Source: Candidatus Magasanikiibacteriota bacterium
GTDB taxonomy: Bacteria > Patescibacteriota > Patescibacteriia > Magasanikbacterales > GWA2-37-8
Direction: 5' to 3'
DNA: 64,000 nt
NCBI GenBank assembly: GCA_041665405.1
Contig: JBAYIZ010000004.1
Coordinates: 3,958 to 67,957 of the forward strand
Shown here: piece after piece, positions 1 to 64,000 of the stretch
Layout of the letters: every line of letters begins with the position of its first letter
How positions within the stretch are numbered: position 1 is the first letter of the stretch
Position numbers and translations under genes: made by a program
Notes under the pieces: generated by a model
Told to the model about the DNA's origin: nothing
Databases searched by the model: none
What the model saw: only the letters and a program-made list of their open reading frames with translations

Positions 1-446
1 AGTTTATGTATTCCCCAATGGTAATTGTCATAAGAAATATTAGCGACTTCCAACAAGACATTTTCAGTATGTTTCAACACCCGACGGTTTTCGCTACATA
101 ATTGGAATTTAGATAAATCAATGCGCAAACTTCTAGTTTGATTCAGATCTCCTTTTCCAGTTCGGGTAAACAAATAACCCTCATTATAAAGTGAGTTCAG
201 ATTACTATCGGAAAAGTTGGTCGTTTTTTTTGAGTTCCAATTTAAATACATGTTAGAAGATTATTTTGAATTTTGTTTTTTTTAATATTGAACAAGCGAG
301 GCAATAATTTGTAGACAAGTAAAGCGTGGCTGTCTCTGCTGTTTGAGCCCAAGGGCGAGTTCAGAGACAGAGCGACACGAGTCACAAATTATCCGAGCGG
401 TTCACAATTAAAAAAAATAAAATTCAAAATATGATGCTATAGGATT

Positions 447-1562
447 TTATTTATAAACAGCCATCCAAATACCAACCACAACCACTAACGCGTGTAAAAT
501 CCAAAACCGCATTACAATTTTTTCTTCACCCCACCCCTTAAATTCTAAGTGGTGGTGTAGAGGGGCCATTTTAAATAAACGACGTCCAAACAATCTGCGT
601 GAAAAAACTTGTAAAATCACCACAATAGTTTCCAAATAAAAAATAAATCCAAAAATTGGAATATATAAAGTCTTATCTATGGAAATCATGTTAATAGCTA
701 ACAACGCGCCAAGACCCAGTGACCCCACATCTCCCATTTGAAATCGCGCTGGCTTAACATTGAAATATGTATAAGCCAATAGTGACCCAGCAACAGTCGC
801 ATTGAGTGGGGCAAAAGCGGTACGTCCTTCAATACAACTAATGACAGTGAGAGCAACAAAAGTAATCAACAATGATCCTCCAGCCAATCCATCCAACCCA
901 TCCGCAATATTTACCGCATTGGCAGTAAACATTACAAAGAAAATAATGATCGGCACAATCCACATACCGACAGAGATACGACCATCAAAAGGAATAGATA
1001 GAGAATGCCAATGAGGATCAAGTTTGGTATACACCCACCAAGCGGCCACAGCGCCAGCCAAAAATTGAAAGATTAATTTTTCATGAACTTGAATGCCGCG
1101 ACCAGGATGTGATCCGAGCATGTGAGTGAGATGTTTGAAAAATTCCCATGGTAAGATCAAAACAAGCCAAACTCGCATGTACCAATGACGGTGAATTTTT
1201 ATTAAAGTGAGAGTTTGCTTCAATGTTCGCAAACGGCGCTTCGCACCAAAAATATTTAACAAATCATCCGCGGCGCCAAGTAAAGCGGCGATGGTCATTA
1301 CACCAATAGGAACGTAGGTATATTTTCTATTCCAATTAAATATCAATGTTATTACCGTCACAACAAGAATTACCAAAAGACCACCCATAACTGGCGTGCC
1401 AATTTTTATTTGGCGGTCGCCGTATAATGTAAAATCATAATCAGAACGACGAGTAATTTTGAATTTATACAAAATTTTAGTCAAAATCGGTGCAAACAAA
1501 AAAGATAGCAAACAAGCGCCGATAAAAAACAACAAAGAGTTTTGTAATAAAGAAATTTCCAT
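447..1562 (-). CDS. mraY: Phospho-N-acetylmuramoyl-pentapeptide transferase MraY
   Basis: 371 aa, multi-TM. Motifs DDxxN, NAVNxADGLDGLA, MGDVGS and PLHHHLE are all present and typical of MraY. It lies adjacent to a Mur ligase gene. Confidence 0.9.
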   Translation of the reverse strand: MEISLLQNSLLFFIGACLLSFLFAPILTKILYKFKITRRSDYDFTLYGDRQIKIGTPVMGGLLVILVVTVITLIFNWNRKYTYVPIGVMTIAALLGAADDLLNIFGAKRRLRTLKQTLTLIKIHRHWYMRVWLVLILPWEFFKHLTHMLGSHPGRGIQVHEKLIFQFLAGAVAAWWVYTKLDPHWHSLSIPFDGRISVGMWIVPIIIFFVMFTANAVNIADGLDGLAGGSLLITFVALTVISCIEGRTAFAPLNATVAGSLLAYTYFNVKPARFQMGDVGSLGLGALLAINMISIDKTLYIPIFGFIFYLETIVVILQVFSRRLFGRRLFKMAPLHHHLEFKGWGEEKIVMRFWILHALVVVVGIWMAVYK

Positions 1563-1607
1563 GGGTAAATATTACTCCAAGCTAGCCAAAAAATCAAGCC
1601 AATTCGT

Positions 1608-2900
1608 TTAACTTAGCCATTCTTTGGTTTGTCGTACTAGTAATTTTGGGGCATCCAACGGTTCGGCCATTACTTCTTTGACTATTTTTTCCATCCGCAA
1701 TCCTTGGGATCCCTTGACGAGTGCCACATCTCCGCGATGTAATTTCTCTTGTAAAAATTTACCTGCGCTGACACTTTCTGCAAAAGAAACAATCTGATTG
1801 TCATCCAAACCAGCTTCGCGTGCCGCGATAGCCGTGTGTTTGCTAGCTTCGCCCACAGTGATGAGAAAATCAATACCCAGCTCGGCTACTTTGAAACCAA
1901 TTTCGCGGTGAGCATTTTCAGTCTCAGTCCCAAGCTCAAGCATATCCGATAAAACAGCAATACGTTTTGCTCCATCAGCAACATTAATTTTGGACAAAGT
2001 AGACAATGCCGATTTGACCGGTTCAGGGCTAGAGTTATATGTGTCGTCAATCAATAAGGTATTTTTTATGCCATCAATGATTCGCATATGACCAGCTAAT
2101 GGTTCGAGGTTGTTTAAGGCTTGTACTGAATCAATCACGTTAATCCCCAAAATATGCCCCACAGCAATCGCCGCCAAAGCAGACGGTATCATATGTTCGG
2201 CGATAGCCCCTGGTAAAAAGACTGGTACAATGTTGCCCTTAAAATTTAATTTAAAATTCAACCCAGTTGGCCAATTGGTTTTTTCATCCGTAATAACATT
2301 GACATCTGTCGCTTTAAAATCGGCGCCTTCTTTGAAACCATAAGTTACAATTTCAGCTTTGGTAGTGTTAGCGTTTTGCATTACTAGTTCATTGTCAAAA
2401 TTTAGCACTGCAAAGCCATCTTGTTGCAAATGTGAAATAATTACGCGTTTTTCTTGGGCAATTTTTTTAATAGTTTTGAATGCCTCGGTGTGAACATGAG
2501 AAATATAAGTCAGCACGCCAATTTTGCAAGGTGCAATATCAATAAGATAGGGGATATCACCAGGTTTGTCCGCTCCCATTTCCAAAACTAAAATTTCTGG
2601 ATAATTTTTATCTTTGATGAGTAACAAATTTTTTGCCTTACAAAATACTTTCATCCAACCAAAAATAGAACTACCAGGAGTTTTTTCAATGCCAATGATG
2701 GTCAAAGGCATCCCAACCTCATTATTATAATTTTTTTGGCTTTTGCGGACATTAAATTTATTTTCCAACACCGCCGCAATCGCTTCCTTGGTGGAACTCT
2801 TACCAATCGATCCAGTAATCCCAATCACATCCGGTCGATATTTTTTAATAATCCTTTTGGAAAAATATTTTAACATCGCATGCAACATCGTTTTAAACAT
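1608..2900 (-). CDS. murF: Mur ligase family protein, probably UDP-MurNAc-tripeptide--D-Ala-D-Ala ligase MurF
   Basis: 430 aa. It has a P-loop GITGSIGKSST typical of Mur ligases and sits immediately upstream of mraY in a dcw-like order. Confidence 0.7.
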   Translation of the reverse strand: MFKTMLHAMLKYFSKRIIKKYRPDVIGITGSIGKSSTKEAIAAVLENKFNVRKSQKNYNNEVGMPLTIIGIEKTPGSSIFGWMKVFCKAKNLLLIKDKNYPEILVLEMGADKPGDIPYLIDIAPCKIGVLTYISHVHTEAFKTIKKIAQEKRVIISHLQQDGFAVLNFDNELVMQNANTTKAEIVTYGFKEGADFKATDVNVITDEKTNWPTGLNFKLNFKGNIVPVFLPGAIAEHMIPSALAAIAVGHILGINVIDSVQALNNLEPLAGHMRIIDGIKNTLLIDDTYNSSPEPVKSALSTLSKINVADGAKRIAVLSDMLELGTETENAHREIGFKVAELGIDFLITVGEASKHTAIAAREAGLDDNQIVSFAESVSAGKFLQEKLHRGDVALVKGSQGLRMEKIVKEVMAEPLDAPKLLVRQTKEWLS

Positions 2901-3077
2901 AAAATAATAATTTCTAATTAATTAACCAGCTGAAAAATATATTAATTTTCGCCGCGCGAATTGTCCGAAGTGGCGAGAATACTAGTGCTGTCTAACAAAC
3001 GTCAAATTCGCCACAAGTCTGAGCGCAAGAAAATTCATATATTTTTCAGCGCTCCAACGGAATTAAGATAAAATAAA

Positions 3078-4805
3078 TCAACGATCTGTTGGCACCACAT
3101 AATACTGCAATGCAAATTTCATTAAATCTCGAAAAACAAACAAAGAAGTCTGTTCTGCCCACTGTCTTTGCGGCTCTTCATATTTTACCACCAAAACAAA
3201 CTGAGGGTTAGTGGCCGGTGCAAAACCAGCGAAAGTGTGGTTGGTACGTTCATCACTATATCCACCAGTCTCAGCGATTTGGGCGGTACCTGTTTTACCT
3301 GCTACATAATATCCATCGACTTTTGCAATTTTGTAATGATTTTCCACTACCGATGTCAACATCCCACTCATCAATTTGGCAGTGCGTTCAGAAATTACTC
3401 GCACAGATTTTTCAGTAGGTGTGACTTCTTTTTGTCCATTGGGGTATCTAGTTTCGGCCACAATAAATGGTTTTGGTAAAAGCCCCTTATTAGCAATTGC
3501 ACTATAAGCGGCGGCTAGCTGTATTGGGGTGACAGTGAGACCTTGCCCAAACGAACCTACTGCGCCGAACACTTCACCTTTTCTTTCCAAAGAAGAAACA
3601 TCTCCTGTGGCTTCCGGACCAAGCTCAATTCCAGTTTTTTCTCCGAAACCAAATTTTTTTACATAATCACCTAAACGGGTATGTCCCAATTTTTCTTCTA
3701 CAAAAATCATACCAGTGTTGATTGAATTTTCCAACACCTGTGTCATAGTTTGAGTGCCGTAACATTTGCTCATAGCGTTTCTGATAGAGTAACCATTGAT
3801 AACTCGCACACAGGGATCGTTAAAGGTAGTGTTGGGTGAAACCAATCCCAAATCTACACCCGCCGCCATGGTGACTGGTTTGAATACTGAACCAGGTTCA
3901 TAGGGGGCAAAAATAGTGTTGTTACTAAAGGCTCTCAAATCTTTCACTTCAGAATATTTGTTGGGATCAAAATCTGGCAAACTACACATGGCCAAAATTG
4001 CACCAGTTTTTGGATTCATCATCACTAGCGAGGCACTTTTTGCTTGATATTCTTCCAACCCTTTTTGGAGCAATTCACAGGCTTTGTATTCTAGTGAGCG
4101 ATCTATGGTCAAAAGTAAATCAGCACCGTCTTGGGCGTTTACCTGAGAATGCATTGCCATTGTAATCCAACTTCCAAGAGCTCCGCGTTCTCCAGAGATG
4201 AAACCTTGACGTCCGGTTAAAATTTTATCCCAATAACCTTCGACACCGTAGTTGCCAATCTGTTGGGTACCTTCATCATTTAGTCGGCAAAAACCCAAAA
4301 TGGAAGCCGCGGTATTTTCTTCTGGATAATAACGGTATTCTTGGGGAGTAGAATAAATGCCATCCAATTTTTCTAATTTTAATTTTTCTATTGTGTCGCT
4401 ATCGATTTTTTTTACCACTGGCTCATATGGGTCGTTTGGTTTTGCCAGTTTAATGTTTAATATCTCGCGGTCAGTTTCAGGTAGTGATAGTATCTGTATT
4501 AATTTATCAACTGTACTTGAAACATTTTCTAGCTTAATTTCACTAGGTACAGCATAGACCAAAAAATATTGACGATTTATAGCCGCTGGAAATTCTTGTT
4601 TATTTCTAGTATCTTGAAAAAAAATCTCGCCACGTTTGGGGTGGAGTTGCTGATAAATTTCATGAGATGAAAGTGCAAACGTACGATAGTATTCTACTTG
4701 GATTATCTGCAATACAAATAATTTCCCGATAATACCAATAGTGACGACGATAAAGAAAATCGCGATTATGCGCAGGCGTTGGTTGTTTTTTTCTTGGTGT
4801 TGCAT
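3078..4805 (-). CDS. Penicillin-binding protein 2 / FtsI-type transpeptidase
   Basis: 575 aa with an N-terminal TM segment. SxxK-like GSVFKP and the KTGTAQ (KTG) motif are present. It follows mraY-murF in dcw order. Confidence 0.8.
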   Translation of the reverse strand: MQHQEKNNQRLRIIAIFFIVVTIGIIGKLFVLQIIQVEYYRTFALSSHEIYQQLHPKRGEIFFQDTRNKQEFPAAINRQYFLVYAVPSEIKLENVSSTVDKLIQILSLPETDREILNIKLAKPNDPYEPVVKKIDSDTIEKLKLEKLDGIYSTPQEYRYYPEENTAASILGFCRLNDEGTQQIGNYGVEGYWDKILTGRQGFISGERGALGSWITMAMHSQVNAQDGADLLLTIDRSLEYKACELLQKGLEEYQAKSASLVMMNPKTGAILAMCSLPDFDPNKYSEVKDLRAFSNNTIFAPYEPGSVFKPVTMAAGVDLGLVSPNTTFNDPCVRVINGYSIRNAMSKCYGTQTMTQVLENSINTGMIFVEEKLGHTRLGDYVKKFGFGEKTGIELGPEATGDVSSLERKGEVFGAVGSFGQGLTVTPIQLAAAYSAIANKGLLPKPFIVAETRYPNGQKEVTPTEKSVRVISERTAKLMSGMLTSVVENHYKIAKVDGYYVAGKTGTAQIAETGGYSDERTNHTFAGFAPATNPQFVLVVKYEEPQRQWAEQTSLFVFRDLMKFALQYYVVPTDR

Positions 4806-4806
4806 T

Positions 4807-5814
4807 TTAAAAAGACTGTTTCAAAATATTTTTTAAGGTAATTTCTGGATTGGCATTTTTCCAAACTATCTGATACACAGCCTGAGCCAGTGGCATTTTT
4901 ATCTTATATTTTTTTGCCAAGGCCAAGGTGATTTTGCAGGCGCTGACCCCTTCAACTATTTGCCCAATTTCTTTAGTGGCTGACTCTTTATTAGGATGTT
5001 TTGGGAGACATTGACCAAAACGACGGTTTCGCGATTGAACAGAAAAAGCGGTATCTATGAGATCTCCTAGTCCAGCCAAATCATTTACAATTTCTTCGCG
5101 TCCGCCCATTTTTTTGATTATGGTTCTCATCTCTTTAATTGCCAAAACTATAATAGCTGCTTTGGTGTTCATAGGCCAATGATAGTAGTCTGCTATTCCG
5201 ATAGCGATGGCATAAATGTTTTTAAATGACCCCGCTATCTCTGTGCCGATAATGTCAGTTGTTTCTTTTAGACGTAAATTATCATTGCACAAAACTTTTT
5301 TCACAAATTTTATTGTTTCACTATTTTTGCTCGAAATATTCATTGCCGTAAAATCTCCATTGGCCATATCGAAAGCAATTGCAGGTCCAGAAATAGTGGA
5401 GACCAAAGGTCGAGAATGACTGGGAATGTTTTTTTGAATTACGGAAGTCATGATATTCAAAGTTTTTTCCTCTACTCCTTTGGAGACATCAACGCAAATA
5501 GTTTTTGGCGACATAAATTTGGCCGCGCGTTTTATTATATCAAGCATGCAATTACTAGGTAGTACGAAAAAAATTATTTTGGCATCACGTATTACCATTT
5601 CCAGATTTTTTTCCGCGATAATATTGTGGGATAGTTTTATACCCGCTAAAAATTTTTTATTTTCATGTAGATTGTTGATTTGTTCAAGCGGTTCCACATC
5701 ACCTTCGTAATTCCAAATCTTTATTTTATAGCCATTTGATCCGATAATTTGAGCGATGGCTGTACCCATATTTCCAGCTCCTAATACAGCGATGGAAAGA
5801 TTATTTTTAGACAT
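4807..5814 (-). CDS. gpsA: NAD(P)H-dependent glycerol-3-phosphate dehydrogenase GpsA
   Basis: 335 aa. It has the N-terminal Rossmann motif LGAGNMGTAIA and GpsA-like central and C-terminal regions. Confidence 0.8.
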   Translation of the reverse strand: MSKNNLSIAVLGAGNMGTAIAQIIGSNGYKIKIWNYEGDVEPLEQINNLHENKKFLAGIKLSHNIIAEKNLEMVIRDAKIIFFVLPSNCMLDIIKRAAKFMSPKTICVDVSKGVEEKTLNIMTSVIQKNIPSHSRPLVSTISGPAIAFDMANGDFTAMNISSKNSETIKFVKKVLCNDNLRLKETTDIIGTEIAGSFKNIYAIAIGIADYYHWPMNTKAAIIVLAIKEMRTIIKKMGGREEIVNDLAGLGDLIDTAFSVQSRNRRFGQCLPKHPNKESATKEIGQIVEGVSACKITLALAKKYKIKMPLAQAVYQIVWKNANPEITLKNILKQSF

Positions 5815-5834
5815 AGTTATTTAATTAAATTATT

Positions 5835-6878
5835 TTATAAATTTTTATTAGCTAATTGACCACAAGCCGCATCAATGTCTAAGCCTTGAGAACGGCGAAT
5901 GGTACAGGTAATATCGTGGTCGTTCATTTTCTTTTGCCAGGTTTGGATAGTGACAAAGTCTGTTCCTTGGAACATATCGTTACAGCCGCTGGCATTGTAG
6001 GGGATTAAGTTGACGCGTATAGACCCCAATTTTAAAACTAATTTAATTAATGCATTGAGATGTTTGATATCATCATTAATTCCTTTTAACATTATATATT
6101 CCAAACCAATAAAATGAGTGCGGCTAGGAAAAGCGGTGTGATATTTTTTTGACCACTCCACCAAGAAATCCAAAAAACTAGGACGATTGGACGGAATGAC
6201 TGCTGAACGACTTTCGGATAAAGCACTATGTAGTGACAGGGCAAATCGCACAGAAGGAAAATCTTTTTCTGTTACCATCTTTTCCATACTCTCTGGAACG
6301 CCGACAGTCGACATAGTAATTTTGCGTGGTCCGATTTTGGCGTATTTTATTAAAATAGCCAACGCCAATTTTACATTTTCATAGTTGAGTAATGGTTCTC
6401 CTTGCCCCATCAATACAATATTTTCTACTTCACCGTCACCTGGTTCTTGCCACATCATTTGTTGCCAAAAACGAATCTGATCAATGATTTCTCGGTAGGT
6501 AAGATTGCGTTTGAAGCCAAGTTTGCCAGTGGCGCAAAAAGCACAACCCATAGGACAACCAACTTGAGAAGAGATACAAACTGTATAACGTAACTCGCCA
6601 CTCTGATCTAGTTTTTTACTAGCTCGTGGCATTAAAACCGTTTCGATAATTTGTCCGTCAGACAGTTCGAGTAGGGCTTTACGTGTGCCGTCATTTTGAC
6701 TAGTCTGTAAAACTTTTTGTTTGACAGTCATCCAAGGTTCGTCAGTTAGTTGTTCGCGTAAATTTTTGGATAGAGTAGTGATCTCAGAAAAATCGTGAAT
6801 GTTTTTATCAAACCAAGCGAGATAAATTTGATCACGCCTATAAGCCGGTTCAGATTTTATTTTTTCTTCCAAAGACAT
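5835..6878 (-). CDS. rlmN: Radical-SAM 23S rRNA/tRNA m2A methyltransferase RlmN family
   Basis: 347 aa. It has the CxxxCxxC cluster GCPMGCAFCATG and a conserved C-terminal Cys, in an RlmN/Cfr-like layout. Confidence 0.8.
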   Translation of the reverse strand: MSLEEKIKSEPAYRRDQIYLAWFDKNIHDFSEITTLSKNLREQLTDEPWMTVKQKVLQTSQNDGTRKALLELSDGQIIETVLMPRASKKLDQSGELRYTVCISSQVGCPMGCAFCATGKLGFKRNLTYREIIDQIRFWQQMMWQEPGDGEVENIVLMGQGEPLLNYENVKLALAILIKYAKIGPRKITMSTVGVPESMEKMVTEKDFPSVRFALSLHSALSESRSAVIPSNRPSFLDFLVEWSKKYHTAFPSRTHFIGLEYIMLKGINDDIKHLNALIKLVLKLGSIRVNLIPYNASGCNDMFQGTDFVTIQTWQKKMNDHDITCTIRRSQGLDIDAACGQLANKNL

Positions 6879-6881
6879 AAT

Positions 6882-9401
6882 TTATTGATTTTTTATTTTT
6901 TTTATTACGAAAGTTGTTAGTGTCATAGCAATTATTGGTATAACGCAGAGAAGTAAAATTTGATTTAAATTTAATGTTTCAATATGAAATATACTGTGCA
7001 AAGCAGGGATGTATATGATTAATGCTAAAACAAAAATTGTCGCGACAGAAATAGACAACAACAATATGTTGCTTTTTATTTGTTCCCATTCGCGACTAAT
7101 TAAAATTATTAAGGTTTGAGATATTATTAATGAAGCAAAAGCCATCGTGCGTCCGATATCCACTTGCCCCAAATTTATAGCATAATAGTAATAAAATCCA
7201 AATGAGACCGCCAAGATTGAAAAGCCCTGCAATAAAATTTTGTTGATCAATCGTAAGTTAATAAGTGATTCGTTGGTAGGTCGTGGTTTTTCGATCATTA
7301 AATTTTGTCTGGCTTTTTCGCGTTCAAAACCAAGTACAGCGGCTGGATCACAAAATAATTCCAAGAAAATAATATTGATTGGTAAAAAAACTAATGGTTT
7401 ACCAAATAATAATGGCAAAATTGCCAATCCGACTATTGGTAAATGAAATGAAAATAAAAATACAAAAGCTTGGCGCAGGTTGTCATAAATTCGGCGCCCT
7501 TCTTTTATGGCTTTGACGATGGTGGCGAAATTATCATCCATTAAAACTATGCCAGCGGCCGCGCGCGCTACCTCTGTGCCTTTTTGTCCCATAGCGATTC
7601 CGATGTTGGCTTTTTTTAAGGCCGGCGCATCGTTGACTCCGTCTCCGGTCATAGCTACTATTTCTCCCATGCTTTGCAAAGCTTCTACGATGGCAAATTT
7701 TTGTTCTGGTTTTACACGAGTAAAAATATCGTGGCGTCGGATAATTTCTTTCAAAGCATCCTCGGATAGTCCGTCTAGATCAGAACCAATAATGATTTGC
7801 TCGTTATGTTTTAGTCCAATATTTTCGGCAATATTGTGGGCGGTGAGTTTGTTGTCGCCAGTGATCATAATTACCCTAATGCCAGCTTTTTGACAGGTAT
7901 CTATGGCTTCCTTTACTCCAATGCGCGGTGGATCACTCATAGCCAACAGCCCAACAAATTCCATGTTTTTTACTTCTATTGATTGGTCATCATTACAATC
8001 TCGTTTGGCTACACCGATTACTCGGTAGCCATTACTGGCCATACTTTCATATGCTCTTTCTGCTTTAATTTTTTCTTCGGTAGAAAGCACACTGTTGTTG
8101 ATGATAAATTCAGGCGCACCAGCACTATATTGTGTGCATGAATTTTCTTTGTCTTTCCACAGATGATGAACCATTTTATTTTTTGATTCAAATGGTAGGT
8201 CTTGAAGTAAAGTATGTTCTCGGAAAAACAAGGAAACATCAATACCAATTTCGGAGGCAAAATTTTGCATTTCTATTTCCATCGGATCAATCGCGATTTG
8301 TTCCAGTGACAATAGAGAAGTTTTGATTAAAGGTAAAAATTTAGTTGAATTTTTTTTGATTTCTTTTACTTCATGTGTTTCACCTTGAAAAAATATTTGT
8401 TCCAAAGCCATTTTGCCTTCTGTCAATGTGCCGGTTTTGTCGGTACAAATAACCGTAGCCGATCCGAGTGTTTCTACCATTGCCATTTCGCGAGTCAAGG
8501 CATTTTGTTTGGTCATACGCCAGACACCCATAATCAAAAATACACTGAAAACGACAGGGAATTCTTCGGGTATCAAAGACATAGCCATAGTCAATCCACT
8601 TAGTAAACCTTGAGCCCAGTTTTCTCTAATACCAATAAATAACCCAACTATGATAGATATAGCCACAGCGATAATCGCCACGGTCTTTACCAGTGAATGT
8701 ATTTTTTTCTGTAATGGTGTGTCTGTCTGTTTTATTTTTTCTAATAAATTTCCTAGTTTTCCATAATCAGTATGACCGCCAGTGGCCGCGACCACAAATG
8801 TACCTTCGCCTTGAACGACCATTGTTCCTTGAAATAATTTGTTTTCATCCACCATATTGTCATCCTCGCGAAAGCGGGGATCTACAGAACTTTTTTGAGC
8901 GGCAATTGATTCTCCGGTGAGCATGGCTTCGTCTACCAACAGACCAAAAGAATTTAGTAAAAATCCATCCGCCGGGACTTTATCGCCAGCAGTTACATAA
9001 ATTAAATCTCCTGGAAATATATTTTTTGCTTCTATTTTTTTTACTTGGCTATCACGATAAACTTCACAAAATTCTACCATCATTTTGTCCAAGGCCTTTA
9101 TCGCTTCGTCGGTGCGTTGTTCTTGAAAAAACTGAATTATTAAAATTGGAATAATGGAAATCAATAAAATTATAGTATCAATTTTGTCACCAATAAAGAA
9201 ATAAACCATAGCGGCTATCAAAAGCAAGAGTATCATCGGTTCACTAATAATACCCCATGCAGAACTCAGCCAAGTTTTGCGTTTGCCAATCGGTCGGATG
9301 TTGAGCCCGTATTTTTCTTGAGCTGTTTTGGCTTGATCTGTGGTTAATCCCTTATAATTGGTGCCTTGAGGTAGAACTTCTTTTAAAATTTCATCTATCA
9401 T
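6882..9401 (-). CDS. P-type cation-transporting ATPase (P2-type, Ca2+/Mg2+-like)
   Basis: 839 aa. It has the phosphorylation motif DKTGTLT, TGDN, the hinge GDGVNDAPALKKA, and about 10 TM segments. Confidence 0.9.
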   Translation of the reverse strand: MIDEILKEVLPQGTNYKGLTTDQAKTAQEKYGLNIRPIGKRKTWLSSAWGIISEPMILLLLIAAMVYFFIGDKIDTIILLISIIPILIIQFFQEQRTDEAIKALDKMMVEFCEVYRDSQVKKIEAKNIFPGDLIYVTAGDKVPADGFLLNSFGLLVDEAMLTGESIAAQKSSVDPRFREDDNMVDENKLFQGTMVVQGEGTFVVAATGGHTDYGKLGNLLEKIKQTDTPLQKKIHSLVKTVAIIAVAISIIVGLFIGIRENWAQGLLSGLTMAMSLIPEEFPVVFSVFLIMGVWRMTKQNALTREMAMVETLGSATVICTDKTGTLTEGKMALEQIFFQGETHEVKEIKKNSTKFLPLIKTSLLSLEQIAIDPMEIEMQNFASEIGIDVSLFFREHTLLQDLPFESKNKMVHHLWKDKENSCTQYSAGAPEFIINNSVLSTEEKIKAERAYESMASNGYRVIGVAKRDCNDDQSIEVKNMEFVGLLAMSDPPRIGVKEAIDTCQKAGIRVIMITGDNKLTAHNIAENIGLKHNEQIIIGSDLDGLSEDALKEIIRRHDIFTRVKPEQKFAIVEALQSMGEIVAMTGDGVNDAPALKKANIGIAMGQKGTEVARAAAGIVLMDDNFATIVKAIKEGRRIYDNLRQAFVFLFSFHLPIVGLAILPLLFGKPLVFLPINIIFLELFCDPAAVLGFEREKARQNLMIEKPRPTNESLINLRLINKILLQGFSILAVSFGFYYYYAINLGQVDIGRTMAFASLIISQTLIILISREWEQIKSNILLLSISVATIFVLALIIYIPALHSIFHIETLNLNQILLLCVIPIIAMTLTTFVIKKIKNQ

Positions 9402-9494
9402 AATATAGTTATTTATCCACTTATTTTATCAGAAAAAACCCCCAAACACAAGCAATAAAAAACCTCCCCAGCAATAGGGAGGTTTTGTGTCAAT

Positions 9495-10895
9495 TTAGAT
9501 GAAATATTTTTTTTCCAACTGGTTTACTGTCTCATCCACCTCGTTTTGTGAAATCGGCGGTATTTCGTCGGATTTTTCTACCAATTCAATAATTGTTTTT
9601 AAAACATGTTTGATACCCGGAATCAGATGTATGTTTTTGTCTTCCGCATAAGAAAATCGGATATATCCTTTACCTCCAATGCCAAAATCACTACCGGCCA
9701 AAGTGGCAATTCCGCGTTCACACAACAGCCAATCAACCATTTCTTTATCGGAATTGATATTTAGCGTGTCTTTAACATATTTTAATTTTAAGATGTTTTC
9801 AAAATTTGGAAATAGATAAAACGCTCCCTCGGCTTTGTTTGGTACTATATATGGTTGTAATAATCGCAAACAAGCTTCTATAAATTGTCCTTTTTTCTCA
9901 TATTCCGCGAAATCTTTGTCAATAATGGGTTGAACTTTGTCTCCGATATATGGATATTTGTGGCCGTCCAATTCCACATCACCAAATATTGTTCCAGCGA
10001 CGATTTGGTTGAAGCGGGGGACACAAGTATATTTATTGATGGCCAATTTGCCAAATATTTCAATAACCCACTCTGGTGCGACAATAAAACCTAGACGCCA
10101 GCCAGTCATAGCAAAATTTTTGGAAAATCCATTTAGATTGATGGTGTAATCAAGCATTCCCGGAATAGAAATAAAACTGAAATGTTTTCTACCTCCAAAA
10201 ACTATTTGATCATAAATATCGTCAAACAAAACCATGAATTTATATTTCTTGACCAATTCGGCAATTTGTTCCAATTTTTCTTTGTTGATCAACATGCCAG
10301 TCGGATTTTGTGGCGTGTTAATAATCAAAAGTTTGACATCAATATTATTTTGTAATATTTTTTCTAAATCTTCCACCAAAAATTCAAAAGTACCGTCGGC
10401 GTTTTTGTGTACTAGCCACGGAATAAAGTTATCATTACTATAAAATCTCCCCAGTGATTCATAAATTGGATATCCTGGACTTTGGCCTACAACTTTATCA
10501 CCCGGTTTCACCAGAGTTTGTAAGGCCAATTCAATCACTGGTTTTCCACCCGGTTGCAACATCACATTTTCTTTTTTTATCTCCACTCCGCGCGTTTTGG
10601 TCCAATGTTTGGCGATATTTTCCAATACTTGAGGGAAGCCCTTGAAATGGGCATACTTGGTTTGTTTGTCTTTGAGTGCTTGGATGGCCACTTCAATAAT
10701 GGGCTCTGGCGTTTTTGGTCCAGTATCACCAACATGAAATTTATAAATTTGTGGAAATTTGCCAGTTTTTTCAAGGTCAGTCACTTTGGCACCAAAATCA
10801 AAAGCACTTTCGGTGCCAAGTAAAAGCAATGCCGGATTGATATTTACATTTGGTGTTAAATTTTTTTCAGCTAAAAATTTTAATGTAACACTCAT
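9495..10895 (-). CDS. PLP-dependent aminotransferase, class I/II
   Basis: 466 aa. It has the aminotransferase class-I lysine region SKNFAMTGWRLGF. The stop/start overlaps the upstream gene by 4 nt (ATGA), suggesting an operon. Confidence 0.65.
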   Translation of the reverse strand: MSVTLKFLAEKNLTPNVNINPALLLLGTESAFDFGAKVTDLEKTGKFPQIYKFHVGDTGPKTPEPIIEVAIQALKDKQTKYAHFKGFPQVLENIAKHWTKTRGVEIKKENVMLQPGGKPVIELALQTLVKPGDKVVGQSPGYPIYESLGRFYSNDNFIPWLVHKNADGTFEFLVEDLEKILQNNIDVKLLIINTPQNPTGMLINKEKLEQIAELVKKYKFMVLFDDIYDQIVFGGRKHFSFISIPGMLDYTINLNGFSKNFAMTGWRLGFIVAPEWVIEIFGKLAINKYTCVPRFNQIVAGTIFGDVELDGHKYPYIGDKVQPIIDKDFAEYEKKGQFIEACLRLLQPYIVPNKAEGAFYLFPNFENILKLKYVKDTLNINSDKEMVDWLLCERGIATLAGSDFGIGGKGYIRFSYAEDKNIHLIPGIKHVLKTIIELVEKSDEIPPISQNEVDETVNQLEKKYFI

Positions 10896-13150
10896 AAAAT
10901 TTTTGTTTTATTTTTTACCGCCTTTAATATCTTTTCTTCAATTTCTCTCGGAGTCAAATGGGCAACTTCATAAACTTCTGGGACATTACCAGATTTTAGA
11001 TAGGTTTCAATCGCAATAGAGCGAGCATCATAATCGGCTGGTAATAAGAATGGATACAAAAAACCCTTCCAACCATTGTGTAAAGCCACCACCAATTCGC
11101 GTTCGCTGTCTGGGAAAATTTCTTGCGCTCCTCGTGGATCTTTTTTTCTGTATTCTTCAAATAATTCCGGTGATGTGACAGCCAAAATTTTCACATCAAA
11201 ATCTTTTTCCAAATTCGGTAAAATTTCTAATGTATTGAACAGCATTTGAGATCCGCAAATTGCCAAAACTGTTTTTTGTTTTTTATTATTGGCAAATGGT
11301 TTGTAAACATAAGCCCCGTTGATAGCCGCGCGTGCTGGTGGAACATTTCCTTCGCGTTTTATTACTGGCGTATCCGGCCGAGTGACCGACAAAGCAATCG
11401 GTTCGCCTTTTTCCAAAGCATAAAACAACATTTCTACAGTTTCATTGGCATCAAATGGTTTGTAAACTTTGATACCCGGTAGAGCGTTGTACAAGCTCAT
11501 CCAATACAATCCTTGGTGGGTCGGGCCGTCCTCGCCAGTTTCAGGACCATCATGAGCGGCCAGCACAATAAAAAATCCTTTGGAATCTGGTTTGAGATGA
11601 TTACCAATCAATGCTAGGCGAACGCAGTTGCCAATCATGGTAGTGAAGACAGCATAAGTTCCAAACACAGAAACTGGTTGAAAGCCTCCTGGTAAAACAT
11701 CTTGAGACATAGCCGCATACATCATGGCCATATTTTGTTCGGCAATACCGAAACGGATACCACGTCCATATGGATTGGTTTGATTTATCAAACCGTAAAT
11801 ATTTTCAGCTTGATTTACCAAAATAGATTTTCCGAGATCACCGGCACCAGCATAAAAGAAAGCAGTTTTTTGCATTAGCCATTTGAACCAGGCGGCAGAT
11901 GCTTTTCTGGTAGCGATTTGTTCTCCACCTTTAAAAATTAATTCAGGAGGCAATGTTTCTGGGCGTCGCAAAGAGACTGGATTTACTAGTGGACGATCTG
12001 GTAGGGCGGTGACCATTTTTTTTATCAACTCCGATTCAGTTTTTAGTTTTTTTGTAGCCAAATCCAATCTTGATAATAAGAATTTTTCATCGTCTTTGGT
12101 GATTTTTCCACAAATATACTCGATATCTTTGATAACTTGCCCAGCAATTCCAGGAATTTCAAAACCCAAATTTTTCATGATGGTGACGTACTCATCATGT
12201 TTGGCCGGTGTGCCGTGAGAGGTGGCGGTATTTTCCATTGAACCATATAGTTTGCCTTTGAGTGTGTGGGCGATAACGGCTGTGGGCAAATTATTTCCAA
12301 AACCTTCAGCGGCCAGACGGTAGGCGTAAAACAATTCTAAAATATTTTCTCCGTCAACCTCGATGACATTCCAACCCATCCCCAGCCAATGATTAATGTA
12401 GGGTGAATTCATCGCCTCTTCTATCGGGCCATCAATACCAAAATGATTATAATCCAAACTTACAATCAGATTATCGGTATTCGTAGTTGATATTACATTA
12501 CGCGCCTCATAACTCATTCCTTCTTCACTTTCGGCATCGCCCATTAGTACAAAAACTTTGGTGTCCAATCCACAAGATTTATGGGCGATGGCGATACCTC
12601 CAGCGGCGGATAATCCGTGACCAGAAGGTCCAGTCGAGGTGTCTGCGAGTGGATATTGACTCTCCACATGTCCTTGAGGACCGTCGGCATGTCTAAAACG
12701 GGTGAGATTTTCAGGGAAAACTGCATGGATTTCAGTTGGAGAAAATTTTCGTCCAGCGCGGCGTAAACATTCATAAATTAATGAATTGATAGAATGTAAA
12801 GCCGGGGTGCAATGTCCAGCGCTCCAAATCAGACGATCACGGCCAGAATTTTTTGGATCGGTAGGATCGTAAGCTAAATTTTCGCCAAGTAATAAGGCTA
12901 AAATTTGTTCAACTTTGCTACTACTGCCACCGGGATGACCAGATTGTCCAGCTTCCACTGCGGCAAAAATTAAGGCGCGCATCAATCGTGCAAGACTGCT
13001 TAGACGTTCTTTGTCAAACCATTTTGGTTCGGACAATTCTAATTTTTGCAAATTTAAATATTGAGATTTGAATTTACAAAGTTCAAATCTTTCTGGTTGT
13101 TCCTTTTTTAATTTTGCCAAATCTTTTTTTTCTAGCAAGTTGTATATCAT
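10892..13150 (-). CDS. Transketolase-like thiamine-diphosphate enzyme (long form)
   Basis: 752 aa. GHPGG and the TPP-binding GDAESEEGMSYEA (GDG...EG-like) motifs are present. Transketolase versus DXS cannot be separated without an alignment. Confidence 0.55.
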   Translation of the reverse strand: MIYNLLEKKDLAKLKKEQPERFELCKFKSQYLNLQKLELSEPKWFDKERLSSLARLMRALIFAAVEAGQSGHPGGSSSKVEQILALLLGENLAYDPTDPKNSGRDRLIWSAGHCTPALHSINSLIYECLRRAGRKFSPTEIHAVFPENLTRFRHADGPQGHVESQYPLADTSTGPSGHGLSAAGGIAIAHKSCGLDTKVFVLMGDAESEEGMSYEARNVISTTNTDNLIVSLDYNHFGIDGPIEEAMNSPYINHWLGMGWNVIEVDGENILELFYAYRLAAEGFGNNLPTAVIAHTLKGKLYGSMENTATSHGTPAKHDEYVTIMKNLGFEIPGIAGQVIKDIEYICGKITKDDEKFLLSRLDLATKKLKTESELIKKMVTALPDRPLVNPVSLRRPETLPPELIFKGGEQIATRKASAAWFKWLMQKTAFFYAGAGDLGKSILVNQAENIYGLINQTNPYGRGIRFGIAEQNMAMMYAAMSQDVLPGGFQPVSVFGTYAVFTTMIGNCVRLALIGNHLKPDSKGFFIVLAAHDGPETGEDGPTHQGLYWMSLYNALPGIKVYKPFDANETVEMLFYALEKGEPIALSVTRPDTPVIKREGNVPPARAAINGAYVYKPFANNKKQKTVLAICGSQMLFNTLEILPNLEKDFDVKILAVTSPELFEEYRKKDPRGAQEIFPDSERELVVALHNGWKGFLYPFLLPADYDARSIAIETYLKSGNVPEVYEVAHLTPREIEEKILKAVKNKTKIL

Positions 13151-13168
13151 AAAGTTTAATTATTAATT

Positions 13169-15430
13169 TTATTTTTCCCAAAAACGTCCGTCGGAAAATA
13201 TTTTTTTCTTCCATTGATAATAGTTTAAAAATTCACACAATGTTAAGGGTTTGCTTACGTCTGCATCATATTGATAATTCGTACAATCCAGATGGCTTGG
13301 TATATTGTAGTCTATCAGTCTTTGACCTGTTTTATCAAGTTGATTTATATACAACCCGAATTCATGCATACCCAAAATATTGGGAAAATCTTTTCTCTCA
13401 TTAAAGATAGAATGTCCTTCGAAAGCGTTGGCGCTATTGATATTGAGTAGATTTAATACAGTCGGTGTAAAATCTATTCCAGATGAAGGCAAATCAATTG
13501 TTTTTGGTAGTACACTTTTTGGTACATAAACCATAAACATATTTTCATCATAAAAACTTAATTTTCCAACCACATCGGCAAAATTATCCTTGGTATAAGC
13601 AGCTGGAAAAACAGCATGATCTGCCACGGTAATGACAATAGTGTTTTTATAAAGAGGACTTAGCGTAAACTCGTCCCAAAATTTTCCGAAGGCATCATCA
13701 GTAGTGTGAATTGAGTTTAGTAAATCATTTTTTCCATCACCATACTTCACCATATCTTTGGCCAATGTAAACGGCGGGTGAGTATCTACAGTAGAAAGCA
13801 TCATCAAAAATGGTTTTTTAGATTGTTCGTTCATAAGTTTCCAGGTAGCTGGGAAAAGTTGATGATCACTCCAGCCCCAGGAAAGCGGTTCTCCGTCAAT
13901 ATATTGTTTCAATTCTTCGGTGCCAAAAAATTTATTTGTGCCCATGTCGGTAATTATAGTACCTTTGTTGGCAAAATCTTTATCTACTGCCGTGATATAG
14001 GCTGAATATTGATAACCATTATTTTTTAAAATTTGTGGCAGACATAGCAAGTGATGGTGACGTACGCCACCATTGGTAATTTCCTCATGTCCAGTAGGTG
14101 GTAAAATAGAACAAAGTTGGGAAAGTAATCCAGTCACAGTGGGAGTAGCAGCATTAAAGTATTTTCTAAAAATTGTAGTATTTGGATCTTTGGACATCTT
14201 ATCTAGCCCAGGAGTGACAGCCACTAAGTTGGGATTGTAGACTTCGCTGAGACGGCTGGAAAATGATTCCAAAAACACAATCAAAATATTTGGTTTTTGT
14301 TGTTGTAAAACTGGTGGTAATAATAGGGTAGAGGTGACTGGAAAAATTTGTTTATGTTGATTTATACTAAATTCGTTCAAGTTATATTTTATACCGAATC
14401 GCTCTAATTTTTTTTGTACGATTGGATTTAATTCGACTTGAATATTATTATCGGCAAAATAATCATAAAAATTTTTTATAATACCGTATTCCGGCGTGGT
14501 TTTTATGGATGAGAATACGATAAGTGAACCGATGGCCAGTATTAATATGGCCAAATTATAATAACTCCAATATTTTTTTTGAATCTGTTTATGAGATAAT
14601 AATATTTTTCTTTTGATAAAAACAAAAATGGTCAACAATAACATCAGCACTAACAGCAAGATGATACTGACGCTGTTGAACACCACTCCAGCGGACCCTC
14701 TGGTATGTTCCAAAATTATCGGACTCAAATTTAGTCCTGAAAAAAACAAGATACCAGCGTTTATACCCCATAAAATGAGAAATAGTACGAATGCCAAAAT
14801 CCAAGTAGTTTTGAAAATAATAGCTGGAATTTTTTTGAAATGACAGTAGGCGAGATCAGATATAGAATATAATAATAACCAAAACATGGTAATAGACCAA
14901 GCGCGAAAAACAATGACATTAAAAAATTTTAAGCCGGTAAATACTACAGCAAACCGGTATGTCCAATATTGCAAACCAAGGTTGATTAGAAAAATAAACA
15001 AAAAGAAAAAGAAATATAATGAGTTTATTTTTTTCCAGACAATCGCATTGGGGTGGGTAGATAAAGTTTTTTGGGTGTACCAAAAAACGAATGATAAAAT
15101 AAAGACGGAATAAATCATGCTTTCAACCTCTACTCGTAAAAAATAAATTAGGAAAACAAGAGAAAATACCAAAAATAATTTTTCCAATTTGTAATAAAAT
15201 TCATTTTCCCAGTAGGGGTGACGTTTGGTTTTGTGTACTAGGTATTTGAAAATACTTTTGAATATTTGAAAACCAACAAACGCTGCCGCCATCACAATTA
15301 ACGCCTTGCCCACAAACTGCAAGTGATTGTGTTTGTTAAAATGGTACCAGCTCCAACCAGCTGATATAACAAAAGCGCCAATTAAAGAATTGGACGCTAA
15401 TATTAGTTTTTTTAATAGGTTTTTTATCAT
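13169..15430 (-). CDS. LtaS/sulfatase-family membrane protein (polytopic N-terminus plus alkaline-phosphatase-superfamily domain)
   Basis: 753 aa. The N-terminal ~330 aa carry about 10 TM helices. The C-terminal domain has STVDTHPPF and VADH motifs typical of the sulfatase / phosphoglycerol-transferase fold. Confidence 0.55.
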   Translation of the reverse strand: MIKNLLKKLILASNSLIGAFVISAGWSWYHFNKHNHLQFVGKALIVMAAAFVGFQIFKSIFKYLVHKTKRHPYWENEFYYKLEKLFLVFSLVFLIYFLRVEVESMIYSVFILSFVFWYTQKTLSTHPNAIVWKKINSLYFFFFLFIFLINLGLQYWTYRFAVVFTGLKFFNVIVFRAWSITMFWLLLYSISDLAYCHFKKIPAIIFKTTWILAFVLFLILWGINAGILFFSGLNLSPIILEHTRGSAGVVFNSVSIILLLVLMLLLTIFVFIKRKILLSHKQIQKKYWSYYNLAILILAIGSLIVFSSIKTTPEYGIIKNFYDYFADNNIQVELNPIVQKKLERFGIKYNLNEFSINQHKQIFPVTSTLLLPPVLQQQKPNILIVFLESFSSRLSEVYNPNLVAVTPGLDKMSKDPNTTIFRKYFNAATPTVTGLLSQLCSILPPTGHEEITNGGVRHHHLLCLPQILKNNGYQYSAYITAVDKDFANKGTIITDMGTNKFFGTEELKQYIDGEPLSWGWSDHQLFPATWKLMNEQSKKPFLMMLSTVDTHPPFTLAKDMVKYGDGKNDLLNSIHTTDDAFGKFWDEFTLSPLYKNTIVITVADHAVFPAAYTKDNFADVVGKLSFYDENMFMVYVPKSVLPKTIDLPSSGIDFTPTVLNLLNINSANAFEGHSIFNERKDFPNILGMHEFGLYINQLDKTGQRLIDYNIPSHLDCTNYQYDADVSKPLTLCEFLNYYQWKKKIFSDGRFWEK

Positions 15431-15435
15431 GGGTA

Positions 15436-15807
15436 CTATTCTTCGATTTTGTATTCCTTATTTTCACGCACTTCGCGTTTGTCTTTTTTATCTTTCTCTC
15501 TTTGGGTAGTTTTATGTTTTTTTATTTCTTCCTCCAAATGGTCACGTACTTTATCTATCGCTTTATACAGATCAGGTTCAGTTTTGGAAACAAACAAATC
15601 ATTGCCAGGTAAATCCAATTTGCATTCGCACACAAACACATTACCTTTGAGGTGATGTTGATTTTCTTTGCCGACTATTACATGAGCACGAACAATTTTG
15701 TCATAAAATTTATCGAGGCCGCTGATTTTTTTCTCTACGTAATCTTTTATCGCTTCAGTAAGGTCGATATTTTTACCGGTGATGTTTATTTGCATAGTCA
15801 TTAACAA
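15436..15807 (-). CDS. hpf: Ribosome hibernation promoting factor (HPF/RaiA family)
   Basis: 123 aa. It begins MQINITGKNIDLTEAIKDYVEKK, a classic HPF/YfiA N-terminus. Confidence 0.85.
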   Translation of the reverse strand: MLMTMQINITGKNIDLTEAIKDYVEKKISGLDKFYDKIVRAHVIVGKENQHHLKGNVFVCECKLDLPGNDLFVSKTEPDLYKAIDKVRDHLEEEIKKHKTTQREKDKKDKREVRENKEYKIEE

Positions 15808-15830
15808 TAAATAAATTAATTTAGTAAATT

Positions 15831-16769
15831 TTATTGTACAATTTCAACTTCCGTTTCTAGCTCAATCTTAAATTTATTATACGCTTTTTCTTTCATTATT
15901 TCAACAATTTTTAATACATCCGTCTGTTTAGCATCCTGAAAATTTACGATAAAATTACCGTGTTCATCGGAAATTTTTGCGCCGCCAACTTCCAGGCCTT
16001 TTATATCAAGCTGTTCCATCACCCAGCCTACCGGCACAGTGCCACGCTGTTGAAATAATTCTGGTAGTTCTTTGACATCCCCAGCCCATTTGGCCAATTT
16101 GATATTTTTGAAAAAACTGCCGGCTGAAGGGAAGCGGGGATAACGTCCAGCGCGGTGCTTCATATATCCTTGTACCTTTTCCATCATTTCTTTTTTGTCT
16201 CCAGGTTTTAGTTCAAAACAAGCACGCAAAACAATGTCTTTGTTAAATTTAAAAAGACTTTCACGATAACCAAATTGACAGTCGCTTTTTTGTACTTCAA
16301 TAACTTCACCATCGCGCCATATTTCAACTTTTGAAATAGTGTGTGCTATATCTAGGCCCATTGCTCCAGCATTGCCTCTTACTGCTCCGCCTATTGTACC
16401 TGGTATTCCAACGGCCCACTCTAAGCCAGCTAGGTTGTTTTTTATCGCCAAATTTAAAACTGCACCTAGTTGAGCGCCAGCTTCGGCGATTATGGTATTG
16501 TCCACCAATTCAATTTTCGATGTTTGGACTTTTATGGTAACTCCCTCTAGACCACTGTCTGGCATCAATAAATTCGAGCCACCACCAAGAATAAAATAAT
16601 TTACACCCTCTCCGTTGAGATAGTTGAGTAATTCAACAAATTTATTGGTATCTGAGACTCGGACGAGGTACTGAGCTGGTCCACCAATGGCGATAGTGGT
16701 AAGTTTAGAAAATGGTGCATTTGTTTTGAGATCTCCGTAATTTTTTAGTTCTGTATAGAGTTGATCCAT
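15831..16769 (-). CDS. murB: UDP-N-acetylenolpyruvoylglucosamine reductase MurB
   Basis: FAD-binding GGGSNLL and GIPGTIGGAVRGNAGAMG motifs are present. The start is more likely the internal Met at MDQLYTEL (~16769) than the longer ORF call at 16898. Confidence 0.8.
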   Translation of the reverse strand: MDQLYTELKNYGDLKTNAPFSKLTTIAIGGPAQYLVRVSDTNKFVELLNYLNGEGVNYFILGGGSNLLMPDSGLEGVTIKVQTSKIELVDNTIIAEAGAQLGAVLNLAIKNNLAGLEWAVGIPGTIGGAVRGNAGAMGLDIAHTISKVEIWRDGEVIEVQKSDCQFGYRESLFKFNKDIVLRACFELKPGDKKEMMEKVQGYMKHRAGRYPRFPSAGSFFKNIKLAKWAGDVKELPELFQQRGTVPVGWVMEQLDIKGLEVGGAKISDEHGNFIVNFQDAKQTDVLKIVEIMKEKAYNKFKIELETEVEIVQ

Positions 16770-16821
16770 AGAAAGTGTGATTAATTGCCAAAACAGCAGT
16801 ATTTTAGTATAATCTGAAGGT

Positions 16822-18051
16822 ATGAAATTTACCCTCAATAAACCGGTTATATATGTAGCTCGTGACCTCGAGCGTACTTTTGGTTTGCCGATTGTCACAA
16901 AAGGCTACTACATTATCTCAAATTATACCGCCTTTGCCAATAGTTTGGTGAAGGGATGTAAAAATGTGCTGTTAATAAAAAGTGATCATCTTTTGGATAC
17001 TAGAGAATTGTTGAATCATCCAATGGCTATAAATTTTATAAATGGGATAAACGACGCGCATATATTAGTCTTTAAAAACACTGCTCAAATCGAAAAGATT
17101 TGTTTGGAACATGATTGGACTTTGTTAAATCCATCGGCCGAACTGGCTTCAAGAGTGGAAGAAAAAATTTCTCAAGTAAAATGGTTGGGAGAACTGAAAA
17201 AAAATTTGCCGCCATTTCAGATTAAAATAGCCAAGGATGTAAAATGGTCTGGCAAATCTTTTATTTTACAATTCAATCGCGCTCATACTGGGAGTGGAAC
17301 AATTTTTGTTGAAAATGAAAAACAGTTGAAAGAAATTCAGGCAAAATTTCCTCTACGTGAAGTGCGGGTAACAAAATATATTACCGGACCAATGTTTACC
17401 AACAACAATGTGGTAGTTGGAAAAAAAGTATTATGTGGAAATATAAATTACCAAATTACAGGTTTGAAACCCTTTACCAATTTGCCATTCGCTACTATCG
17501 GCAATGATTGGGCTCTGCCAAATAAAATTTTAAGTGCCAAACAGAAAAAAGAATATTTGGCGATGGCACAAGCGATTGGCCACAAGTTAGCACGAGATGG
17601 TTGGAAAGGACTGTTCGGCATTGATGTGATTTTGGAGGAAAAAACGGGGAAGTTATATTTGATCGAAATAAACGCGCGCCAACCGGCTAGTACTAGCTTT
17701 GAATCGCAGTTACAACAATTTACAGACAAACTTGGATTGGCGACTTTTACAGCCCATATTTCGGCATTGTTGGGGGAAAAAGTAGTTGGGAAGTTGATAG
17801 TGATAAAATCAGGCGCACAGATTACTCAAAAGGTGACCGATGTTAAAAAAAATATTTCATTAAGTAGGATGTTATATAAAATTAATGATTTAAAAACGAA
17901 AAAAATTCAAATTTTCATTTATGAAAATGATAAACTAGAATCAGACTGGGTTCGAATGCAATCTATTAGCGGTTTGGTAAACAGTCACAATAATCTAAAT
18001 AAATTAGGTCACGAACTAAAAAATTTTTCAGAATCTATTTTAAATAATTAA
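16822..18051 (+). CDS. ATP-grasp domain ligase (unknown substrate)
   Basis: 409 aa. The C-terminal ATP-grasp signature GLFGIDVILEEKTGKLYLIEINARQPAS is present. Confidence 0.55.
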   Translation: MKFTLNKPVIYVARDLERTFGLPIVTKGYYIISNYTAFANSLVKGCKNVLLIKSDHLLDTRELLNHPMAINFINGINDAHILVFKNTAQIEKICLEHDWTLLNPSAELASRVEEKISQVKWLGELKKNLPPFQIKIAKDVKWSGKSFILQFNRAHTGSGTIFVENEKQLKEIQAKFPLREVRVTKYITGPMFTNNNVVVGKKVLCGNINYQITGLKPFTNLPFATIGNDWALPNKILSAKQKKEYLAMAQAIGHKLARDGWKGLFGIDVILEEKTGKLYLIEINARQPASTSFESQLQQFTDKLGLATFTAHISALLGEKVVGKLIVIKSGAQITQKVTDVKKNISLSRMLYKINDLKTKKIQIFIYENDKLESDWVRMQSISGLVNSHNNLNKLGHELKNFSESILNN

Positions 18052-18054
18052 AAT

Positions 18055-18852
18055 ATGCTTTCAGCTAAGGCGCAAAAATTATTAGACGAATATTTCAACC
18101 TTCCTTTTGATGGTATTATGGGTATTCGTTGTCCTTATTTTAATAATGCGAGAAAAAAACAGCGAGCTCAATTGCGTGTATTGGTTGGAAAGGGAACTCC
18201 TAAAGAGATTATAGAAGAAGCAAAAATTATTTCTATCCAGTACCATATTGGTCTGTTTGATAAAACCGGTCATTGTTGTCTGCACAATGAACACACTGGC
18301 AAAGAAGTGAATGGCGAGGAAGTGCGCAAATTTTTGGTGGATCATAATCTGGGAATAGAGTGTTCTGGTTTTGTGACCCAAATTTTACGAGCTCATTTTC
18401 AAGAGACCAAAAATTTTGATGTTGCTCGTAATTTTTTTATAGCTTCACCACGTAATTTTTTCCGATGGATAATTACCAAATTGCGTCCAATAGAGAATAT
18501 TGGGGCGATGACATATATGGACAACAAAAACACTGCCAGCATTTCTTGGCAGGAAGCACAAGCAGGTGATGTAATAGTTTTTTTGGAAACAAATGCGAAG
18601 TTTCAACGCAACCATATAATACTTATCACTGATAGGATCAACGATGTTATCCACTATGCTCACGCTCGTGCTTGGGGCAGTGAAGGAAAATATGGTCATG
18701 GTATGGCCAAAGGAGAAATAAAAATTGTAGATCAAAAAGGGGATTTGTTAAAACAAGAATGGACGGAATTCTGTAAAACCAATGAACAGAATGAAACATA
18801 TTTGGAAGCCAAGAGTGCCAAGGTTTTGGAAGTAAGGAGAATAATTATTTAA
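18055..18852 (+). CDS. NlpC/P60- or CHAP-like papain-fold cysteine hydrolase
   Basis: 265 aa. Candidate nucleophile motif IECSGFV is followed by GDVIVF...NHIILITD (the His region), the order seen in NlpC/P60 amidases. Assignment rests on motifs only. Confidence 0.4.
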   Translation: MLSAKAQKLLDEYFNLPFDGIMGIRCPYFNNARKKQRAQLRVLVGKGTPKEIIEEAKIISIQYHIGLFDKTGHCCLHNEHTGKEVNGEEVRKFLVDHNLGIECSGFVTQILRAHFQETKNFDVARNFFIASPRNFFRWIITKLRPIENIGAMTYMDNKNTASISWQEAQAGDVIVFLETNAKFQRNHIILITDRINDVIHYAHARAWGSEGKYGHGMAKGEIKIVDQKGDLLKQEWTEFCKTNEQNETYLEAKSAKVLEVRRIII

Positions 18853-18854
18853 CT

Positions 18855-19358
18855 ATGTCAATATCATTTTTATCGGTAGTTATCGCACTATTAATTTTTT
18901 TATTGTTTGTGTTAGTTTTTTCGCCGATATTTTTAGGTGTACCATTTTTGCCAACACACAAAAAACAGGCCTTGCAAATGATAGAGTGGGCGAATATACA
19001 GGCAGGAATGAAGGTAATTGATTTGGGCTCTGGGGCTGGGCGCTTGTTATTTTTGGCGGCCAAAAAAGGTGCCAATGCCGAGGGGTACGAATTGAATCCA
19101 TTTTTGGTAGTTTGGACGAGATTGGTGATTTTTTTAAGGAAAGAAAAAAATGTAAAAGTTTATTACAAATCAATTTATGATGCCGATATCAGCAATGCCG
19201 ATATTGTCGTGATGTTTTTATTTCCACCTCACATGAAAAAGATGACGGAAAAATTAAAGGAGGTAAAACCGGGTGCAAAAATATTGTCGTATGCTTTTTC
19301 TTTGCCTGGTTGGACACCAATAAAACATGAACAGGGGATATTTATTTACCAGCGATAA
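18855..19358 (+). CDS. Membrane-anchored class I SAM-dependent methyltransferase
   Basis: 167 aa with an N-terminal TM helix. Motif I VIDLGSGAGRLL is present, in a small MTase fold. Confidence 0.6.
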   Translation: MSISFLSVVIALLIFLLFVLVFSPIFLGVPFLPTHKKQALQMIEWANIQAGMKVIDLGSGAGRLLFLAAKKGANAEGYELNPFLVVWTRLVIFLRKEKNVKVYYKSIYDADISNADIVVMFLFPPHMKKMTEKLKEVKPGAKILSYAFSLPGWTPIKHEQGIFIYQR

Positions 19359-19409
19359 TCATTGACTTTCACGATATTTTTTGATATATTCAAATCAATA
19401 AATTCAAAC

Positions 19410-19481
19410 GGCCTGTTCGTCTAATGGTTAGGACTTTACCTTCTCAAGGTAGAAATACGGGTTCGATTCCCGTACGGGCTA
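19410..19481 (+). tRNA. tRNA-Glu (anticodon CUC)
   Basis: The cloverleaf was folded by hand. The acceptor stem GGCCTGT/ACGGGCT contains two G-U pairs. The D-arm TTCGTCTAATGGTTAGGAC is tRNA-Glu-like. The anticodon loop is TTCTCAA and the T-loop is TTCGATT. Confidence 0.75.
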
Positions 19482-19483
19482 CA

Positions 19484-19607
19484 AAAGCGGAAGAGTACTT
19501 CCGGTCCAGTCACTCTGGTTCTAACGACATCAGCTTCGGTCTACAAAAGCGGAAGAGTACTTCCGGTCCAGTCACTCTGGTTCTAACGACCTCGGCTTCG
19601 GGCTACA
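19484..19607 (+). repeat. Tandem 62-nt direct repeat (2 copies). Each copy ends with the tRNA-Glu 3' terminus (GGGCTACA / GGTCTACA).
   Basis: Copies at 19484-19545 and 19546-19607 differ at 3 positions. Each unit contains the hairpins CGGAAG-AGTA-CTTCCG and CCAG-TCACT-CTGG. The array abuts the tRNA 3' end. Confidence 0.8.
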
Positions 19608-19679
19608 ACGAACTTTGCTATTAGAACCTCTGGTATATCCAGGGGTTTTTGTATATAATACCCGTTATTAAGATGTTAT

Positions 19680-20144
19680 ATGTATAAAATCGTCGCATAT
19701 GATGACACGATGAAAGATGGTGTTGTCCAATTTCTACTTTCAATATTAGAAGGAGAATTTAATCACACTGGCATTGAACGACCAGACATATATTCTATTT
19801 CAGCCACATATCAAAAAGATGGCGGTAATTTTTGGGTTGCTTTTGATCAAGATAAATTAATAGGAACCGCTGGTCTGATTAATTATGGTTCAAATAATGG
19901 ATATATAAAAAGAATGAGTGTTGATCCTAATTATCGTGGTAAGGGAATCGCTCAGAGCCTGTTAAATGTTTTATTAGATTTTGCCAAAGAATATAGTTAT
20001 AAAAAACTATATTTGGCCACTTCAGAAAATATGATAGCCGCTCAAAAATTTTATGAAAAAGAAGGGTTCAACAGAATACCAAAATTACCAAATGGTTTTC
20101 CTACATCTGGAGCCACAATTTTTTATAAATTGTCGTTAAATTAA
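19680..20144 (+). CDS. GNAT-family N-acetyltransferase
   Basis: 154 aa. It has the acetyl-CoA binding motif RGKGIAQSLL and a GNAT fold pattern. Confidence 0.75.
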   Translation: MYKIVAYDDTMKDGVVQFLLSILEGEFNHTGIERPDIYSISATYQKDGGNFWVAFDQDKLIGTAGLINYGSNNGYIKRMSVDPNYRGKGIAQSLLNVLLDFAKEYSYKKLYLATSENMIAAQKFYEKEGFNRIPKLPNGFPTSGATIFYKLSLN

Positions 20145-20155
20145 GTTTTTTCTGT

Positions 20156-20689
20156 ATGATAAAAACTCTAAGCAAAAAACTAATATATAAAAATCATTGG
20201 ATAACTGTTTGGGAAGATAAAGTAGATTTTGGTAAAAATAATAAAGGCATGTATTCGTATATGGAGCGTAATGATGCTGGCCCGATAATGATTGCCCTTA
20301 CCAAAGATAATAAAGTAGCACTATTAAAAGAATGGAGATATCCGATAAAGAAATACTCGCTAGGTTTTCCAGTTGGCGGTCGGGAAAAAAATGAGAGCTG
20401 GAGTAGTGCTGCTAAGCGTGAGTTGAAAGAAGAAACGGGTATTAGCGCGCGCAAGTGGACAAACCTTGGGAAAATATACATTGATCCTGGAGTGAGTACT
20501 CAATATTCTTATGTTTATCTGGCAGAGGATTTAATTTTTGGCGTTCAGGAGCTTGAACATTCTGAAAATCTTACAGTCAAATTTGTCTCTTTAGTTGAAT
20601 TAGAAAAACTGATTTTAAAAAGTGCAATAAAAAGTAATTGGTTATTAGCAAGCTACGCAAAATTATCTGTTTATTTAAATTCAAGATAG
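20156..20689 (+). CDS. NUDIX hydrolase
   Basis: 177 aa. The Nudix box GGREKNESWSSAAKRELKEETGI (GX5EX7REUXEEXGU) is present. Confidence 0.8.
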   Translation: MIKTLSKKLIYKNHWITVWEDKVDFGKNNKGMYSYMERNDAGPIMIALTKDNKVALLKEWRYPIKKYSLGFPVGGREKNESWSSAAKRELKEETGISARKWTNLGKIYIDPGVSTQYSYVYLAEDLIFGVQELEHSENLTVKFVSLVELEKLILKSAIKSNWLLASYAKLSVYLNSR

Positions 20690-20701
20690 TTTTGATAAAA
20701 A

Positions 20702-20730
20702 AGTTTGCCTACCGTCTCGGTAGGGTCTAC
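20702..20730 (+). repeat. Island repeat copy 1: AGTTTGCCTACCGTCTCGGTAGGGTCTAC with an upstream A-run
   Basis: Exact 29-mer with internal inverted repeat CCTACCG-TCT-CGGTAGG. It starts 12 nt after the NUDIX stop. Confidence 0.9.
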
Positions 20731-20736
20731 ACGCAC

Positions 20737-20766
20737 AATTACGCTAAAAATAGCGTAATTTTTGTT
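20737..20766 (+). terminator. Rho-independent terminator (AATTACGCTA-AAAA-TAGCGTAATT then TTTTGTT)
   Basis: Perfect 10-bp stem followed by a T-run, immediately after repeat copy 1. Confidence 0.7.
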
Positions 20767-20782
20767 ACATTTAATATGATAC

Positions 20783-20811
20783 TTGACATATATATAAAAT
20801 ATAGCTATAAT
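20783..20811 (+). promoter_or_regulatory. Consensus sigma70-type promoter TTGACA-N17-TATAAT upstream of the TA operon
   Basis: TTGACA at 20783-20788 and TATAAT at 20806-20811 with an exact 17-nt spacer. The antitoxin start lies ~34 nt downstream. Confidence 0.6.
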
Positions 20812-20844
20812 ATATACATATTAAATCAGTATAATTTACAGAAT

Positions 20845-21120
20845 ATGACCACCCAAGTAATTTTCAAAATTGATACAAAACTTAAAAATCGGGCGATGGC
20901 CAAGGCACAACACGAAGGTATCGCTTTCTCGTCAATTCTTAAATTTGCCACCAAAGCATTTGTTGATGGTGATTTGAATTTGGGTTTAATTGGAAGTGAA
21001 AAGTTCAACTCAACTGTTGGCAGGGATGTGGCAAATGCACAAAAAGATATTTCAAAAGGAAAAAATCTTTCGCCTAGTTTTTCTTCTGCCAAAGCAGCAA
21101 TTAATTTTCTTAAAAAATAA
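20845..21120 (+). CDS. RelB/DinJ-family antitoxin (type II TA)
   Basis: 91 aa from the internal Met (MTTQVIFKIDTKLKNRAMAKAQHEGIAFSSILKF). It has a DinJ-like N-terminus and immediately precedes a RelE-like ORF. The longer ORF call from 20638 runs over the repeat and terminator and is probably not translated. Confidence 0.6.
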   Translation: MTTQVIFKIDTKLKNRAMAKAQHEGIAFSSILKFATKAFVDGDLNLGLIGSEKFNSTVGRDVANAQKDISKGKNLSPSFSSAKAAINFLKK

Positions 21121-21384
21121 ATGAAACTTATGGAGGTAAGATTTCATAAAAATTTTACGAAAAAATTTAAGAAATTACCAGTTAAAATTCAGGAACAATT
21201 TTATGAACGATTAGAGTTGTTTTTTCAGAATAAGTTTGATATAACACTCAATAATCATTCGGTAGACAAAGTTTTCTCAAATTGTAATAGCATAAATATA
21301 AGTGGGGATTACAGAGCGATTTTTGAAGATCAGGATATTATAACTATATTTATTACAATTGGGACTCATTCGGATTTATATTAA
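21121..21384 (+). CDS. RelE/ParE-superfamily toxin (YafQ/RelE-like, type II TA)
   Basis: 87 aa. It reads KFKKLPVKIQEQFYERLELF ... GDYRAIFE ... ITIFITIGTHSDLY, typical of RelE/YafQ mRNA interferases. Its start overlaps the antitoxin stop. Confidence 0.7.
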   Translation: MKLMEVRFHKNFTKKFKKLPVKIQEQFYERLELFFQNKFDITLNNHSVDKVFSNCNSINISGDYRAIFEDQDIITIFITIGTHSDLY

Positions 21385-21387
21385 AAG

Positions 21388-21418
21388 AAAGTTTGCCTAC
21401 CGTCTCGGTAGGGTCTAT
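21388..21418 (+). repeat. Island repeat copy 2 (AAAGTTTGCCTACCGTCTCGGTAGGGTCTAT)
   Basis: It starts 4 nt after the toxin stop and has one terminal mismatch (C to T). Confidence 0.9.
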
Positions 21419-21437
21419 AAAAAAATTGAAAATTAAA

Positions 21438-21461
21438 ATACCTGAAAACAGGTATTTTTTT
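21438..21461 (+). terminator. Rho-independent terminator (TACCTG-AAAA-CAGGTA plus T7)
   Basis: Hairpin plus T-run 20 nt after repeat copy 2. Confidence 0.7.
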
Positions 21462-21470
21462 ATTTTATAA

Positions 21471-21499
21471 TTGACTGTATAGGGTATGGCTGTTAAAAT
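21471..21499 (+). promoter_or_regulatory. Promoter-like TTGACT-N17-TAAAAT, followed by TATAAT and a GGGAGG SD, feeding the GC-rich cassette
   Basis: The -35 and -10 boxes have 17-nt spacing. The SD GGGAGG at 21521-21526 lies 3 nt before the ATG at 21530. Confidence 0.5.
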
Positions 21500-21529
21500 A
21501 ATCCCGCCCTATAATCTCGGGAGGTCGTC

Positions 21530-22201
21530 ATGTTCAAGCACTTTTGTTTGTGCGTGTGGGCGTTCCAGATTGTCTGGGCGCAAGTCGAAATTTCACATTC
21601 AGACCGTCTGCGTCTGTGGATCAAGAGTCTGGCGCTGTACCTGTCGTTCCTCGCATTCACCGATCGCGAGCGACCGAAGGTTCAACTCAAACGAGCCATG
21701 ATCTCGGCAGTGCTCTCGGCGTTGTATGATTACGACACCGATTGGGTGCGGACGAGTGATCCGGCAAGTTCGATGTTCTACCAACAGGTGGACGTACTGC
21801 TCGCTGATCATCCAGCGCGGGAGGAATCCTCGACAACTGTCAAGAATCTCTTCCAGATGGACTGGGAGGGAAAGTTTTCGGCCGATGGTTTGGAGCGCGG
21901 CGGTGTTGCCCTTCGATCCTATAGGAAAATCATCTAAAGTCGGTGGTTGTCAAAATACACCGAGAAGGAGATTGATCACTTCGGTAGAAAATTGCAGATG
22001 GTGGATGACATGCTCGATCTCGAGAAGGACGCTGCGTCCGGAGATACGAACTGTTTTCACCTACCAGCTGCACAGACCTACCGCACTGAACTGCGGCGTT
22101 TCCTGAGGAGTGAGTTCTTCAGGGAGTTGGAGCAGAACTCCTGGGTCTACAAGTCTGTTCGCATGAGGTGCGAACGCAAACTCCAGAGAGGTGTACTGTG
22201 A
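21530..22201 (+). pseudogene. Isoprenyl-diphosphate-synthase-like (Asp-rich GxxLQMVDDMLDL motif) gene interrupted by an in-frame TAA at 21935-21937
   Basis: ~64% GC. ORFs 21530..21937 and 21947..22201 are in the same frame, separated by a single TAA. The downstream part has a trans-IPPS second-Asp-rich-motif-like GRKLQMVDDMLDLEKD...GDTNCFHLP. The whole is shorter than canonical IPPS, so the enzyme may be degenerate. Confidence 0.35.
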
Positions 22202-22992
22202 TTGCTAAGCTCATCTCGACCAGTCGGCCGATGACGGGCGTCTTCGCGGCGCTCCTTTCTGTCGCTGGATTTCGGTACTTCAACGACGCGCCGTGGATGC
22301 TCGTGTCGGCCACCGCCGTTCTCTTCTTGGGAATCACTTGGCACATCATGTCGTTCAACGATCTGATGGACAGGGTGAACGACCTGCGCAAGAACAAACG
22401 GTTCGCGTACGAAAACGAGTGGGCTCTGCGCCAGTACATCGCGGTGCTGAGTTCGGCCACGCTCACCGTCCTTGGTGCGGTCACTGTGTGGGACATGCGT
22501 GTCGGGTTCTTCTGCGCTTGTGTCTGGGCGCTCGGCGTTCTGTACTCGTTCGTGCCGCACTGGTTCGTCGTCCAGAATTTGATCGTCGCGGTGTGCTCTG
22601 GTTCGCCGGTACTCGTCGGCGTGGTCAACAGTGGGGAAGTGGATTACAGGCCGTTGCTCGTGTTTTGCGCCTTCGTCTTTATCATCTTCATTCGTGAAGT
22701 GTACAAAGACATCGAAGACCAGGACACGGACACCGGATACAAGACCACTCTTCCCATCGTGCTCGGCCACGAAGCGAGTGTGGAGGTGACTACTGGGCTG
22801 ACCTTCGGTTGGGCGGTTTGTCTGTTCCTTTACCCCGACACCTTGTTGGGTGTGATCGGGTTGGGTGGGGGTTCGGCTCTGTTGTCCATTCACCAAGAAC
22901 TCTTGTACGACCACAGGAAGTTCGCCCAAGCAAAAGCGGCTTTGGATTGGGTGATCCGAGCCGTCATCGTCAGCATCCTCATCACCCAATAG
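22198..22992 (+). CDS. UbiA-superfamily aromatic/glyceryl prenyltransferase
   Basis: GC-rich. It has the motifs FNDLMDRVNDL (NDxxDxxxD) and YKDIEDQDTDTGYKTTLP (DxxxD...TLP), with 7-8 predicted TM helices. A candidate GTG start at 22198 overlaps the upstream stop (GTGA). The ORF call gives an upstream alternative start at 22168. Confidence 0.7.
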   Translation: MIAKLISTSRPMTGVFAALLSVAGFRYFNDAPWMLVSATAVLFLGITWHIMSFNDLMDRVNDLRKNKRFAYENEWALRQYIAVLSSATLTVLGAVTVWDMRVGFFCACVWALGVLYSFVPHWFVVQNLIVAVCSGSPVLVGVVNSGEVDYRPLLVFCAFVFIIFIREVYKDIEDQDTDTGYKTTLPIVLGHEASVEVTTGLTFGWAVCLFLYPDTLLGVIGLGGGSALLSIHQELLYDHRKFAQAKAALDWVIRAVIVSILITQ

Positions 22993-23122
22993 GAGTGTTT
23001 TCGTTTCGTCCAACCACCTTGAATGCAGGTGGCATGGACGGAATTAAAAAACCGTTCGTGCTACCTGCTTTGATTCTTTATTTGGAATCAGAGCAAGGAG
23101 ATTTTTCACGAGCGGTTTTTTT

Positions 23123-23155
23123 AAAAAGTTTGCCTACCGTCTCGGTAGGGTCTAC
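23123..23155 (+). repeat. Island repeat copy 3 (AAAAAGTTTGCCTACCGTCTCGGTAGGGTCTAC)
   Basis: Exact core. It is preceded by a long-range inverted repeat AAAAACCGTTCGTG (23046) ... CACGAGCGGTTTTTTT (23107) and followed by a terminator. Confidence 0.9.
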
Positions 23156-23163
23156 TGTAAGGG

Positions 23164-23196
23164 ACTGCATCTTCAAAATGGTGCAGTTTTTGTTTT
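23164..23196 (+). terminator. Rho-independent terminator (ACTGCA ... TGCAGT plus TTTTTGTTTT)
   Basis: Hairpin plus T-run 8 nt after repeat copy 3. Confidence 0.6.
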
Positions 23197-23287
23197 GGTT
23201 AAGAGAAGAAATGGAGTTTGCCATTCGAAATTTTTGCATTAGAAATTGTAATATGATAGTATTATAGATATATAAATAATATCCAAT

Positions 23288-23866
23288 ATGGAAGATTGGC
23301 AAAAGAAATTAGAAGCAATGAGATCTGGTTTGCCAAAACAAACTGATTCTTTTGTAATAAATGATGCTTTAATTGTTCCTGCAGCTAAAAAAGAAATTGT
23401 AAGTGTAAAACCTAGCGATAGAGATAGTGTAGAAGTGGAAAAAGATGATGTCCGTACCAGAACTGATTATGATGAACAGGTTAAAAAGGAAATATTAGAA
23501 AAAGAATCATATGATAATGACCCTGATTTTTTAGAAGTAGTTATAATTTTAGGATTGAAAAAAGGCCAGAATAGATATTTTAGAATTCGAGATATTTTTT
23601 ATCATGCAACAAGAACGGATGTCGATTATGAAGTTAATAGATATCTTACATTTACTAATGAAAAGGTACTTTCAATTAAAAAAAAATTAAGAGTACAAGG
23701 ATACAAATCGGCTGCCTACAGATTTTGGTTGTCCGCACAGCCAGAAGGTATGCGATACGGAAAACAAGTAAAAGAAGAACGTTTGAGTCAGGCCGAATAT
23801 TATGCTAAACAAGCGAGAACTACTTTGCAAGAAATTATAGATGGTCACGAGCAGCGTCTTAAGTAA
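23288..23866 (+). CDS. Hypothetical protein (AT-rich cassette, charged/K-E rich)
   Basis: 192 aa. No recognisable motif. Its own promoter-like TTGCAT-N17-TAGTAT lies upstream at ~23234. Confidence 0.4.
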   Translation: MEDWQKKLEAMRSGLPKQTDSFVINDALIVPAAKKEIVSVKPSDRDSVEVEKDDVRTRTDYDEQVKKEILEKESYDNDPDFLEVVIILGLKKGQNRYFRIRDIFYHATRTDVDYEVNRYLTFTNEKVLSIKKKLRVQGYKSAAYRFWLSAQPEGMRYGKQVKEERLSQAEYYAKQARTTLQEIIDGHEQRLK

Positions 23867-23889
23867 TGATTTTTTGGGTTTAGATCAAT

Positions 23890-23918
23890 AGTTTGCCTAC
23901 TGTCTCGGTAGGGTCTAC
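23890..23918 (+). repeat. Island repeat copy 4 (AGTTTGCCTACTGTCTCGGTAGGGTCTAC)
   Basis: It starts 24 nt after the stop and has one stem mismatch (C to T, giving a G-U wobble if transcribed). Confidence 0.85.
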
Positions 23919-23975
23919 ACTGCTGTACACAGGTTCTGGGTGACCGAGAGGACTCAAATCTGTACAGAAAATAAA

Positions 23976-23999
23976 ATACCAATAAAATGGTATTTTTTC
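23976..23999 (+). terminator. Rho-independent terminator (ATACCA-ATAAAA-TGGTAT plus T6)
   Basis: Hairpin plus T-run. It is preceded by a second long hairpin (CTGTACA ... TGTACAG, 23924-23968). Confidence 0.65.
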
Positions 24000-24129
24000 T
24001 TATTTAATAAAATTATACATTTTTCACATCAGAGTATTGAATTTTTCTTAAGTACATGTTAGTTTTATCTTATTCGGTTTCTGCTGTCATGCGGCAGTAG
24101 GAGAAGACAACTCCCACAGGAGGTTCAAC

Positions 24130-25362
24130 GTGAACCGTCATCCGGTGCTGGATCTGTTTCTCAAGTATGCGGCCATCGACACCAAGTCCGGGGTGAATGA
24201 GGAGAATCACCCCAGCTCGGTCGGCCAGACGACCTTGATCGCGATGATCAAGCAGGACCTGCTCGCCAGCGGCGCTACGGAAGGCCAGTTCTTGCACTTC
24301 AAGGACGGCTCGATGTTGGTGCGCTTCGAGGGCACCGTGAACGGCAAGGCGATCTGCTATGCCGCTCACGTGGACACCAGTCCGGAAGCCGCCGGAGGTG
24401 CGACGTGCATCATCCACGAGTACGACGGTGGTGACATCGTCCTGCCCGAGGGGGATGTCGTCATCTCGGAGAAGGATCTCGCCGACAAGAAGGGCACGAT
24501 CGTGACCGCGAACGGACTGACCACGCTCGGTGCCGACGACAAAGCTGGTGTGGCCATCCTCTGCCAGATCGGATCCGACCTGGCCAACGGGACCATCGCC
24601 CACCATCCTCCCGTCGACCTGTACTTCTGCGTGGACGAGGAGATCGGACAGCTCGAGATTGGCGTCGTGCCGTCTGAGATCGTCGGTTCGTGGAGCGCTT
24701 TCATCACGCTCGACGGCGGCAATCCGCAGATGGTCGACACCAGCTGCTTCAACGGCTGGGAGACGATCGTCGAGTTCTTCGGCCAGAGCGCTCATCCTGG
24801 TGCTGACGGCGAGAACCTCAAGCCGGCCCACTACGCGATGGCGCGGCTCATCACCGAGCTGCAGGATACTTGGGTCGTCGATGCTCCCTGGATTTCCCGG
24901 GGCGATGCACCGTTCATCTACGTGTCCAGGGTGGGGGAAATGACCCCCGTTCATGCGCAAGCCGAGGTCATGCCGCGATCCTTCAATGCCGAGGACCTTC
25001 CCAAGTTCCACGAGCTGATTGTCGAGATCACCGAGAACATCGTCGCGTCGTACGGCGTCCGCTGTCAGATCAGTGGTCGTGGGTTGCTGTACGTCAACAC
25101 GGCCACGGCCATCAAGCAGCACCCTGAAGTCCTCGATCCCATCATGCACGCGATCCACGAGATCCTGCATACGACGGGCGAGAACGCCGTCCGCGGCGGC
25201 ACCGATGGTGCCATGGCGAACATGAAGTACCCCGGCCTGCCCTCTCCGAACCTCGGCGTCGGCATGTACAAGTTCCACGGCGTCCGCGAGTTCCTCGTCG
25301 TGAAGGAGATGCTCGCGATGTACGAGGTCATGAAGCTCCTCGTGCCAGCCTATGCCGACTAG
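24130..25362 (+). CDS. pepT: Peptidase T (tripeptide aminopeptidase, M20B family)
   Basis: 410 aa, ~66% GC with GC3 above 80%. Motifs HVDT, GADDKAG, DEEIGQ, GQSAHPG and FHGVRE are present. The SD AGGAGG lies 7 nt before a GTG start. The antisense ORF 24070..25278 is a GC-rich shadow. Confidence 0.8.
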   Translation: MNRHPVLDLFLKYAAIDTKSGVNEENHPSSVGQTTLIAMIKQDLLASGATEGQFLHFKDGSMLVRFEGTVNGKAICYAAHVDTSPEAAGGATCIIHEYDGGDIVLPEGDVVISEKDLADKKGTIVTANGLTTLGADDKAGVAILCQIGSDLANGTIAHHPPVDLYFCVDEEIGQLEIGVVPSEIVGSWSAFITLDGGNPQMVDTSCFNGWETIVEFFGQSAHPGADGENLKPAHYAMARLITELQDTWVVDAPWISRGDAPFIYVSRVGEMTPVHAQAEVMPRSFNAEDLPKFHELIVEITENIVASYGVRCQISGRGLLYVNTATAIKQHPEVLDPIMHAIHEILHTTGENAVRGGTDGAMANMKYPGLPSPNLGVGMYKFHGVREFLVVKEMLAMYEVMKLLVPAYAD

Positions 25363-25492
25363 TTCGTCCCGCCACAGTTCGTTTCCGCTCGCATCCCGCC
25401 AAATTGACTGGGTGCGACCACAAGTCCATCCAGTCCCCTTAATTGATAGTTTAATTCTGTCATTTAAGGGGAATGGATTTGTAAAATAATAA

Positions 25493-25530
25493 AACCACTT
25501 ATAGTAATATGAGTGGTTTTTTGTTGTTTT
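25493..25530 (+). terminator. Rho-independent terminator after pepT (ACCACTTA ... TGAGTGGT plus TTTTTTGTTGTTTT)
   Basis: Hairpin plus T-run. This cassette junction lacks the conserved 29-nt repeat. Confidence 0.6.
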
Positions 25531-25644
25531 AACTTTTAATAATAATTGACAAAAATAGTCTATAGTTGTAGTTTTAACCTAGGTTTCTTGTGTCGCAGGG
25601 TGGTCCTGCGCGAACCAGATCAAGCGCCTCAAGGAAGGTGTCCG

Positions 25645-27093
25645 ATGTTGTTGTCCCCGGTGAAGACCTACTTCCAAGACTTCGGCCAGCTGTTCAAGCT
25701 GCCGAGGGAGTTCTGGGCCATCCAGGCCTTGAACTTCGTGTATTGCGCGTTCTACTTCACGTTCGTGACGATCAGCGCGCTGCACCTGAGCCAGGATGTC
25801 GGCTTCAGCGATGAAGGTGCCGGCCTGCTCTTCGGCGTGTTCATGTTCGGCACGGCGATCATCCAGATCCTGATGGGTCCTGTCGTGGACCGTCTCGGTT
25901 TTCGGAAGACGCCGCTCGTGGCCGCCATGATCATCACCGTCGGCATGCTCGGCATCGGCTTCACGCCGCTCGTGTTCGGCGCCAACAACCTCGCTCGTGC
26001 TCTGATGGTGCTCTTCTACCTCGTGGCTATGGTCGGGAACGGTCTCATGTCCCCGGTTGTCACGGCAGGAGTGAAGAGATTCTCCAATTCCGAGACGCGC
26101 GGCGCGGGCTTCAACATGTGGTACCTGACTATGAATGTCGGAGCTATGCTGACCTTCGTCATCGACTTCATGCGTCGGCCGCTTGAGGACAAGGCCACCG
26201 CCGAACAACTCGCTGCCTTTCGTGATGGTGGGGGCAACTCCAACATCGTGTGGTACCTCGTCGGCCTGCTCGTCGTCTGCTGGCTGGTCGTGTACCTCTT
26301 CCTCAAGAAGGAGGCGCAGTTCGCCGAGTTCAACACGGCCGTGTCGCAGTCGAAGGTCGTCGCGACCAAGACCAAGCAACCGCCTTTCGGCGAGATGATC
26401 AAGGAGATCTGGGCGGACAAGGCGTTTCGCAAGGTCCTCGCCCTCCTGTTCTTCACCATCCCGGCTCACATTCCCTTCGTCGCGATCTTCGTGATCTATC
26501 CCAAGTACTACACGCGGGTGATCGCGCCGGACGTGAACCTGGGGATGTTGCAGTCGCTCAACCCGGTCATCATCGTCGTCGGCCTGCTCATGTTCGCGCC
26601 GTTGCTCAAGCGCTTCAGCGTGTACTGGGTTCTGACCGTCGGCATGTTCATCGGCGGAGCTTCCTGCCTGGTCCTCGCGATCCCTCCGCTGTGGCTCGGC
26701 AAGCTCTTCGGCATCAGCGCCATCGGTGATGTCTACCTCGCGATGGTGGGCGTGCAGATCGTGATCTTCTCGATGGGCGAATTCGTCTGGAGCCCTCAGC
26801 TCCAGGCCTACGTCGGCGCCATCGCTCCCGAAGGCAAGGAAGGCACCTACATGGGCGTGACGAGGTACCCCTACACCCTCGCCAAGTTGTTGGGCGGAGC
26901 CATCGGCGGCCTCCTCCTGGCGCACTACTGCCCTGAGGGAATCAAGCCGTTGCTCGAAGCTGGCAAGGTCGGGTACACCGACGGCCCCGAGTTCATGAAC
27001 CTGATCCTCGCCCTGTTCGCGCTCTCGAGCCCGATGTTCCTGATCCTGCTCCGGAAGAAGTACTACGTCGACACGCGCGCCGAGGCGAGCTGA
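25645..27093 (+). CDS. MFS-family transporter (12 TM helices)
   Basis: ~66% GC. The SD AAGGAAGG lies 6 nt before the ATG at 25645. There are two 6-helix halves with Gly-rich TM segments, and TTGACA at 25546 lies upstream. The ORF call's 25546 start includes the promoter. The antisense ORF 25579..27234 is a shadow. Confidence 0.7.
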   Translation: MLLSPVKTYFQDFGQLFKLPREFWAIQALNFVYCAFYFTFVTISALHLSQDVGFSDEGAGLLFGVFMFGTAIIQILMGPVVDRLGFRKTPLVAAMIITVGMLGIGFTPLVFGANNLARALMVLFYLVAMVGNGLMSPVVTAGVKRFSNSETRGAGFNMWYLTMNVGAMLTFVIDFMRRPLEDKATAEQLAAFRDGGGNSNIVWYLVGLLVVCWLVVYLFLKKEAQFAEFNTAVSQSKVVATKTKQPPFGEMIKEIWADKAFRKVLALLFFTIPAHIPFVAIFVIYPKYYTRVIAPDVNLGMLQSLNPVIIVVGLLMFAPLLKRFSVYWVLTVGMFIGGASCLVLAIPPLWLGKLFGISAIGDVYLAMVGVQIVIFSMGEFVWSPQLQAYVGAIAPEGKEGTYMGVTRYPYTLAKLLGGAIGGLLLAHYCPEGIKPLLEAGKVGYTDGPEFMNLILALFALSSPMFLILLRKKYYVDTRAEAS

Positions 27094-27290
27094 CGAATAC
27101 GACTTCACCACACCCCATCTTCCGAAATACGGTGGGGAAGAGCGACGCTGACTGTCGCTCCGTCCGAAAGGATGTTCATCTTGGCCACCCGGCCAGGTGA
27201 GGAGGATTTGGTCAGAACATTCGACCACCCGCACTCACTTAAATTCAGAATTCATTTCTGGCTTTAAGCGACGGGTGGTTTTTGTTTATG

Positions 27291-27322
27291 AAAAGTTTGC
27301 CTACCGTCTCGGTAGGGTCTAC
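27291..27322 (+). repeat. Island repeat copy 5 (AAAAGTTTGCCTACCGTCTCGGTAGGGTCTAC)
   Basis: Exact core. It is preceded by a terminator-like CCACCCG ... CGGGTGG plus TTTTTGTTT (27222-27288) and followed by a second terminator. Confidence 0.9.
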
Positions 27323-27333
27323 TAGTTTAAAAA

Positions 27334-27360
27334 TTCGCTTATCGAAGCGGATTTTTTGTT
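27334..27360 (+). terminator. Rho-independent terminator (TTCGCTT-ATCG-AAGCGG plus ATTTTTTGTT)
   Basis: Hairpin plus T-run 10 nt after repeat copy 5. Confidence 0.6.
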
Positions 27361-27367
27361 ATCTATC

Positions 27368-27396
27368 TTGACAATACTACTAAATTATGTTATTTT
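27368..27396 (+). promoter_or_regulatory. Promoter-like TTGACA-N17-TATTTT with an AGGAGG SD at 27414
   Basis: Spacing is 17 nt. The SD lies 7 nt before the ATG at 27427. Confidence 0.45.
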
Positions 27397-27426
27397 AATC
27401 AGTCCGAATTTTTCAGGAGGTTCAGA

Positions 27427-27708
27427 ATGCCCAAGCATCGCGCTGGTGGCAAGTACTCAGGTTCGCACACGACCATCATCGATGCCGCCGAGGTGGTCGC
27501 AGACACTGCGGCAAAATTGAAGGAGGTGAGCAAGATTATCCTTGGGATGATAAAGGTTGCGCCTTCAAAACAGGCGCGCCTCAAGATCACGGTCGTTCCG
27601 GCCGGGTTGGAGGTGGTGGTTTACGGCAGAATCTCTCTGCAGACCATCTTCGTCTACACCAAGGACACGAAGAACGTTCAGAGCGCTATCGAGCGAGCTT
27701 TCCGCTGA
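27427..27708 (+). CDS. Small hypothetical protein (93 aa, ~58% GC)
   Basis: A good SD is present. No recognisable motif. The 3' UTR is GC-rich and has two terminator-like hairpins before repeat copy 6. Confidence 0.4.
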   Translation: MPKHRAGGKYSGSHTTIIDAAEVVADTAAKLKEVSKIILGMIKVAPSKQARLKITVVPAGLEVVVYGRISLQTIFVYTKDTKNVQSAIERAFR

Positions 27709-27858
27709 AGGCAAACTCGTGCGCAAGCAACTGACGCTACACCGCGAAGCGTCTGGCAGTGTTGCAACTCGGAATCGCGGTACTGTCAAAAGCAGCTTTG
27801 TTAAAGGCTGTTTTTGTTTTTAAATACATTCGAACTATTTTCGAATTTTTTAATTTAA

Positions 27859-27891
27859 TAAAAAGTTTGCCTACCGTCTCGGTAGGGTCTA
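27859..27891 (+). repeat. Island repeat copy 6 (AAAAAGTTTGCCTACCGTCTCGGTAGGGTCTAC)
   Basis: Exact core. It is preceded by the terminator ATTCGAA-CTATT-TTCGAAT plus T6 (27827-27852) and followed by another. Confidence 0.9.
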
Positions 27892-27902
27892 CTAATCAAA
27901 AA

Positions 27903-27930
27903 ACCAGATCTAAAATTGTCTGGTTTTTTT
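27903..27930 (+). terminator. Rho-independent terminator (ACCAGA-TCTAAAATTG-TCTGGT plus T7)
   Basis: Hairpin plus T-run 11 nt after repeat copy 6. Confidence 0.65.
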
Positions 27931-27984
27931 GTATAAAAATAAAAATGTGCTAAAATATACAGTATTATAAATTTAATATAATTT

Positions 27985-28209
27985 ATGCAACTACCAAATA
28001 ATTTAACCGAAAATACTCAAATCGCGATTTTCAAAGGAAAAGAAATTAGGAAAACTATTTATCAGGGGGAATGGTGGTTTGTTATAGTTGATGTGATAGA
28101 GGCACTTACTGATTCGGTAAATCCAAAACAGTATTTGAAGAATATGCTTAATAGAGATACTGAACTTACCAAAGGGTGGGTTCAAATTGAACGCCCCCTT
28201 GGAAATTAA
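27985..28209 (+). CDS. Short protein (74 aa) with a DinD/Bro-N-like N-terminal motif
   Basis: IAIFKGKEIRKTIYQGEWWFVIVDVIEALTDS is paralogous to the ORF at 63346..63564 and to the N-terminus of the DinD-like gene at 39831. I recognise the motif as DinD/Bro-N-like (antirepressor-type). Bro-N proper is recalled from memory only. Confidence 0.5.
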   Translation: MQLPNNLTENTQIAIFKGKEIRKTIYQGEWWFVIVDVIEALTDSVNPKQYLKNMLNRDTELTKGWVQIERPLGN

Positions 28210-28477
28210 CAGAACTGAAAATTCAAAAGGTGTAGCAAAATTAAAAAGTGATGCCAAAGCCGGTGGTGATATCGCTGGCGGAGCAAGGAAGAAATTGGAA
28301 AAACGCCTTGGCCGATCGATTGTGACAAAGAGGAATTTTATTAAATGAAATGGCCTACAAATTTAATTTGACAAACAAAAAATAGAATGTTAAGCTAAAT
28401 ACATATGATTAAATTGTTCACCAACAATAATTGCAATAATAATTCCCTTTGCGGGTGAGTTTTGTTTTTTATAAGAT

Positions 28478-28507
28478 AAAACTTCCCGCGATTGGGAAGT
28501 TTTTTTA
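28478..28507 (+). terminator. Rho-independent terminator (AACTTCCC-GCGATT-GGGAAGTT plus T7) just upstream of tRNA-Asn
   Basis: Perfect 8-bp stem plus T-run. Confidence 0.6.
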
Positions 28508-28508
28508 T

Positions 28509-28580
28509 TCCTGGGTAGTTGAGTGGTACAACGCCACGCTGTTAACGTGGATATCCTTGGTTCGAATCCAAGCCCAGGAG
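28509..28580 (+). tRNA. tRNA-Asn (anticodon GUU)
   Basis: Hand fold: acceptor TCCTGGG/CCCAGGA, U8, D-stem GTTG/CAAC with a GG loop, anticodon stem CCACG/CGTGG with loop CTGTTAA, and T-arm CTTGG-TTCGAAT-CCAAG. Confidence 0.8.
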
Positions 28581-28695
28581 CGAACAAAGTGAGCGAAAGA
28601 CAGTAGCACACTCGCGTGCGCTACGTTTGGATGAGAAGTTTATGCCCCGAGGGGTAAATCCAAGCCCAGGAGCGAACAAAGTGAGCGAAAGACAG
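28566..28695 (+). repeat. 38-nt direct repeat (ATCCAAGCCCAGGAGCGAACAAAGTGAGCGAAAGACAG) at 28566-28603 and 28658-28695. The first copy includes the last 15 nt of tRNA-Asn.
   Basis: Two identical copies 92 bp apart. This is the att-site-like duplication pattern of tRNA 3' ends. Confidence 0.8.
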
Positions 28696-28707
28696 GAGCG
28701 CACATAA

Positions 28708-29673
28708 TTATTTAATCCCGCAATGTTGTTTTAGTTGCAAAATATCTTCTGGTAATAATTTTTCATTAATACCATTATTCAAATAATACATCATCGCTTT
28801 GGTGCTAGACACATGCTCCAAACCCAGAGCATGGCCGAGTTCGTGTGCCAACACTCGCACCAGTTTGTTGTTGTCATCAAATTGATAAATGTTGATTTCT
28901 TGACCAGCCGCCGAGCTTTTGTATGAACCTTCTTCAAATTCTTCGCCTCGACTAGATCCAATAGTGTTGTAGTGGTCTACTGATAAATTGAGAGTTTGGG
29001 CTAAATTATTGAGTGTATTTGCGAGTGCGTTTATCTCGTCTATTTTGTTGTTGAAAATATTTTGTTGAGTTTCAAAATTGGCTAGTAGTTGGTTAAGTGC
29101 GATCTCTTTAGAGTGAATGCTCTCAATTTCTGCGGGTGAAGCACCACCTTTGCGGTTTAAATTTTTTATTTCCGCATTGTAAATAGTGATGCGACGATCC
29201 AGTTCGGCACCTAGTTTATCTAAATTTGTTTTGTCTGTTTGATATGATTTTTGTAGAGATGCGAATTGGGTTTTTAATTTGTCATAAGTGGCCTGATCAT
29301 TTTTTACCACGATACCCAGTTGTTTTAATTTCAAAGTAGTATCTTGACGATAATCATAAATTAAATTTATTTTCAAAGTACCATTGGGCGCGTATTCAAA
29401 AAGATTCAGACCACTTGGTTTTTCCCAAATTTGTTCAGCTGATGTGATTGCCGTTAATAAATTTTTTTGGCTAATGCCGAAATGTTGGTCAACCTCACCA
29501 AGTTGATAGGTGATTGGCTCTTGGCAGGGGAGAAAGCGTTGGTAAAAATGATTTTTAAGGTTTGGTAAATCATCACGAAAAAAATAGGCCAAACCGCCAA
29601 GCATAGATATAATAATTAACCAGTTTATGATTTGGTAAAAATTTTTATTCATATTATTTATATTATACCACAA
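28708..29673 (-). CDS. Membrane-anchored zinc metalloprotease (metzincin/matrixin-like HExxHxxGxxH)
   Basis: 321 aa. It has an N-terminal TM helix, a coiled-coil-like middle, and a C-terminal HELGHALGLEHV zinc-binding motif. Confidence 0.6.
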   Translation of the reverse strand: MWYNINNMNKNFYQIINWLIIISMLGGLAYFFRDDLPNLKNHFYQRFLPCQEPITYQLGEVDQHFGISQKNLLTAITSAEQIWEKPSGLNLFEYAPNGTLKINLIYDYRQDTTLKLKQLGIVVKNDQATYDKLKTQFASLQKSYQTDKTNLDKLGAELDRRITIYNAEIKNLNRKGGASPAEIESIHSKEIALNQLLANFETQQNIFNNKIDEINALANTLNNLAQTLNLSVDHYNTIGSSRGEEFEEGSYKSSAAGQEINIYQFDDNNKLVRVLAHELGHALGLEHVSSTKAMMYYLNNGINEKLLPEDILQLKQHCGIK

Positions 29674-29804
29674 ATTGGCAATTGGTTGGTTATATAGAGG
29701 TATGGGTATGGAGTTTTGAGTTTGCTATTGACTGATTTTTTGATAGGGTATACACTTAAATCATTAAACAAGTATTTAATTAATTAACTATTTAACATAA
29801 CTAT

Positions 29805-30155
29805 ATGTTAAGCAAACAAGAGCTTCAAAAAAACCGGGAAATACTCAGTGAAGCGGACAAAAGTATGGCCGCGACATTCAAAGTGCTTAGCGATGTGAAT
29901 CGCTATCGGATTTTTCGTATTCTTGTAGAACAGCCAAAGCTCACAGTGAGCGCCATTGCCTTGATTTTAGACATTTCTTTACCACTAGCATCGCAACATC
30001 TCAAAATTTTGGTGCAGGCCAATCTACTCAAAAAAGTGCGTGAAGGTAAAAAAGTTTTTCCAAAAATTAAACAGACCAATCCGTTCGTCCCGGCTATCCT
30101 TAAAACCATTAAACATGCTTATAAATTACGAAATAAAATAAACACAGAAATATAA
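29805..30155 (+). CDS. ArsR/SmtB-family HTH transcriptional regulator
   Basis: 116 aa. It reads FKVLSDVNRYRIFRIL...LTVSAIALILDISLPLASQHLKILVQANLL, a winged-helix ArsR pattern. A palindrome TTAACATA-ACTA-TATGTTAA overlaps its start codon. Confidence 0.7.
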   Translation: MLSKQELQKNREILSEADKSMAATFKVLSDVNRYRIFRILVEQPKLTVSAIALILDISLPLASQHLKILVQANLLKKVREGKKVFPKIKQTNPFVPAILKTIKHAYKLRNKINTEI

Positions 30156-30215
30156 AATATTTGATTAGTATCTCGTTCATTAAAAATTAAATTTATTAAG
30201 TAACACAAAAGAAAT

Positions 30216-31493
30216 ATGAGAAAGTTTAACAAGACATTGATAATATCATTGGCAGTTTCATTAGTACTTGGTCTCATTGGGCCAGTTACAGTGTTCGCGG
30301 CTAACCCATCAGCAGTAAATCTTGGCACAGCTGGTAACTATACAATTTTATCAAAAACCGGAATTTCAACTACCGGTGTGACTTCAGTTGTTGGAGATAT
30401 TGGAGTTAGCCCCGTGGCCGCTACGGCGATCACCGGATTTGCTTTGACTCTTCCAGCAGCCGGTGCTTTTTCCACTTCAGCTCAGGTAACTGGAAAAGTA
30501 TACGCGCCTGGTTATGCCAATCCAACTCCTGCCAATCTCACCACCGCAATTAATGATATGCAAACCGCTTATACCAGCGCCATGGGACAAGCACCGACTG
30601 TTACTGAACTTGGCGCAGGAAATATTGGTGGCCTCACACTTGTCTCTGGTGTTTACAAATGGGGTACTGGTCTAGCCATACCAACCGATGTGACTCTTTC
30701 TGGTTCAGCCAACGATGTGTGGATTTTTCAAGTAGCTCAAAATTTAAATCTTAGTCCTGCAAAAAAAATTATTTTAAGTGGGGGAGCTCAGGCCAGTAAT
30801 ATTTTCTGGGTTGTGGGTGGACAAACCACTATCGGCACAACCGCTGTTTTTAATGGAAATATTTTGGATCAAACAGCCATCGTCTTGAATACCGGTGCAG
30901 TATTAAACGGCCGAGCTTTGGCTCAGACCGCAGTAACTTTGGATTCAAATGTTGTTAGTGCATCAGCTTCGGCAGGTGCAACACCGGCGACACCAGCGAT
31001 TCCGGCAATACCAGCGGTTCCTGTAATTCCCGCGTTACCAGTCGTTTCTGTAATTGGTACAATTACTTCTACCACTTCTACAATTCCAGTAATCCCAGCC
31101 ACCCCCGCTATCCCAGCTACTCCAGCGGTTCCAGCAACACCAATCAATCCATCTGCTCAAAATCAAAATAATCAAGTTCCAACCTATTCACTTGAAGCGC
31201 AAGTAATATTACAAGATGCAGTTGCTCAAAACACAGGTACTCACCAAATTCAAAAATTTGTTAGAAATCTTGGACAAAGAAACAGCGGGGAAGATGTAAG
31301 AACTTTACAACAATTTTTGATTGATCAAAATAATGGTAAGGCCGCTCAAGTTTTAAATAGAGTTGGCGCGACTGCATATTTTGGTCCGTTAACTCGCGCG
31401 GCTTTGGCAGAATTTCAGGCGAAAGTTGGTATCAAACCAGCGTGGGGAAATTTTGGCCCAATCACTCGTGCTTATTTAATCGCAAATTTTTAA
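30216..31493 (+). CDS. Secreted DUF3494 (ice-binding-like) domain protein with a Pro-rich linker and C-terminal peptidoglycan-binding domain
   Basis: 425 aa. After the signal peptide comes LGTAGNYTILSKTGISTTGVTSVVGDIGVSPVAATAITGF (DUF3494-type start). There are PAIPAIPAVPVIP repeats, and a PG_binding_1-like end (LQQFLIDQ...YFGPLTRAALAEFQ). Confidence 0.6.
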   Translation: MRKFNKTLIISLAVSLVLGLIGPVTVFAANPSAVNLGTAGNYTILSKTGISTTGVTSVVGDIGVSPVAATAITGFALTLPAAGAFSTSAQVTGKVYAPGYANPTPANLTTAINDMQTAYTSAMGQAPTVTELGAGNIGGLTLVSGVYKWGTGLAIPTDVTLSGSANDVWIFQVAQNLNLSPAKKIILSGGAQASNIFWVVGGQTTIGTTAVFNGNILDQTAIVLNTGAVLNGRALAQTAVTLDSNVVSASASAGATPATPAIPAIPAVPVIPALPVVSVIGTITSTTSTIPVIPATPAIPATPAVPATPINPSAQNQNNQVPTYSLEAQVILQDAVAQNTGTHQIQKFVRNLGQRNSGEDVRTLQQFLIDQNNGKAAQVLNRVGATAYFGPLTRAALAEFQAKVGIKPAWGNFGPITRAYLIANF

Positions 31494-31535
31494 TTAAAAC
31501 AAAAATATATAATAGATTATTAATTAATAAACCGT

Positions 31536-31865
31536 ATGGAAAATAAATTTAAAAAAGGATTGATCTTGGGTGGAATATTGGCAGTGGTGGCCGCGGTCGG
31601 ATTGGCCAAAACGAAAGAAGGACAATATCTTACCGATGAATTACAAAATGATCTCAAGGTGTTGGTAAAACACTTGAAAAAAAATCTACACAATTCAGAA
31701 GATGAAACCAAAGAAGGTTTTCACAACCTCGTAGACACCATCGTTGAGGAATATGCGAAAACTAAAGAGCTAACCATTGAAGCAAAAAACGCGCTTATAA
31801 GCGAATTGAGAGGAAAATGGGACGAAATGGAAGCAGAATATGTAGCTGAGCAAGATAAAAAATAG
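31536..31865 (+). CDS. Small membrane-anchored protein (YtxH-like)
   Basis: 109 aa with an N-terminal hydrophobic segment followed by a charged helical region. Confidence 0.35.
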   Translation: MENKFKKGLILGGILAVVAAVGLAKTKEGQYLTDELQNDLKVLVKHLKKNLHNSEDETKEGFHNLVDTIVEEYAKTKELTIEAKNALISELRGKWDEMEAEYVAEQDKK

Positions 31866-31869
31866 TTTT

Positions 31870-32439
31870 ATGAATAAAAAAATTTTATTTCTATCTGCTT
31901 TTATACTCCCATTGTTGACAATGGGAGTGGGGTGCAGTCAATCTCCAGTCGATCAAACCCCAACCACTACACTCACTCCGGTCGTGACTCAGCCGATTGC
32001 TAAGCCGGTTGATCAAACCACCAATTGGAAAACATATACCAACAAAGAACTCGGGTTTACATTAAAGATGCCCGCTGATGTATCTGTGGACAAAGTTTTC
32101 AATGACAAAGACAATCGCTTGGTTCTATTCAAGAGCGCAAAAGAAAATTTTGAAGTTCGTATTATCAGAGACAATCTTGCCACCATGGATGAGTATTATT
32201 ATCTAGGATTTCCAATTTCTTACAAATCCTCTCTAGGTGGACAAGTAGCCAATGTATATGAAGCGCCACAAGGATATTGTGATGGCCCAGGATGTAGTAG
32301 CTCGTTTATTGCATATTCAACACAAAGAGGTGATGATTTTTATAGTCTGGTTTTTAAGGACATAAAAACAATTAACGCGACTGAAAAAAATATTATTTCT
32401 TCTTTCGAATTTATTTCGGAAGATATTTTACAACCATAA
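31870..32439 (+). CDS. Lipoprotein (lipobox LLTMGVGC), hypothetical
   Basis: 189 aa. It has a signal peptide with a lipobox. The C-terminus ...SEDILQP is shared with the ORF at 33341. Confidence 0.5.
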   Translation: MNKKILFLSAFILPLLTMGVGCSQSPVDQTPTTTLTPVVTQPIAKPVDQTTNWKTYTNKELGFTLKMPADVSVDKVFNDKDNRLVLFKSAKENFEVRIIRDNLATMDEYYYLGFPISYKSSLGGQVANVYEAPQGYCDGPGCSSSFIAYSTQRGDDFYSLVFKDIKTINATEKNIISSFEFISEDILQP

Positions 32440-32664
32440 TGAAAAAAGAAGATGTAATCAATTTATCGAGAGAATTATTCAAGATTCGGATATCATCCTC
32501 AAATGAGGGTCTTTCTCAAAATGATGGCACCCACAAATTGACAGTTGAAGGTATTACTTTTTATAACCATGAAACAATAGAAAAGTGGTATAAAGAAGCA
32601 ATCGGAACAGCTGAGGTTATTATAGGTATTGAAGAAGAGTATTTAAAAATTATTTGATTGTTGT

Positions 32665-33336
32665 ATGAAAAGCAAAATTTTGATCGCATGGATAGTCGCT
32701 GGCTTATTTTTTGTTGTTTTTGCAGTATTCGCACAAAGAAAACCATCTCAACAATCAGAAAATACAATTGAGCCAAAATTTTCGTTTACCACACAAACGG
32801 TTCAATTACTTCAAAGTGGATTTGATATTAAGGAAATTTCAAAACCAGATTTAATTCTTCCAAAAGACATAAATGAAGGTCAAATAAAAAAATATTTTAA
32901 AATTGATAATATTTTATTTGCGCTTGTTCTTCGTAGTTCAACAAATGTAGTTTTATCACTGCCAGCCAATTTTACTACTTCGTTTTCAGGTGTTCTTGTC
33001 GCAAAACAAGGAGACGCGCGATGGTTTAAATTGTTGGAAATTACAGATGTGGAGACAATGAGTAAAAATAATCCTTACTACTTGGTAGTAGATAATAAAG
33101 AATTGTTATTAACTGTGGTCGATCAAAATGGTGCCGGTTCTGGAGAAGGTATGATGAAAGTTTACGCGTTGTCTGAAACAACAAATTGGGGGTTGGAAGG
33201 TTGTTTTTACTTTGGCGCGAGTTATAACGACCTTTTAACCGACGGAGATTATTTTGCTTTTTCAACCATATTTTCAAAGCAGGTACCCCAAGCAATTAGA
33301 TTATGTAATAGTGTTAAATTAATTTCTAACGAATAA
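32665..33336 (+). CDS. Hypothetical exported/membrane-anchored protein
   Basis: 223 aa with an N-terminal TM/signal segment. No recognisable motif. Confidence 0.4.
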   Translation: MKSKILIAWIVAGLFFVVFAVFAQRKPSQQSENTIEPKFSFTTQTVQLLQSGFDIKEISKPDLILPKDINEGQIKKYFKIDNILFALVLRSSTNVVLSLPANFTTSFSGVLVAKQGDARWFKLLEITDVETMSKNNPYYLVVDNKELLLTVVDQNGAGSGEGMMKVYALSETTNWGLEGCFYFGASYNDLLTDGDYFAFSTIFSKQVPQAIRLCNSVKLISNE

Positions 33337-33340
33337 ATGT

Positions 33341-33895
33341 ATGATTAATAAAAATTTAATTTTGTGGATAGTTGGAGGAATTTTGGTCTTGGTGGTTGTT
33401 GGTTTGGTCAGTGCCAAAATATTTACTCGTGAAGACAGCTTGGTTTCTCAGGGAGAACCAATTGTTGTACAACCAGTTTCCACAGAAGTAGCCGAAGTGG
33501 TGCAATACCAAACAGTAAAAGTTTTTTTCAATAATATTATATTTGATCCTGGTTTAATGGATTGTGCCAGTGTGTATCCGGTAAATCGTGCCATCAAACC
33601 TACTCTCGCGGTCGGACGAGCCGCCTTGGAAGAATTGTTTCGAGGTTTAGTTGCAGGTGAAAGTGAATTGGGATATTTGACTAATTTAAACACTGGAGTA
33701 AAAATTCAAAAATTGACTATTGAAAACGGAATCGCTAAAGTTGATTTTTCCGAAGAATTACAGAGTGGAGTAGGTGGATCATGCAAAGTTACAGCCATCC
33801 GTTCTCAAATTACTCAAACTTTGAAACAATTTCCTACTGTGCGAGAAGTTATTATTTCTATTGATGGTAATATAGAAGATATCCTACAACCTTAA
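33341..33895 (+). CDS. GerMN-like domain protein (membrane anchored)
   Basis: 184 aa. It has an N-terminal TM helix and a GerMN-type region (VYPVNRAI ... VTAIRSQITQTLKQFPTVREVIISIDG). It ends in ...IEDILQP. Confidence 0.45.
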   Translation: MINKNLILWIVGGILVLVVVGLVSAKIFTREDSLVSQGEPIVVQPVSTEVAEVVQYQTVKVFFNNIIFDPGLMDCASVYPVNRAIKPTLAVGRAALEELFRGLVAGESELGYLTNLNTGVKIQKLTIENGIAKVDFSEELQSGVGGSCKVTAIRSQITQTLKQFPTVREVIISIDGNIEDILQP

Positions 33896-33912
33896 TTATT
33901 ATATATTTTTAA

Positions 33913-34410
33913 TTGATGTTTATGAATAAAAAAATTGCATTTCTTTTGATTTTAGTTGCCCCATTTTTAATAATGGGAGTTGGATGTAGCCAAGAACAAC
34001 CAAACCAATCAATCCGGTTAAATCAACCAACACAACCAACCCAAACTCAAATTTCGTATTATTTTACTGGTGGTGTGGCAGATGTATCAAATTTTTGTGA
34101 TGGTGAGAAAATGGATAGTGCTAGTTATAAAGCTGCTATAACAAAAAGGGTAGTTCAGATTGTAACGGGCAATTTAACTACAGAAGAGAAGATTAAAACA
34201 ACATTGAGCTTGGCCGCTGACGCGGAATTATTTGATCAAACATACACTCGCATCGCCAGAACTGTATTTGAAAATGGCATTGTGACTATGCACTCTGCGG
34301 ATGGTTGGGCCGGTTCGTCCATATTTTATTGTGGTTGGAAGCCATTTGTAGAAAAAAACTTGGAACAATTTCAGGAGGTAAAAAGAATTGAATGGGTGTC
34401 TGAGGATTAG
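33913..34410 (+). CDS. Lipoprotein (lipobox LIMGVGC), hypothetical
   Basis: 165 aa. The signal peptide is paralogous to the 31870 lipoprotein. Confidence 0.5.
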   Translation: MMFMNKKIAFLLILVAPFLIMGVGCSQEQPNQSIRLNQPTQPTQTQISYYFTGGVADVSNFCDGEKMDSASYKAAITKRVVQIVTGNLTTEEKIKTTLSLAADAELFDQTYTRIARTVFENGIVTMHSADGWAGSSIFYCGWKPFVEKNLEQFQEVKRIEWVSED

Positions 34411-34562
34411 AAGGTATTTAATATTGGAGAACAGTTTACAATTTGTAGACTGTTTTTTTGTTGTTTAATAAAGCATTTGTCCCATTTTTCTTAAAGTGGT
34501 ATAATGATTAAGGAAGAAGATTTTGTTTCATTTTTTAATAAATTTTTATTTAATATGAATTT

Positions 34563-37046
34563 ATGACTGTAGTCACTTTTTTGAGACGGGTCAGCGCAAT
34601 AACTTTCGCTGTCATGCTTGGAAGTGTTTTGTTTTTTGTACTTATTTTTGGAAAAGGAGCTGTCGCACAAACTGGCTCTGAAGAAAAACCAGAAGAATTG
34701 AATGATATAAAAAAAATCACGGTCTATGCCGGTGTTGAAGTATATTATAAAAATTCCGCTTTTGAAGTAAACGGGGCGGCGAGCGACCCCAAAACCAGTT
34801 TGTCAGATCCTTTGGATATGCGTTGGTCTCAAATTTCCGGTCCAGTGGGCGGCAAGGTGATTTTCAGTCAGGCAAAGTGTACACCATCCAATTGGATGGG
34901 TTTTTGTAAGACGACTATTTCTGCCACAAAGGACGGGGTATATAAAATTCGGTTAAAAGCTACAAATATCAAAAAAAACAGTAGTTATGATGATATTGCT
35001 TTGGTGTGGGATACAAAAGCTCCAATTTTAAAGGAAGTGAAAAAGATTCCAGTTATTGGAAACGATCCTAATCCGATAGTTACTATTAATGTCTCGGTTA
35101 TCAATTCCGTCAAACAAGTTTATAATCGTTTTGGATATATTATCTATGGTGGCGCATGCGCGGGACATGATACCTCAGCCAAACAAGGAAACAATGCGAT
35201 TGAGTTGTTGAAACTAGCTGATGGCACATATAATGATTGTACTATTCAAGTACAGGATATGGCTGGAAATTTAAGTAATATCTTAAAAATTTCTAAATTT
35301 ACCATTGATACTCAGCCACCGGCGTTGCCAGAAATGAATCAACCGGAAGACGATATTACTGATTCATCATACATAATATCAGGCACAAAAGAGGCCGGGA
35401 CTTCCGTTTGGTTGAAAAATAAGGAGATAGTGAAACACAATGATGATACAAGCTGGAAGTATAAAGTTAAATTAAATAGTGGGGAAAATAAATTTAGTAT
35501 ATTTACTGAAGATAAGGCGGATAATAATAGCCACAAGGTTGTTTTTAATGTTGAAAAGCAAAAACCGGTTTGTACCGCGTGGGCATATGGTACATGGGGA
35601 AAGTGTGACGATAATCAACAAATACGAAAAATAGTTTCGGCTTCGCCGTGGAAATGTGCTGGTGGTAAACCGGTGGTGTCTAAAGATTGTAAGGCAGAAA
35701 AAAATAAACCATTGTGTGAATCGTATAATTATTCGGTGTGGAGTAAGTGTATAAACAATAAGCAGGTTAGGACTATTGAATCAACATTGCCGGATAATTG
35801 CCGTGGTGGTGAGTCGCCGGTATTGAGTCAAACATGTGGTAAAGATGTTTGTGACTCCGTCAATTACACTACATGGAGTAATTGTGATAAAACAACTGGT
35901 AAAAAAATACGTAAGGTAGAATCAACCGTGCCAGCGGTTTGTGTTGTGGAAAATCCGGTGTTGAGTACGGATTGTAACGGTTGTGAATCGTACAATTATT
36001 CAATATGGAATATTTGCGCGAATAATTTGCAAACTAGAGCTATTGAATCGACTTTTCCTGCTGATTGTAGTGGTGGTGTTAAACCAGTGTTAAGTCAGGT
36101 GTGTGGTAAGTCAACATGCGATTTTGTCTATTACACCACTTGGAGCGCTTGTGACAAAGCTACCGGCAAACGAACGCGTCAGATTGAATCAACATCACCA
36201 AAAACTTGTGTTCCGGAAAACCCAGAATTATCTAAGGATTGTAATGCCTGTGAATCATACAATTATTCTATGTGGAGCACTTGTGTAAACAATACGCAAA
36301 CGAGAACTGTTGAATCAACATTTCCGTCTGATTGTAGCGGCGGTGTTCAACCAATAAAAAGTCGTGAATGTGGTAAAACCGCTTGCGATTTTACATATTA
36401 CACTACTTGGAGTGCCTGTGATAAAGCCACTGGTCAAAGAACGCGACAAGTAGAGTCAACTGTGCCAACAGTTTGTGTTGTGGAAAATCCTTGGTTAACA
36501 AAGGATTGTAATGCTTGTGAGTCATACAATTATTCTATGTGGAGCGCTTGTGTGAATAATACGCAGAGCCGAACTATTGAATCCACTTTTCCTTCTGATT
36601 GTAGTGGTGGTGCTCAACCATTATTGAGCAGGGAGTGTGGCAAGGAATTCTGTGATTATGTTTATTACACAACATGGAGTAAGTGCGATAAAAATACTGG
36701 TCAAAGAACACGGGCGGTAGAATCAACTTCACCAGCGGTTTGTGTTCCGGAAAATCCTTGGCTGACAAAAGATTGTGATCTATGTGAGTCATATAACTAT
36801 TCGGCATGGAGTGAGTGCGATGGGAGTGGGGTACAACATCGTACTATGGAATCAACATTTCCTGAAGATTGTTATGGAGGAGCCTCACAAACATACACAC
36901 GTACATGTCCGCCTTGTGACTCATGGATATATTCCTCATGGGGCACTTGCGCGAACGGTCAACAGACCAGAACTGTAATGCCAGGGACGGCTCTACCTCT
37001 TAATTGTTGGGGTGGTTCACCGTTGCTTTCACAGTCGTGCTTTTGA
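34563..37046 (+). CDS. Large exported Cys-rich protein with ~10 tandem thrombospondin-type-1-like (WSxC...RTR) repeats
   Basis: 827 aa. It has an N-terminal signal/TM segment. From aa ~330 there are alternating ~45-aa units: CESYNYSxWSxCxNNxQTRTIESTFPxDCSGGxxPxLSxxCGK and CDxVYYTTWSxCDKATGxRTRQVESTxPxVCVxENPxLxKDCNxC. Confidence 0.55.
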   Translation: MTVVTFLRRVSAITFAVMLGSVLFFVLIFGKGAVAQTGSEEKPEELNDIKKITVYAGVEVYYKNSAFEVNGAASDPKTSLSDPLDMRWSQISGPVGGKVIFSQAKCTPSNWMGFCKTTISATKDGVYKIRLKATNIKKNSSYDDIALVWDTKAPILKEVKKIPVIGNDPNPIVTINVSVINSVKQVYNRFGYIIYGGACAGHDTSAKQGNNAIELLKLADGTYNDCTIQVQDMAGNLSNILKISKFTIDTQPPALPEMNQPEDDITDSSYIISGTKEAGTSVWLKNKEIVKHNDDTSWKYKVKLNSGENKFSIFTEDKADNNSHKVVFNVEKQKPVCTAWAYGTWGKCDDNQQIRKIVSASPWKCAGGKPVVSKDCKAEKNKPLCESYNYSVWSKCINNKQVRTIESTLPDNCRGGESPVLSQTCGKDVCDSVNYTTWSNCDKTTGKKIRKVESTVPAVCVVENPVLSTDCNGCESYNYSIWNICANNLQTRAIESTFPADCSGGVKPVLSQVCGKSTCDFVYYTTWSACDKATGKRTRQIESTSPKTCVPENPELSKDCNACESYNYSMWSTCVNNTQTRTVESTFPSDCSGGVQPIKSRECGKTACDFTYYTTWSACDKATGQRTRQVESTVPTVCVVENPWLTKDCNACESYNYSMWSACVNNTQSRTIESTFPSDCSGGAQPLLSRECGKEFCDYVYYTTWSKCDKNTGQRTRAVESTSPAVCVPENPWLTKDCDLCESYNYSAWSECDGSGVQHRTMESTFPEDCYGGASQTYTRTCPPCDSWIYSSWGTCANGQQTRTVMPGTALPLNCWGGSPLLSQSCF

Positions 37047-37107
37047 TTACAATTTTAATTCAAAGGTCGAATATTGACTAAAGTTAAATTTAAATTTATT
37101 AAAATTT

Positions 37108-37503
37108 ATGAATTCAAAAAATAAATTTTTAGCAACAGTAGTTTTATTTTCAGGAGTTCTTTTGTTGGTAGGGGCAGGTTGTGCGCAAAAATCAACTATT
37201 CCAACACCAAAAAATGAAGGCACACCAGCTGTCGCTCCAGCAAAAGAAGAAGCGGCAAAACCGGGGGACGTCGGTAGTATGACAGATGATATTTATGTAA
37301 ATATAGCGGCCGAAATGAATTATGCGCTAGGAAAAGGGGATCTAAAATATTCTGGGGATGAAGGATTTGCGAAATTATTAAAGGACAATGGTGTAACAAA
37401 GGAAAATTTTGATGCCTTTTCAACAGCATTGGAGAAAGATAACGCTCGTTCAGCTAGTTTAGGATTGAAGATTATGGAACGGCTTAAGGAAATTTCAAAG
37501 TAA
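37108..37503 (+). CDS. Small lipoprotein (lipobox LVGAGC), hypothetical
   Basis: 131 aa with a signal peptide and lipobox. Confidence 0.45.
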   Translation: MNSKNKFLATVVLFSGVLLLVGAGCAQKSTIPTPKNEGTPAVAPAKEEAAKPGDVGSMTDDIYVNIAAEMNYALGKGDLKYSGDEGFAKLLKDNGVTKENFDAFSTALEKDNARSASLGLKIMERLKEISK

Positions 37504-37553
37504 CAAATAATAAAAACAGGTGAAAGCGAAATAAATTCGCTTTCACCTGTAAA

Positions 37554-39815
37554 GTGTTTTTGGAATATTTTTTTAGTATGAAATTTAAAGGAATCCAATT
37601 TAAAAATTCTGAACATATTTTTATAATTTTGGCGATTATTTTTTGTGTTTTAATTGTTTGGGGAGCCAGTCGCGCGCAAATCGCGCAAGATGCGATTACT
37701 TTTGTTAAACATTATCGGATACAAGATTGGTCAGACGCCAGAGGTATTTTTCAAACCAAAGATGGTGGATATATTTTTACCGGTCAGGCAAATTCTGATA
37801 AAATGGGGGTGTTGTCGGATATGGACGCTTTTATTTCCAAAGTTGACGCGCAAGGTGATCAACAATGGACCAAACTTTTTCAATCATTTCATTTGGTAAA
37901 AATAGATAAAGGTATCGGTGGGTATGCTAAAAAAGGGGATGAATATGGCCGTGAAATTGTTGAGCTTAATGACGGCAGTTTTTTGATGGCTAGCCAAGGG
38001 GTGGGTTTTGTGGATAGTAAATATTTAAAATCAAAAGAGAAATGGGATGATGTTTTTTTAACTAAATTTGATAAGCTCGGTAATCATCTTTGGACAAAAA
38101 TGATCGGCGATTATTCTACTGATCGCGTTTACAAAGTTTTTGCTACGCAAGATAATGGATTTTTATTTTCCGGTTATTCTACTCAGACCGGTTTTGGCAA
38201 AAAAACAGCGCCAACTTATTTTATTTTGGCTAAATTTGATAAAAATGGAAAAAAAGAGTGGTCAAAAATGGCGGATATGTCCAATGTGGATATTCAACCG
38301 TTGGCCGAAGGTGGTTTTATCGGGATAGGCAGTGTCAAAACCGCTGGTAAAGAAAGTGGCCCCGCAGAAAAATTTGTAGATTCAGCCATACCTGTGGTTA
38401 TTAAATTTAATTCCAATTTTGGAATTGAGTGGTCAAAAAGTTTAGAAATTGTTCCGTTGGAGGAATCAATTTATAAGACGGGTGAGGATGGCCACACCAA
38501 AATGAGTTATAGAACAACGCGAAATGCGGCTGGTAAATTGTTCACTATTTCGCAAACCGCTGATGGCTATATGGCCTTGGGTTTTATGTCTCCGATTTTA
38601 TCCGCTGGTTCTATTTTTTCTACGCCAGCCGGTAAATATTCATTAATGGCTATAAAAATAAATAAGTCCGGTGATTTGCAATGGGCGAAAGCGATAAAAT
38701 TGGGAATACAATATGGCGGGCAATTTAATAATGATGTAAGCGGGACAAAAATAATCAAAACAAATGATAATGGTTTTGTTTTTAAAATTGATTTTTTGCC
38801 ACCTCCTAGAATTGATCAAGAAAATAAGACAGACATAGTTGATGGAAAATCAGATCAATTAAATGCTTTGTGTGAAAGTAAAAATAGAGTTCAGGATTGT
38901 GAAGATGGAAAAATAACCAATGATCCGGAAATTCTTTTGGCATGGGAAGATTATATTAAGACGGCCAAGAGTTTTGATACAACTTTAAATAATGGTATTT
39001 TATTGGTAAAAACAGATGCGGATTTTAACCCACAATGGTCAAAAAAGATTAGTTTGGAAGATTATGTTTATGGTTATGGAATTGCGCCAACTGCAGATGA
39101 TGGTTTGATTATTTCCGGCAGTTACAATACCTCAATTTTAAGTTATAGTACCGGCATGGGGCAGGGTTATTTTGTGGATACTTTGCTTCTTAAATTGGAT
39201 GTTAATGGTAACGCCGCCAATAACCAAGGAATGATTTCCGAATATAATGATTTGTCTATCAAAGATGTCGGACCTTTTCTGGCCTTAAAAGATTTTGCGC
39301 CAGTGGTAAAAAATATCGTTTTAAAAATTGATAAAAAAGTGGTACCAAAAACGCCGGTTTTCAAAACGAAAGTTATAGATATTTACGCCACGGCTGTTAC
39401 CTCGGTGGAGCCAGTTGGTTCTGGTAGTTTACCAAAAGTTTTTCCTGCTCAAATTCCACCAATAACAAAAACTTGGGCGGAAATAAATTTTGCGAGTATG
39501 GCAGATACCGTAGAAATAAAACCAGTTTATAAAACTGCTATTCAAGTTAATCAAGAAATTTTACCTGTCCTTAATCAAATATTTTCCAATGAAGTAAAAT
39601 TAAAACCGGATGTTTTTGGTGGTCTGGAATATGTTTTTGGACGGTTGGTGAATGAGAGTGATAAAACGGCAGTACAAAAATATCTTGAAGGGATTGGATA
39701 TAAAACTTATTTAGCCGAAGGCGACCAACTAGTAATGATGAAAATTGGCAGGACGCTGACCATCACTTTTTCTTTCGCGGATAAGACGCAAGGGACTTTG
39801 TATGTGACTTATTAA
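37554..39815 (+). CDS. Membrane-anchored PQQ/BamB-like beta-propeller repeat protein (paralog A)
   Basis: 753 aa with an N-terminal TM helix. Repeats such as DGGYIFTG...FISKVDAQGDQQWTK, FLTKFDKLGNHLWTK and ILAKFDKNGKKEWSK recur every ~50 aa. A conserved ~90-aa C-terminal domain ending ...LYVTY is shared with 42772..45087. Confidence 0.45.
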   Translation: MFLEYFFSMKFKGIQFKNSEHIFIILAIIFCVLIVWGASRAQIAQDAITFVKHYRIQDWSDARGIFQTKDGGYIFTGQANSDKMGVLSDMDAFISKVDAQGDQQWTKLFQSFHLVKIDKGIGGYAKKGDEYGREIVELNDGSFLMASQGVGFVDSKYLKSKEKWDDVFLTKFDKLGNHLWTKMIGDYSTDRVYKVFATQDNGFLFSGYSTQTGFGKKTAPTYFILAKFDKNGKKEWSKMADMSNVDIQPLAEGGFIGIGSVKTAGKESGPAEKFVDSAIPVVIKFNSNFGIEWSKSLEIVPLEESIYKTGEDGHTKMSYRTTRNAAGKLFTISQTADGYMALGFMSPILSAGSIFSTPAGKYSLMAIKINKSGDLQWAKAIKLGIQYGGQFNNDVSGTKIIKTNDNGFVFKIDFLPPPRIDQENKTDIVDGKSDQLNALCESKNRVQDCEDGKITNDPEILLAWEDYIKTAKSFDTTLNNGILLVKTDADFNPQWSKKISLEDYVYGYGIAPTADDGLIISGSYNTSILSYSTGMGQGYFVDTLLLKLDVNGNAANNQGMISEYNDLSIKDVGPFLALKDFAPVVKNIVLKIDKKVVPKTPVFKTKVIDIYATAVTSVEPVGSGSLPKVFPAQIPPITKTWAEINFASMADTVEIKPVYKTAIQVNQEILPVLNQIFSNEVKLKPDVFGGLEYVFGRLVNESDKTAVQKYLEGIGYKTYLAEGDQLVMMKIGRTLTITFSFADKTQGTLYVTY

Positions 39816-39830
39816 TGAATAATTATTTTT

Positions 39831-40679
39831 ATGGAAAAAAATATAATAACTCATTTACATAAAACTTTTGAAGATTGTGTTCACATAGAAGATGATATTG
39901 AATTTTGGTTAGCAAGGGAATTACAGGTTTTGCTTGGGTATGAGAGGTGGGAGAATTTTGAAAATGCCATAAAAAGGGCAAAAATTGCTTGTACAAATGC
40001 TAAAAATGATGTTTTGGACCATTTTCGTGGCGTCACGAAAATGGTTGATGTTGGTTCTAGAACGACTCGTGAGATAGAGGATATAAAACTCACCCGTTAC
40101 GCGTGCTATCTTATCGCTCAAAATGGCGACCCACGCAAGGATGAAATCGCTTTTGCTATGACATATTTCGCGGTTCAGACCCGTAAACAAGAAATTATAG
40201 AACAGCGATTGGCTCAGTGGGATCGTTTACATGCGCGAGAAAAACTTTCCATATCCGAAAAAGGGCTTTCAGGTATATTATTTGAGCGAGGTGTTGATAA
40301 TGTAGGTTTTGCACGAATTCGCAGTAAGGGCGACGCGGCGTTATTTGGCGGGTATACCACAAGCGAAATGAAAAATAAATTAAGAGTTCCAGTTAGCCGT
40401 CCACTTGCGGATTTTTTGCCAAGTGTAACTATAAAAGCTAAAGATTTGGCGACTGAAATAACCAGCCATAATGTTAAAAAAGATCAATCGCTTAATGGCG
40501 AGCCGATAATCACCGACGAACATATAAAAAATAATCAAAATATGCGTGATATGTTGGTCAAGAGTGGTATCTATCCGGAGTCATTGCCACCGGAGGAAGA
40601 TGTTAAAAAAATGGAACGAAAAATCAAATCCGCGGATAAAAAATTGGTAAAAAATGTTAAGAAGTTAATAAGGGAATAA
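39831..40679 (+). CDS. DinD-like protein (DNA-damage-inducible protein D family)
   Basis: 282 aa. The N-terminal ~110 aa (FEDCVHIEDDIEFWLARELQVLLGYERWENFENAIKRAKIACTNAKNDVLDHFRGVTKMVDVGSRTTREIEDIKLTRYACYLIAQNG) closely follows E. coli DinD as I recall it. Confidence 0.6.
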   Translation: MEKNIITHLHKTFEDCVHIEDDIEFWLARELQVLLGYERWENFENAIKRAKIACTNAKNDVLDHFRGVTKMVDVGSRTTREIEDIKLTRYACYLIAQNGDPRKDEIAFAMTYFAVQTRKQEIIEQRLAQWDRLHAREKLSISEKGLSGILFERGVDNVGFARIRSKGDAALFGGYTTSEMKNKLRVPVSRPLADFLPSVTIKAKDLATEITSHNVKKDQSLNGEPIITDEHIKNNQNMRDMLVKSGIYPESLPPEEDVKKMERKIKSADKKLVKNVKKLIRE

Positions 40680-40749
40680 AAATTAATTAACAAAACAAAT
40701 TGTTTTTGTCACTTAAAAAAATAAAATAAAAAAGAAAAGAAAATAATTT

Positions 40750-42741
40750 ATGAAATCAATTTTCATTGAGAAAGTAAATCATGAAATAAAGAATGATTTT
40801 TCATATTCCTTTGAAACAAACGAAGGAATTTTTCTTATTGAAATAATCGCGAAGGCAAAAAGTTGGTGGCAGAATTTAAAAGGCCTGAAAAGTTTTTTTA
40901 AGGATGATGATATAACTTTGAATTTAAATAATGCTGAAATTTTTACTTCCAACAGCAAGGATAGCGATGTCAGAGCGATCTGGAATGGCAATGAGTTAAA
41001 GGGCTTAACCAAAACAGTATTGGTAGTCGCAAAATTAAAAAAAGGTAAACATTCGTTGATTTTTAAGCCAGATAAAATCCCTATTTTAGAAAGCATTAGA
41101 ATAATAGAAATAGAAGAAATAGATGCCAATAAAATAATTTACATCCCGATTGACAACAATCCACCCGAGAAAGGTGATAGAAGACCGTGGATAAGTTATG
41201 TTTTTCTTAATTTAGCCGTTAAAGAATTGAGCATACTTGCTAAGGCAAATAAGGAAAGTGGGGATGATCAAGATATTAAGTTAATTATTGACGGAAAGGT
41301 GGAAGAGAATGAAGATAAAAGTTCGCATAAAGATTGGTTTTGGTGCGGGAAAGTATTAAAGGGGAATGAAAAGGAATTTAAAAAAGAAATAAACTTAAAA
41401 AGTGGAAAACATTCTATTGAATTATGGGCGGATAAATGTCCATATCTAAAAAAGATTGAGGTAATTGTTTCGGATACTGAGGATAGTAGTAAAGGAGAAA
41501 ATAACGCAGTAATTATTAAACCCTATACTTGCGGAGGCGTGGGTTGTAAGGAAAATTATAATCGGTATGATGAAATAATAGCTGAAGTTGTCGCTTATTG
41601 GAATAATGAATTTTTGAAAGATATTGATCCACCAGACGAACCTTTGAATCCGAACTTAGTGAAAGCAATGATATATCAGGAAAGCAGGATGGGATTTGAT
41701 GAAACGGCTGGAATAAATATAATGCAAGTTGGGAATGAGGGCGATCCATCAATATTAACTTTGAGAGGAGAGTCCCCAGAATATTGGATTCACAATGGAA
41801 AATTAATTCTCTTAAAATATGACGCCAAAGTAGAATCTACAAAAGATAGCGTCAATTGGGGTGTAAGGTGGCTTTATCACAAAGCCCAAGGATCAACAAA
41901 AGATAAAAAAAGATATTGGATACCATGGAGAGATGCTGTAATAAAATATGGACCTCCGGAAGAAGAATACATTGTTAGTGTTTGGAATATTTATAAGAAT
42001 GGGATTAAAAAAGAAAAAAATGGGGCAGTCCGTTTATGGTCAATAATTTTGCTCGCTCTTATAATTTTATTTTGTGGCAAGGGAGAGGCCTATTCGTTTG
42101 ATGTGAAGATGAATGATCAAATTATTAAGGAACAAAATCAAGAAATTGATGGCATTGAATTATCATACAGCAAGGATAAAAAATATTTTTTGGCGCAAAT
42201 AGAGCAGGAAAAAGATTGGTGGGAGAAATTTGGAGTTGGCCGACTTGTTAAAGAAAATATTCATTGGCTTACAATAGATAAACCGTTGGATGGACCATTT
42301 GGTGAGCAGGCTATTTTATCAGCAAAATTTGTTGATTTAAAGGAGTTTGGTAATCCATTGGTAGAGATCTATGGATTAACACACATTGGTCATGGTTTTT
42401 TATATATTTATGAAATTAAAGATGACGAGTTAAATTTATTATTTAAGTCCCCTGCAGTTGACTTCAACCCTGACACCAGATGGGCGCCGGGTAATTACAA
42501 AAAATACGGATATGGAACTTGCGGCGAGATTTTTGTCGGCGGGAAATTAGCGAGCGATTATAAAGATGTAAACAATGACGGTATCTCGGATATAATTTTA
42601 AGCGGTACGCAAGAAATAATTTGTGAAAGCGAAGGTGATTTTGCTGCAATCCATGAGTTTAAGGTAGCTACGATTCCAGTGAAAAGAATTTTTTTGTGGG
42701 ATAATAATGCGCGTGTTTGGAGTGGTGGATCGGCTAATTAA
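40750..42741 (+). CDS. Large protein with a putative lytic-transglycosylase (SLT-like) motif and a C-terminal TM segment
   Basis: 663 aa. It reads NLVKAMIYQESRMGFDETAGINIMQV (the SLT E-S...GLMQ-like catalytic region) and later WGVRWLYHK. A TM helix lies at aa ~440. Domain identity rests on motifs only. Confidence 0.4.
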   Translation: MKSIFIEKVNHEIKNDFSYSFETNEGIFLIEIIAKAKSWWQNLKGLKSFFKDDDITLNLNNAEIFTSNSKDSDVRAIWNGNELKGLTKTVLVVAKLKKGKHSLIFKPDKIPILESIRIIEIEEIDANKIIYIPIDNNPPEKGDRRPWISYVFLNLAVKELSILAKANKESGDDQDIKLIIDGKVEENEDKSSHKDWFWCGKVLKGNEKEFKKEINLKSGKHSIELWADKCPYLKKIEVIVSDTEDSSKGENNAVIIKPYTCGGVGCKENYNRYDEIIAEVVAYWNNEFLKDIDPPDEPLNPNLVKAMIYQESRMGFDETAGINIMQVGNEGDPSILTLRGESPEYWIHNGKLILLKYDAKVESTKDSVNWGVRWLYHKAQGSTKDKKRYWIPWRDAVIKYGPPEEEYIVSVWNIYKNGIKKEKNGAVRLWSIILLALIILFCGKGEAYSFDVKMNDQIIKEQNQEIDGIELSYSKDKKYFLAQIEQEKDWWEKFGVGRLVKENIHWLTIDKPLDGPFGEQAILSAKFVDLKEFGNPLVEIYGLTHIGHGFLYIYEIKDDELNLLFKSPAVDFNPDTRWAPGNYKKYGYGTCGEIFVGGKLASDYKDVNNDGISDIILSGTQEIICESEGDFAAIHEFKVATIPVKRIFLWDNNARVWSGGSAN

Positions 42742-42771
42742 TAATAATATATCAAAAATATTAATAATTCT

Positions 42772-45087
42772 ATGTCAAAAATTAGTTCATTTTTTAAAAA
42801 TAGTTGGCAATTTTTTTTGATTGGTATTTTATTTGTTGGTAGTTTTAGTTCATTTTATTTTTTTTGTAATCAGATTTTGTCTGTTAGTGCCGAACCGAAT
42901 AGTATTATGTTCGCCAACCCAGCGGGGACAATAAATATTCCAAATACCACTTTTCTCAAATCATATCGTCTTTTGGCTTTAACAAAAATCAGCGGCACTT
43001 GGCCGACTAAAGATGGTGGATATATTGTTTCAGGCACTACTGATCCAAATATTATGATGGTGCCACCAGATGGTTTTGTGGCCAAATTGGATAAACAAGG
43101 CAGTGTTTTGTGGATGAAATTTTTGAAAAGTACCAATGCGGCCGGTGTTGGTAATCGGCTTGGTGACGAAGATGTGCAATCAATTATTGAACTGGAAAAT
43201 GGTGGCTATTTGATGGCTTCCAAGGTCTGGGGTTTTATCACGACTGCGGAATCTAGCTCTGGTGGAGAAGTAAATAAAATTTTGCTTACGAGATTAGATA
43301 AAAACGGCAACATGATTTGGAATAAATCATTTACCGCGGCAGTGGAGGACGCAAAAAATTCTTTAGTGGAAACCGAAGATGGTTTTGTGTTTCACGCGAA
43401 CATGATTGATCTCGCACCTTCTAAAAGAGGAGAAGACAGTGCTGTATATATGGATCTGCCTTTCGCCTCGTTGAAGGTTTTGAAATTGGATAAAAATGGA
43501 AATCTTTTGTGGTCAAAAAATATCAAAAATTTTATTGCTCGCGAAAATGCTTCTTATTTTATTGCGACACAGGATGGTGGATATGCTTTGGCCGGAAATA
43601 TAACCGAAACCAATCCGGAAAAAGAACCGCCTTATAATTTTGATACTTATCCGGGTTTGGCAAAGTTTGATAAAGATTTTAATTTTGAATGGGCGAAAAG
43701 CATGGAAGGCATACCTCTGGATATGGCAATGGCCGTTCTTCAAGAGGATGGGAGTTATAAAATGGTTTGGAAAAAATGGCGTCAGGGAGCGATGGTGGCT
43801 CACGGTCTTGTTCAAACAGGGGATAATGGATATTTAATTTTAGGAAATTTTTCCGGATTATCTATGTTGTCTGATAGTTTTAATTTAAAAGCCGGTGTAA
43901 AAAATTGGATGGTAGGATTCAAATTTGATTCTACCGGCAATATGGAATGGGCAAAAAAATTAACTTTTGGTTTTAATGAATTTACTTCGCCGATGCTGAA
44001 ATTTTCCATGTCTATGACGGATGATAATCAAATAATGGTTGTTGGTCCAATTACTTGGGCGCAGGATGATTATCATACGCAAATTATCAATGCCAACACA
44101 CAGCGTGATTTATATTGTGTAAAATATCAAATTAGTGAGGAAAAATGCAAAGGTAATCAAATAGAAAATATTAAGGATAGTGAACAAACAGAACAAGATT
44201 GGGAAAAAGTGCAGACACTATATACATCTGTGCAAGAATCCTTTCGTCCGGGTGTATTTATGATGAAAATGGATGATAAATTAAATACAAGTTGGGCAAA
44301 GATAATTAACCCACAGCGCGCGGTTACGAATTATGTTTTGGAGCCGACGACAGATAGTGGTGCGGTCATCGCAGGTGAATATTCAACCAATGTAGTTAAA
44401 TCGGTTACCTTTGGTGAGAAAAATTATTATAAGGATGGTTTTTTGATGAAGTTAGACGCTAGTGGAAATGTAAAAGATGACAAAAATTGGATCATAGATT
44501 TTAATGGTGGGTTTGTCACGGAATTGATGACACCGTATTCTATTACGAATAATATAGTTGTAAAAGTAGATCCTTTTAAAATTAAATTAACAGCGCGAAA
44601 ACCGGAATTTTCACTTTATAGTAAAACAAAAACTACTATTTACGCACCTTTTAATAAATCTCTCAGCACCCCGTCTCCTACTGCGCCTATAGTGAATGCC
44701 AACAATGCTCCTTTATTAAATTCTATCATTAATTCAACCGCGCCTAGAACTTGGCCGCAAATTAATTATGAAAAAGCAGTTCCAGTTGAGCCAATCAACG
44801 ATAGAAGTCGCACTCTCAACAATGAACTTTTGCCGATTTTGAATCAACTTTATAACAACCAAGTTAAATTAAACGACAACATGGGTGGATCAATGCTTAG
44901 TTATGTTTTTGGTCGGGTTATTACCACAGAAGATATGACAGCAGTAAAAAATTATTTAGTGGGTTTGGGATATAAAACCCAAGACGAAGGACAGTATCAG
45001 TTGACAATATATAAAGTTGGATATTTCTTGAATTTAACTTTTACGGTGAACAATCTTAATAATGCGTCTTTGGATGTGACTTATTAA
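42772..45087 (+). CDS. Membrane-anchored PQQ/BamB-like beta-propeller repeat protein (paralog B)
   Basis: 771 aa. It is clearly homologous to 37554..39815 (KDGGYIVSG, GDEDVQSIIELENGGYLMAS, ILLTRLDKNGNMIWNKS ... C-terminal LDVTY). Confidence 0.45.
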   Translation: MSKISSFFKNSWQFFLIGILFVGSFSSFYFFCNQILSVSAEPNSIMFANPAGTINIPNTTFLKSYRLLALTKISGTWPTKDGGYIVSGTTDPNIMMVPPDGFVAKLDKQGSVLWMKFLKSTNAAGVGNRLGDEDVQSIIELENGGYLMASKVWGFITTAESSSGGEVNKILLTRLDKNGNMIWNKSFTAAVEDAKNSLVETEDGFVFHANMIDLAPSKRGEDSAVYMDLPFASLKVLKLDKNGNLLWSKNIKNFIARENASYFIATQDGGYALAGNITETNPEKEPPYNFDTYPGLAKFDKDFNFEWAKSMEGIPLDMAMAVLQEDGSYKMVWKKWRQGAMVAHGLVQTGDNGYLILGNFSGLSMLSDSFNLKAGVKNWMVGFKFDSTGNMEWAKKLTFGFNEFTSPMLKFSMSMTDDNQIMVVGPITWAQDDYHTQIINANTQRDLYCVKYQISEEKCKGNQIENIKDSEQTEQDWEKVQTLYTSVQESFRPGVFMMKMDDKLNTSWAKIINPQRAVTNYVLEPTTDSGAVIAGEYSTNVVKSVTFGEKNYYKDGFLMKLDASGNVKDDKNWIIDFNGGFVTELMTPYSITNNIVVKVDPFKIKLTARKPEFSLYSKTKTTIYAPFNKSLSTPSPTAPIVNANNAPLLNSIINSTAPRTWPQINYEKAVPVEPINDRSRTLNNELLPILNQLYNNQVKLNDNMGGSMLSYVFGRVITTEDMTAVKNYLVGLGYKTQDEGQYQLTIYKVGYFLNLTFTVNNLNNASLDVTY

Positions 45088-45300
45088 ATTAAATGTAGTT
45101 GCTTCCAAAAGTTATGCACTGCTACTATTTTGGATTTAAAGTATAAAAAGTGTTATAATACATGCTGACCCGTGCCCTTATTAAAAGGATCATGTTAAAT
45201 TTCATTTCAACAATTTTTTTAAATATAATTTTCTTAGGAAGCCAAGATAAATTTTTGGTTTCTTTTATTTTTTATTAATTTCATTAATTTAAATATTAAT

Positions 45301-48300
45301 ATGCAAAGAAAAGTTTTATCATTTTTGCTATTACCCATATTACTGGTGGGTATTAGTATCGGAGTTTTTTCATTCGGGCAAGCGGCTAATGCTATCAATT
45401 TGACGGTAGCACCGGTTACTTCGTCATATGATAACTTGATTGGTGCCACGAATGCGCGTTGGCAATTTACTGTCACGACTACTGCTGATATTGTAGCTAC
45501 TGATACGGTTCGCTTTATGTTTCCATTTGTAAACAATAGCGTCCCATTCTCAATTTCCAATCCTACTATTGTTACCAGTACAGGTATAACGCTATATAGC
45601 AGTTTGGGAGGGCAACTTTTATCCAATCGATTGTCCAATCCTTCTTTTGAAAATAATACTTCCAGTTGGTCATATTCGGTGGGTGGGCCACCATCTGACA
45701 CGTGGAGCCAGGTTTCTGTGACTACTTCGGCAAAATATGGCAGTAAAGCAATAGTGATGAATGCTACGAGTACAAATATAGCGAAAGTTTTTCAAAGCGC
45801 ATCAGTTGCTACCAGTTCTCTCTTTTCTGTTAGTTATTGGACAAAAGGAACAGCTGGAACCACAACTACAGCGCGATTGTTTTTGCAGGGTTCTATCAGC
45901 AGCGGGTGTGCCGGAGGAGAAGGTTATTTTTATAATTTTGCCATCGGTGATTGGGCATGTGTGGTAATGGAAAGTTTAAATGTTTCTAGTACACCATTTT
46001 CATATAATGTTGATTTGGCTGGTTCTGAATTTCAGCGCATTAGCTTTTCTACCACCTCACCTGCCACTTCTACATATAGTGGAACGGTGACTGTTTTGGT
46101 GGCGATGGGTGGTTCTGATACCATATATGATATGGAGATGATTTTGGATGCAGTGCAAATAGAAATGAGTGCCTCAGCCACTACATTTAATTTGGGCGGT
46201 GCCGCTCCCGCCACGGAAGGCGTGTTAAGCGCTACTTACGGTGAAGGTCCATCTGCTCGGCCATTTATTTATGGTTTTGTTAATACTACTACGCCGAATG
46301 GTACGGCTTTTTCATGTACTTTTGATGGTATTACCAATCCAGTGGCTCAGCGTACAGATTTGGAAGCCGCTCGTTTGACATGGAATGTTACTGGTGGAAC
46401 TTTACCAGGGGAGAGTCCAACGGCAGATTTTGTTGGTGGGAATAAATTTACTTCCAATACAAATGTAGCCGTGGTTCGATCTGGTGGAAATATAATTGTA
46501 AATCAAAATAGCAATATCACGGCTAGCGCTTTTACTACCAGTGCCTCCAATGTTACATATACATATACTTTTACACCTACTAGTAGTATTCCGACTGGAG
46601 GGAAAATAATAATGAATTTTCCGCTTGCTTACAATAATTTGTTAAATAATATTTCGGTCAGTACATCAGAAAGAATTAGTGCAGTCAATACCACTACTAT
46701 TGCCTCTTTTACCACTTCTACGGTTGGTAGCTTTGGTAATGTTAGAGTGACTATGATAACTGCTGACAGTCCTACTGATTCTGGGACAGTTATCACAATT
46801 AAAATTTATGGAGTTACAAATCCGGCAACCGCTGGTGTTTATGGTGGAGAAATGGGCGGTCCGGAAAGCAAGTTTACAGTTTATACTGCTAAGAATAATG
46901 ATGGTGTAGTGGACGGTTCGCCATTTGGAGAGGAATCGGGCGATTTTGGTACAAACGACGGTCCTCCACCTACACGAGCTCTCCATATTGGGGGAACTAA
47001 CAACATTAATATTTTAGTATATAAACAAAGTGGTAGCGGTGATGTTAGATTGTCTGATAGTGAAGTGGCTAGTATGAAAGTCGGTGTTAGCTGTCCAGAT
47101 AAAGGATTTTTTGTGGGACAGAAAAAATTAGCGACTTCAACCGATCATTCTTATGCTTCATATAATAATATTTTGGATTGTAATTATATTGTAAATGCAG
47201 AGCCGAACAACAAAGGTGACAGTACTTTTTATGAAGATTTCTTGATGCCTGCGCAAAAATCTGTGCCTGCAATTGGTGGGGTGACAGTGACCACGAGCAT
47301 TGTTTTTGGAGTGCCAAATGCTTCGACTACTTTACAGGTGACTGGTGGTGTGAGTGGAGAGGTCGCCTTTATGCAAGCATATAGTTCTGATTTTATGTCT
47401 TTTTCTCCGATATATGCGAATTCAAATTGTACTGGTAATCCAGGATTTACTTCAACAGGTACAGGTTGGGCGTGTTTGAATTTAAAGAGTGATCAAAATT
47501 GGAATTTTACAGTGATGGGGGGAGAAATGGGAAATTCAGCCAATATTACTGATGCTGATGGTAGTAAATATTGGCCGCCAACAATTCCGTCTGTTTATGT
47601 TGCCTCTGCTGGGCACACCAACCTGGGTCCGTATGCCTATGTAAAAGCGGATAAAAATTTAATTGTTAATGTAAAAAAAGCTGGTACAGATTCTATAGTA
47701 GAAAATGCATGTATTGGTGTTAAAAGAAATGGTGGCGGGATGTTTATGGGTTCGCAGGATATGACTTGTGGAAATGGTACTAAAACTTTTAAAGTACCTG
47801 TTGGATCAATTACCGTACAAGTAAGTCTACCTGGATTTGGTATGCCACAAGAATATTCAGTGGCAATTGCCGATGTAACAACTACAAAAAATATTTTTGT
47901 TAGTCAGCCGACTACTTTTATTTCTGTGCTTGTAGAGGATAGTGTTGGGAACAAAATAAATGGTGCGCCGGTGTTTGCGCATGGAAATGGTTTTGGGCAG
48001 GGTATGACTGGATCAACTGGTACAACAACTATTTATGTAGCTCCTGGAATTTATGTGGTAGAAGGTTTTGCCCCTGGTTTAGGTAAATTAACAGCTCAAA
48101 CAGTAACAGTGCCGGGGAACGGCGGTGTAGCGGCCAATTTTGAAGTTATTACAGCAAATCTAGGTACGATCTCTGGACGAGTGTACACTGATGCCGATGA
48201 TGATGGTGCTTACGATGTGATAGGCGACACTCCATTGAGTGGAATAAAAATTGGTGCCCGTGGTATTGGTAGTACCAGTGGAGGAAATGGTACAGAAACC

Positions 48301-51195
48301 GATTCCAATGGTAATTATAGTTTATATTTACCAGCTGGAACTTATGAAATTGGTGGTTGGTCATCTGACACAGGAGGTTTTCAAGCGGCCAGTAGCAAAA
48401 CAGTTACTGGAGGTGTTGCGACCACTTTGAATGTTCCGTTGCAAGGTCAAGGAACTTTACATATTACTATTCAAAACGCTTCCACCATTAGTCCATTGTT
48501 TGCCGGAGCATTTTCCTCAGTTACTGGCAAAGGAAATGGTACGGATTCATGGACAACCAGCGGAACAAGTAAAATCGCAAATCTCACTTTTCCAGCTGGC
48601 TCGTATGAATTTCATGTTGGGTCGCCGGTTACAGGTGAATTGGGAGCATCTACTCAAGTTATAACAGCTGGTGGAACTACCAATGTCACTATTGATGCTA
48701 ATGCAATTGCACCATTGGTGATAATTAGTGGTACTGTGGCTAGTAGTAGTACTGGCATTGCCAACGCTACGGTGTGGGCGGCAAAAACAGGTGGTGGACC
48801 AGGAAATTTCTCTACACAAACAGACAGCGACGGTAATTATTCTTTCAAAGTTCCACAAAATAGTTCTTTCCGCATGGGTGTTAAAATTTTGGGATATATT
48901 GCTAATGATATAAATACTTCTACAGTAACAAGTAATATTGTTGTGGATTTTGATTTGTTTGTTGCTGGCGGTACAATTAGTGGATCTGTAATAAATTCTA
49001 GTAGCGCAGCCATTGCTAACGCTTGGGTATCAGCAAAAAAAGTTGTTGGTGCTGGAGAGATGGATGTTTGGACTGGTGGTCCGACTGATGGGAATGGTAG
49101 TTTTTCTCTGAATGTTGATTCTGGAAATTGGATTGTTTTTGCAGAGGCACCTTGTTATCAACGCTCCACCGGTGTTTCCAAGGCCATTAATACGGCAGTG
49201 ACTACCACGTTAGTAGCTATTTCTGGATGTACTGCAAATGCACCGGAAATGCAAGGATTTACCCCGACAACTGGTGGACAAATGGCTAAAGGTGATATGA
49301 ATTTAGATATTCCCGCCAATGCTTTGGGTACAGGAAGTGGCACTGTTAGTTTATCGGTGGTCACGACCACTCCACGCACCGCTCCAAATGCGACTGCCTT
49401 GGCAAATTCAGTGCAAAGAATCACTGCTTCTGATAATACGGGACAATCAATTACAACATTAAATAATAATGCTTCCCTAAGTATCACATATAATGAATCC
49501 GATTTGCCAACTGGTTTTAGTGAAACCAATTTGCAATTGGGTTATTTTGACGAAACTACTGGACAATGGGAGACAGTGGCATCTACTGTGGATACAGTAA
49601 ATAATAAAATATCGGCTTCCATAAATCACTTTACTGATTATGGTCCGATATTGCCAAATGTTCCAACTGCGCCAACTGGCTTGACAGCTACAGCATCATC
49701 CACTGCTGAAATTGATTTGAGTTGGACAGCTTCTGCACCTGTGTCAGCTGATTATTATATTATTTATGCGTCTACTACTGCATTGACTGATTTTGCAACT
49801 AGTACATTAATTGCCACTACCACTGCGACATCTTATGCTCATTCTAGTTTGGATGATGCTGCTACTTGGTATTATAAAGTAGCTGGTTATAATACAAATG
49901 GTGAAGGTTGGAATTCTGGCAGAGCCAATGCTACTACTGATGCTGGTAGTTGTTCTACACTTACTGGTGCGGCCACTTACAATGCTTATCCGACTTGCGG
50001 TGCGGCCACTTGTTCTAGTGGTTATACTTTGTCTGGTTCTGGCTCAGGTGCTACTTGTACAGCCAATCAATCCAGCGGTGGCGGTGGTAGCGCTACAGAC
50101 ACCACGCCTCCAACGAATACTTCAATAGTGATTGCTGGCGGTGCGACTTCTACCGCGAATATTTCTGTAACCTTGACTCTTGGTGCTATTGATGCTGGTT
50201 ATATGATGATTAGTAATGATAGTATTTTTACCAGTAGCACATGGGAAATATATGCAACAACAAAACCATGGACATTGGCAACTATTACTGGAACGAAAAC
50301 GGTATATGTTAAATTTAAAGATACGGCCGGCAATATTTCCGCGGTAATATCTGATTCTATTGAATTGTTATCTGGGTATGTAATTGTTCCTCCTGCTGTT
50401 ATTTTTCCTCTAGTAGTAACTCCGCTGGTCATTGTTCCGGTATTTGAGATTCCAGTTGTGATTCCAACTGTAATAGTGTCCAATCCTGATTCCAAAGTGA
50501 TAGTTACTCCTCCAACAATTGCTTCTTATCAACCTGGTTCTGCTCTTAAATTTAACTATTCATATAAAAATGAGACAACAAAACCATTATTAGTAAGAGT
50601 AACTAGACAATTGATAAATAGTAAGAATAAAATAATAAAGACGGCAAGTGCCAACAAGACACTCAAAGTTGGTGGTATATTTACAAGTAAGGTTAATGAA
50701 GCCATTCCTAGGAATTTGGTAGCAGGTGAATACGCCATTAAGATTAAAATATTTAATGCTAAAACCAATAAATTGTTAGCAGAAAATAGTTTCAAGATTC
50801 AAGCGGAAAAGTTGAAAAAGAAATATTTTTCTTTGGTTGGTGAAATGCCGGTGGAGACAGACATTGCTTTTGATAAAACAGCGTGGGGTAAAGTCAAAAC
50901 AAATGTTCTTGTACCTAATAGTTTAAAATTAAAATATTCCTATACCAACAATACTGATAAAAAGCATACGGCAAAAATGGTTCGCGAATTGGTGGATTCT
51001 AACAGTAAGGTATTGGAAACAAAAACTGGCAAATGGGTAATGAAAGTTGGAGAAAAAGACAGCACAACTTTCACACAAGCCATCTCAACCAAATTAATTG
51101 CGGGTGAATATGCAATTAGGATTAGAGCTTATGATTGGACGTCCAAAGAACTATTAGCAGAAAATAGTTTTGGATTTAAAGTAGAATTGAAATAA
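45301..51195 (+). CDS. Giant secreted surface/adhesin-like protein (1964 aa) with CarbopepD_reg/SdrD-B-like and FN3-like repeats
   Basis: It has a signal peptide and Thr/Ser/Gly-rich beta-sandwich repeats (GRVYTDADDDGAYD...TDSNGNYSL, SDGNYSFKV). An FN3-like segment (PTAPTGLTATASSTAEIDLSWTA) is present. The C-terminal KxK-rich repeats are duplicated, with KPLLVRVTRQL... and DKKHTAKMVREL... as variants. Confidence 0.6.
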   Translation: MQRKVLSFLLLPILLVGISIGVFSFGQAANAINLTVAPVTSSYDNLIGATNARWQFTVTTTADIVATDTVRFMFPFVNNSVPFSISNPTIVTSTGITLYSSLGGQLLSNRLSNPSFENNTSSWSYSVGGPPSDTWSQVSVTTSAKYGSKAIVMNATSTNIAKVFQSASVATSSLFSVSYWTKGTAGTTTTARLFLQGSISSGCAGGEGYFYNFAIGDWACVVMESLNVSSTPFSYNVDLAGSEFQRISFSTTSPATSTYSGTVTVLVAMGGSDTIYDMEMILDAVQIEMSASATTFNLGGAAPATEGVLSATYGEGPSARPFIYGFVNTTTPNGTAFSCTFDGITNPVAQRTDLEAARLTWNVTGGTLPGESPTADFVGGNKFTSNTNVAVVRSGGNIIVNQNSNITASAFTTSASNVTYTYTFTPTSSIPTGGKIIMNFPLAYNNLLNNISVSTSERISAVNTTTIASFTTSTVGSFGNVRVTMITADSPTDSGTVITIKIYGVTNPATAGVYGGEMGGPESKFTVYTAKNNDGVVDGSPFGEESGDFGTNDGPPPTRALHIGGTNNINILVYKQSGSGDVRLSDSEVASMKVGVSCPDKGFFVGQKKLATSTDHSYASYNNILDCNYIVNAEPNNKGDSTFYEDFLMPAQKSVPAIGGVTVTTSIVFGVPNASTTLQVTGGVSGEVAFMQAYSSDFMSFSPIYANSNCTGNPGFTSTGTGWACLNLKSDQNWNFTVMGGEMGNSANITDADGSKYWPPTIPSVYVASAGHTNLGPYAYVKADKNLIVNVKKAGTDSIVENACIGVKRNGGGMFMGSQDMTCGNGTKTFKVPVGSITVQVSLPGFGMPQEYSVAIADVTTTKNIFVSQPTTFISVLVEDSVGNKINGAPVFAHGNGFGQGMTGSTGTTTIYVAPGIYVVEGFAPGLGKLTAQTVTVPGNGGVAANFEVITANLGTISGRVYTDADDDGAYDVIGDTPLSGIKIGARGIGSTSGGNGTETDSNGNYSLYLPAGTYEIGGWSSDTGGFQAASSKTVTGGVATTLNVPLQGQGTLHITIQNASTISPLFAGAFSSVTGKGNGTDSWTTSGTSKIANLTFPAGSYEFHVGSPVTGELGASTQVITAGGTTNVTIDANAIAPLVIISGTVASSSTGIANATVWAAKTGGGPGNFSTQTDSDGNYSFKVPQNSSFRMGVKILGYIANDINTSTVTSNIVVDFDLFVAGGTISGSVINSSSAAIANAWVSAKKVVGAGEMDVWTGGPTDGNGSFSLNVDSGNWIVFAEAPCYQRSTGVSKAINTAVTTTLVAISGCTANAPEMQGFTPTTGGQMAKGDMNLDIPANALGTGSGTVSLSVVTTTPRTAPNATALANSVQRITASDNTGQSITTLNNNASLSITYNESDLPTGFSETNLQLGYFDETTGQWETVASTVDTVNNKISASINHFTDYGPILPNVPTAPTGLTATASSTAEIDLSWTASAPVSADYYIIYASTTALTDFATSTLIATTTATSYAHSSLDDAATWYYKVAGYNTNGEGWNSGRANATTDAGSCSTLTGAATYNAYPTCGAATCSSGYTLSGSGSGATCTANQSSGGGGSATDTTPPTNTSIVIAGGATSTANISVTLTLGAIDAGYMMISNDSIFTSSTWEIYATTKPWTLATITGTKTVYVKFKDTAGNISAVISDSIELLSGYVIVPPAVIFPLVVTPLVIVPVFEIPVVIPTVIVSNPDSKVIVTPPTIASYQPGSALKFNYSYKNETTKPLLVRVTRQLINSKNKIIKTASANKTLKVGGIFTSKVNEAIPRNLVAGEYAIKIKIFNAKTNKLLAENSFKIQAEKLKKKYFSLVGEMPVETDIAFDKTAWGKVKTNVLVPNSLKLKYSYTNNTDKKHTAKMVRELVDSNSKVLETKTGKWVMKVGEKDSTTFTQAISTKLIAGEYAIRIRAYDWTSKELLAENSFGFKVELK

Positions 51196-51229
51196 TAATT
51201 AACCCCGAAATATTATTCGGGATAACAAA

Positions 51230-51877
51230 ATGTGTATGGACAAAAAGACAAAAACAATTGTCATCGTGGTATTGGCGGTGATAGTTGTGGCTGGTGCATA
51301 TTATGGCATCAATCGTTGGCGTCAACAACGGTTGGTTAACCAATATTTGAAAGGCCTGTATGGTGGAGGAGTGAACACAGGTTTGCTTGGTAATTTTGCT
51401 GGTGGTATTGGCGGTGGAATTACTCAGGAGCAAATCGCCAAAGAAATAGCCAAAGAAATGGCGAAAGAAGAGTTGCAACAGAAAAATAATGAAATAAAAG
51501 AAGCCGCAAAAACTCCAGAAGATAAATATGATGCGGTTGAAGAAATGCCGACTTATGATGCTAACTCCAAAGCATTGGCAGATGTGGGCAAAGATATTAT
51601 AGAAAAGGCGTTTGGTAAAGCAAAATTGACTACTATTTCCAGTGGTTTATATGGTGCCGGTTCTGGAATGGTTAGTTTTACAATTGCTCGTCCTACGACT
51701 GCTGCTGATTTGGCCGCGCTTGGTAAAGTATTGACTGACAAGGGATTGCCAATTATGCAAAGTGGCATTGAAGATAAAAGTGCAGGAGTAATGTCTGGAG
51801 CAAATAATTTTATTTATACTATTAGTTTTGAAATAGGCGAACAGGAGGTGGGAATGCTTATTATGAAAACTAATTAA
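51230..51877 (+). CDS. Hypothetical membrane-anchored protein
   Basis: 215 aa with an N-terminal TM helix followed by a Gly-rich and KE-rich region. Confidence 0.4.
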   Translation: MCMDKKTKTIVIVVLAVIVVAGAYYGINRWRQQRLVNQYLKGLYGGGVNTGLLGNFAGGIGGGITQEQIAKEIAKEMAKEELQQKNNEIKEAAKTPEDKYDAVEEMPTYDANSKALADVGKDIIEKAFGKAKLTTISSGLYGAGSGMVSFTIARPTTAADLAALGKVLTDKGLPIMQSGIEDKSAGVMSGANNFIYTISFEIGEQEVGMLIMKTN

Positions 51878-51899
51878 TAATTTATTTAATTTATTTTGT

Positions 51900-52232
51900 A
51901 TGGTAGATATTATTTCGCCAATCAGTGGTAAAAAAAATACCGCGATGGCAGTTATCGCGTATATAATATTTTTTGTACCGCTTTTGACTGGTGATGCCCA
52001 AAAAGATCCGTTTGTAAAATATCATGTCAAACAGGGTTTGGTGTTATTTTTACTTGTAGTTTTAATTAATTTGCTTAGTTGGGTAGTGCCATTTTATCTG
52101 TGGTTGACATTTAGCTGGATTTTGAGTTTGGGCGCTCTCGTGTTATTTATTTTAGGAGTTATTAACGCGGTAAATGGCAAACAAGAACCATTACCATTGG
52201 TTGGAAAATTTGCTGATGTGTTTAAATTTTAA
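51900..52232 (+). CDS. Small integral membrane protein
   Basis: 110 aa with 3 TM helices. It is followed by the terminator AAAAGCCCGCT-CATCAT-AGCGGGTTTTTG at 52254-52284. Confidence 0.4.
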   Translation: MVDIISPISGKKNTAMAVIAYIIFFVPLLTGDAQKDPFVKYHVKQGLVLFLLVVLINLLSWVVPFYLWLTFSWILSLGALVLFILGVINAVNGKQEPLPLVGKFADVFKF

Positions 52233-52352
52233 TTTGTTAGTATAATTCAGACAAAAGCCCGCTCATCATAGCGGGTTTTTGTTATTTATTAACATCTATA
52301 CTTTTAATAGTTTTTATGTTAAAATGATGTAGTTATTTTTAAATAAAAAATT

Positions 52353-52703
52353 ATGGCCGACCTTCAAGAGTTATTCAATAGGATACAGGAAACGAAAAAG
52401 AAACAAAAAGATATAAAAAGTGCTTATCGCGATGCCTTGAATTCTTCTCAGGAATATAAAGATATAGAAGATAAATTAAAAGAATTAAAAGCTAAGAAAA
52501 AACAAATTGAGGTATCGGTTCAGCAGGATTTTTCCGGTGAGTTCCAGAAATTAGAAGATTATGCGGTGGATATTGAATCGGATAATACCATGCTATCGGA
52601 CGCCGCGTTCGCGAAATTATTGAAGGGGGAGACAGTGGCTGTTACTGATGAATATAATAATAATTATGAACCGTTGTTTACCGTGAAATTCAAAAAAACC
52701 TAG
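52353..52703 (+). CDS. Hypothetical protein
   Basis: 116 aa, charged. It is followed by the terminator AAAATCCCGC-GACT-GCGGGATTTTATTTT at 52716-52745. Confidence 0.4.
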   Translation: MADLQELFNRIQETKKKQKDIKSAYRDALNSSQEYKDIEDKLKELKAKKKQIEVSVQQDFSGEFQKLEDYAVDIESDNTMLSDAAFAKLLKGETVAVTDEYNNNYEPLFTVKFKKT

Positions 52704-52786
52704 ATTCTTCAAATAAAATCCCGCGACTGCGGGATTTTATTTTAGTTGATTTTTTGCTCAATACGGTATAAAGTATAGTAGTATTT

Positions 52787-53890
52787 ATGCCTAGTGATTT
52801 TAGTTATAAATTTTATCGTGATACCGTCTCTGCTCTACGAGCAATGCAAGAGGCGATTTTGGGCGCGCAAAAATCAATTTATTGGGAGATTTATTCCTTG
52901 ATTGACGATAAGACGGGCAAACCGTTTGTGGACGCTTTGTGTGAACGAGCTTTGGCTGGCTTGGAGATAAAAATTATTATTGACGCTATAGGGAGTTATG
53001 AGATATCGCAACCGAGTTTAAACCGTTTGCGCACGGCTGGGGTGGATATCGTTTTTTACAATTCATTTGGACCTCGCTGGTCGGCAAGCGGTTGGGCGAG
53101 ATCATTATGGCAGAGAAATCATCGCAAAGTTTTAGTAATAGATAAAGAAGCAGTTTTTATTGGAGGAGTGAATGTAGCGGAAAGTTATTGTAGTTGGGAT
53201 GATTTACATGTTCGTATCACAGGTATGGAAGTTTCTCCATTGTTAAGAGGATTTGCACGGTCGTATATACGAGGCGGTGGTGAAAGGAAAAAAGTTCGTC
53301 ATCTTTTATATTTTCATTTTAAAAAAGAATGGAATGAAATTAAAGGTCATTTAAAATATATTTTACAGTCGCCTTTAACTAATCGTTATTCGCGCGCTAA
53401 AAGAATATTTTTGACTACACTTTCCAAAGCAAAACTAAATTTTAATTTACTTACGCCATATTTTGTTCCAGATAAAAGATTTTTTGAATTAGTTTCGTTG
53501 GCAAAAAAAAGAGGAGTGAAAATTGATCTTTTTTTACCACTGCGTCCTGACCATAAATTTATAGAATTGGTTGGCGGATTTTATTCCAAAATGGCTCACA
53601 AATATGGAATGAATGTCTTTTTTTCTCCCAAAATGAATCATGGCAAAGCGATGACTTGCGATGGTGAAATTGGATTTGTTGGTAGCGTAAATTTTACGCA
53701 ACGCAGTTTTTTTAATAACGAAGAGTCAGGTATTTTGTTTCGTGATAGTGCTATGGTAAAAGATTTGGACGATATGTTTGCTGATTTGCGAGCTAGCGCT
53801 TTTGTTTTAAATGATAAAAATTATTTGCATTTCGGGTTAAAAGGTAAAATAAAAGATTGGCTCGGAAAGCAATTTGGAGGTTGGATATGA
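52787..53890 (+). CDS. Phospholipase D / cardiolipin synthase family protein (two HKD motifs)
   Basis: 367 aa. HRKVLVID...GGVN (the first HxKxxxxD) and NHGKAMTCD...GSVNFTQRS (the second) are present. Confidence 0.7.
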   Translation: MPSDFSYKFYRDTVSALRAMQEAILGAQKSIYWEIYSLIDDKTGKPFVDALCERALAGLEIKIIIDAIGSYEISQPSLNRLRTAGVDIVFYNSFGPRWSASGWARSLWQRNHRKVLVIDKEAVFIGGVNVAESYCSWDDLHVRITGMEVSPLLRGFARSYIRGGGERKKVRHLLYFHFKKEWNEIKGHLKYILQSPLTNRYSRAKRIFLTTLSKAKLNFNLLTPYFVPDKRFFELVSLAKKRGVKIDLFLPLRPDHKFIELVGGFYSKMAHKYGMNVFFSPKMNHGKAMTCDGEIGFVGSVNFTQRSFFNNEESGILFRDSAMVKDLDDMFADLRASAFVLNDKNYLHFGLKGKIKDWLGKQFGGWI

Positions 53891-55116
53891 TAAACTATAC
53901 ACCATTATCGGACCGCATGAGATCGCGCAATTTTGATGAATTTTTTGGACAAGAAGAAATTGTCGGCAAAGGTAAATTGTTGCGCCGTCTTATTGAAAGT
54001 GATCAATTATCTTCACTTATTTTTTGGGGACCTCCGGGAGTTGGTAAAACTACTTTAGCGCAAATAGTTGCCAATCAAACCAAAGCGCGATTTATAAATA
54101 TTTCCGCTGTGATGAGTGGGAAAGATGAATTACGCAAAGCAGTGGACGACGCCCAACATCATTTGCGATTGGAAAACAAACGCACAGTGTTGTTTATTGA
54201 TGAAATTCATCGTTGGAATAAAGCTCAACAGGATGCATTGTTGCCTTATGTAGAAAAAGGTCTGATAACCCTCATTGGCGCGACCACGGAAAATCCTTCT
54301 TTTGAAATTATCGGTGCGCTATTATCTCGTTCGCGAGTTTTTATTTTAAAATCTTTGGAAAATGAAGATATTGTAAAAATAATCAAACAGGCAATCAAGG
54401 ATAAAGAAAGAGGATTAGGAAAATTTAAAATTAAAATTGGTATAAATGAAATAAGTTTATTAGCAGATTTGTGTGGTGGGGATGCACGAACAGCTCTCAA
54501 TGGGCTGGAACTGGCGGTAAATGCCAAGGCGGGCAATAGTGTTGAAACTGAAATAAAAATTTCTAAAGAGGACATAAAAGAGGCTTTACAAAAAACCCAC
54601 TTGATTTTTGACAAACGCGGCGAAGAATTTTATAATCTTATTTCTGCTTTGCATAAATCGATGCGAGGTAGTGATCCAGATGCGGCGATTTATTGGTTGG
54701 CGCGCATGCTTGAAGGTGGAGCCGATCCATTATATGTAGCTAGACGCGTTTTGCGTTTTGCCAGTGAGGATATTGGTATGGCAAATAGTGAAGCACTTAT
54801 TCAAGCTAATGCGGCTTATGACGCCTGTCACAAGATTGGTTATCCAGAGTGTACCGTGCATTTGGCACAGGCTGTAGTCTATTGTGCCAAGTCAGCCAAA
54901 TCTAATTTACTATATACTGCTTATCAAGAAGCAGCTGAAGATGCAAAGAATACTTCAAATTTGGGGGTACCATTACATCTACGCAATGCACCAACAAAAT
55001 TTATGAAAAATATTGGTTATGGAAAAGACTATAAATATAATCCAGATTTCAAAGGCCCAGTAGTACAAGATTATTTACCAAAAGAATTAAAAGGTAAAAA
55101 ATATTTTAAGAAATAA
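53887..55116 (+). CDS. rarA: Replication-associated recombination protein A (RarA/MgsA AAA+ ATPase)
   Basis: It has Walker A GPPGVGKTTLA, Walker B VLFIDEIHRWNKAQQDALL, and a C-terminal RarA helical domain. The likely start is the ATG at 53887, overlapping the upstream stop (ATGA). The longer ORF call starts at 53857. Confidence 0.8.
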   Translation: MINYTPLSDRMRSRNFDEFFGQEEIVGKGKLLRRLIESDQLSSLIFWGPPGVGKTTLAQIVANQTKARFINISAVMSGKDELRKAVDDAQHHLRLENKRTVLFIDEIHRWNKAQQDALLPYVEKGLITLIGATTENPSFEIIGALLSRSRVFILKSLENEDIVKIIKQAIKDKERGLGKFKIKIGINEISLLADLCGGDARTALNGLELAVNAKAGNSVETEIKISKEDIKEALQKTHLIFDKRGEEFYNLISALHKSMRGSDPDAAIYWLARMLEGGADPLYVARRVLRFASEDIGMANSEALIQANAAYDACHKIGYPECTVHLAQAVVYCAKSAKSNLLYTAYQEAAEDAKNTSNLGVPLHLRNAPTKFMKNIGYGKDYKYNPDFKGPVVQDYLPKELKGKKYFKK

Positions 55117-55121
55117 TATAT

Positions 55122-55439
55122 ATGGGCGAAATAATTAGGTTTCCAAACAAATTTGAAGGTCAAAAACGAGAATCAAAAAGAGTCGAAAAAGTTAAACTAG
55201 ACTTAGTGAAGACTGTTGACTTGAGAGGTTTTCTAGAAGCATTATTGGCTAGCAGTGGACCGTTGGTTGGTAAAAAAACTACTGAGGCGTATCAACAACT
55301 TTGTGGCGGATATTCTGATCGTCAAATTGTTGAAATGATTAATAACTCTGCCAAATCTGATTGGCAAAAAAGCCCTGGCTACTATTTGGTTTTGTTAGAT
55401 GTTTGTTATAAAAGAAATTTATTTGAAAAGGAATTATAA
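55122..55439 (+). CDS. Hypothetical protein
   Basis: 105 aa. No recognisable motif. Confidence 0.35.
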   Translation: MGEIIRFPNKFEGQKRESKRVEKVKLDLVKTVDLRGFLEALLASSGPLVGKKTTEAYQQLCGGYSDRQIVEMINNSAKSDWQKSPGYYLVLLDVCYKRNLFEKEL

Positions 55440-55444
55440 TTTTT

Positions 55445-55996
55445 ATGGAGAAATTTTTGTTACACACTTGTTGTGCGCCGTGTAGTATTGCGGTAATCGA
55501 AGAACTAAAAGAAAAATTTGATTTGACTGTCTTTTTTTATAATCCCAATATTTTCCCTATCGAAGAATATCAAAGGCGTAAAGACGAAGTGATAAAAGTT
55601 TGTCAGGAATGGAATGTGCCGATGATTGACATGGACTATGACGCTACACAATGGCATGAAAAGATTGCGGTTGGACTCGAAATGGAAGAAGAAGGCGGGA
55701 CCAGATGTGCTTTGTGTTTTCGTTTTCGTTTGGCCAAAGCCGCGGAATATGCTGGAAAAAATGGTTTTCAATATTATGGCTCCAGTCTCACTAGTGGTAG
55801 AAATAAAAAAGCCGAAGTGATTCATCCTATCGGCCATGAGTTTGCAAAAATATACAAAATTAAATTTTACGATGAAGATTGGAAAAGGGCTGGAAGGCAA
55901 GAGCGTGGTAGAAAATTGGTGGCAGATAAGGGGATATATCGTCAAAATTATTGCGGTTGTGAATATTCCCTGCGTGATCGACCTAAATCATCATAA
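55445..55996 (+). CDS. queH: Epoxyqueuosine reductase QueH (DUF208)
   Basis: 183 aa. It has LLHTCCAPCS, CALCFRFRL and NYCGCEYS Cys motifs, as QueH does. Confidence 0.7.
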   Translation: MEKFLLHTCCAPCSIAVIEELKEKFDLTVFFYNPNIFPIEEYQRRKDEVIKVCQEWNVPMIDMDYDATQWHEKIAVGLEMEEEGGTRCALCFRFRLAKAAEYAGKNGFQYYGSSLTSGRNKKAEVIHPIGHEFAKIYKIKFYDEDWKRAGRQERGRKLVADKGIYRQNYCGCEYSLRDRPKSS

Positions 55997-56408
55997 TTTT
56001 TCTTTTATTTTCTCCTAGGTGTTCAATGGTAATAGTGAAAGTTTTTTTGTTTTTAAGTAACCCAGATAATTTTTCTGGCCATTCAATCACACAGAGCGAT
56101 TCTGGTTCACACAGATAATCCTCGATGCCGATATCTTTTAGTTCATGTTCATCTTTTAAACGGTAGGTATCGATATGAACCAAATTTTTAACCGAATGAT
56201 TTTTGGTAGGGTAATGATTCATTAAAGTAAAAGTAGGGCTAGAAACTTCAACCTTGACACCGAGACCATCGGCTAAACCTTTCATGAGTGTAGTTTTTCC
56301 CGTGCCCAATTCTCCATTTAGAAGTAAAATATCGCCACCTCTAAATTGTCCGGCTAATTCCTTTCCAAATTCATACGTTTCTTCCTGAGAGTTTGTAATT
56401 ATTTCCAT
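55983..56408 (-). CDS. tsaE: tRNA threonylcarbamoyladenosine biosynthesis protein TsaE
   Basis: 141 aa. It has the P-loop GELGTGKTTLMKG and SSPTFTLMNHY. Confidence 0.75.
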   Translation of the reverse strand: MEIITNSQEETYEFGKELAGQFRGGDILLLNGELGTGKTTLMKGLADGLGVKVEVSSPTFTLMNHYPTKNHSVKNLVHIDTYRLKDEHELKDIGIEDYLCEPESLCVIEWPEKLSGLLKNKKTFTITIEHLGENKRKIMMI

Positions 56409-56571
56409 ATGACCGATTTTTAATATATTACACCCCTCATTTAATCATTGAATTATACGTGATTCGATTTTGTGAGTCAACGGATTTTTTCCACAGTTGT
56501 TAATAGAGTATTTTGAATTTGCCAATCTTTGGATTTTTTTGTATAATACAGCCATAATTTTAACCACAATT

Positions 56572-56877
56572 ATGTCACTATCTATTGAAGAGGTTCGGAA
56601 AATTGCCAAATTAGCCCGTATCAAACTAACACCGGCTGAAGAAAAACGTCATGCCGATACTATTTCTACAGTATTGAATTTTGTTAATACTTTAAATGAG
56701 GTGGATACGCAGGGAGTTGAACCGACCGCTCAGGTGACGGGGTTAGAAGATGTAACGCGTGAAGACGTAACAAAAATTTGTCCATATAAAAAAGAACTAC
56801 TTGCACAAATGCCGTTGATTAGTGCAAACTTATTAAAAGTGCCGGCAGTATTTGGTGATAGTGAAGATGTGATTTAA
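56572..56877 (+). CDS. gatC: Asp/Glu-tRNA amidotransferase subunit C
   Basis: It starts at the internal Met: MSLSIEEVRKIAKLARIKLTPAEEKRHADTISTVLNFVNTL. It is directly followed by gatA. Confidence 0.75.
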   Translation: MSLSIEEVRKIAKLARIKLTPAEEKRHADTISTVLNFVNTLNEVDTQGVEPTAQVTGLEDVTREDVTKICPYKKELLAQMPLISANLLKVPAVFGDSEDVI

Positions 56878-56881
56878 ACTT

Positions 56882-58306
56882 ATGAAATTAAACGAACTTA
56901 CAATCTCAGAGGCTCAGGCTGGTTTACGCAGTAAAAAATTTACTGCGGTAGAATTAACTCAGGCTTGTTTGAATAGAATAAAAGAAAGAAATAAAGAGCT
57001 GAATGCTTTTATTACTGTCTGCGAAGAGTTAGCCTTAATGGAAGCGGCAATAGCTGACAAAAGGCTTGTACAGGGCAAGGCGTTACCACTAACTGGCATT
57101 CCGTTTGCAGTGAAAGATGCAATTTGTACAGCTGGAGTTCGTTCAACAGGTGCGGCCAAAATTTTGGATAATTATGTTCCGCCGTTCAATGCGACTGTAA
57201 TAGAAAAAATTCGCACTCAGGGTGGAATCTTATTAGGCAAAAATAATTGTGATGCTTTTGGACATGGTGCTAGTAACGAAAATAGCATGTATGGGCCGGT
57301 AAAAAATCCGCGTGATTTGAAAAAAGTGGCAGGTGGATCTTCGGGTGGTTCAGCGGCGGCGGTGGCGGACAATATGTGTTTGTTTGCGATTGCCGAAGAT
57401 ACCGGTGGTTCTATTCGTCAGCCGGCTAGTTTTTGTGGAGTGGTTGGTATGCGTCCAAGCTATGGTCGCAATTCACGTTTTGGTATTATGCCAATGGCTT
57501 CATCTTTTGATACAGTAGGGCCTATCACCAAGACTGTTGCTGATATGGCTATAGTAATGCAAGTAATTGCTGGTAAAGATTCGCTAGATGCTACCACTGT
57601 GTCGGAAGTTGTACCAGATTATAATGTTGAAATAAAAAAAGATTTAGAAGGTTTGCGTGTGGGTGTACCAAAAGAATATTTTGAGGTAGATGGCATGGAC
57701 AAAGAAGTTCGAAAAATTATTGAAAATCAAATAAAAAATTTGGAAAAACAGGGGGCAGAAATTATAAACGTTAGTTTGCCACTGACCAAATATGCTATTG
57801 CAGTTTATTATGTTTTGGTACCGAGTGAGGTAAGTTCGAATCTAGGTCGTTTGGACGGTGTGCGCTATGGTGTGCGTGCAGAAGGCAAAGATCTATTGGA
57901 TCTATATTCAAATAGTCGTGCCCAAGGTTTTCCTGAAGAAGTAAAACGTCGTATTTTGATTGGTACCTATGCTTTGTCGGCTGGCTATTATGATGCGTAT
58001 TATAAAAAAGCTCAGCAAGTACGTACATTGATTCGTCTTGATTTTGATCGAGTTTTTAGTGACGTGGATGTGTTGATAACACCGACGTCACCATTTCCAT
58101 CATTTGGTTTAGGTGAAAAATCTTCAGATCCGATTCAATTGTATTTGGCAGATATTTTGGTAAGTCCGGCGGCTAGTGCTGGTATACCGGCGATTTCAGT
58201 CCCAGCTGGAGAAACAAAATCTGGTTTACCAGTAGGCCTGCAAATTATGGGGTCACGTTTAAATGAGGGTTTAATTATGCGCGTTGCTAATTATATAAAA
58301 AGATAA
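56882..58306 (+). CDS. gatA: Glu-tRNA(Gln)/Asp-tRNA(Asn) amidotransferase subunit A
   Basis: 474 aa. It has the amidase signature GGSSGGSAAAVA, with the catalytic Ser-cisSer-Lys context. Confidence 0.85.
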   Translation: MKLNELTISEAQAGLRSKKFTAVELTQACLNRIKERNKELNAFITVCEELALMEAAIADKRLVQGKALPLTGIPFAVKDAICTAGVRSTGAAKILDNYVPPFNATVIEKIRTQGGILLGKNNCDAFGHGASNENSMYGPVKNPRDLKKVAGGSSGGSAAAVADNMCLFAIAEDTGGSIRQPASFCGVVGMRPSYGRNSRFGIMPMASSFDTVGPITKTVADMAIVMQVIAGKDSLDATTVSEVVPDYNVEIKKDLEGLRVGVPKEYFEVDGMDKEVRKIIENQIKNLEKQGAEIINVSLPLTKYAIAVYYVLVPSEVSSNLGRLDGVRYGVRAEGKDLLDLYSNSRAQGFPEEVKRRILIGTYALSAGYYDAYYKKAQQVRTLIRLDFDRVFSDVDVLITPTSPFPSFGLGEKSSDPIQLYLADILVSPAASAGIPAISVPAGETKSGLPVGLQIMGSRLNEGLIMRVANYIKR

Positions 58307-58316
58307 ATTTTATTTT

Positions 58317-59693
58317 ATGCCCAAAAAATTACCAGAAATAAATTTGCCACAAGTTTCAGAATCGGCTAATGCTCCAACTGTCAGAACTCTACCTCCTCAA
58401 AATTTTACTACCACTGGTGAGGCGGTAAATTTTAGAGACAGCTGGAGAATTTTTAGAATTATCAGTGAGTTTATTGACGGTTATCAATTTTTAAATAAAT
58501 TTAAAAAAGAGGTAACTATTTTGGGCTCTGCTCGCTTACCAAAAAATGGACATTATTATAAAGTTGCTGAGGAATTGGGTTGGTTACTTGGTAAAAATGG
58601 TTTTACTACTATTACCGGTGGCGGCCCAGGTATAATGGAAGCCGCCAACAAAGGTGCGTTTGAAGCAGGTGGTACTACAGTGGGTATCAATATCCAACTA
58701 CCATTTGAACAGCGCATGAATCCGTATGTCAAAGAGTCAGTTGGTTTTTTCTATTTTTTCACTCGTAAAGTAATGTTGACTTCGCCAGCGGATGCTTTTG
58801 TGTTTTTCCCTGGTGGCTTTGGTACAATGGATGAATTTTTTGAAGTGGTAGATTTTATGGAACTTGGCTTCATGCAAAAAGTGCCAATTATTTTAGTTGG
58901 CAAAGAATTTTGGGAACCGTTGCTAAAATTTTTACGTCAAAGTTCTAGTGGTATCGCTCATTCTATTCCAGAGGATATTATTGATGGTTGGCACGTGGTG
59001 GATACCGCGCAAGAAGCTTTTGAATATATAAAAAATGTAGAAGATTTCCCAAATGAATGCTCAGTTTCAGATAATAACGTCTATTGTCAAGGCGGTCCAG
59101 ATTGGCGCGTGTTTCGTATAATGGCTGAATTGGTAGATGGGTTTGAATTTTTAACAACATTAAAAAATGACGTTACTGTTTTTGGAACAAAAAGTATTTT
59201 GCCAGGTTCTTCATATTATAACGTGGCCTATGAAGTTGGAAAATTGTTAGCTCAAAACGGTTTTACTACTATTACCGGTGGTGGCCCAGGAATTATGGAG
59301 GCCGCCAATAAGGGAGCGTTTGAAGCTAATGGTGAAAGTATTGGTATTAATATGCGCTGGGAAAAAGGGGAGCGTGTAAATAACTATATTACCAAATCTG
59401 CTGGATTTTTCTTTCCATTTGTGCGTAAGTTGATTATCACATCTCCATCCAAAGCTTTTGTATTTTTTCCAGGTGGATTTGGCACTTTACACCAGTTGTT
59501 TGAATTATTGACTTTACAAGAAACAAAAAAAATTGCACCTGTACCAATTATTTTGGTGGGTAGTGATTTCTGGAAACCATTATTGGAATATTTCCATATT
59601 TTGTATCATGATTTCAAGACAATTGGTTTGACTGATCAAGATTTGGTAAAGGTAGTAGATCGCGCGGATGATGTTATTAAATATATCAAATAA
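58317..59693 (+). CDS. Tandem-duplicated LOG/TIGR00730-family (Rossmann-fold nucleotide-binding) protein
   Basis: 458 aa. Two homologous halves each carry GGGPGIMEAANKGAFEA and PGGFGT(M/L) motifs. Confidence 0.65.
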   Translation: MPKKLPEINLPQVSESANAPTVRTLPPQNFTTTGEAVNFRDSWRIFRIISEFIDGYQFLNKFKKEVTILGSARLPKNGHYYKVAEELGWLLGKNGFTTITGGGPGIMEAANKGAFEAGGTTVGINIQLPFEQRMNPYVKESVGFFYFFTRKVMLTSPADAFVFFPGGFGTMDEFFEVVDFMELGFMQKVPIILVGKEFWEPLLKFLRQSSSGIAHSIPEDIIDGWHVVDTAQEAFEYIKNVEDFPNECSVSDNNVYCQGGPDWRVFRIMAELVDGFEFLTTLKNDVTVFGTKSILPGSSYYNVAYEVGKLLAQNGFTTITGGGPGIMEAANKGAFEANGESIGINMRWEKGERVNNYITKSAGFFFPFVRKLIITSPSKAFVFFPGGFGTLHQLFELLTLQETKKIAPVPIILVGSDFWKPLLEYFHILYHDFKTIGLTDQDLVKVVDRADDVIKYIK

Positions 59694-59694
59694 A

Positions 59695-60489
59695 ATGATT
59701 CCTTATTTTCAGGCCAACGCCATAGCATTCGGTCCACTCACTATCCAGGTGTGGGGGTTGTTTGTGTCACTGGGAATTTTATCTGGTTTGATTTTGGCTT
59801 ATAAACTTTCGCGCAAATATTTTTTGGCGGAGCAGGTTGTTTTGGATTTGGGAGTGTGGAGCATTGTGGGCGGTTTGATTATGGCTAGAATATTTCATGT
59901 CGTATTCTATGCACCAGAATATTATTTATTGCACCCGTCTGAGATAATTTATTTTTGGCAAGGTGGAGCATCTTCGCTAGGTGGGTTTGTGGGAGCGGCT
60001 TTTGCAATTTATATTTTTGCAAAATATAAAAAGTTTACACTAAAAGAACTATGGCCTTATTTTGATGTTATGTCTTTGAGTTTGTGGTTGGGGTGGGCGA
60101 TTGGGAGGATTGGTTGTTTTATTATTCATGATCATCCGGGGATGTTATCCAATTCTTTTTTGGCTGTAAATTTTCCCAGTGGTGCGCGTTTTGATTTGGG
60201 TTTGTTTGATTCATTATTAGGTTGGTTTATTTTTATTGTGTTTGCGCTATTGTTTAAAAAATTAGTAAAAGCGCGTTGGGGATTAGTGGTTCAATTGTCT
60301 TTTATGGTTTACGCTTTTGTGCGTTTTTGGTTGGATTTTTTGCGTGCTACGGATGTGACACAAGCGGATGTGAGATATCTGATGTTGACCCCAGCTCAAT
60401 GGGGAATGCTGGCGATATTTATCGGATTGACTTTTTGGTTGGTTTTTGATAGTATTCAACGACGAAAAAATCTCGGAGAGGTCGCATAG
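59695..60489 (+). CDS. lgt: Prolipoprotein diacylglyceryl transferase
   Basis: Polytopic. The Lgt signature GRIGCFIIHDHPG (GRxGNFxNxE-like) is present. The start is more likely the ATG at 59695 than 59668. Confidence 0.75.
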   Translation: MIPYFQANAIAFGPLTIQVWGLFVSLGILSGLILAYKLSRKYFLAEQVVLDLGVWSIVGGLIMARIFHVVFYAPEYYLLHPSEIIYFWQGGASSLGGFVGAAFAIYIFAKYKKFTLKELWPYFDVMSLSLWLGWAIGRIGCFIIHDHPGMLSNSFLAVNFPSGARFDLGLFDSLLGWFIFIVFALLFKKLVKARWGLVVQLSFMVYAFVRFWLDFLRATDVTQADVRYLMLTPAQWGMLAIFIGLTFWLVFDSIQRRKNLGEVA

Positions 60490-60559
60490 TGGCCGAGTGC
60501 GCCGCCTTGGAAAGGCGGTATACCGCAAGGTATCGAGGGTTCGACTCCCTCTCTCTCCG
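60475..60559 (+). tRNA. tRNA-Ser (anticodon GGA), class II with long variable arm
   Basis: Acceptor GGAGAGG/TCTCTCC, anticodon stem CCGCC/GGCGG with loop TTGGAAA, variable hairpin TACC-GCAA-GGTA, and T-arm GAGGG-TTCGACT-CCCTC. Its 5' end overlaps the lgt stop region. Confidence 0.75.
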
Positions 60560-60596
60560 CTGGGTCACGCTTATATGAGCGACTTGCTCATATTCC

Positions 60597-60629
60597 AAAA
60601 ACATCTCGATTATGTCGGGATGTTTTTTT
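60597..60629 (+). terminator. Rho-independent terminator (AACATC ... GATGTT plus T7) after tRNA-Ser. A perfect hairpin ATATGAGC-GACTT-GCTCATAT (60573-60593) precedes it.
   Basis: Stem-loop plus T-run. Confidence 0.55.
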
Positions 60630-60705
60630 ATTGACAAATATATTTATTTATCATAGGCTTTCAACAATGAGACTTCGCGGATCTTCCGCAAGGAAGGAGG
60701 CACTC

Positions 60706-61041
60706 ATGTGTTCATTGCGTGGACCGTACCATGAGACCGTCGTCAACGGGCTCAACGAAGCACTCTCCAGCTTCCTGGCAAGCCCAAATGTCGCCTTTCT
60801 TCGGGACATGGAGACACTCCTCAAGCACGTCGACAACACGACGTGCTTGCCGGAGCACCTGCCCGGGGTGCTGCGGGCACTCGAAGCTCTGCGGATCCAG
60901 GTGATAGGGAACGAGCTACCGGTGTCCATCAGCTTCCGGATCCAGACCTCAGTCAATCTCTTGCTTGAATACCAAAGCGAGATGGTCGAGGAGGGCGAAC
61001 TGGAGCCGACGAAGGTGTGGACTCCTCATCACACCCTGTAG
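60706..61041 (+). CDS. GC-rich (~60%) hypothetical protein, putatively foreign
   Basis: 111 aa from the ATG at 60706, preceded by the SD AAGGAAGGAGG. TTGACA lies at ~60631. It is followed by a long imperfect hairpin plus T-run (61151-61225). The composition stands out sharply from the flanks. Confidence 0.45.
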   Translation: MCSLRGPYHETVVNGLNEALSSFLASPNVAFLRDMETLLKHVDNTTCLPEHLPGVLRALEALRIQVIGNELPVSISFRIQTSVNLLLEYQSEMVEEGELEPTKVWTPHHTL

Positions 61042-61288
61042 ACCCTCCACAAATCACCCTGCCTTCGTCTATGGCCGGGTTGAGAGGTGTATAACAACAC
61101 CCCTCCGTCTCTATGAGACGTGAACTGCAGAAATGCGATGAGCAGGGAAGTCAGACACATTGGACCACCTACACTCATCCAAAATTAGAAATAGTATTCT
61201 TATTTTGGATGATAGGTGGTCTTTTGTTTTATTAAAAAATATAATTGACTGCAAGACCAAAAAAGCATACAATTAAGACTGAAAAAAT

Positions 61289-61789
61289 ATGAGTTATTTT
61301 ATTATTATTCGCGGACCATTGGGAGTAGGAAAATCTGCCATCTCCAAAAAGTTGGCTGAGATTTTACATGCCGAATATATTTCAATTGATAAAATTTTGG
61401 AACAGTATCAGCTAGATCCAGCTGATCCAAATCAAGAAAGTATTCCACTTTCTAGTTATATCAAAGCTCAAGAAATAGTACTACCGATAGCGCAAGGAGC
61501 TTTGGAACGCGAGCAGATTGTTATCTTTGATTCTTGTTTTTATTTTAAAGAAGAAATCGAACAGTTGATTCAGACGTTGCCGTATGATCATTATGTTTTT
61601 ACATTAAAAGCTCCACTGGATGTTTGTATCGATCGCGATAGTAAGCGGGATAAAGTGTATGGCAAAGAAGCGGCTGAAGCCGTACATAATATGGTGTCTC
61701 GGTTTGATTATGGGAATGTTATTGATGTAAATAGAAATATTGATTTTGTCGTCGAGGAAATTTTGTCTATTATACCTAAAAAAATATGA
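61289..61789 (+). CDS. P-loop NTPase / small kinase-like protein
   Basis: 166 aa. Walker A IIIRGPLGVGKSAISK is present. It is in the size range of AAA_33 / nucleotide kinases. Confidence 0.5.
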   Translation: MSYFIIIRGPLGVGKSAISKKLAEILHAEYISIDKILEQYQLDPADPNQESIPLSSYIKAQEIVLPIAQGALEREQIVIFDSCFYFKEEIEQLIQTLPYDHYVFTLKAPLDVCIDRDSKRDKVYGKEAAEAVHNMVSRFDYGNVIDVNRNIDFVVEEILSIIPKKI

Positions 61790-62715
61790 AACCAATTTTG
61801 GTAACGTGCTATGTAGATCCTGATTTAGATGGGACAGCCGGTGTTGTCGCATATTCTGAATATTTAAATAAAACTGGTGTGGGAGCATTGGCGGGTGTTA
61901 TTGGTATTCCACATGATGAAGCAAAGTATGTTTTGGATAGGTTTAATATTAAATATCCAAATTCAATTTTTGGTGGGGATGATTTTGATAAAATTATTTT
62001 GGTGGACTGTAGCGATTTAAACGGGTTGAATGGAAAAGTTGAGCCAGAAAAAGTGGTTGAAATAATTGATCATCGAAAGATTCACGAAGCTCATAAATTT
62101 CCGAATGCAAAGGCGCAAATTGAGTTGGTCGGAGCGGCGGCTACTTTGGTGGCGGAAAAATTTATGCAAGATAATGTTGAAATTTCTAAGGAATCTGCAA
62201 TTTTGTTGTTGTCAGCAATTATCTCAAGCACTTCTAATTTTAAAGGCAGTGTGTCGACTGATCGGGATCAAAAAGCCGCAGTATGGTTAAATAAAATTGC
62301 AGATTTAGATCCAGGTTATTGGAGAGATTTATTTTTAGCAAAATCAGATTTGGATGGTAAAAAATTATTCGAAAGGATTGAAGGTGATCTGGCTTGGTTT
62401 GATATTGGAGATAAAAAAATTGGAATAGCACAAATTGAGATGATTGGAGCACAAGATCTAATTGATAAGAGGGTGGTAGAAATTGTTAATATATTGCAAT
62501 ATATTAAGAATAATAAGAAGTTTGATTATATATTTTTAAACGCTGTTGAATTGGAGCAAGTTTACAATATATTTGTTACGGGAGATATAGATTCGAAAAC
62601 TTTGCTAGAAAAAGTGTTAGGTATTGAATTTGTCGGAAATGCTGCAAAACGATCAAATTTAATTATGCGTAAACAATTAGTACCTTTATTAAAAGAGGAA
62701 TTAGAAGAAAATTAA
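61786..62715 (+). CDS. DHH-family phosphoesterase (NrnA/PpaC-like)
   Basis: 309 aa. It reads ILVTCYVDPDLDGTAGVVAYSEYL (DHH motifs I/II-like), ILVDCSD and IIDHRK. Confidence 0.45.
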   Translation: MKPILVTCYVDPDLDGTAGVVAYSEYLNKTGVGALAGVIGIPHDEAKYVLDRFNIKYPNSIFGGDDFDKIILVDCSDLNGLNGKVEPEKVVEIIDHRKIHEAHKFPNAKAQIELVGAAATLVAEKFMQDNVEISKESAILLLSAIISSTSNFKGSVSTDRDQKAAVWLNKIADLDPGYWRDLFLAKSDLDGKKLFERIEGDLAWFDIGDKKIGIAQIEMIGAQDLIDKRVVEIVNILQYIKNNKKFDYIFLNAVELEQVYNIFVTGDIDSKTLLEKVLGIEFVGNAAKRSNLIMRKQLVPLLKEELEEN

Positions 62716-62716
62716 T

Positions 62717-63256
62717 ATGAGCATTAAAGTAACATATTTTGTTCATGGAACAACTATCGATAATGAAAAAGGTTTGGCAACTGGTTGGGAGCAAGGCAAA
62801 CTATCTGAATTAGGAATTGAACAATCCAATAAACTGCCGAGTTTATTAAAAGAAAATAAATTTGACGCTGTTTTTTGTTCGGATTTGAAAAGGGCAATAG
62901 ATTCAGCGGAATTGGCTTTTGGGAATAAATACCAAATTATACAAGATGAACGTTTACGAGAAGTGAATTATGGTGATTTAACATTAGGAAAAGAATTTAA
63001 AGATGAATTAAAAAAGTATATTGATCAACCATTTCCTAGTGGAGAAAGTTACAAAGACGTTGAGAATAGAATGAGAGAGTTTGTTAATTTTTTAAAGGAA
63101 AATAATGATGGTGGGCATATAGCTATTGTAGCTCATCAAGCACCACAGTTGGCTTTGGACGTAATATTGGGTGACAAAACATGGCAACAAGCGATTGATG
63201 AAGATTGGAGAAAAATAAAAGCGTGGCAACCAGGGTGGAATTATATTATAAAATAA
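62717..63256 (+). CDS. Histidine phosphatase superfamily (phosphoglycerate-mutase-like) protein
   Basis: 179 aa. It has the N-terminal YFVHGTTIDNE (RHG-like motif) and a later AHQAP. Confidence 0.45.
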   Translation: MSIKVTYFVHGTTIDNEKGLATGWEQGKLSELGIEQSNKLPSLLKENKFDAVFCSDLKRAIDSAELAFGNKYQIIQDERLREVNYGDLTLGKEFKDELKKYIDQPFPSGESYKDVENRMREFVNFLKENNDGGHIAIVAHQAPQLALDVILGDKTWQQAIDEDWRKIKAWQPGWNYIIK

Positions 63257-63276
63257 TTTTTCAATATCTAGTAGTA

Positions 63277-63308
63277 AAAATGACCCTATACAGCAGGGTC
63301 ATTTTGTT
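63277..63308 (+). terminator. Rho-independent terminator (TGACCCT-ATACAGC-AGGGTCA plus TTTTGTT)
   Basis: Stem-loop plus T-run after the histidine-phosphatase gene. Confidence 0.55.
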
Positions 63309-63345
63309 ATATTATATATAGGTATTTTTTAATTTATTAAAATAT

Positions 63346-63564
63346 ATGGAGGAGACAAAAATAGCTTTGTTTAAGGGCAAACAAGTTAGGAAGACGTTAT
63401 TTGAGAAGGAATGGTGGTTTTCGATTGTGGATGTTGTTGGTGTTTTAACAGACAGCTTAGACGCTAATGATTATTGGTATAAGATGAAAATTCGTGTAGA
63501 GAATGAAGAAAAAATTGAACTATCGACAATTTGTCGACAGTTGAAATTGATGTCCTCTTATTAA
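63346..63564 (+). CDS. Short protein (72 aa) with DinD/Bro-N-like motif, paralog of 27985..28209
   Basis: IALFKGKQVRKTLFEKEWWFSIVDVVGVLTDS is about 60% identical to the other copy over the N-terminal 45 aa. Confidence 0.5.
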   Translation: MEETKIALFKGKQVRKTLFEKEWWFSIVDVVGVLTDSLDANDYWYKMKIRVENEEKIELSTICRQLKLMSSY

Positions 63565-63582
63565 AGGAAAGAAAAAATTGAA

Positions 63583-64000
63583 ATGAAATCACAAACTCCC
63601 GCACAAATCTTGAAAACGAAATTTGGTTATGAATCGTTTCGATTTAATCAAGAAGAAATTATAAATACTATTTTGCAGAAACGCGATGCGTTTGTGCTGA
63701 TGCCTACCGGTGGTGGCAAATCTTTGTGTTATCAAATTCCGGCGCTTATTTTTGCTGGATTGACGGTAGTTATTTCGCCCCTGATCGCTCTTATGAAAGA
63801 CCAAGTCGATGCTTTGCGTCTCAATGGTATTTCGGCAGAGTATATCAACTCATCTTTGGATGGGGATGAGATTGCAGAGATTTATCGACGTCTAAAGAAA
63901 AATGAAATAAAATTATTATATGTTTCGCCAGAACGTTTGTTGGGCAACAGCCAACAGTTTTTGGTATTTTTGAGAAGTTTGGATATTTCTTTATTTGCTA
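63583..64000 (+). CDS. recQ: ATP-dependent DNA helicase RecQ (5' partial, runs off the window)
   Basis: It reads ILKTKFGYESFRFNQEEIINTIL, LMPTGGGKSLCYQIPAL (helicase motif I) and VVISPLIALMKDQVDAL. There is no stop before the window end. Confidence 0.8.
   Translation, partial: MKSQTPAQILKTKFGYESFRFNQEEIINTILQKRDAFVLMPTGGGKSLCYQIPALIFAGLTVVISPLIALMKDQVDALRLNGISAEYINSSLDGDEIAEIYRRLKKNEIKLLYVSPERLLGNSQQFLVFLRSLDISLFA

Follow-up and report, generated by a model that had tools for sequence, protein, structure and literature searches.

The window, a stretch of 64,000 nucleotides, contains a strain-specific island (positions 19608–28508, + strand) bounded by tRNA-Glu (19410–19482) and tRNA-Asn (28509–28581). 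Synteny with four relatives ends exactly at the start of the island, at tRNA-Glu, and both tRNA genes carry duplicated 3′-end segments. The island consists of eight self-contained transcription units, each made up of one or two genes between a sigma-70-like promoter and an intrinsic terminator. Units 1–4 encode GNAT and Nudix proteins, an antitoxin and a ParE/YafQ-like toxin, a terpene-synthase-like protein and UbiA, and an ORFan; units 5–8 encode an M20 peptidase, an MFS/POT protein, a DUF2103 protein and a Bro-N fragment. Successive intervals have 29, 52, 32, 57 and 46% GC. Strong + strand terminators number at least 11 in 7.8 kb of the island, compared with about 3–4 in 20 kb of flank. The promoter-like site of the toxin–antitoxin unit (20783–20811) matches the consensus at 12 of 12 positions, and analogous + strand sites lie at 21471–21499, 23234–23262, 24037–24065, 25546–25574 and 27368–27396; those starting at 20783, 21471 and 27368 came from a consensus scan and those at 23234, 24037 and 25546 were read by eye. 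Domain searches detected no recombinase, Phage_integrase or Y1_Tnp/RAYT gene on the 75-kb contig. The island occupies a chromosomal position near a GC-skew minimum.

A 29-nucleotide repeat at unit ends

We found a 29-base hairpin-forming repeat, AGTTTGCCTACCGTCTCGGTAGGGTCTAC, in six copies, all on the + strand, with none expected by chance. Genes on either side of every copy are co-directional, and the order at each element-bearing unit end is element, terminator and then the promoter of the next unit. Three copies closely follow a gene, with no hairpin in the gap: J1 (20702–20730) lies 12 nt past the Nudix stop codon, J2 (21390–21418) 5 nt past that of the ParE/YafQ-like toxin and J4 (23890–23918) 23 nt past that of the 192-aa ORFan. 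The others, J3 (23127–23155), J5 (27294–27322) and J6 (27864–27892), lie 134, 200 and 155 nt from the stop codon, after the GC-rich UbiA unit, the GC-rich MFS/POT unit and the DUF2103 unit, respectively, and in each case behind that unit's own terminator (possibly more than one at J6). Neighbouring copies are 570–3404 nt apart, and all are singletons in one orientation.

Four copies are identical at 29/29 positions. Conservation has sharp edges at about 29–31 nt, and the flanks are unrelated between copies. Read on the minus strand, the element comprises an unpaired GTAG tag, the dinucleotide AC, a perfect 7-bp stem (CCTACCG and CGGTAGG) around a 3-nt loop (AGA), and a conserved tail (CAAACT), so that the minus-strand end of the conserved block is CT. 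As RNA, the hairpin folds at −10.6 kcal/mol. In J2 the last base is changed (C29T), which turns the minus-strand tag into ATAG. The only stem substitution, C12T in J4, gives a G·U pair that retains 7/7 pairs solely in + strand RNA (−8.4 kcal/mol); the DNA form and the minus strand both lose the apical pairs. Identity across the loop and unpaired flanks is 100%, and six copies this similar offer no covariation to analyse.

The element occurs at six of the eight island unit ends and at 0 of about 55 other gene ends (71 kb of contig), an enrichment with p of about 4 × 10−7 in a rough Fisher test; the six copies fall within 7.2 kb, and the 64 kb of flank have none. Across the collections searched, the sequence turned up in no other organism; its only further occurrences were in contigs of the same strain in two other datasets. 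Unit order is identical in the contigs from all three datasets, and no alternative junctions were seen. CRISPR arrays combine repeats with short unique spacers of similar length and nearby cas genes; we rejected this assignment, as the copies here are 570–3404 nt apart with genes between them, there was no Rfam CRISPR-DR match at E ≤ 10 and no cas domains were found.

Terminators on either side of the repeat

Intrinsic (Rho-independent) terminators have a G+C-containing stem, a short loop and then a T-run, and a consensus scan combined with folds predicts that the hairpins flanking the element are of this kind. The sequence-only reading had placed a hairpin with a T-run downstream of the element, and all six junctions do have one (−11.2 to −14.9 kcal/mol, z = −3.2 to −4.7). 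At five of them it begins 4–16 nt past the element (all + strand): 6 nt after J1 (20737–20764), 16 nt after J2 (21435–21461, bidirectional), 4 nt after J3 (23160–23196), 6 nt after J5 (27329–27358) and 5 nt after J6 (27898–27931). At J4, in the region 23923–23998, a hairpin lacking a T-run (23923–23967) comes first and the terminator (23973–23998) lies at 54 nt. Comparison of the junctions also agreed with the earlier observation that the downstream terminators are all different. These variable hairpins have every feature of plain intrinsic terminators and are often bidirectional.

Folding likewise bore out a hairpin with a T-run upstream of the element at 23.1, 27.3 and 27.86 kb (all + strand). 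The UbiA unit ends, upstream of J3, in a compound bidirectional terminator (23046–23122; −38.5 kcal/mol, z = −8.0) built from an outer stem and an inner AT-rich hairpin, and the MFS unit ends, upstream of J5, in another compound terminator (27223–27284; −30.9 kcal/mol, z = −5.8). The structures named earlier at these two places are sound, but the one named at 27.8 kb (ATTCGAA..TTCGAAT, 27828–27851) is a weak AT-rich hairpin with a T-run (−4.7 kcal/mol); the stronger terminator of the DUF2103 unit, upstream of J6 (27787–27821; −15.7 kcal/mol), had been overlooked. Fold prediction with free energies, which had been proposed as a check, gave z = −3.2 to −8.0 for the flanking terminator hairpins. 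J1, J2 and J4 were correctly described as lacking an upstream hairpin, although what had been called direct abutment on the stop codon is a gap of 12, 5 and 23 nt.

The terminator–element–terminator arrangement had been taken as insulation of the element from transcription. It occurs at exactly the three junctions with a GC-rich upstream unit (46–57% GC versus 29–33%), and half of the copies (J1, J2 and J4) are open upstream. GC-rich units without the element carry the same long compound terminators. One belongs to the M20 unit, whose compound hairpin and terminator (25421–25523, + strand) are followed directly by the MFS promoter (25546–25574) and provide a control junction; another belongs to the unit at 61162–61226. 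In another genome (L017) the M20 terminator matches at 31/33 positions, against only 66% identity for the protein; the terminator travels with its gene there, and its 3′ hairpin can also be recognized in L018. Since terminators of this kind also end GC-rich units that have no element (25.4 and 61.2 kb), and since that of M20 is conserved alongside its gene in L017, the three 'upstream' terminators are the GC-rich genes' own. The sandwich therefore arises from the stacking of autonomous units and does not insulate the element. We conclude that the stem-loops around the element are the ordinary transcription terminators of the units, with no purpose-built shield.

At J1, J2 and J4 the element lies inside the 3′ UTR, because it sits 5–23 nt past the stop codon, ahead of the sole terminator; any transcript ending at the downstream terminator of these junctions would contain it. 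The proposal of a DNA-level site thus loses its insulation argument but may still hold on other grounds. A DNA-level role would be compatible with the strain-specific, tRNA-adjacent island with 29/29 identity in four copies amid unrelated flanks, and with the hairpin-plus-GTAG layout that HUH/Y1 (RAYT) enzymes recognize on single-stranded DNA.

Candidate identities of the repeat

REPs are defined as repeats of 20–40 bp with a terminal unpaired GTAG, stems of mostly 6–9 bp and loops of 2–3 nt; G·T pairs are common, repeats located between co-directional ORFs lie near the 3′ end of the upstream one, some families are mostly singletons, and GTAG-1/-2 REPs additionally carry a dinucleotide and, at the opposite end, a conserved motif (PMC3733652). 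The RAYT enzyme requires the hairpin and a 5′ GTAG, and cuts at CT (PMC3479197). In size (29 nt), perfect 7-bp stem, 3-nt loop, tag, dinucleotide and end motif, the element resembles GTAG-tagged REPs, and by its architecture it would belong with the GTAG-1/-2 type in particular. The GTAG-AC-stem order is present on the minus strand in five of the six copies, with J2 (ATAG) the exception; only 1 of about 70 other perfect 7-bp hairpins in the window is tagged, so a chance tag has a probability of roughly 2%. The resemblance extends to the G·T/G·U-tolerant stem, to probable transcription and to an intergenic position between genes that are co-directional or convergent in REPs and co-directional here, a few nucleotides behind the upstream ORF at the AT-rich units (gaps of 5, 12 and 23 nt) and elsewhere behind a 3′ UTR and terminator. 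A REP-class repeat at unit ends is the best reading of the element, with a probability of about 0.4.

Under this reading, an enzyme whose gene lies elsewhere in the genome would have placed the copies, and would keep them uniform, by acting on DNA; the most probable candidate is a Y1/HUH transposase of the RAYT type that reads the single-stranded hairpin and GTAG. Once placed, the element would be co-transcribed, certainly at J1, J2 and J4, and its −10.6 kcal/mol hairpin just before the terminator hairpin may stabilize or define the mRNA 3′ end, a role that has been proposed for REPs. Several observations count against a REP. Most REP families are dispersed, though clustered families exist, and this element is clustered, at six of eight island unit ends compared with none of about 55 elsewhere. 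Many families form inverted dimers (BIMEs or REPINs); here there are six singletons, all in one orientation. The 75-kb contig contains no Y1_Tnp/RAYT gene, J2 departs from the GTAG tag, a fixed place right before a terminator is no stated REP property, and the element is confined, in the collections searched, to contigs of this strain and so lacks comparative support. A further difference is the host, an uncultured member of the Magasanikbacteria within the CPR (Patescibacteria).

The main rival, possible but less probable than a REP, is that the element is an att-like core site used by a site-specific tyrosine recombinase or HUH enzyme whose gene lies elsewhere. Small circles without an integrase, carrying terminator, promoter and gene or genes, would have integrated one by one at the element, every integration regenerating an identical direct repeat, much as integron cassettes, IMEX elements (at dif) and tandemly accreting islands (at an att site) do. 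In its favour are restriction of the element to an island that starts exactly where synteny stops, the direct repeats with unrelated flanks, the widely differing interval compositions, which are to be expected of independent acquisitions, the duplicated tRNA 3′ ends and an analogous case in L009, in which the M20 unit is bracketed by an 87-nt direct repeat (hairpin plus terminator). Against it stand the lack of a recombinase within 75 kb and the single unit order in three datasets. No 'empty site' was found, nor any unit in a second context, and GC-rich units are joined, and have moved from genome to genome, in the absence of the element (the M20–MFS junction, the 60.6-kb unit, L008, L017, L018, L019 and L022). 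Comparison with specific systems is similarly divided. Integron arrays and CALINs also have small co-oriented gene units split by a repeated hairpin-forming site, with cargo typical of chromosomal integrons (toxin–antitoxin pairs, GNAT and Nudix proteins, ORFans) and, as in CALINs, no integrase nearby. An integron has an intI integrase, attI and Pc beside its array (not required in a CALIN, an attC cluster lacking integrase), attC sites carry R″ (RYYYAAC) and R′ (GTTRRRY) cores around an imperfect palindrome of about 55–140 nt, and the cassettes are mostly promoterless. The likening of the variable downstream hairpins to attC fails: the RYYYAAC/GTTRRRY pair is absent from both strands at all seven junctions examined, no conservation is seen 3′ of the variable hairpin, and no integrase lies on the 75-kb contig. 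The array also differs from integrons in that the site has 29 nt and no R″/L″...L′/R′ organization, the conserved sequence lies on one side only, and every unit has its own sigma-70-like site and terminator or terminators. The 28-bp dif/pdif site has two 11-bp arms around a 6-bp centre and is palindromic only in the inner arm parts (PMC6449649). The element can be parsed as 11+7+11, which would give it this tyrosine-recombinase core geometry, palindromic only in the inner 5 nt of each arm (CCTAC/GTAGG), and in size (0.5–3.4 kb) and content the intervals resemble integron cassettes and the 0.77–3.0-kb dif modules (PMC6449649); like Acinetobacter pdif modules and IMEX elements, which use Xer recombinases, the modules of 0.7–3.4 kb carry toxin–antitoxin and transporter cargo and no recombinase of their own. 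Yet the palindrome reads equally well as 7-3-7, with a 3-nt centre too short for a tyrosine-recombinase overlap region; on the 11+7+11 parse the centre is 7 nt and not 6; the sites are all direct, unlike the inversely oriented dif sites; no resemblance to the dif core (..ATAA-N6-TTAT..) was seen by eye; and the locus is near a GC-skew minimum on the chromosome, neither plasmid-borne nor at a terminus. Genomic islands accreted in tandem at a tRNA-linked att site share the tRNA-started variable region, direct repeats at internal junctions and tRNA 3′-end duplications at both ends, but the element is not tRNA-derived, the units are far smaller than typical islands and none encodes an integrase.

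A purely RNA-level signal is unlikely. The element would then be a protein-bound hairpin that modifies termination or processing, through nut/boxB-like processive antitermination that joins units into one conditional transcript, or as a cleavage site or 3′-end handle yielding 3′-UTR-derived RNAs. Its constant place 4–16 nt before the terminator in five of six copies, its co-orientation with transcription, its presence in the 3′ UTR at J1, J2 and J4 and the J4 stem variant that pairs in + strand RNA only are in keeping with such a role, and lambda nut (boxA/boxB) and RAT-type sites are likewise short conserved hairpins just upstream of intrinsic terminators. Unlike these, the element lies at 3′ gene ends and not in leaders, has no known cognate protein and neither overlaps the terminators, all of which differ, nor forms any conserved alternative pairing with them. 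Strong terminators precede it at J3, J5 and J6, it has no Rfam match, it is absent from the other gene ends, and its invariant loop and flanks are better suited to sequence-specific DNA or protein recognition or to recent copying than to an RNA motif based on structure alone. The version in the sequence-only reading, a terminator-shielded binding site for a protein on double-stranded DNA (operator, centromere-like or recombination site), is highly improbable: the perfect 7-3-7 inverted repeat would suit a dimeric DNA-binding protein and three copies are indeed flanked by terminators, but the other three are unshielded and the upstream terminators are those of the GC-rich genes. No canonical parS site or DnaA-box cluster lies near the element. 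The −35 hexamer that follows lies 67, 67, 93, 133, 60 and 50 nt from the element centre at J1–J6, and this variability (50–133 nt) rules out fixed operator phasing.

The repeat and its flanking hairpins

The window, with a GC content of about 37%, is part of a 75-kb chromosome contig of an uncultured Candidatus Magasanikbacteria (CPR) organism (ENA ERZ27249449 k141_1534100; NCBI proteins WCV83_016xx). We found six copies of a 29-nt element, AGTTTGCCTACCGTCTCGGTAGGGTCTAC, all on the plus strand, where chance predicts none. They start at 20702 (junction J1), 21390 (J2), 23127 (J3), 23890 (J4), 27294 (J5) and 27864 (J6); four are identical and the other two each carry a one-base change. Alignment of the junctions showed sharp conservation edges at both ends of the element and unrelated flanks, the exception being 3–5 A-rich nucleotides on the left. 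The element forms a hairpin with a stem of 7 bp and a loop of 3 nt (−10.6 kcal/mol as RNA, −6.7 kcal/mol as DNA), and the stem variant at J4 keeps a full stem only as plus-strand RNA, through a G.U pair. Its minus-strand reading is GTAG-AC-CCTACCG-AGA-CGGTAGG-CAAACT.

The pattern GTTTGCCTAC-N7-GTAGGGTCTA had no match in GTDB species genomes, IMG/VR or JGI metagenome contigs, and blastn against phages and plasmids returned chance matches only (E ~1). A covariance model run over 186 kb, relatives included, recovered just the six known copies. No family in Rfam, including its CRISPR repeat families, matched even at E ≤ 10, and we rejected a CRISPR repeat or another known RNA family as the identity of the element. 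In the collections searched, the element occurs in no other organism.

The sequence-only reading had placed the element between two terminators at J3, J5 and J6. Folding of the flanks, scored against shuffled controls, detected upstream hairpins with T-runs at these three junctions, namely at J3 (23046–23122; −38.5 kcal/mol, z = −8.0), at J5 (27223–27284; −30.9 kcal/mol, z = −5.8) and, in a different form, at J6, where the hairpin originally named exists (27828–27851) but is weak (−4.7 kcal/mol) and is preceded immediately by a stronger terminator (27787–27821; −15.7 kcal/mol). A downstream hairpin with a T-run follows all six copies. At five junctions it begins 4–16 nt past the element; J4 has first a hairpin lacking a T-run and then the terminator at 23973–23998. 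No upstream hairpin was detected at J1, J2 or J4 (z = −1.35, +1.26 and +1.02, respectively), where the element starts 12, 5 and 23 nt past the stop codon. The original observation is therefore confirmed.

Terminators as a property of the transcription units

Between 19.6 and 28.5 kb, eight self-contained transcription units follow one another, encoding in order GNAT and Nudix proteins; an antitoxin and a ParE/YafQ-like toxin; a terpene-synthase-like protein and a UbiA prenyltransferase; a 192-aa ORFan; an M20 peptidase; an MFS/POT transporter; a DUF2103 protein; and a Bro-N fragment. A consensus scan and inspection placed a sigma-70-like promoter ahead of each. There are at least 11 strong plus-strand terminator-like sites in 7.8 kb of this island, compared with about 3–4 in the adjoining 20 kb, which is organized as long operons.

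The upstream terminator is present exactly at those junctions where the preceding unit is GC-rich (intervals of 52, 57 and 46% GC, against 29–33% elsewhere). Long compound terminators of the same kind also end GC-rich units that have no element, as in the M20 unit (25421–25523), after which the MFS promoter follows directly, and in a separate GC-rich unit adjoining tRNA-Ser (61162–61226). The AT-rich M20 terminator, AAAACCACTTATAGTAATATGAGTGGTTTTTTG (25491–25523), is identical at 31 of 33 nucleotides to its counterpart at 4014–4043 of L017, a related contig, whereas the M20 proteins are only 66% identical, so that conservation is far stronger in the terminator than in the gene. In another contig, L018, the hairpin preceding this terminator is recognizable as well. 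Because terminators of this kind occur on element-free GC-rich units and the M20 terminator is kept in L017, the upstream terminators are a property of the genes and not of the element. A viral scan of IMG/VR did not find the conserved M20 terminator.

At J1, J2 and J4 nothing lies between stop codon and element, so any transcript stopping at the first terminator it meets must include the element. This arrangement is the opposite of the insulation that had been proposed, and the data of the sequence-only reading give no support to its argument that the element is insulated and hence a DNA site like attC. A DNA-level role is nonetheless possible. The terminator–element–terminator arrangement is mostly ordinary, as stacked single-gene units put terminators on either side of anything at their boundary; less ordinary is that these units, in a genome of 37% GC, include genes of about 60% GC whose promoters and terminators are AT-rich.

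GC-rich transcribed segments (50–62%; 5′ UTR, coding sequence and 3′ UTR) lie at 21500–23046, 24070–25480, 25575–27284, 27400–27820 and 60660–61226. Each has an AT-rich sigma-70-like promoter in front and, at its end, a long compound terminator hairpin whose interior is AT-rich. The GC-rich stretch starts about 7–10 nt past the −10 hexamer, roughly where transcription would be expected to begin. The nearest homologues of the M20 peptidase (61–67% identity) and the MFS/POT transporter (73–82%) occur in other Magasanikbacteria or Patescibacteria contigs (L008 9945–11168, L009 989–2218, L017 2638–3864, L018 140–3280, L019 205–1656 and L022 1304–2776). They too are GC-richer than their surroundings and lie at different loci in different orders, with OPT transporters alongside in L008 and L017. 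Among the homologue matches there was no GC-rich donor lineage, and a metagenome scan returned no M20 relatives. The family seems to stay GC-rich inside AT-rich CPR genomes. In L018, about 300 nt of non-coding, GC-rich (65%) sequence at 3585–3900, with a promoter-like site in front and an AT-rich context, is probably a structured RNA gene.

REP-like and recombination-site readings

The variable downstream hairpins had been compared with the palindromic middle of integron attC sites. The RYYYAAC/GTTRRRY pair is present at none of seven junctions on either strand, nothing is conserved 3′ of the variable hairpins, and all their features are those of plain intrinsic terminators, often bidirectional. 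We detected no integrase, other recombinase or transposase domain in the window or the rest of the 75-kb contig, and a search of the literature on integrons or cassette arrays in CPR bacteria found nothing relevant.

The element does resemble GTAG-tagged repetitive extragenic palindromes (REPs), which are 20–40-bp palindromic units with a terminal unpaired GTAG, stems mostly of 6–9 bp, in which G.T pairs are common, and loops of 2–3 nt; the GTAG-1 and GTAG-2 families have a dinucleotide between tag and stem and a short conserved motif at the opposite end, and REPs between co-directional ORFs lie near the 3′ end of the upstream ORF at a variable distance from the downstream one (Di Nocera et al., PMC3733652). 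The element shares every one of these features. The tag was found on only 1 of about 70 other perfect 7-bp hairpins in the window, which puts the probability of a chance match at about 2%. RAYT transposases, the Y1/HUH enzymes of REPs, require the hairpin and a 5′ GTAG and cut single-stranded DNA at CT (PMC3479197); on the minus strand, the conserved block of the element ends in CT. Other features do not fit a REP. The copies are extremely clustered (found at 6 of the 8 unit ends in the island and at none of about 55 gene ends elsewhere; rough Fisher P ~4e-7), occur only as singletons in a single orientation and invariably stand immediately ahead of a terminator, and the 75-kb contig has no RAYT gene.

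We tentatively favour, at a probability of roughly 0.4, a repeat of the REP class, lying where autonomous accessory units end. An unlinked HUH enzyme would spread its copies at the DNA level, and these would then be transcribed as part of 3′ UTRs. CPR/Patescibacteria genomes are usually described as small, with few repeats and little mobile DNA. What is less ordinary here is a repeat of REP architecture in such a genome, present only where units meet within a single tRNA-linked island. Should it be a REP, the class and its presumed RAYT partner would extend to CPR bacteria.

The facts that suit a REP poorly suit an att-like cassette recombination site well; we rate such a site as the other leading reading, somewhat less likely than the REP. 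The element is confined to a tRNA-linked variable island as identical direct repeats with unrelated flanks, composition alternates between successive intervals, and the intervals resemble integron cassettes or modules of the Acinetobacter dif kind in size and cargo (PMC6449649). An 11+7+11 parse of the element confines the palindrome to the inner bases of the arms, the pattern of dif-type sites, but the 7-3-7 reading leaves a 3-nt centre that is too short for the overlap region of a tyrosine recombinase. An analogous arrangement exists in L009, where an 87-nt direct repeat (728–814 and 2268–2354) brackets a promoter–M20 unit inserted upstream of asnS; each repeat comprises a hairpin (CCAGCGT..ACGCTGG), a linker and a terminator (CCGCAGTG..CACTGCGG-T7), sharing the hairpin-then-terminator architecture of the window junctions with unrelated sequence. 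Against a recombination site, no recombinase lies nearby on the contig, no dataset examined has an alternative junction, and GC-rich units are joined, and have moved between genomes, without the element. It is less likely still that the element belongs to an undescribed CPR cassette-array system, in which a Y1/HUH or tyrosine recombinase from an unlinked locus would pile up small self-expressed units (terminator–promoter–gene) at a REP-like site adjoining tRNA-Glu. Integrons and dif modules would be its functional parallels, using another kind of site. Such a system might explain the movement of unusual GC-rich 'expression-ready' Magasanikbacteria genes, and, should the element prove to be a recombination site, a little-studied phylum would gain a new kind of cassette system.

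An RNA-only termination or processing signal is improbable, and a shielded duplex protein-binding site very improbable. We rejected an operator because element–promoter spacing varies, and no parS sites or DnaA boxes were found. The 192-aa ORFan of the array was considered as a candidate binding protein and set aside; it has no homologue among 5.8 billion proteins, and its single-sequence AlphaFold model is unusable (pLDDT 33).

The island locus and minor observations

Gene order is common to the window and four related Magasanikbacteria contigs from about 5.8 kb to a methyltransferase gene near 19.4 kb. L006 and L007, the two that reach that far, keep it through tRNA-Glu (19.4 kb), beyond which they diverge completely. 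The four relatives contain neither the element nor any island gene. No syntenic 'empty site' was found in them, the sequences beyond tRNA-Glu differing completely from the island and lacking Nudix or GNAT homologues. Given this loss of synteny and the absence of element and island genes, the island is strain-specific; it starts at the tRNA gene. Contigs from JGI 3300037810 and Logan SRR6484324 (99.8–100% identity, same strain) have the same unit order over six junctions, so the arrangement is not an assembly artefact. No variant arrangements were seen in these datasets, in which short contigs just break at the repeat. Among short contigs from other datasets, L003 ends at 20727 and L014 begins at 23127, in or at the element, and L002 stops at a promoter/GC-rich boundary (21498); these are probably breaks from repeat or coverage, and that in L002 could reflect strain heterogeneity.

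Both flanking tRNA genes have duplicated 3′-end segments. Behind tRNA-Glu, two tandem 62-nt units (19475–19607), absent from L006 and L007, each close with a copy of the tRNA 3′ end, CGG(G/T)CTACA. Here GGTCTACA weakly resembles the 3′ end of the element over 7–8 nt, too weak a match for a tRNA-derived att core, which we rejected. The last 17 nt of tRNA-Asn and the next 30 nt (28565–28611) are repeated 92 nt downstream (28657–28703), resembling an att-type scar. At about 16.8 kb, the cumulative GC skew reaches a minimum and gene orientation flips from minus to plus, as at an origin; the intergenic gap is only about 52 nt, without a DnaA-box cluster or a canonical parS site.

At 21530–22201, a 135-aa ORF and the next ORF in the same frame are separated by one TAA (21935–21937). 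The joined product of about 224 aa, adjoining UbiA, is terpene-synthase-like with DYDTD and DDMLD motifs, and this may be a nonsense-inactivated gene. The ENA record calls long minus-strand antisense ORFs in GC-rich units (22147–23013, 24070–25278 and 25579–27234), over which Pfam and NCBI annotation favour the plus-strand UbiA, M20 and MFS genes. What looks like a decayed gene lies past the last element (27985–28348), as an N-terminal Bro-N fragment of 74 aa and an ORF of 53 aa; it is no paralogue of the intact Bro-N protein encoded at 39831–40679. Finally, the gene for an 827-aa Big_13-domain protein contains four tandem 267-nt repeats (35715–36815) with 68–72% identity.

Follow-up and report, generated by a model that had tools for sequence, protein, structure and literature searches.

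The region between positions 34563 and 51195 of the window (the whole stretch of 64,000 nucleotides of Patescibacteria DNA that was analyzed) had been described in a first-pass annotation as one 17-kb cluster of large secreted and membrane-anchored proteins, and this raises the question of whether its genes form a single functional module. All seven open reading frames (ORFs) of that description were found as claimed, at the coordinates given below, all on the plus strand and with intergenic gaps of 15–213 nt. The presence of such a set of extracytoplasmic proteins in a Patescibacteria genome was also borne out: database entries identical to cluster proteins, which are labeled as hypothetical proteins of a Candidatus Magasanikbacteria metagenome-assembled genome (MAG), support the placement. 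Searches of the literature by accession, locus tag, and topic returned no description of these proteins, and the majority of the conserved, lineage-specific surface proteins in the candidate phyla radiation lack a functional assignment. The 17 kb did not hold together as a single module, however, as synteny across lineages was limited to one or both of two propeller genes and the genes for a 215-aa and a 110-aa protein. The comparative genomics proposed as a check in the first-pass annotation split the cluster into a conserved core, a unit found only in the closest relative, and insertions, and at least three transcription units were recognized in the region. These comparisons show the 17-kb region to be a mosaic, in which an old core is conserved and the other genes were added later. 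Of 119 confirmed matches to GTDB genomes, the best 80 were compared, 25 of them of the type of the 771-aa propeller (here called the 771-type), which the search patterns favored.

The two propeller genes encode paralogous proteins. Paralogue A (37578–39815, plus strand) has a putative signal sequence ending ASRA/Q, a seven-bladed beta-propeller, and a C-terminal domain (CTD) encoded at 39456–39812. As a listed ORF it has 753 aa and begins at GTG 37554, which falls within the tail of a strong terminator at 37516–37550, and the start of the gene is likely to be ATG 37578. Paralogue B (42772–45087, plus strand; 771 aa) consists of an N-terminal hydrophobic helix, a seven-bladed propeller with a helical insert at aa 434–490, a beta-rich linker, and a CTD encoded at 44734–45084. 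In both propeller families, A-x-A-like cleavage motifs follow the hydrophobic segment, and the proteins may therefore be either cleaved or retained in the membrane by this segment. The blade repeat K-[LF]-D-x2-G-x3-W-x-K occurs seven times in each paralogue: six clear copies and one degenerate copy in B, and five regular-expression matches plus two degenerate copies read by eye in A. Both proteins have a seven-bladed, SBBP-like beta-propeller fold. Structure prediction, another check proposed for the locus, was run with AlphaFold for paralogue B and for the CTD. The AF2 model of paralogue B (pLDDT 84.5, pTM 0.82) showed strands grouped in a blade-like manner, and the best Foldseek match to this model was CylK (7roo, E = 8e-13), followed by six-bladed propellers; the top matches were all propellers. 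Neither paralogue matched any Pfam family at E < 0.01, SBBP (PF06739) and DUF5122 (PF17164) included, and paralogue A had a weak match to the NCBIfam model Lepto_SBBP_lipo (2.6e-9, 36 bits against a cutoff of 400). The propellers nevertheless resemble SBBP/DUF5122-type surface proteins, such as T9SS cargo of Bacteroidota and LipL53-family lipoproteins of Leptospira, in the signature DGGY...K-L-D-x2-G-x3-W-x-K, the seven blades, and secretion, and PF17164, PF13360, or PF18962 is present in their distant relatives, which are 22–31% identical across the propeller region. They differ from those proteins in the inter-blade helical insert, in having an alpha/beta CTD instead of the T9SS beta-sandwich tail, and in their Patescibacteria host; to our knowledge, Patescibacteria are monoderm and have no T9SS.

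The identity between the paralogues had been put at 35–40% throughout, whereas BLASTP gave 29% over 740 aa (E = 5e-85), and a value of 39% was reached by the C-terminal domains alone. Orthologues of paralogue A, at 63–82% identity, were found in loci L005, L007–L009, L011, L025, L026, and L033–L035. Paralogue B has about 70 orthologue clusters with 49–80% identity and occurs at no fewer than 25 GTDB species loci among the best 80 of 119 confirmed matches. The length of the propeller proteins is nearly fixed across lineages. In the nearest relative (L007), the propellers are 80–82% identical to those of the window, compared with 83% for MgsA, 77% for TsaE, and 65% for a PLD-like protein. Judged from these sequences, propeller conservation is comparable to that of housekeeping proteins, and nine charged residues are invariant and common to both paralogues (K63, R66, D203, K309, E312, R337, D528, K560, and D562). 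Because the orthologues of each paralogue share 63–82% identity, against about 29% between the paralogues, the duplication is ancient, and the two genes are an old tandem pair. They lie side by side in L005, L008, L009, L025, and L026, whereas inserts separate them in L007 and L011. The recent rearrangement suggested earlier for this locus was correct for the cargo between and after the paralogues, which is recent, but not for the propeller duplication.

The C-terminal domain had been regarded as a private feature of the two propellers that could not be assigned. It is indeed common to both (the match of the CTD profile to paralogue A was 3e-34) and has no assignment in Pfam, NCBIfam, or PDB, but it is not private, as copies were found in 93 representative clusters and in the product of a third gene at this locus. 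The CTD, about 110 aa long, is predicted with confidence to fold as an alpha/beta domain (AF2 pLDDT 95.7), in which the order of secondary-structure elements includes two alpha-beta-beta units, and the propeller proteins end in L-D/Y-V-T-Y. No significant match was found in Pfam, NCBIfam, PDB (by sequence and by fold), or BFVD; the fold search was performed with Foldseek against PDB and BFVD and may have overlooked a remote similarity to a known fold. A sorting or anchor signal (LPXTG, PEP-CTERM, T9SS CTD, SLH, LysM, or PG_binding) was rejected: there was no profile match and no hydrophobic tail, and the CTD is a folded domain. The 93 representative clusters, which were collected in an exhaustive profile search, consist mostly of short proteins in which a linker joins the CTD to a lipid or membrane anchor, and three architectures were recognized: (i) propeller and CTD; (ii) a transmembrane (TM) helix or lipobox, linker, and CTD; and (iii) a signal peptide, PPC-like domains, CTD, and a C-terminal TM helix. 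For the short CTD proteins, a single taxon name was obtained from the clusters, “Patescibacteria group bacterium.” When a broadened CTD HMM was applied to the 410 ORFs of the window, it detected the 215-aa protein (1.5e-8) and the two propellers, and no others. The CTD is thus an independent, uncharacterized module with a confident fold. The first-pass annotation had also considered the opposite outcome, a well-known anchor domain in a cluster conserved as housekeeping in all relatives. This was not what we found, because the cluster is not conserved housekeeping across all relatives, and the CTD is not a known anchor either.

The third CTD gene lies just beyond the end of the region first described. 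It encodes a putatively bitopic protein of 215 aa (51230–51877, plus strand; likely start ATG 51236) with a TM helix, a conserved juxtamembrane motif NRWRQQR, a Gly-rich stretch, a charged helix, and, as the third copy at this locus, a divergent CTD; its topology can be assigned only provisionally because the flanks of the TM helix are basic on both sides. In a comparison of the 215-aa family profile with the CTD profile (hhalign), the probability was 95.7% (E = 8.5e-9), and the CTD was found in almost all members of the family across 90 loci. Downstream of the 215-aa gene almost everywhere is a gene for a DUF4870-like small membrane protein of 110 aa (51900–52232, plus strand here), which, at loci with a downstream flank, nearly always comes next after the 215-aa homologue. 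Its match to PF09685 (1e-4) is just below the cutoff, and its L004 orthologue has PF09685 on record. A terminator scan of the region placed a terminator-like site 3′ of the 110-aa gene, at 52250–52283. The order propeller, 215-aa gene, 110-aa gene was present in 8 of the 25 GTDB loci with a 771-type gene, and in the other 17 the 771-type gene was alone within 10 kb (both counts among the best 80 of 119 confirmed matches). In metagenome loci with enough upstream flank, a CTD-bearing propeller adjoins the 215-family gene in about three-quarters of cases, including deeply diverged loci in which propeller identity is only 28–34%; some 215-family genes have no propeller nearby. The old core consists of the propeller gene(s), the 215-aa gene, and the DUF4870-like gene, and is found in a subset of Patescibacteria.

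The space between the paralogues is a variable slot, in which the genes for DinD and a 663-aa protein are cargo. The DinD-like gene (39831–40679, plus strand; 282 aa) proved to encode a bona fide cytoplasmic DinD, with 337.6 bits against a cutoff of 242 for NF008573 (6e-101, model positions 1–287 of 288) and a Bro-N domain (Pfam, 8e-9). A DinD gene lies between the paralogues in L011 as well, and none was found in this slot in L005, L007, L008, L009, or L026. The 663-aa protein (40750–42741, plus strand), encoded between DinD and paralogue B, has two N-terminal beta-rich repeats, a central E-S...MQ domain, a TM helix at about aa 425–447, and a C-terminal FG-GAP-like domain. It belongs to a roaming Patescibacteria family, which has more than 246 homologues without a Pfam domain and some relatives that carry Hydrolase_2 instead. 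Elsewhere, its homologues adjoin another Bro-N gene (L087), Fic (L088), and a Y1 transposase (L089), and in L105 a homologue again lies beside a 771-type gene. A fixed mobile pair of DinD and the 663-aa protein was considered and rejected: the pairing is loose, because the upstream Bro-N protein in L087, although of the same length, is not similar to the DinD found here. The earlier reading of the 663-aa protein as SLT-like holds for the E-S...MQ motif, which recurs in the family as an invariant E311-S and ..MQVG, but nothing significant emerged from Pfam, PDB, or profile searches; neither the single sequence nor the family profile gave a meaningful Pfam or PDB match. When the family was aligned with Escherichia coli EmtA by hhalign, using an approximate EmtA sequence, the E-S and GLMQ motifs were aligned with a probability of 2% (E = 0.024).

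The largest gene of the region (45301–51195, plus strand) encodes a secreted protein of 1964 aa and lies between paralogue B and the 215-aa gene. This giant has a signal peptide, CarboxypepD_reg-like and fn3 beta-sandwich domains, a Pro/Val-rich segment, and two C-terminal Ig-like repeats. It was absent from the same position in L004/L007, L008, L009, L017, and L020, and its only relative at 44% identity (L013/L119) lies on the opposite strand, beyond the 110-aa gene. An extended -10 promoter-like element, AAAAAGTGTTATAAT, was recognized at 45145–45159 on the plus strand by comparing the window with L007 and L008. In these relatives the element is immediately 5′ of the leader hairpin of the 215-aa gene, and here it is 5′ of the giant gene. 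The leader hairpin itself, CCCCGAAATATTATTCGGG, which was seen in the window, L007, L008, and L025, is at 51203–51221 (plus strand), 14 nt 5′ of the likely start of the 215-aa gene. The giant is therefore a lineage-specific insertion exactly between the ancestral promoter of the 215-aa gene and its leader hairpin.

At the other end of the region, the first two genes form a separate upstream unit that is found only in the closest relative. The first encodes a secreted protein of 827 aa (34563–37046, plus strand) with a hydrophobic N-terminal signal, an Ig-like region (Big_13; Pfam, 4e-7), and the Cys repeats noted previously, which number eleven, with four Cys in about 44 aa each, out of 48 Cys in the protein. 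All eleven follow the pattern C-x7-W-x2-C-x5-7-R-x10-12-C-x11-13-C. They resemble thrombospondin type-1 repeats in the arrangement W-x2-C...R...C...C, and the sole profile match was a weak one to PTN_MK_C (E = 0.0036, below the cutoff), a family that we take to be TSR-related. Among the loci examined, an orthologue was present only in the closest relative (L004/L007/L095, 88–90% identity). The second gene (37108–37503, plus strand) encodes the helical lipoprotein of 131 aa that had been predicted, with a lipobox (VGAGC) in the sequence ...LLLVGAGC/AQK at residues 18–25. This protein had no family match in Pfam or NCBIfam; its gene is conserved together with the 827-aa gene (85% identity in L007), and the only other match was a partial one in L018 (38%). 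A strong terminator-like hairpin with a 15-bp stem (37516–37550, plus strand) divides these two genes from the propeller unit. A candidate Lgt gene (273 aa) is located at 59668–60489 of the window, and its position in the gene order matches that of the Lgt gene (PF01790) in the syntenic relative L004.

Taken together, the region is a mosaic containing a conserved envelope module of propeller, 215-aa, and 110-aa proteins, and we consider it somewhat probable that the CTD acts outside the cytoplasm as an autonomous module for association. Anchored in the membrane, the 215-aa protein, possibly together with the DUF4870-like protein, would gather both propellers through their CTDs, either by CTD–CTD pairing or by means of one common envelope ligand, and the outcome may be a stable propeller platform at the cell surface. 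A more specific and rather unlikely version is that the CTD is a homotypic docking module in a Patescibacteria-specific, non-covalent surface display, with the 215-aa and DUF4870-like proteins as a socket into which the cleaved propellers plug by their CTDs. Such a display would be functionally like those based on cohesin–dockerin or SLH, yet with an undescribed fold. The proposed logic, a terminal folded domain common to secreted proteins and a membrane-bound partner encoded next to them, is that of SLH, LysM, and cohesin–dockerin display, whereas the CTD matches none of these domains in sequence or fold.

Two further likenesses were considered. The layout of the 215-aa protein and of the short CTD proteins, in which a short N-terminus and one TM helix are followed by a linker (helical or of low complexity) and, at the C-terminus, by an alpha/beta domain of about 100 aa, is also that of PilN/PilO and GspL/GspM, whose domains are known to form pairs. 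Relative to this type of domain, the CTD contains two additional strands, and the Foldseek match to the C-terminal domain of PulM was weak and not significant (rank 13, E = 0.19, TM 0.31). An identity with PilN, PilO, or GspM was rejected, as none of 39 members of the 215-aa family matched PF05137, PF04350, or PF04612 at E ≤ 1, and neither did any of 19 CTDs; no pilus or secretion genes were found beside the 215-aa gene, the neighbors of which are the propeller and the DUF4870-like protein. Because Pfam gives no support, we retain PilO/GspM as an architectural analogy only. Among solved structures, LppA of Mycobacterium tuberculosis (PDB 2v7s) had the highest TM score to the CTD model (TMq 0.49, probability 0.99) and, like the CTD proteins, is a lipid-anchored extracytoplasmic alpha/beta protein, but with E = 0.024, 14% identity, and a TM score below 0.5. 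We know of no established function for LppA, and the match therefore adds no mechanism.

In the first-pass annotation, it was suggested that the cluster as a whole could serve an episymbiont for attachment to, or interaction with, its host; on this view the propellers, the giant, and the Cys-repeat protein would be adhesins that bind the surface of the host cell. The organism is a Patescibacteria MAG, the large proteins are all extracytoplasmic with binding folds (beta-propeller, Ig-like, CarboxypepD_reg, fn3, and TSR-like Cys repeats), the distant relatives of the propellers are secreted T9SS cargo, and secreted proteins are also encoded in the flanking region. However, the genes of the cluster are not conserved together, one of them (DinD) codes for a DNA-damage protein of the cytoplasm, and both the giant and the 663-aa gene arrived by independent insertion. 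The housekeeping-level conservation and near-fixed length of the propellers are also unlike adhesins that track variable hosts. On these comparisons of sequence and gene order, we regard attachment by the whole cluster as unlikely, and the strong conservation of the propellers points instead to a conserved ligand or a role in envelope maintenance rather than to a fast-evolving host adhesin. That the propellers are extracytoplasmic enzymes, for example processing glycans or wall polymers in the central cavity, with the CTD as a substrate- or wall-binding module that also occurs in stand-alone small proteins, seems quite improbable to us. Enzymes whose catalytic domain is a propeller are the best structural matches (CylK, E = 8e-13, followed by sialidases, a sulfotransferase, and carotenoid oxygenases), and high conservation together with invariant charged residues common to the paralogues would suit an active site. 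CylK, a Friedel-Crafts alkylating enzyme in which a beta-propeller is combined with an additional domain, matched the full-length model of paralogue B over about 545 aligned columns (7roo/7fh6), but with an identity of only 14–15% and a TM score of 0.36–0.43, and it belongs to an unrelated context, a cyanobacterial natural-product pathway. Identity to any enzyme was 9–15% with TM scores of only 0.2–0.4, no enzyme family was matched in Pfam or NCBIfam, and propellers are generic scaffolds.

It may also be asked whether there is any functional unit here, or whether genes for secreted proteins have piled up in one region of the chromosome and the CTD reflects only the common descent of the paralogues. 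For the 17-kb cluster overall, this is largely what the comparisons show, given at least three transcription units, variable cargo between the paralogues, the inserted giant, and other secreted-protein genes upstream. For the core, chance co-location is insufficient, because the order from the CTD-bearing propeller through the 215-aa to the 110-aa gene is kept in lineages whose proteins now share about 30% identity, and because the 215-aa protein carries the CTD though it is not a propeller paralogue; as an account of the whole, this reading is very improbable. If the CTD of the conserved envelope module docks or binds the wall, it would provide a handle on envelope organization in ultrasmall bacteria and a marker domain for annotation; if it does neither, the locus would be another set of conserved hypothetical secreted proteins. 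In either case, what had been a vague surface cluster is replaced by a testable gene triad, a list of inserted cargo, and one new domain common to three larger products.

On the upstream side, the flanking region contains further genes for secreted proteins. A high-GC block at 22–28 kb, which was considered as a possible rRNA region, proved to be protein-coding.

In this metagenome-assembled genome of Candidatus Magasanikbacteria (Patescibacteria), the region at 34563–51195 was found to be a mosaic of a conserved core and lineage-specific additions. All seven ORFs named in the first-pass annotation were found on the plus strand, with spacings of 15–213 nt. The 827-aa protein begins with a hydrophobic signal, followed by an Ig-like region (Big_13) and then by eleven repeats of ~44 aa with four Cys apiece; the 131-aa protein has a lipobox; the 282-aa DinD-like gene encodes a full-length DinD that exceeds the NCBIfam cutoff; and the 1964-aa giant (45301–51195) combines a signal peptide with several CarboxypepD_reg and fn3 beta-sandwich domains. 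The label “SLT-like” for the 663-aa protein (identical to NCBI hypothetical protein WCV83_01735) was not confirmed: its invariant E-S...MQ motif aligns with lytic transglycosylase catalytic motifs without statistical support, and no match was found in Pfam or the PDB with either the sequence or the family profile. Terminator-like hairpins were located at 34426–34458, 37516–37550, 45236–45264, and 52250–52283, and the region therefore contains at least three transcription units. The repeats of the 827-aa protein (35571–37046, aa 337–827) alternate between A-type and B-type, and every one contains four Cys and a W-x2-C...R motif. They are reminiscent of thrombospondin type-1 repeats, to which a weak PTN_MK_C match is the sole pointer and which would be unusual among bacteria. 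The version in the closest relative is longer (975 aa).

The two propeller proteins, of 753 aa (from GTG 37554, or more likely from ATG 37578, to 39815) and 771 aa (42772–45087; identical to NCBI hypothetical protein WCV83_01740), are paralogues as proposed, homologous across 740 aligned residues (E 5e-85), but at 29% identity rather than the 35–40% first given. Each contains seven K-[LF]-D-x2-G-x3-W-x-K blade repeats, and in both families the N-terminus is basic, followed by 18–21 hydrophobic residues and a motif resembling A-x-A (ASRA|Q or V-S-A|E), so the proteins may stay anchored or may be cleaved and released. The AlphaFold2 model of the 771-aa protein, based on 48 homologues, was confident (pLDDT 84.5, pTM 0.82). 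In it, an N-terminal helix leads into a propeller, which a helical insert (residues 434–490) interrupts; a beta-rich linker then connects to a C-terminal alpha/beta domain (CTD, residues 661–770). Foldseek searches with this model returned propeller proteins only, of which CylK was the best match (E 8e-13, TM ~0.4, 14% identity); six-bladed propellers of the sialidase-like kind ranked next. At least one more propeller–CTD subfamily, with 28–34% identity to both paralogues, occurs in other loci (L032, L036, L100, L102, L112, L131, L135, L141, L145, L146, and L150) and in the proteins P0071 and P0074, which have an additional N-terminal domain of ~200 aa and a total length of 943–954 aa.

Modeled alone, the CTD (last 117 residues) reached a pLDDT of 95.7, with the order helix-helix-strand-strand-helix followed by four strands. 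As had been suggested, it could not be assigned to a known family: there was no match in Pfam, NCBIfam, or a PDB sequence search, and Foldseek searches of the model against the PDB and viral models gave nothing at E ≤ 1e-3. The nearest solved structure by TM score (0.49) was the Mycobacterium tuberculosis lipoprotein LppA. A sorting signal was also considered and rejected, since the CTD is a folded alpha/beta domain that matched no known family. It is not “private” to this pair, however: an exhaustive search with its profile, covering 1.84 billion representative proteins, placed it in 93 clusters. Three architectures were recognized. The first (600–950 aa) joins a hydrophobic N-terminus to a propeller and the CTD. 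In the second, represented by many short proteins of 140–300 aa, nothing but a membrane anchor (TM helix or lipobox) and a low-complexity linker precedes the CTD, which sits at the extreme C-terminus. In the third, found in a few proteins, a signal peptide and PPC-like domains come before the CTD, and a TM anchor closes the C-terminus. Judging by the short proteins, the domain is an autonomous extracytoplasmic module.

A third copy is carried by a 215-aa protein (51230–51877; identical to NCBI hypothetical protein WCV83_01750), the ORF of which starts 35 nt beyond the end of the annotated cluster. In this protein, a TM helix and a highly conserved juxtamembrane motif are followed by a charged helix, and a divergent CTD forms the C-terminus. 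In a profile–profile comparison, the 215-aa family (39 sequences) matched the CTD alignment with 95.7% probability (E 8.5e-9, 105 columns). The CTD profile, once the short forms had been added to it, also matched the 215-aa protein (1.5e-8); among the 410 window ORFs, the only other matches were the two propellers, and in 90 fetched loci this profile found the CTD in nearly all 215-aa family members.

We compared loci from three sources, namely long contigs, one genome per GTDB species, and metagenomes seeded with the 215-aa family, and mapped every window protein onto them. The orthologues of each paralogue showed 63–82% identity in species in which the other paralogue scored 26–30%, indicating that the propeller duplication is ancient rather than recent as had been proposed. 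The paralogues are directly adjacent in four loci (L005, L008, L009, and L026), and L025 has them side by side in reversed order. In 8 of the 25 species loci, a propeller–CTD gene is succeeded by the 215-aa gene and the DUF4870-like gene of 110 aa (51900–52232), and a CTD-bearing propeller adjoins the 215-family gene in about three-quarters of the loci with enough upstream sequence, including propellers of distant lineages with 28–34% identity to either paralogue; the 110-aa gene is next after the 215-aa gene almost everywhere. Based on this recurring order, the conserved unit comprises one or two copies of the propeller–CTD gene, the TM–CTD gene, and the DUF4870-like gene. The 215-aa/110-aa gene pair also trails the extra propeller–CTD subfamily in distant lineages. 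Contigs of four loci with clear Patescibacteria orthologues (L011, L023, L032, and L036) sit in Gammaproteobacteria, Draconibacterium, or Nitrospirota bins in GTDB records, which probably reflects binning contamination.

The remaining genes vary among relatives, so the cluster is not one module. The 827-aa/131-aa pair was found only in the closest relative (L004/L007/L095) among the loci compared. The slot between the paralogues holds DinD and the 663-aa gene in the window, a 282-aa gene and DinD in L011, and a GNAT gene, a SocA_Panacea gene, and a small ORF in L007, and is empty in the remaining loci. The 663-aa family is common across Patescibacteria at roaming positions, where its neighbors are another Bro-N gene, a Fic gene, or a Y1 transposase, and in L105 a member once more adjoins a 771-type gene. 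In L007 and L008, an extended −10 element (AAAAAGTGGTATAAT) adjoins a leader hairpin directly upstream of the 215-aa gene, whereas in the window the giant gene (5.9 kb) lies with its leader between the same promoter (45145–45159) and hairpin (51203–51221); the giant gene is an insertion. The stem-loop, CCCCGAAAT(A/T)TT(A)TT(T)CGGG and then TAACAAAA, also precedes the 215-aa homologue in L025, and lies ~10–15 nt ahead of the start codon. In the relatives it lies ~10 nt downstream of the promoter and so would form the extreme 5′ terminus of the mRNA, perhaps as a stabilizing or regulatory hairpin of that mRNA.

The reading of the region as a single host-attachment module is only partly supported, and the factual description behind it was largely right except for the four particulars corrected here (percent identity, “private,” “SLT-like,” and “recent”). 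The propellers are well conserved and nearly fixed in length: in the nearest relative they are 80–82% identical, compared with 83% for MgsA, 77% for TsaE, and 65% for a PLD-like protein, and in L002 they reach 62% (MgsA 77%, PLD-like protein 42%). A conserved envelope role fits this pattern better than a host-specific adhesin does, although the propellers may bind a conserved host structure or may have an enzymatic role. Because many anchored proteins have no folded part other than the CTD, and because the CTD ends three neighboring syntenic proteins here, we infer that it would act as an association module, uniting the propellers and the small membrane protein at the cell surface through CTD–CTD pairing or a common envelope ligand. 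No publication describing these proteins was found in the literature; what is new here, in a subset of Patescibacteria, is a well-delimited, uncharacterized domain family together with a conserved gene triad. The locus extends the well-known theme of modular surface proteins.

Upstream of the cluster (28708–34410) lie further genes for secreted or envelope proteins, namely a matrixin-like M10 metalloprotease (28708–29673, minus strand), an Ice_binding and PG_binding_1 protein (30216–31493), a GerMN/Germane-domain protein (33341–33895), and a lipoprotein (33913–34410). Farther upstream, 19410–28703 looks like a cassette array or an island targeted to a tRNA that carries foreign cargo. Six copies of a 26-nt hairpin element (TTTGCCTACCGTCTCGGTAGGGTCTA) lie there on one strand, with none expected by chance, each just 3′ of an ORF (20704, 21392, 23129, 23892, 27296, and 27866). 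These elements bound cassettes, including a high-GC block (0.45–0.57 vs. ~0.37) with genes for a UbiA prenyltransferase, an M42-like protein, and an MFS transporter. The array is flanked by tRNA-Glu, next to which comes a 62-nt tandem duplication, and by tRNA-Asn, the 3′ end of which, with 30 nt more, is repeated 92 nt downstream.
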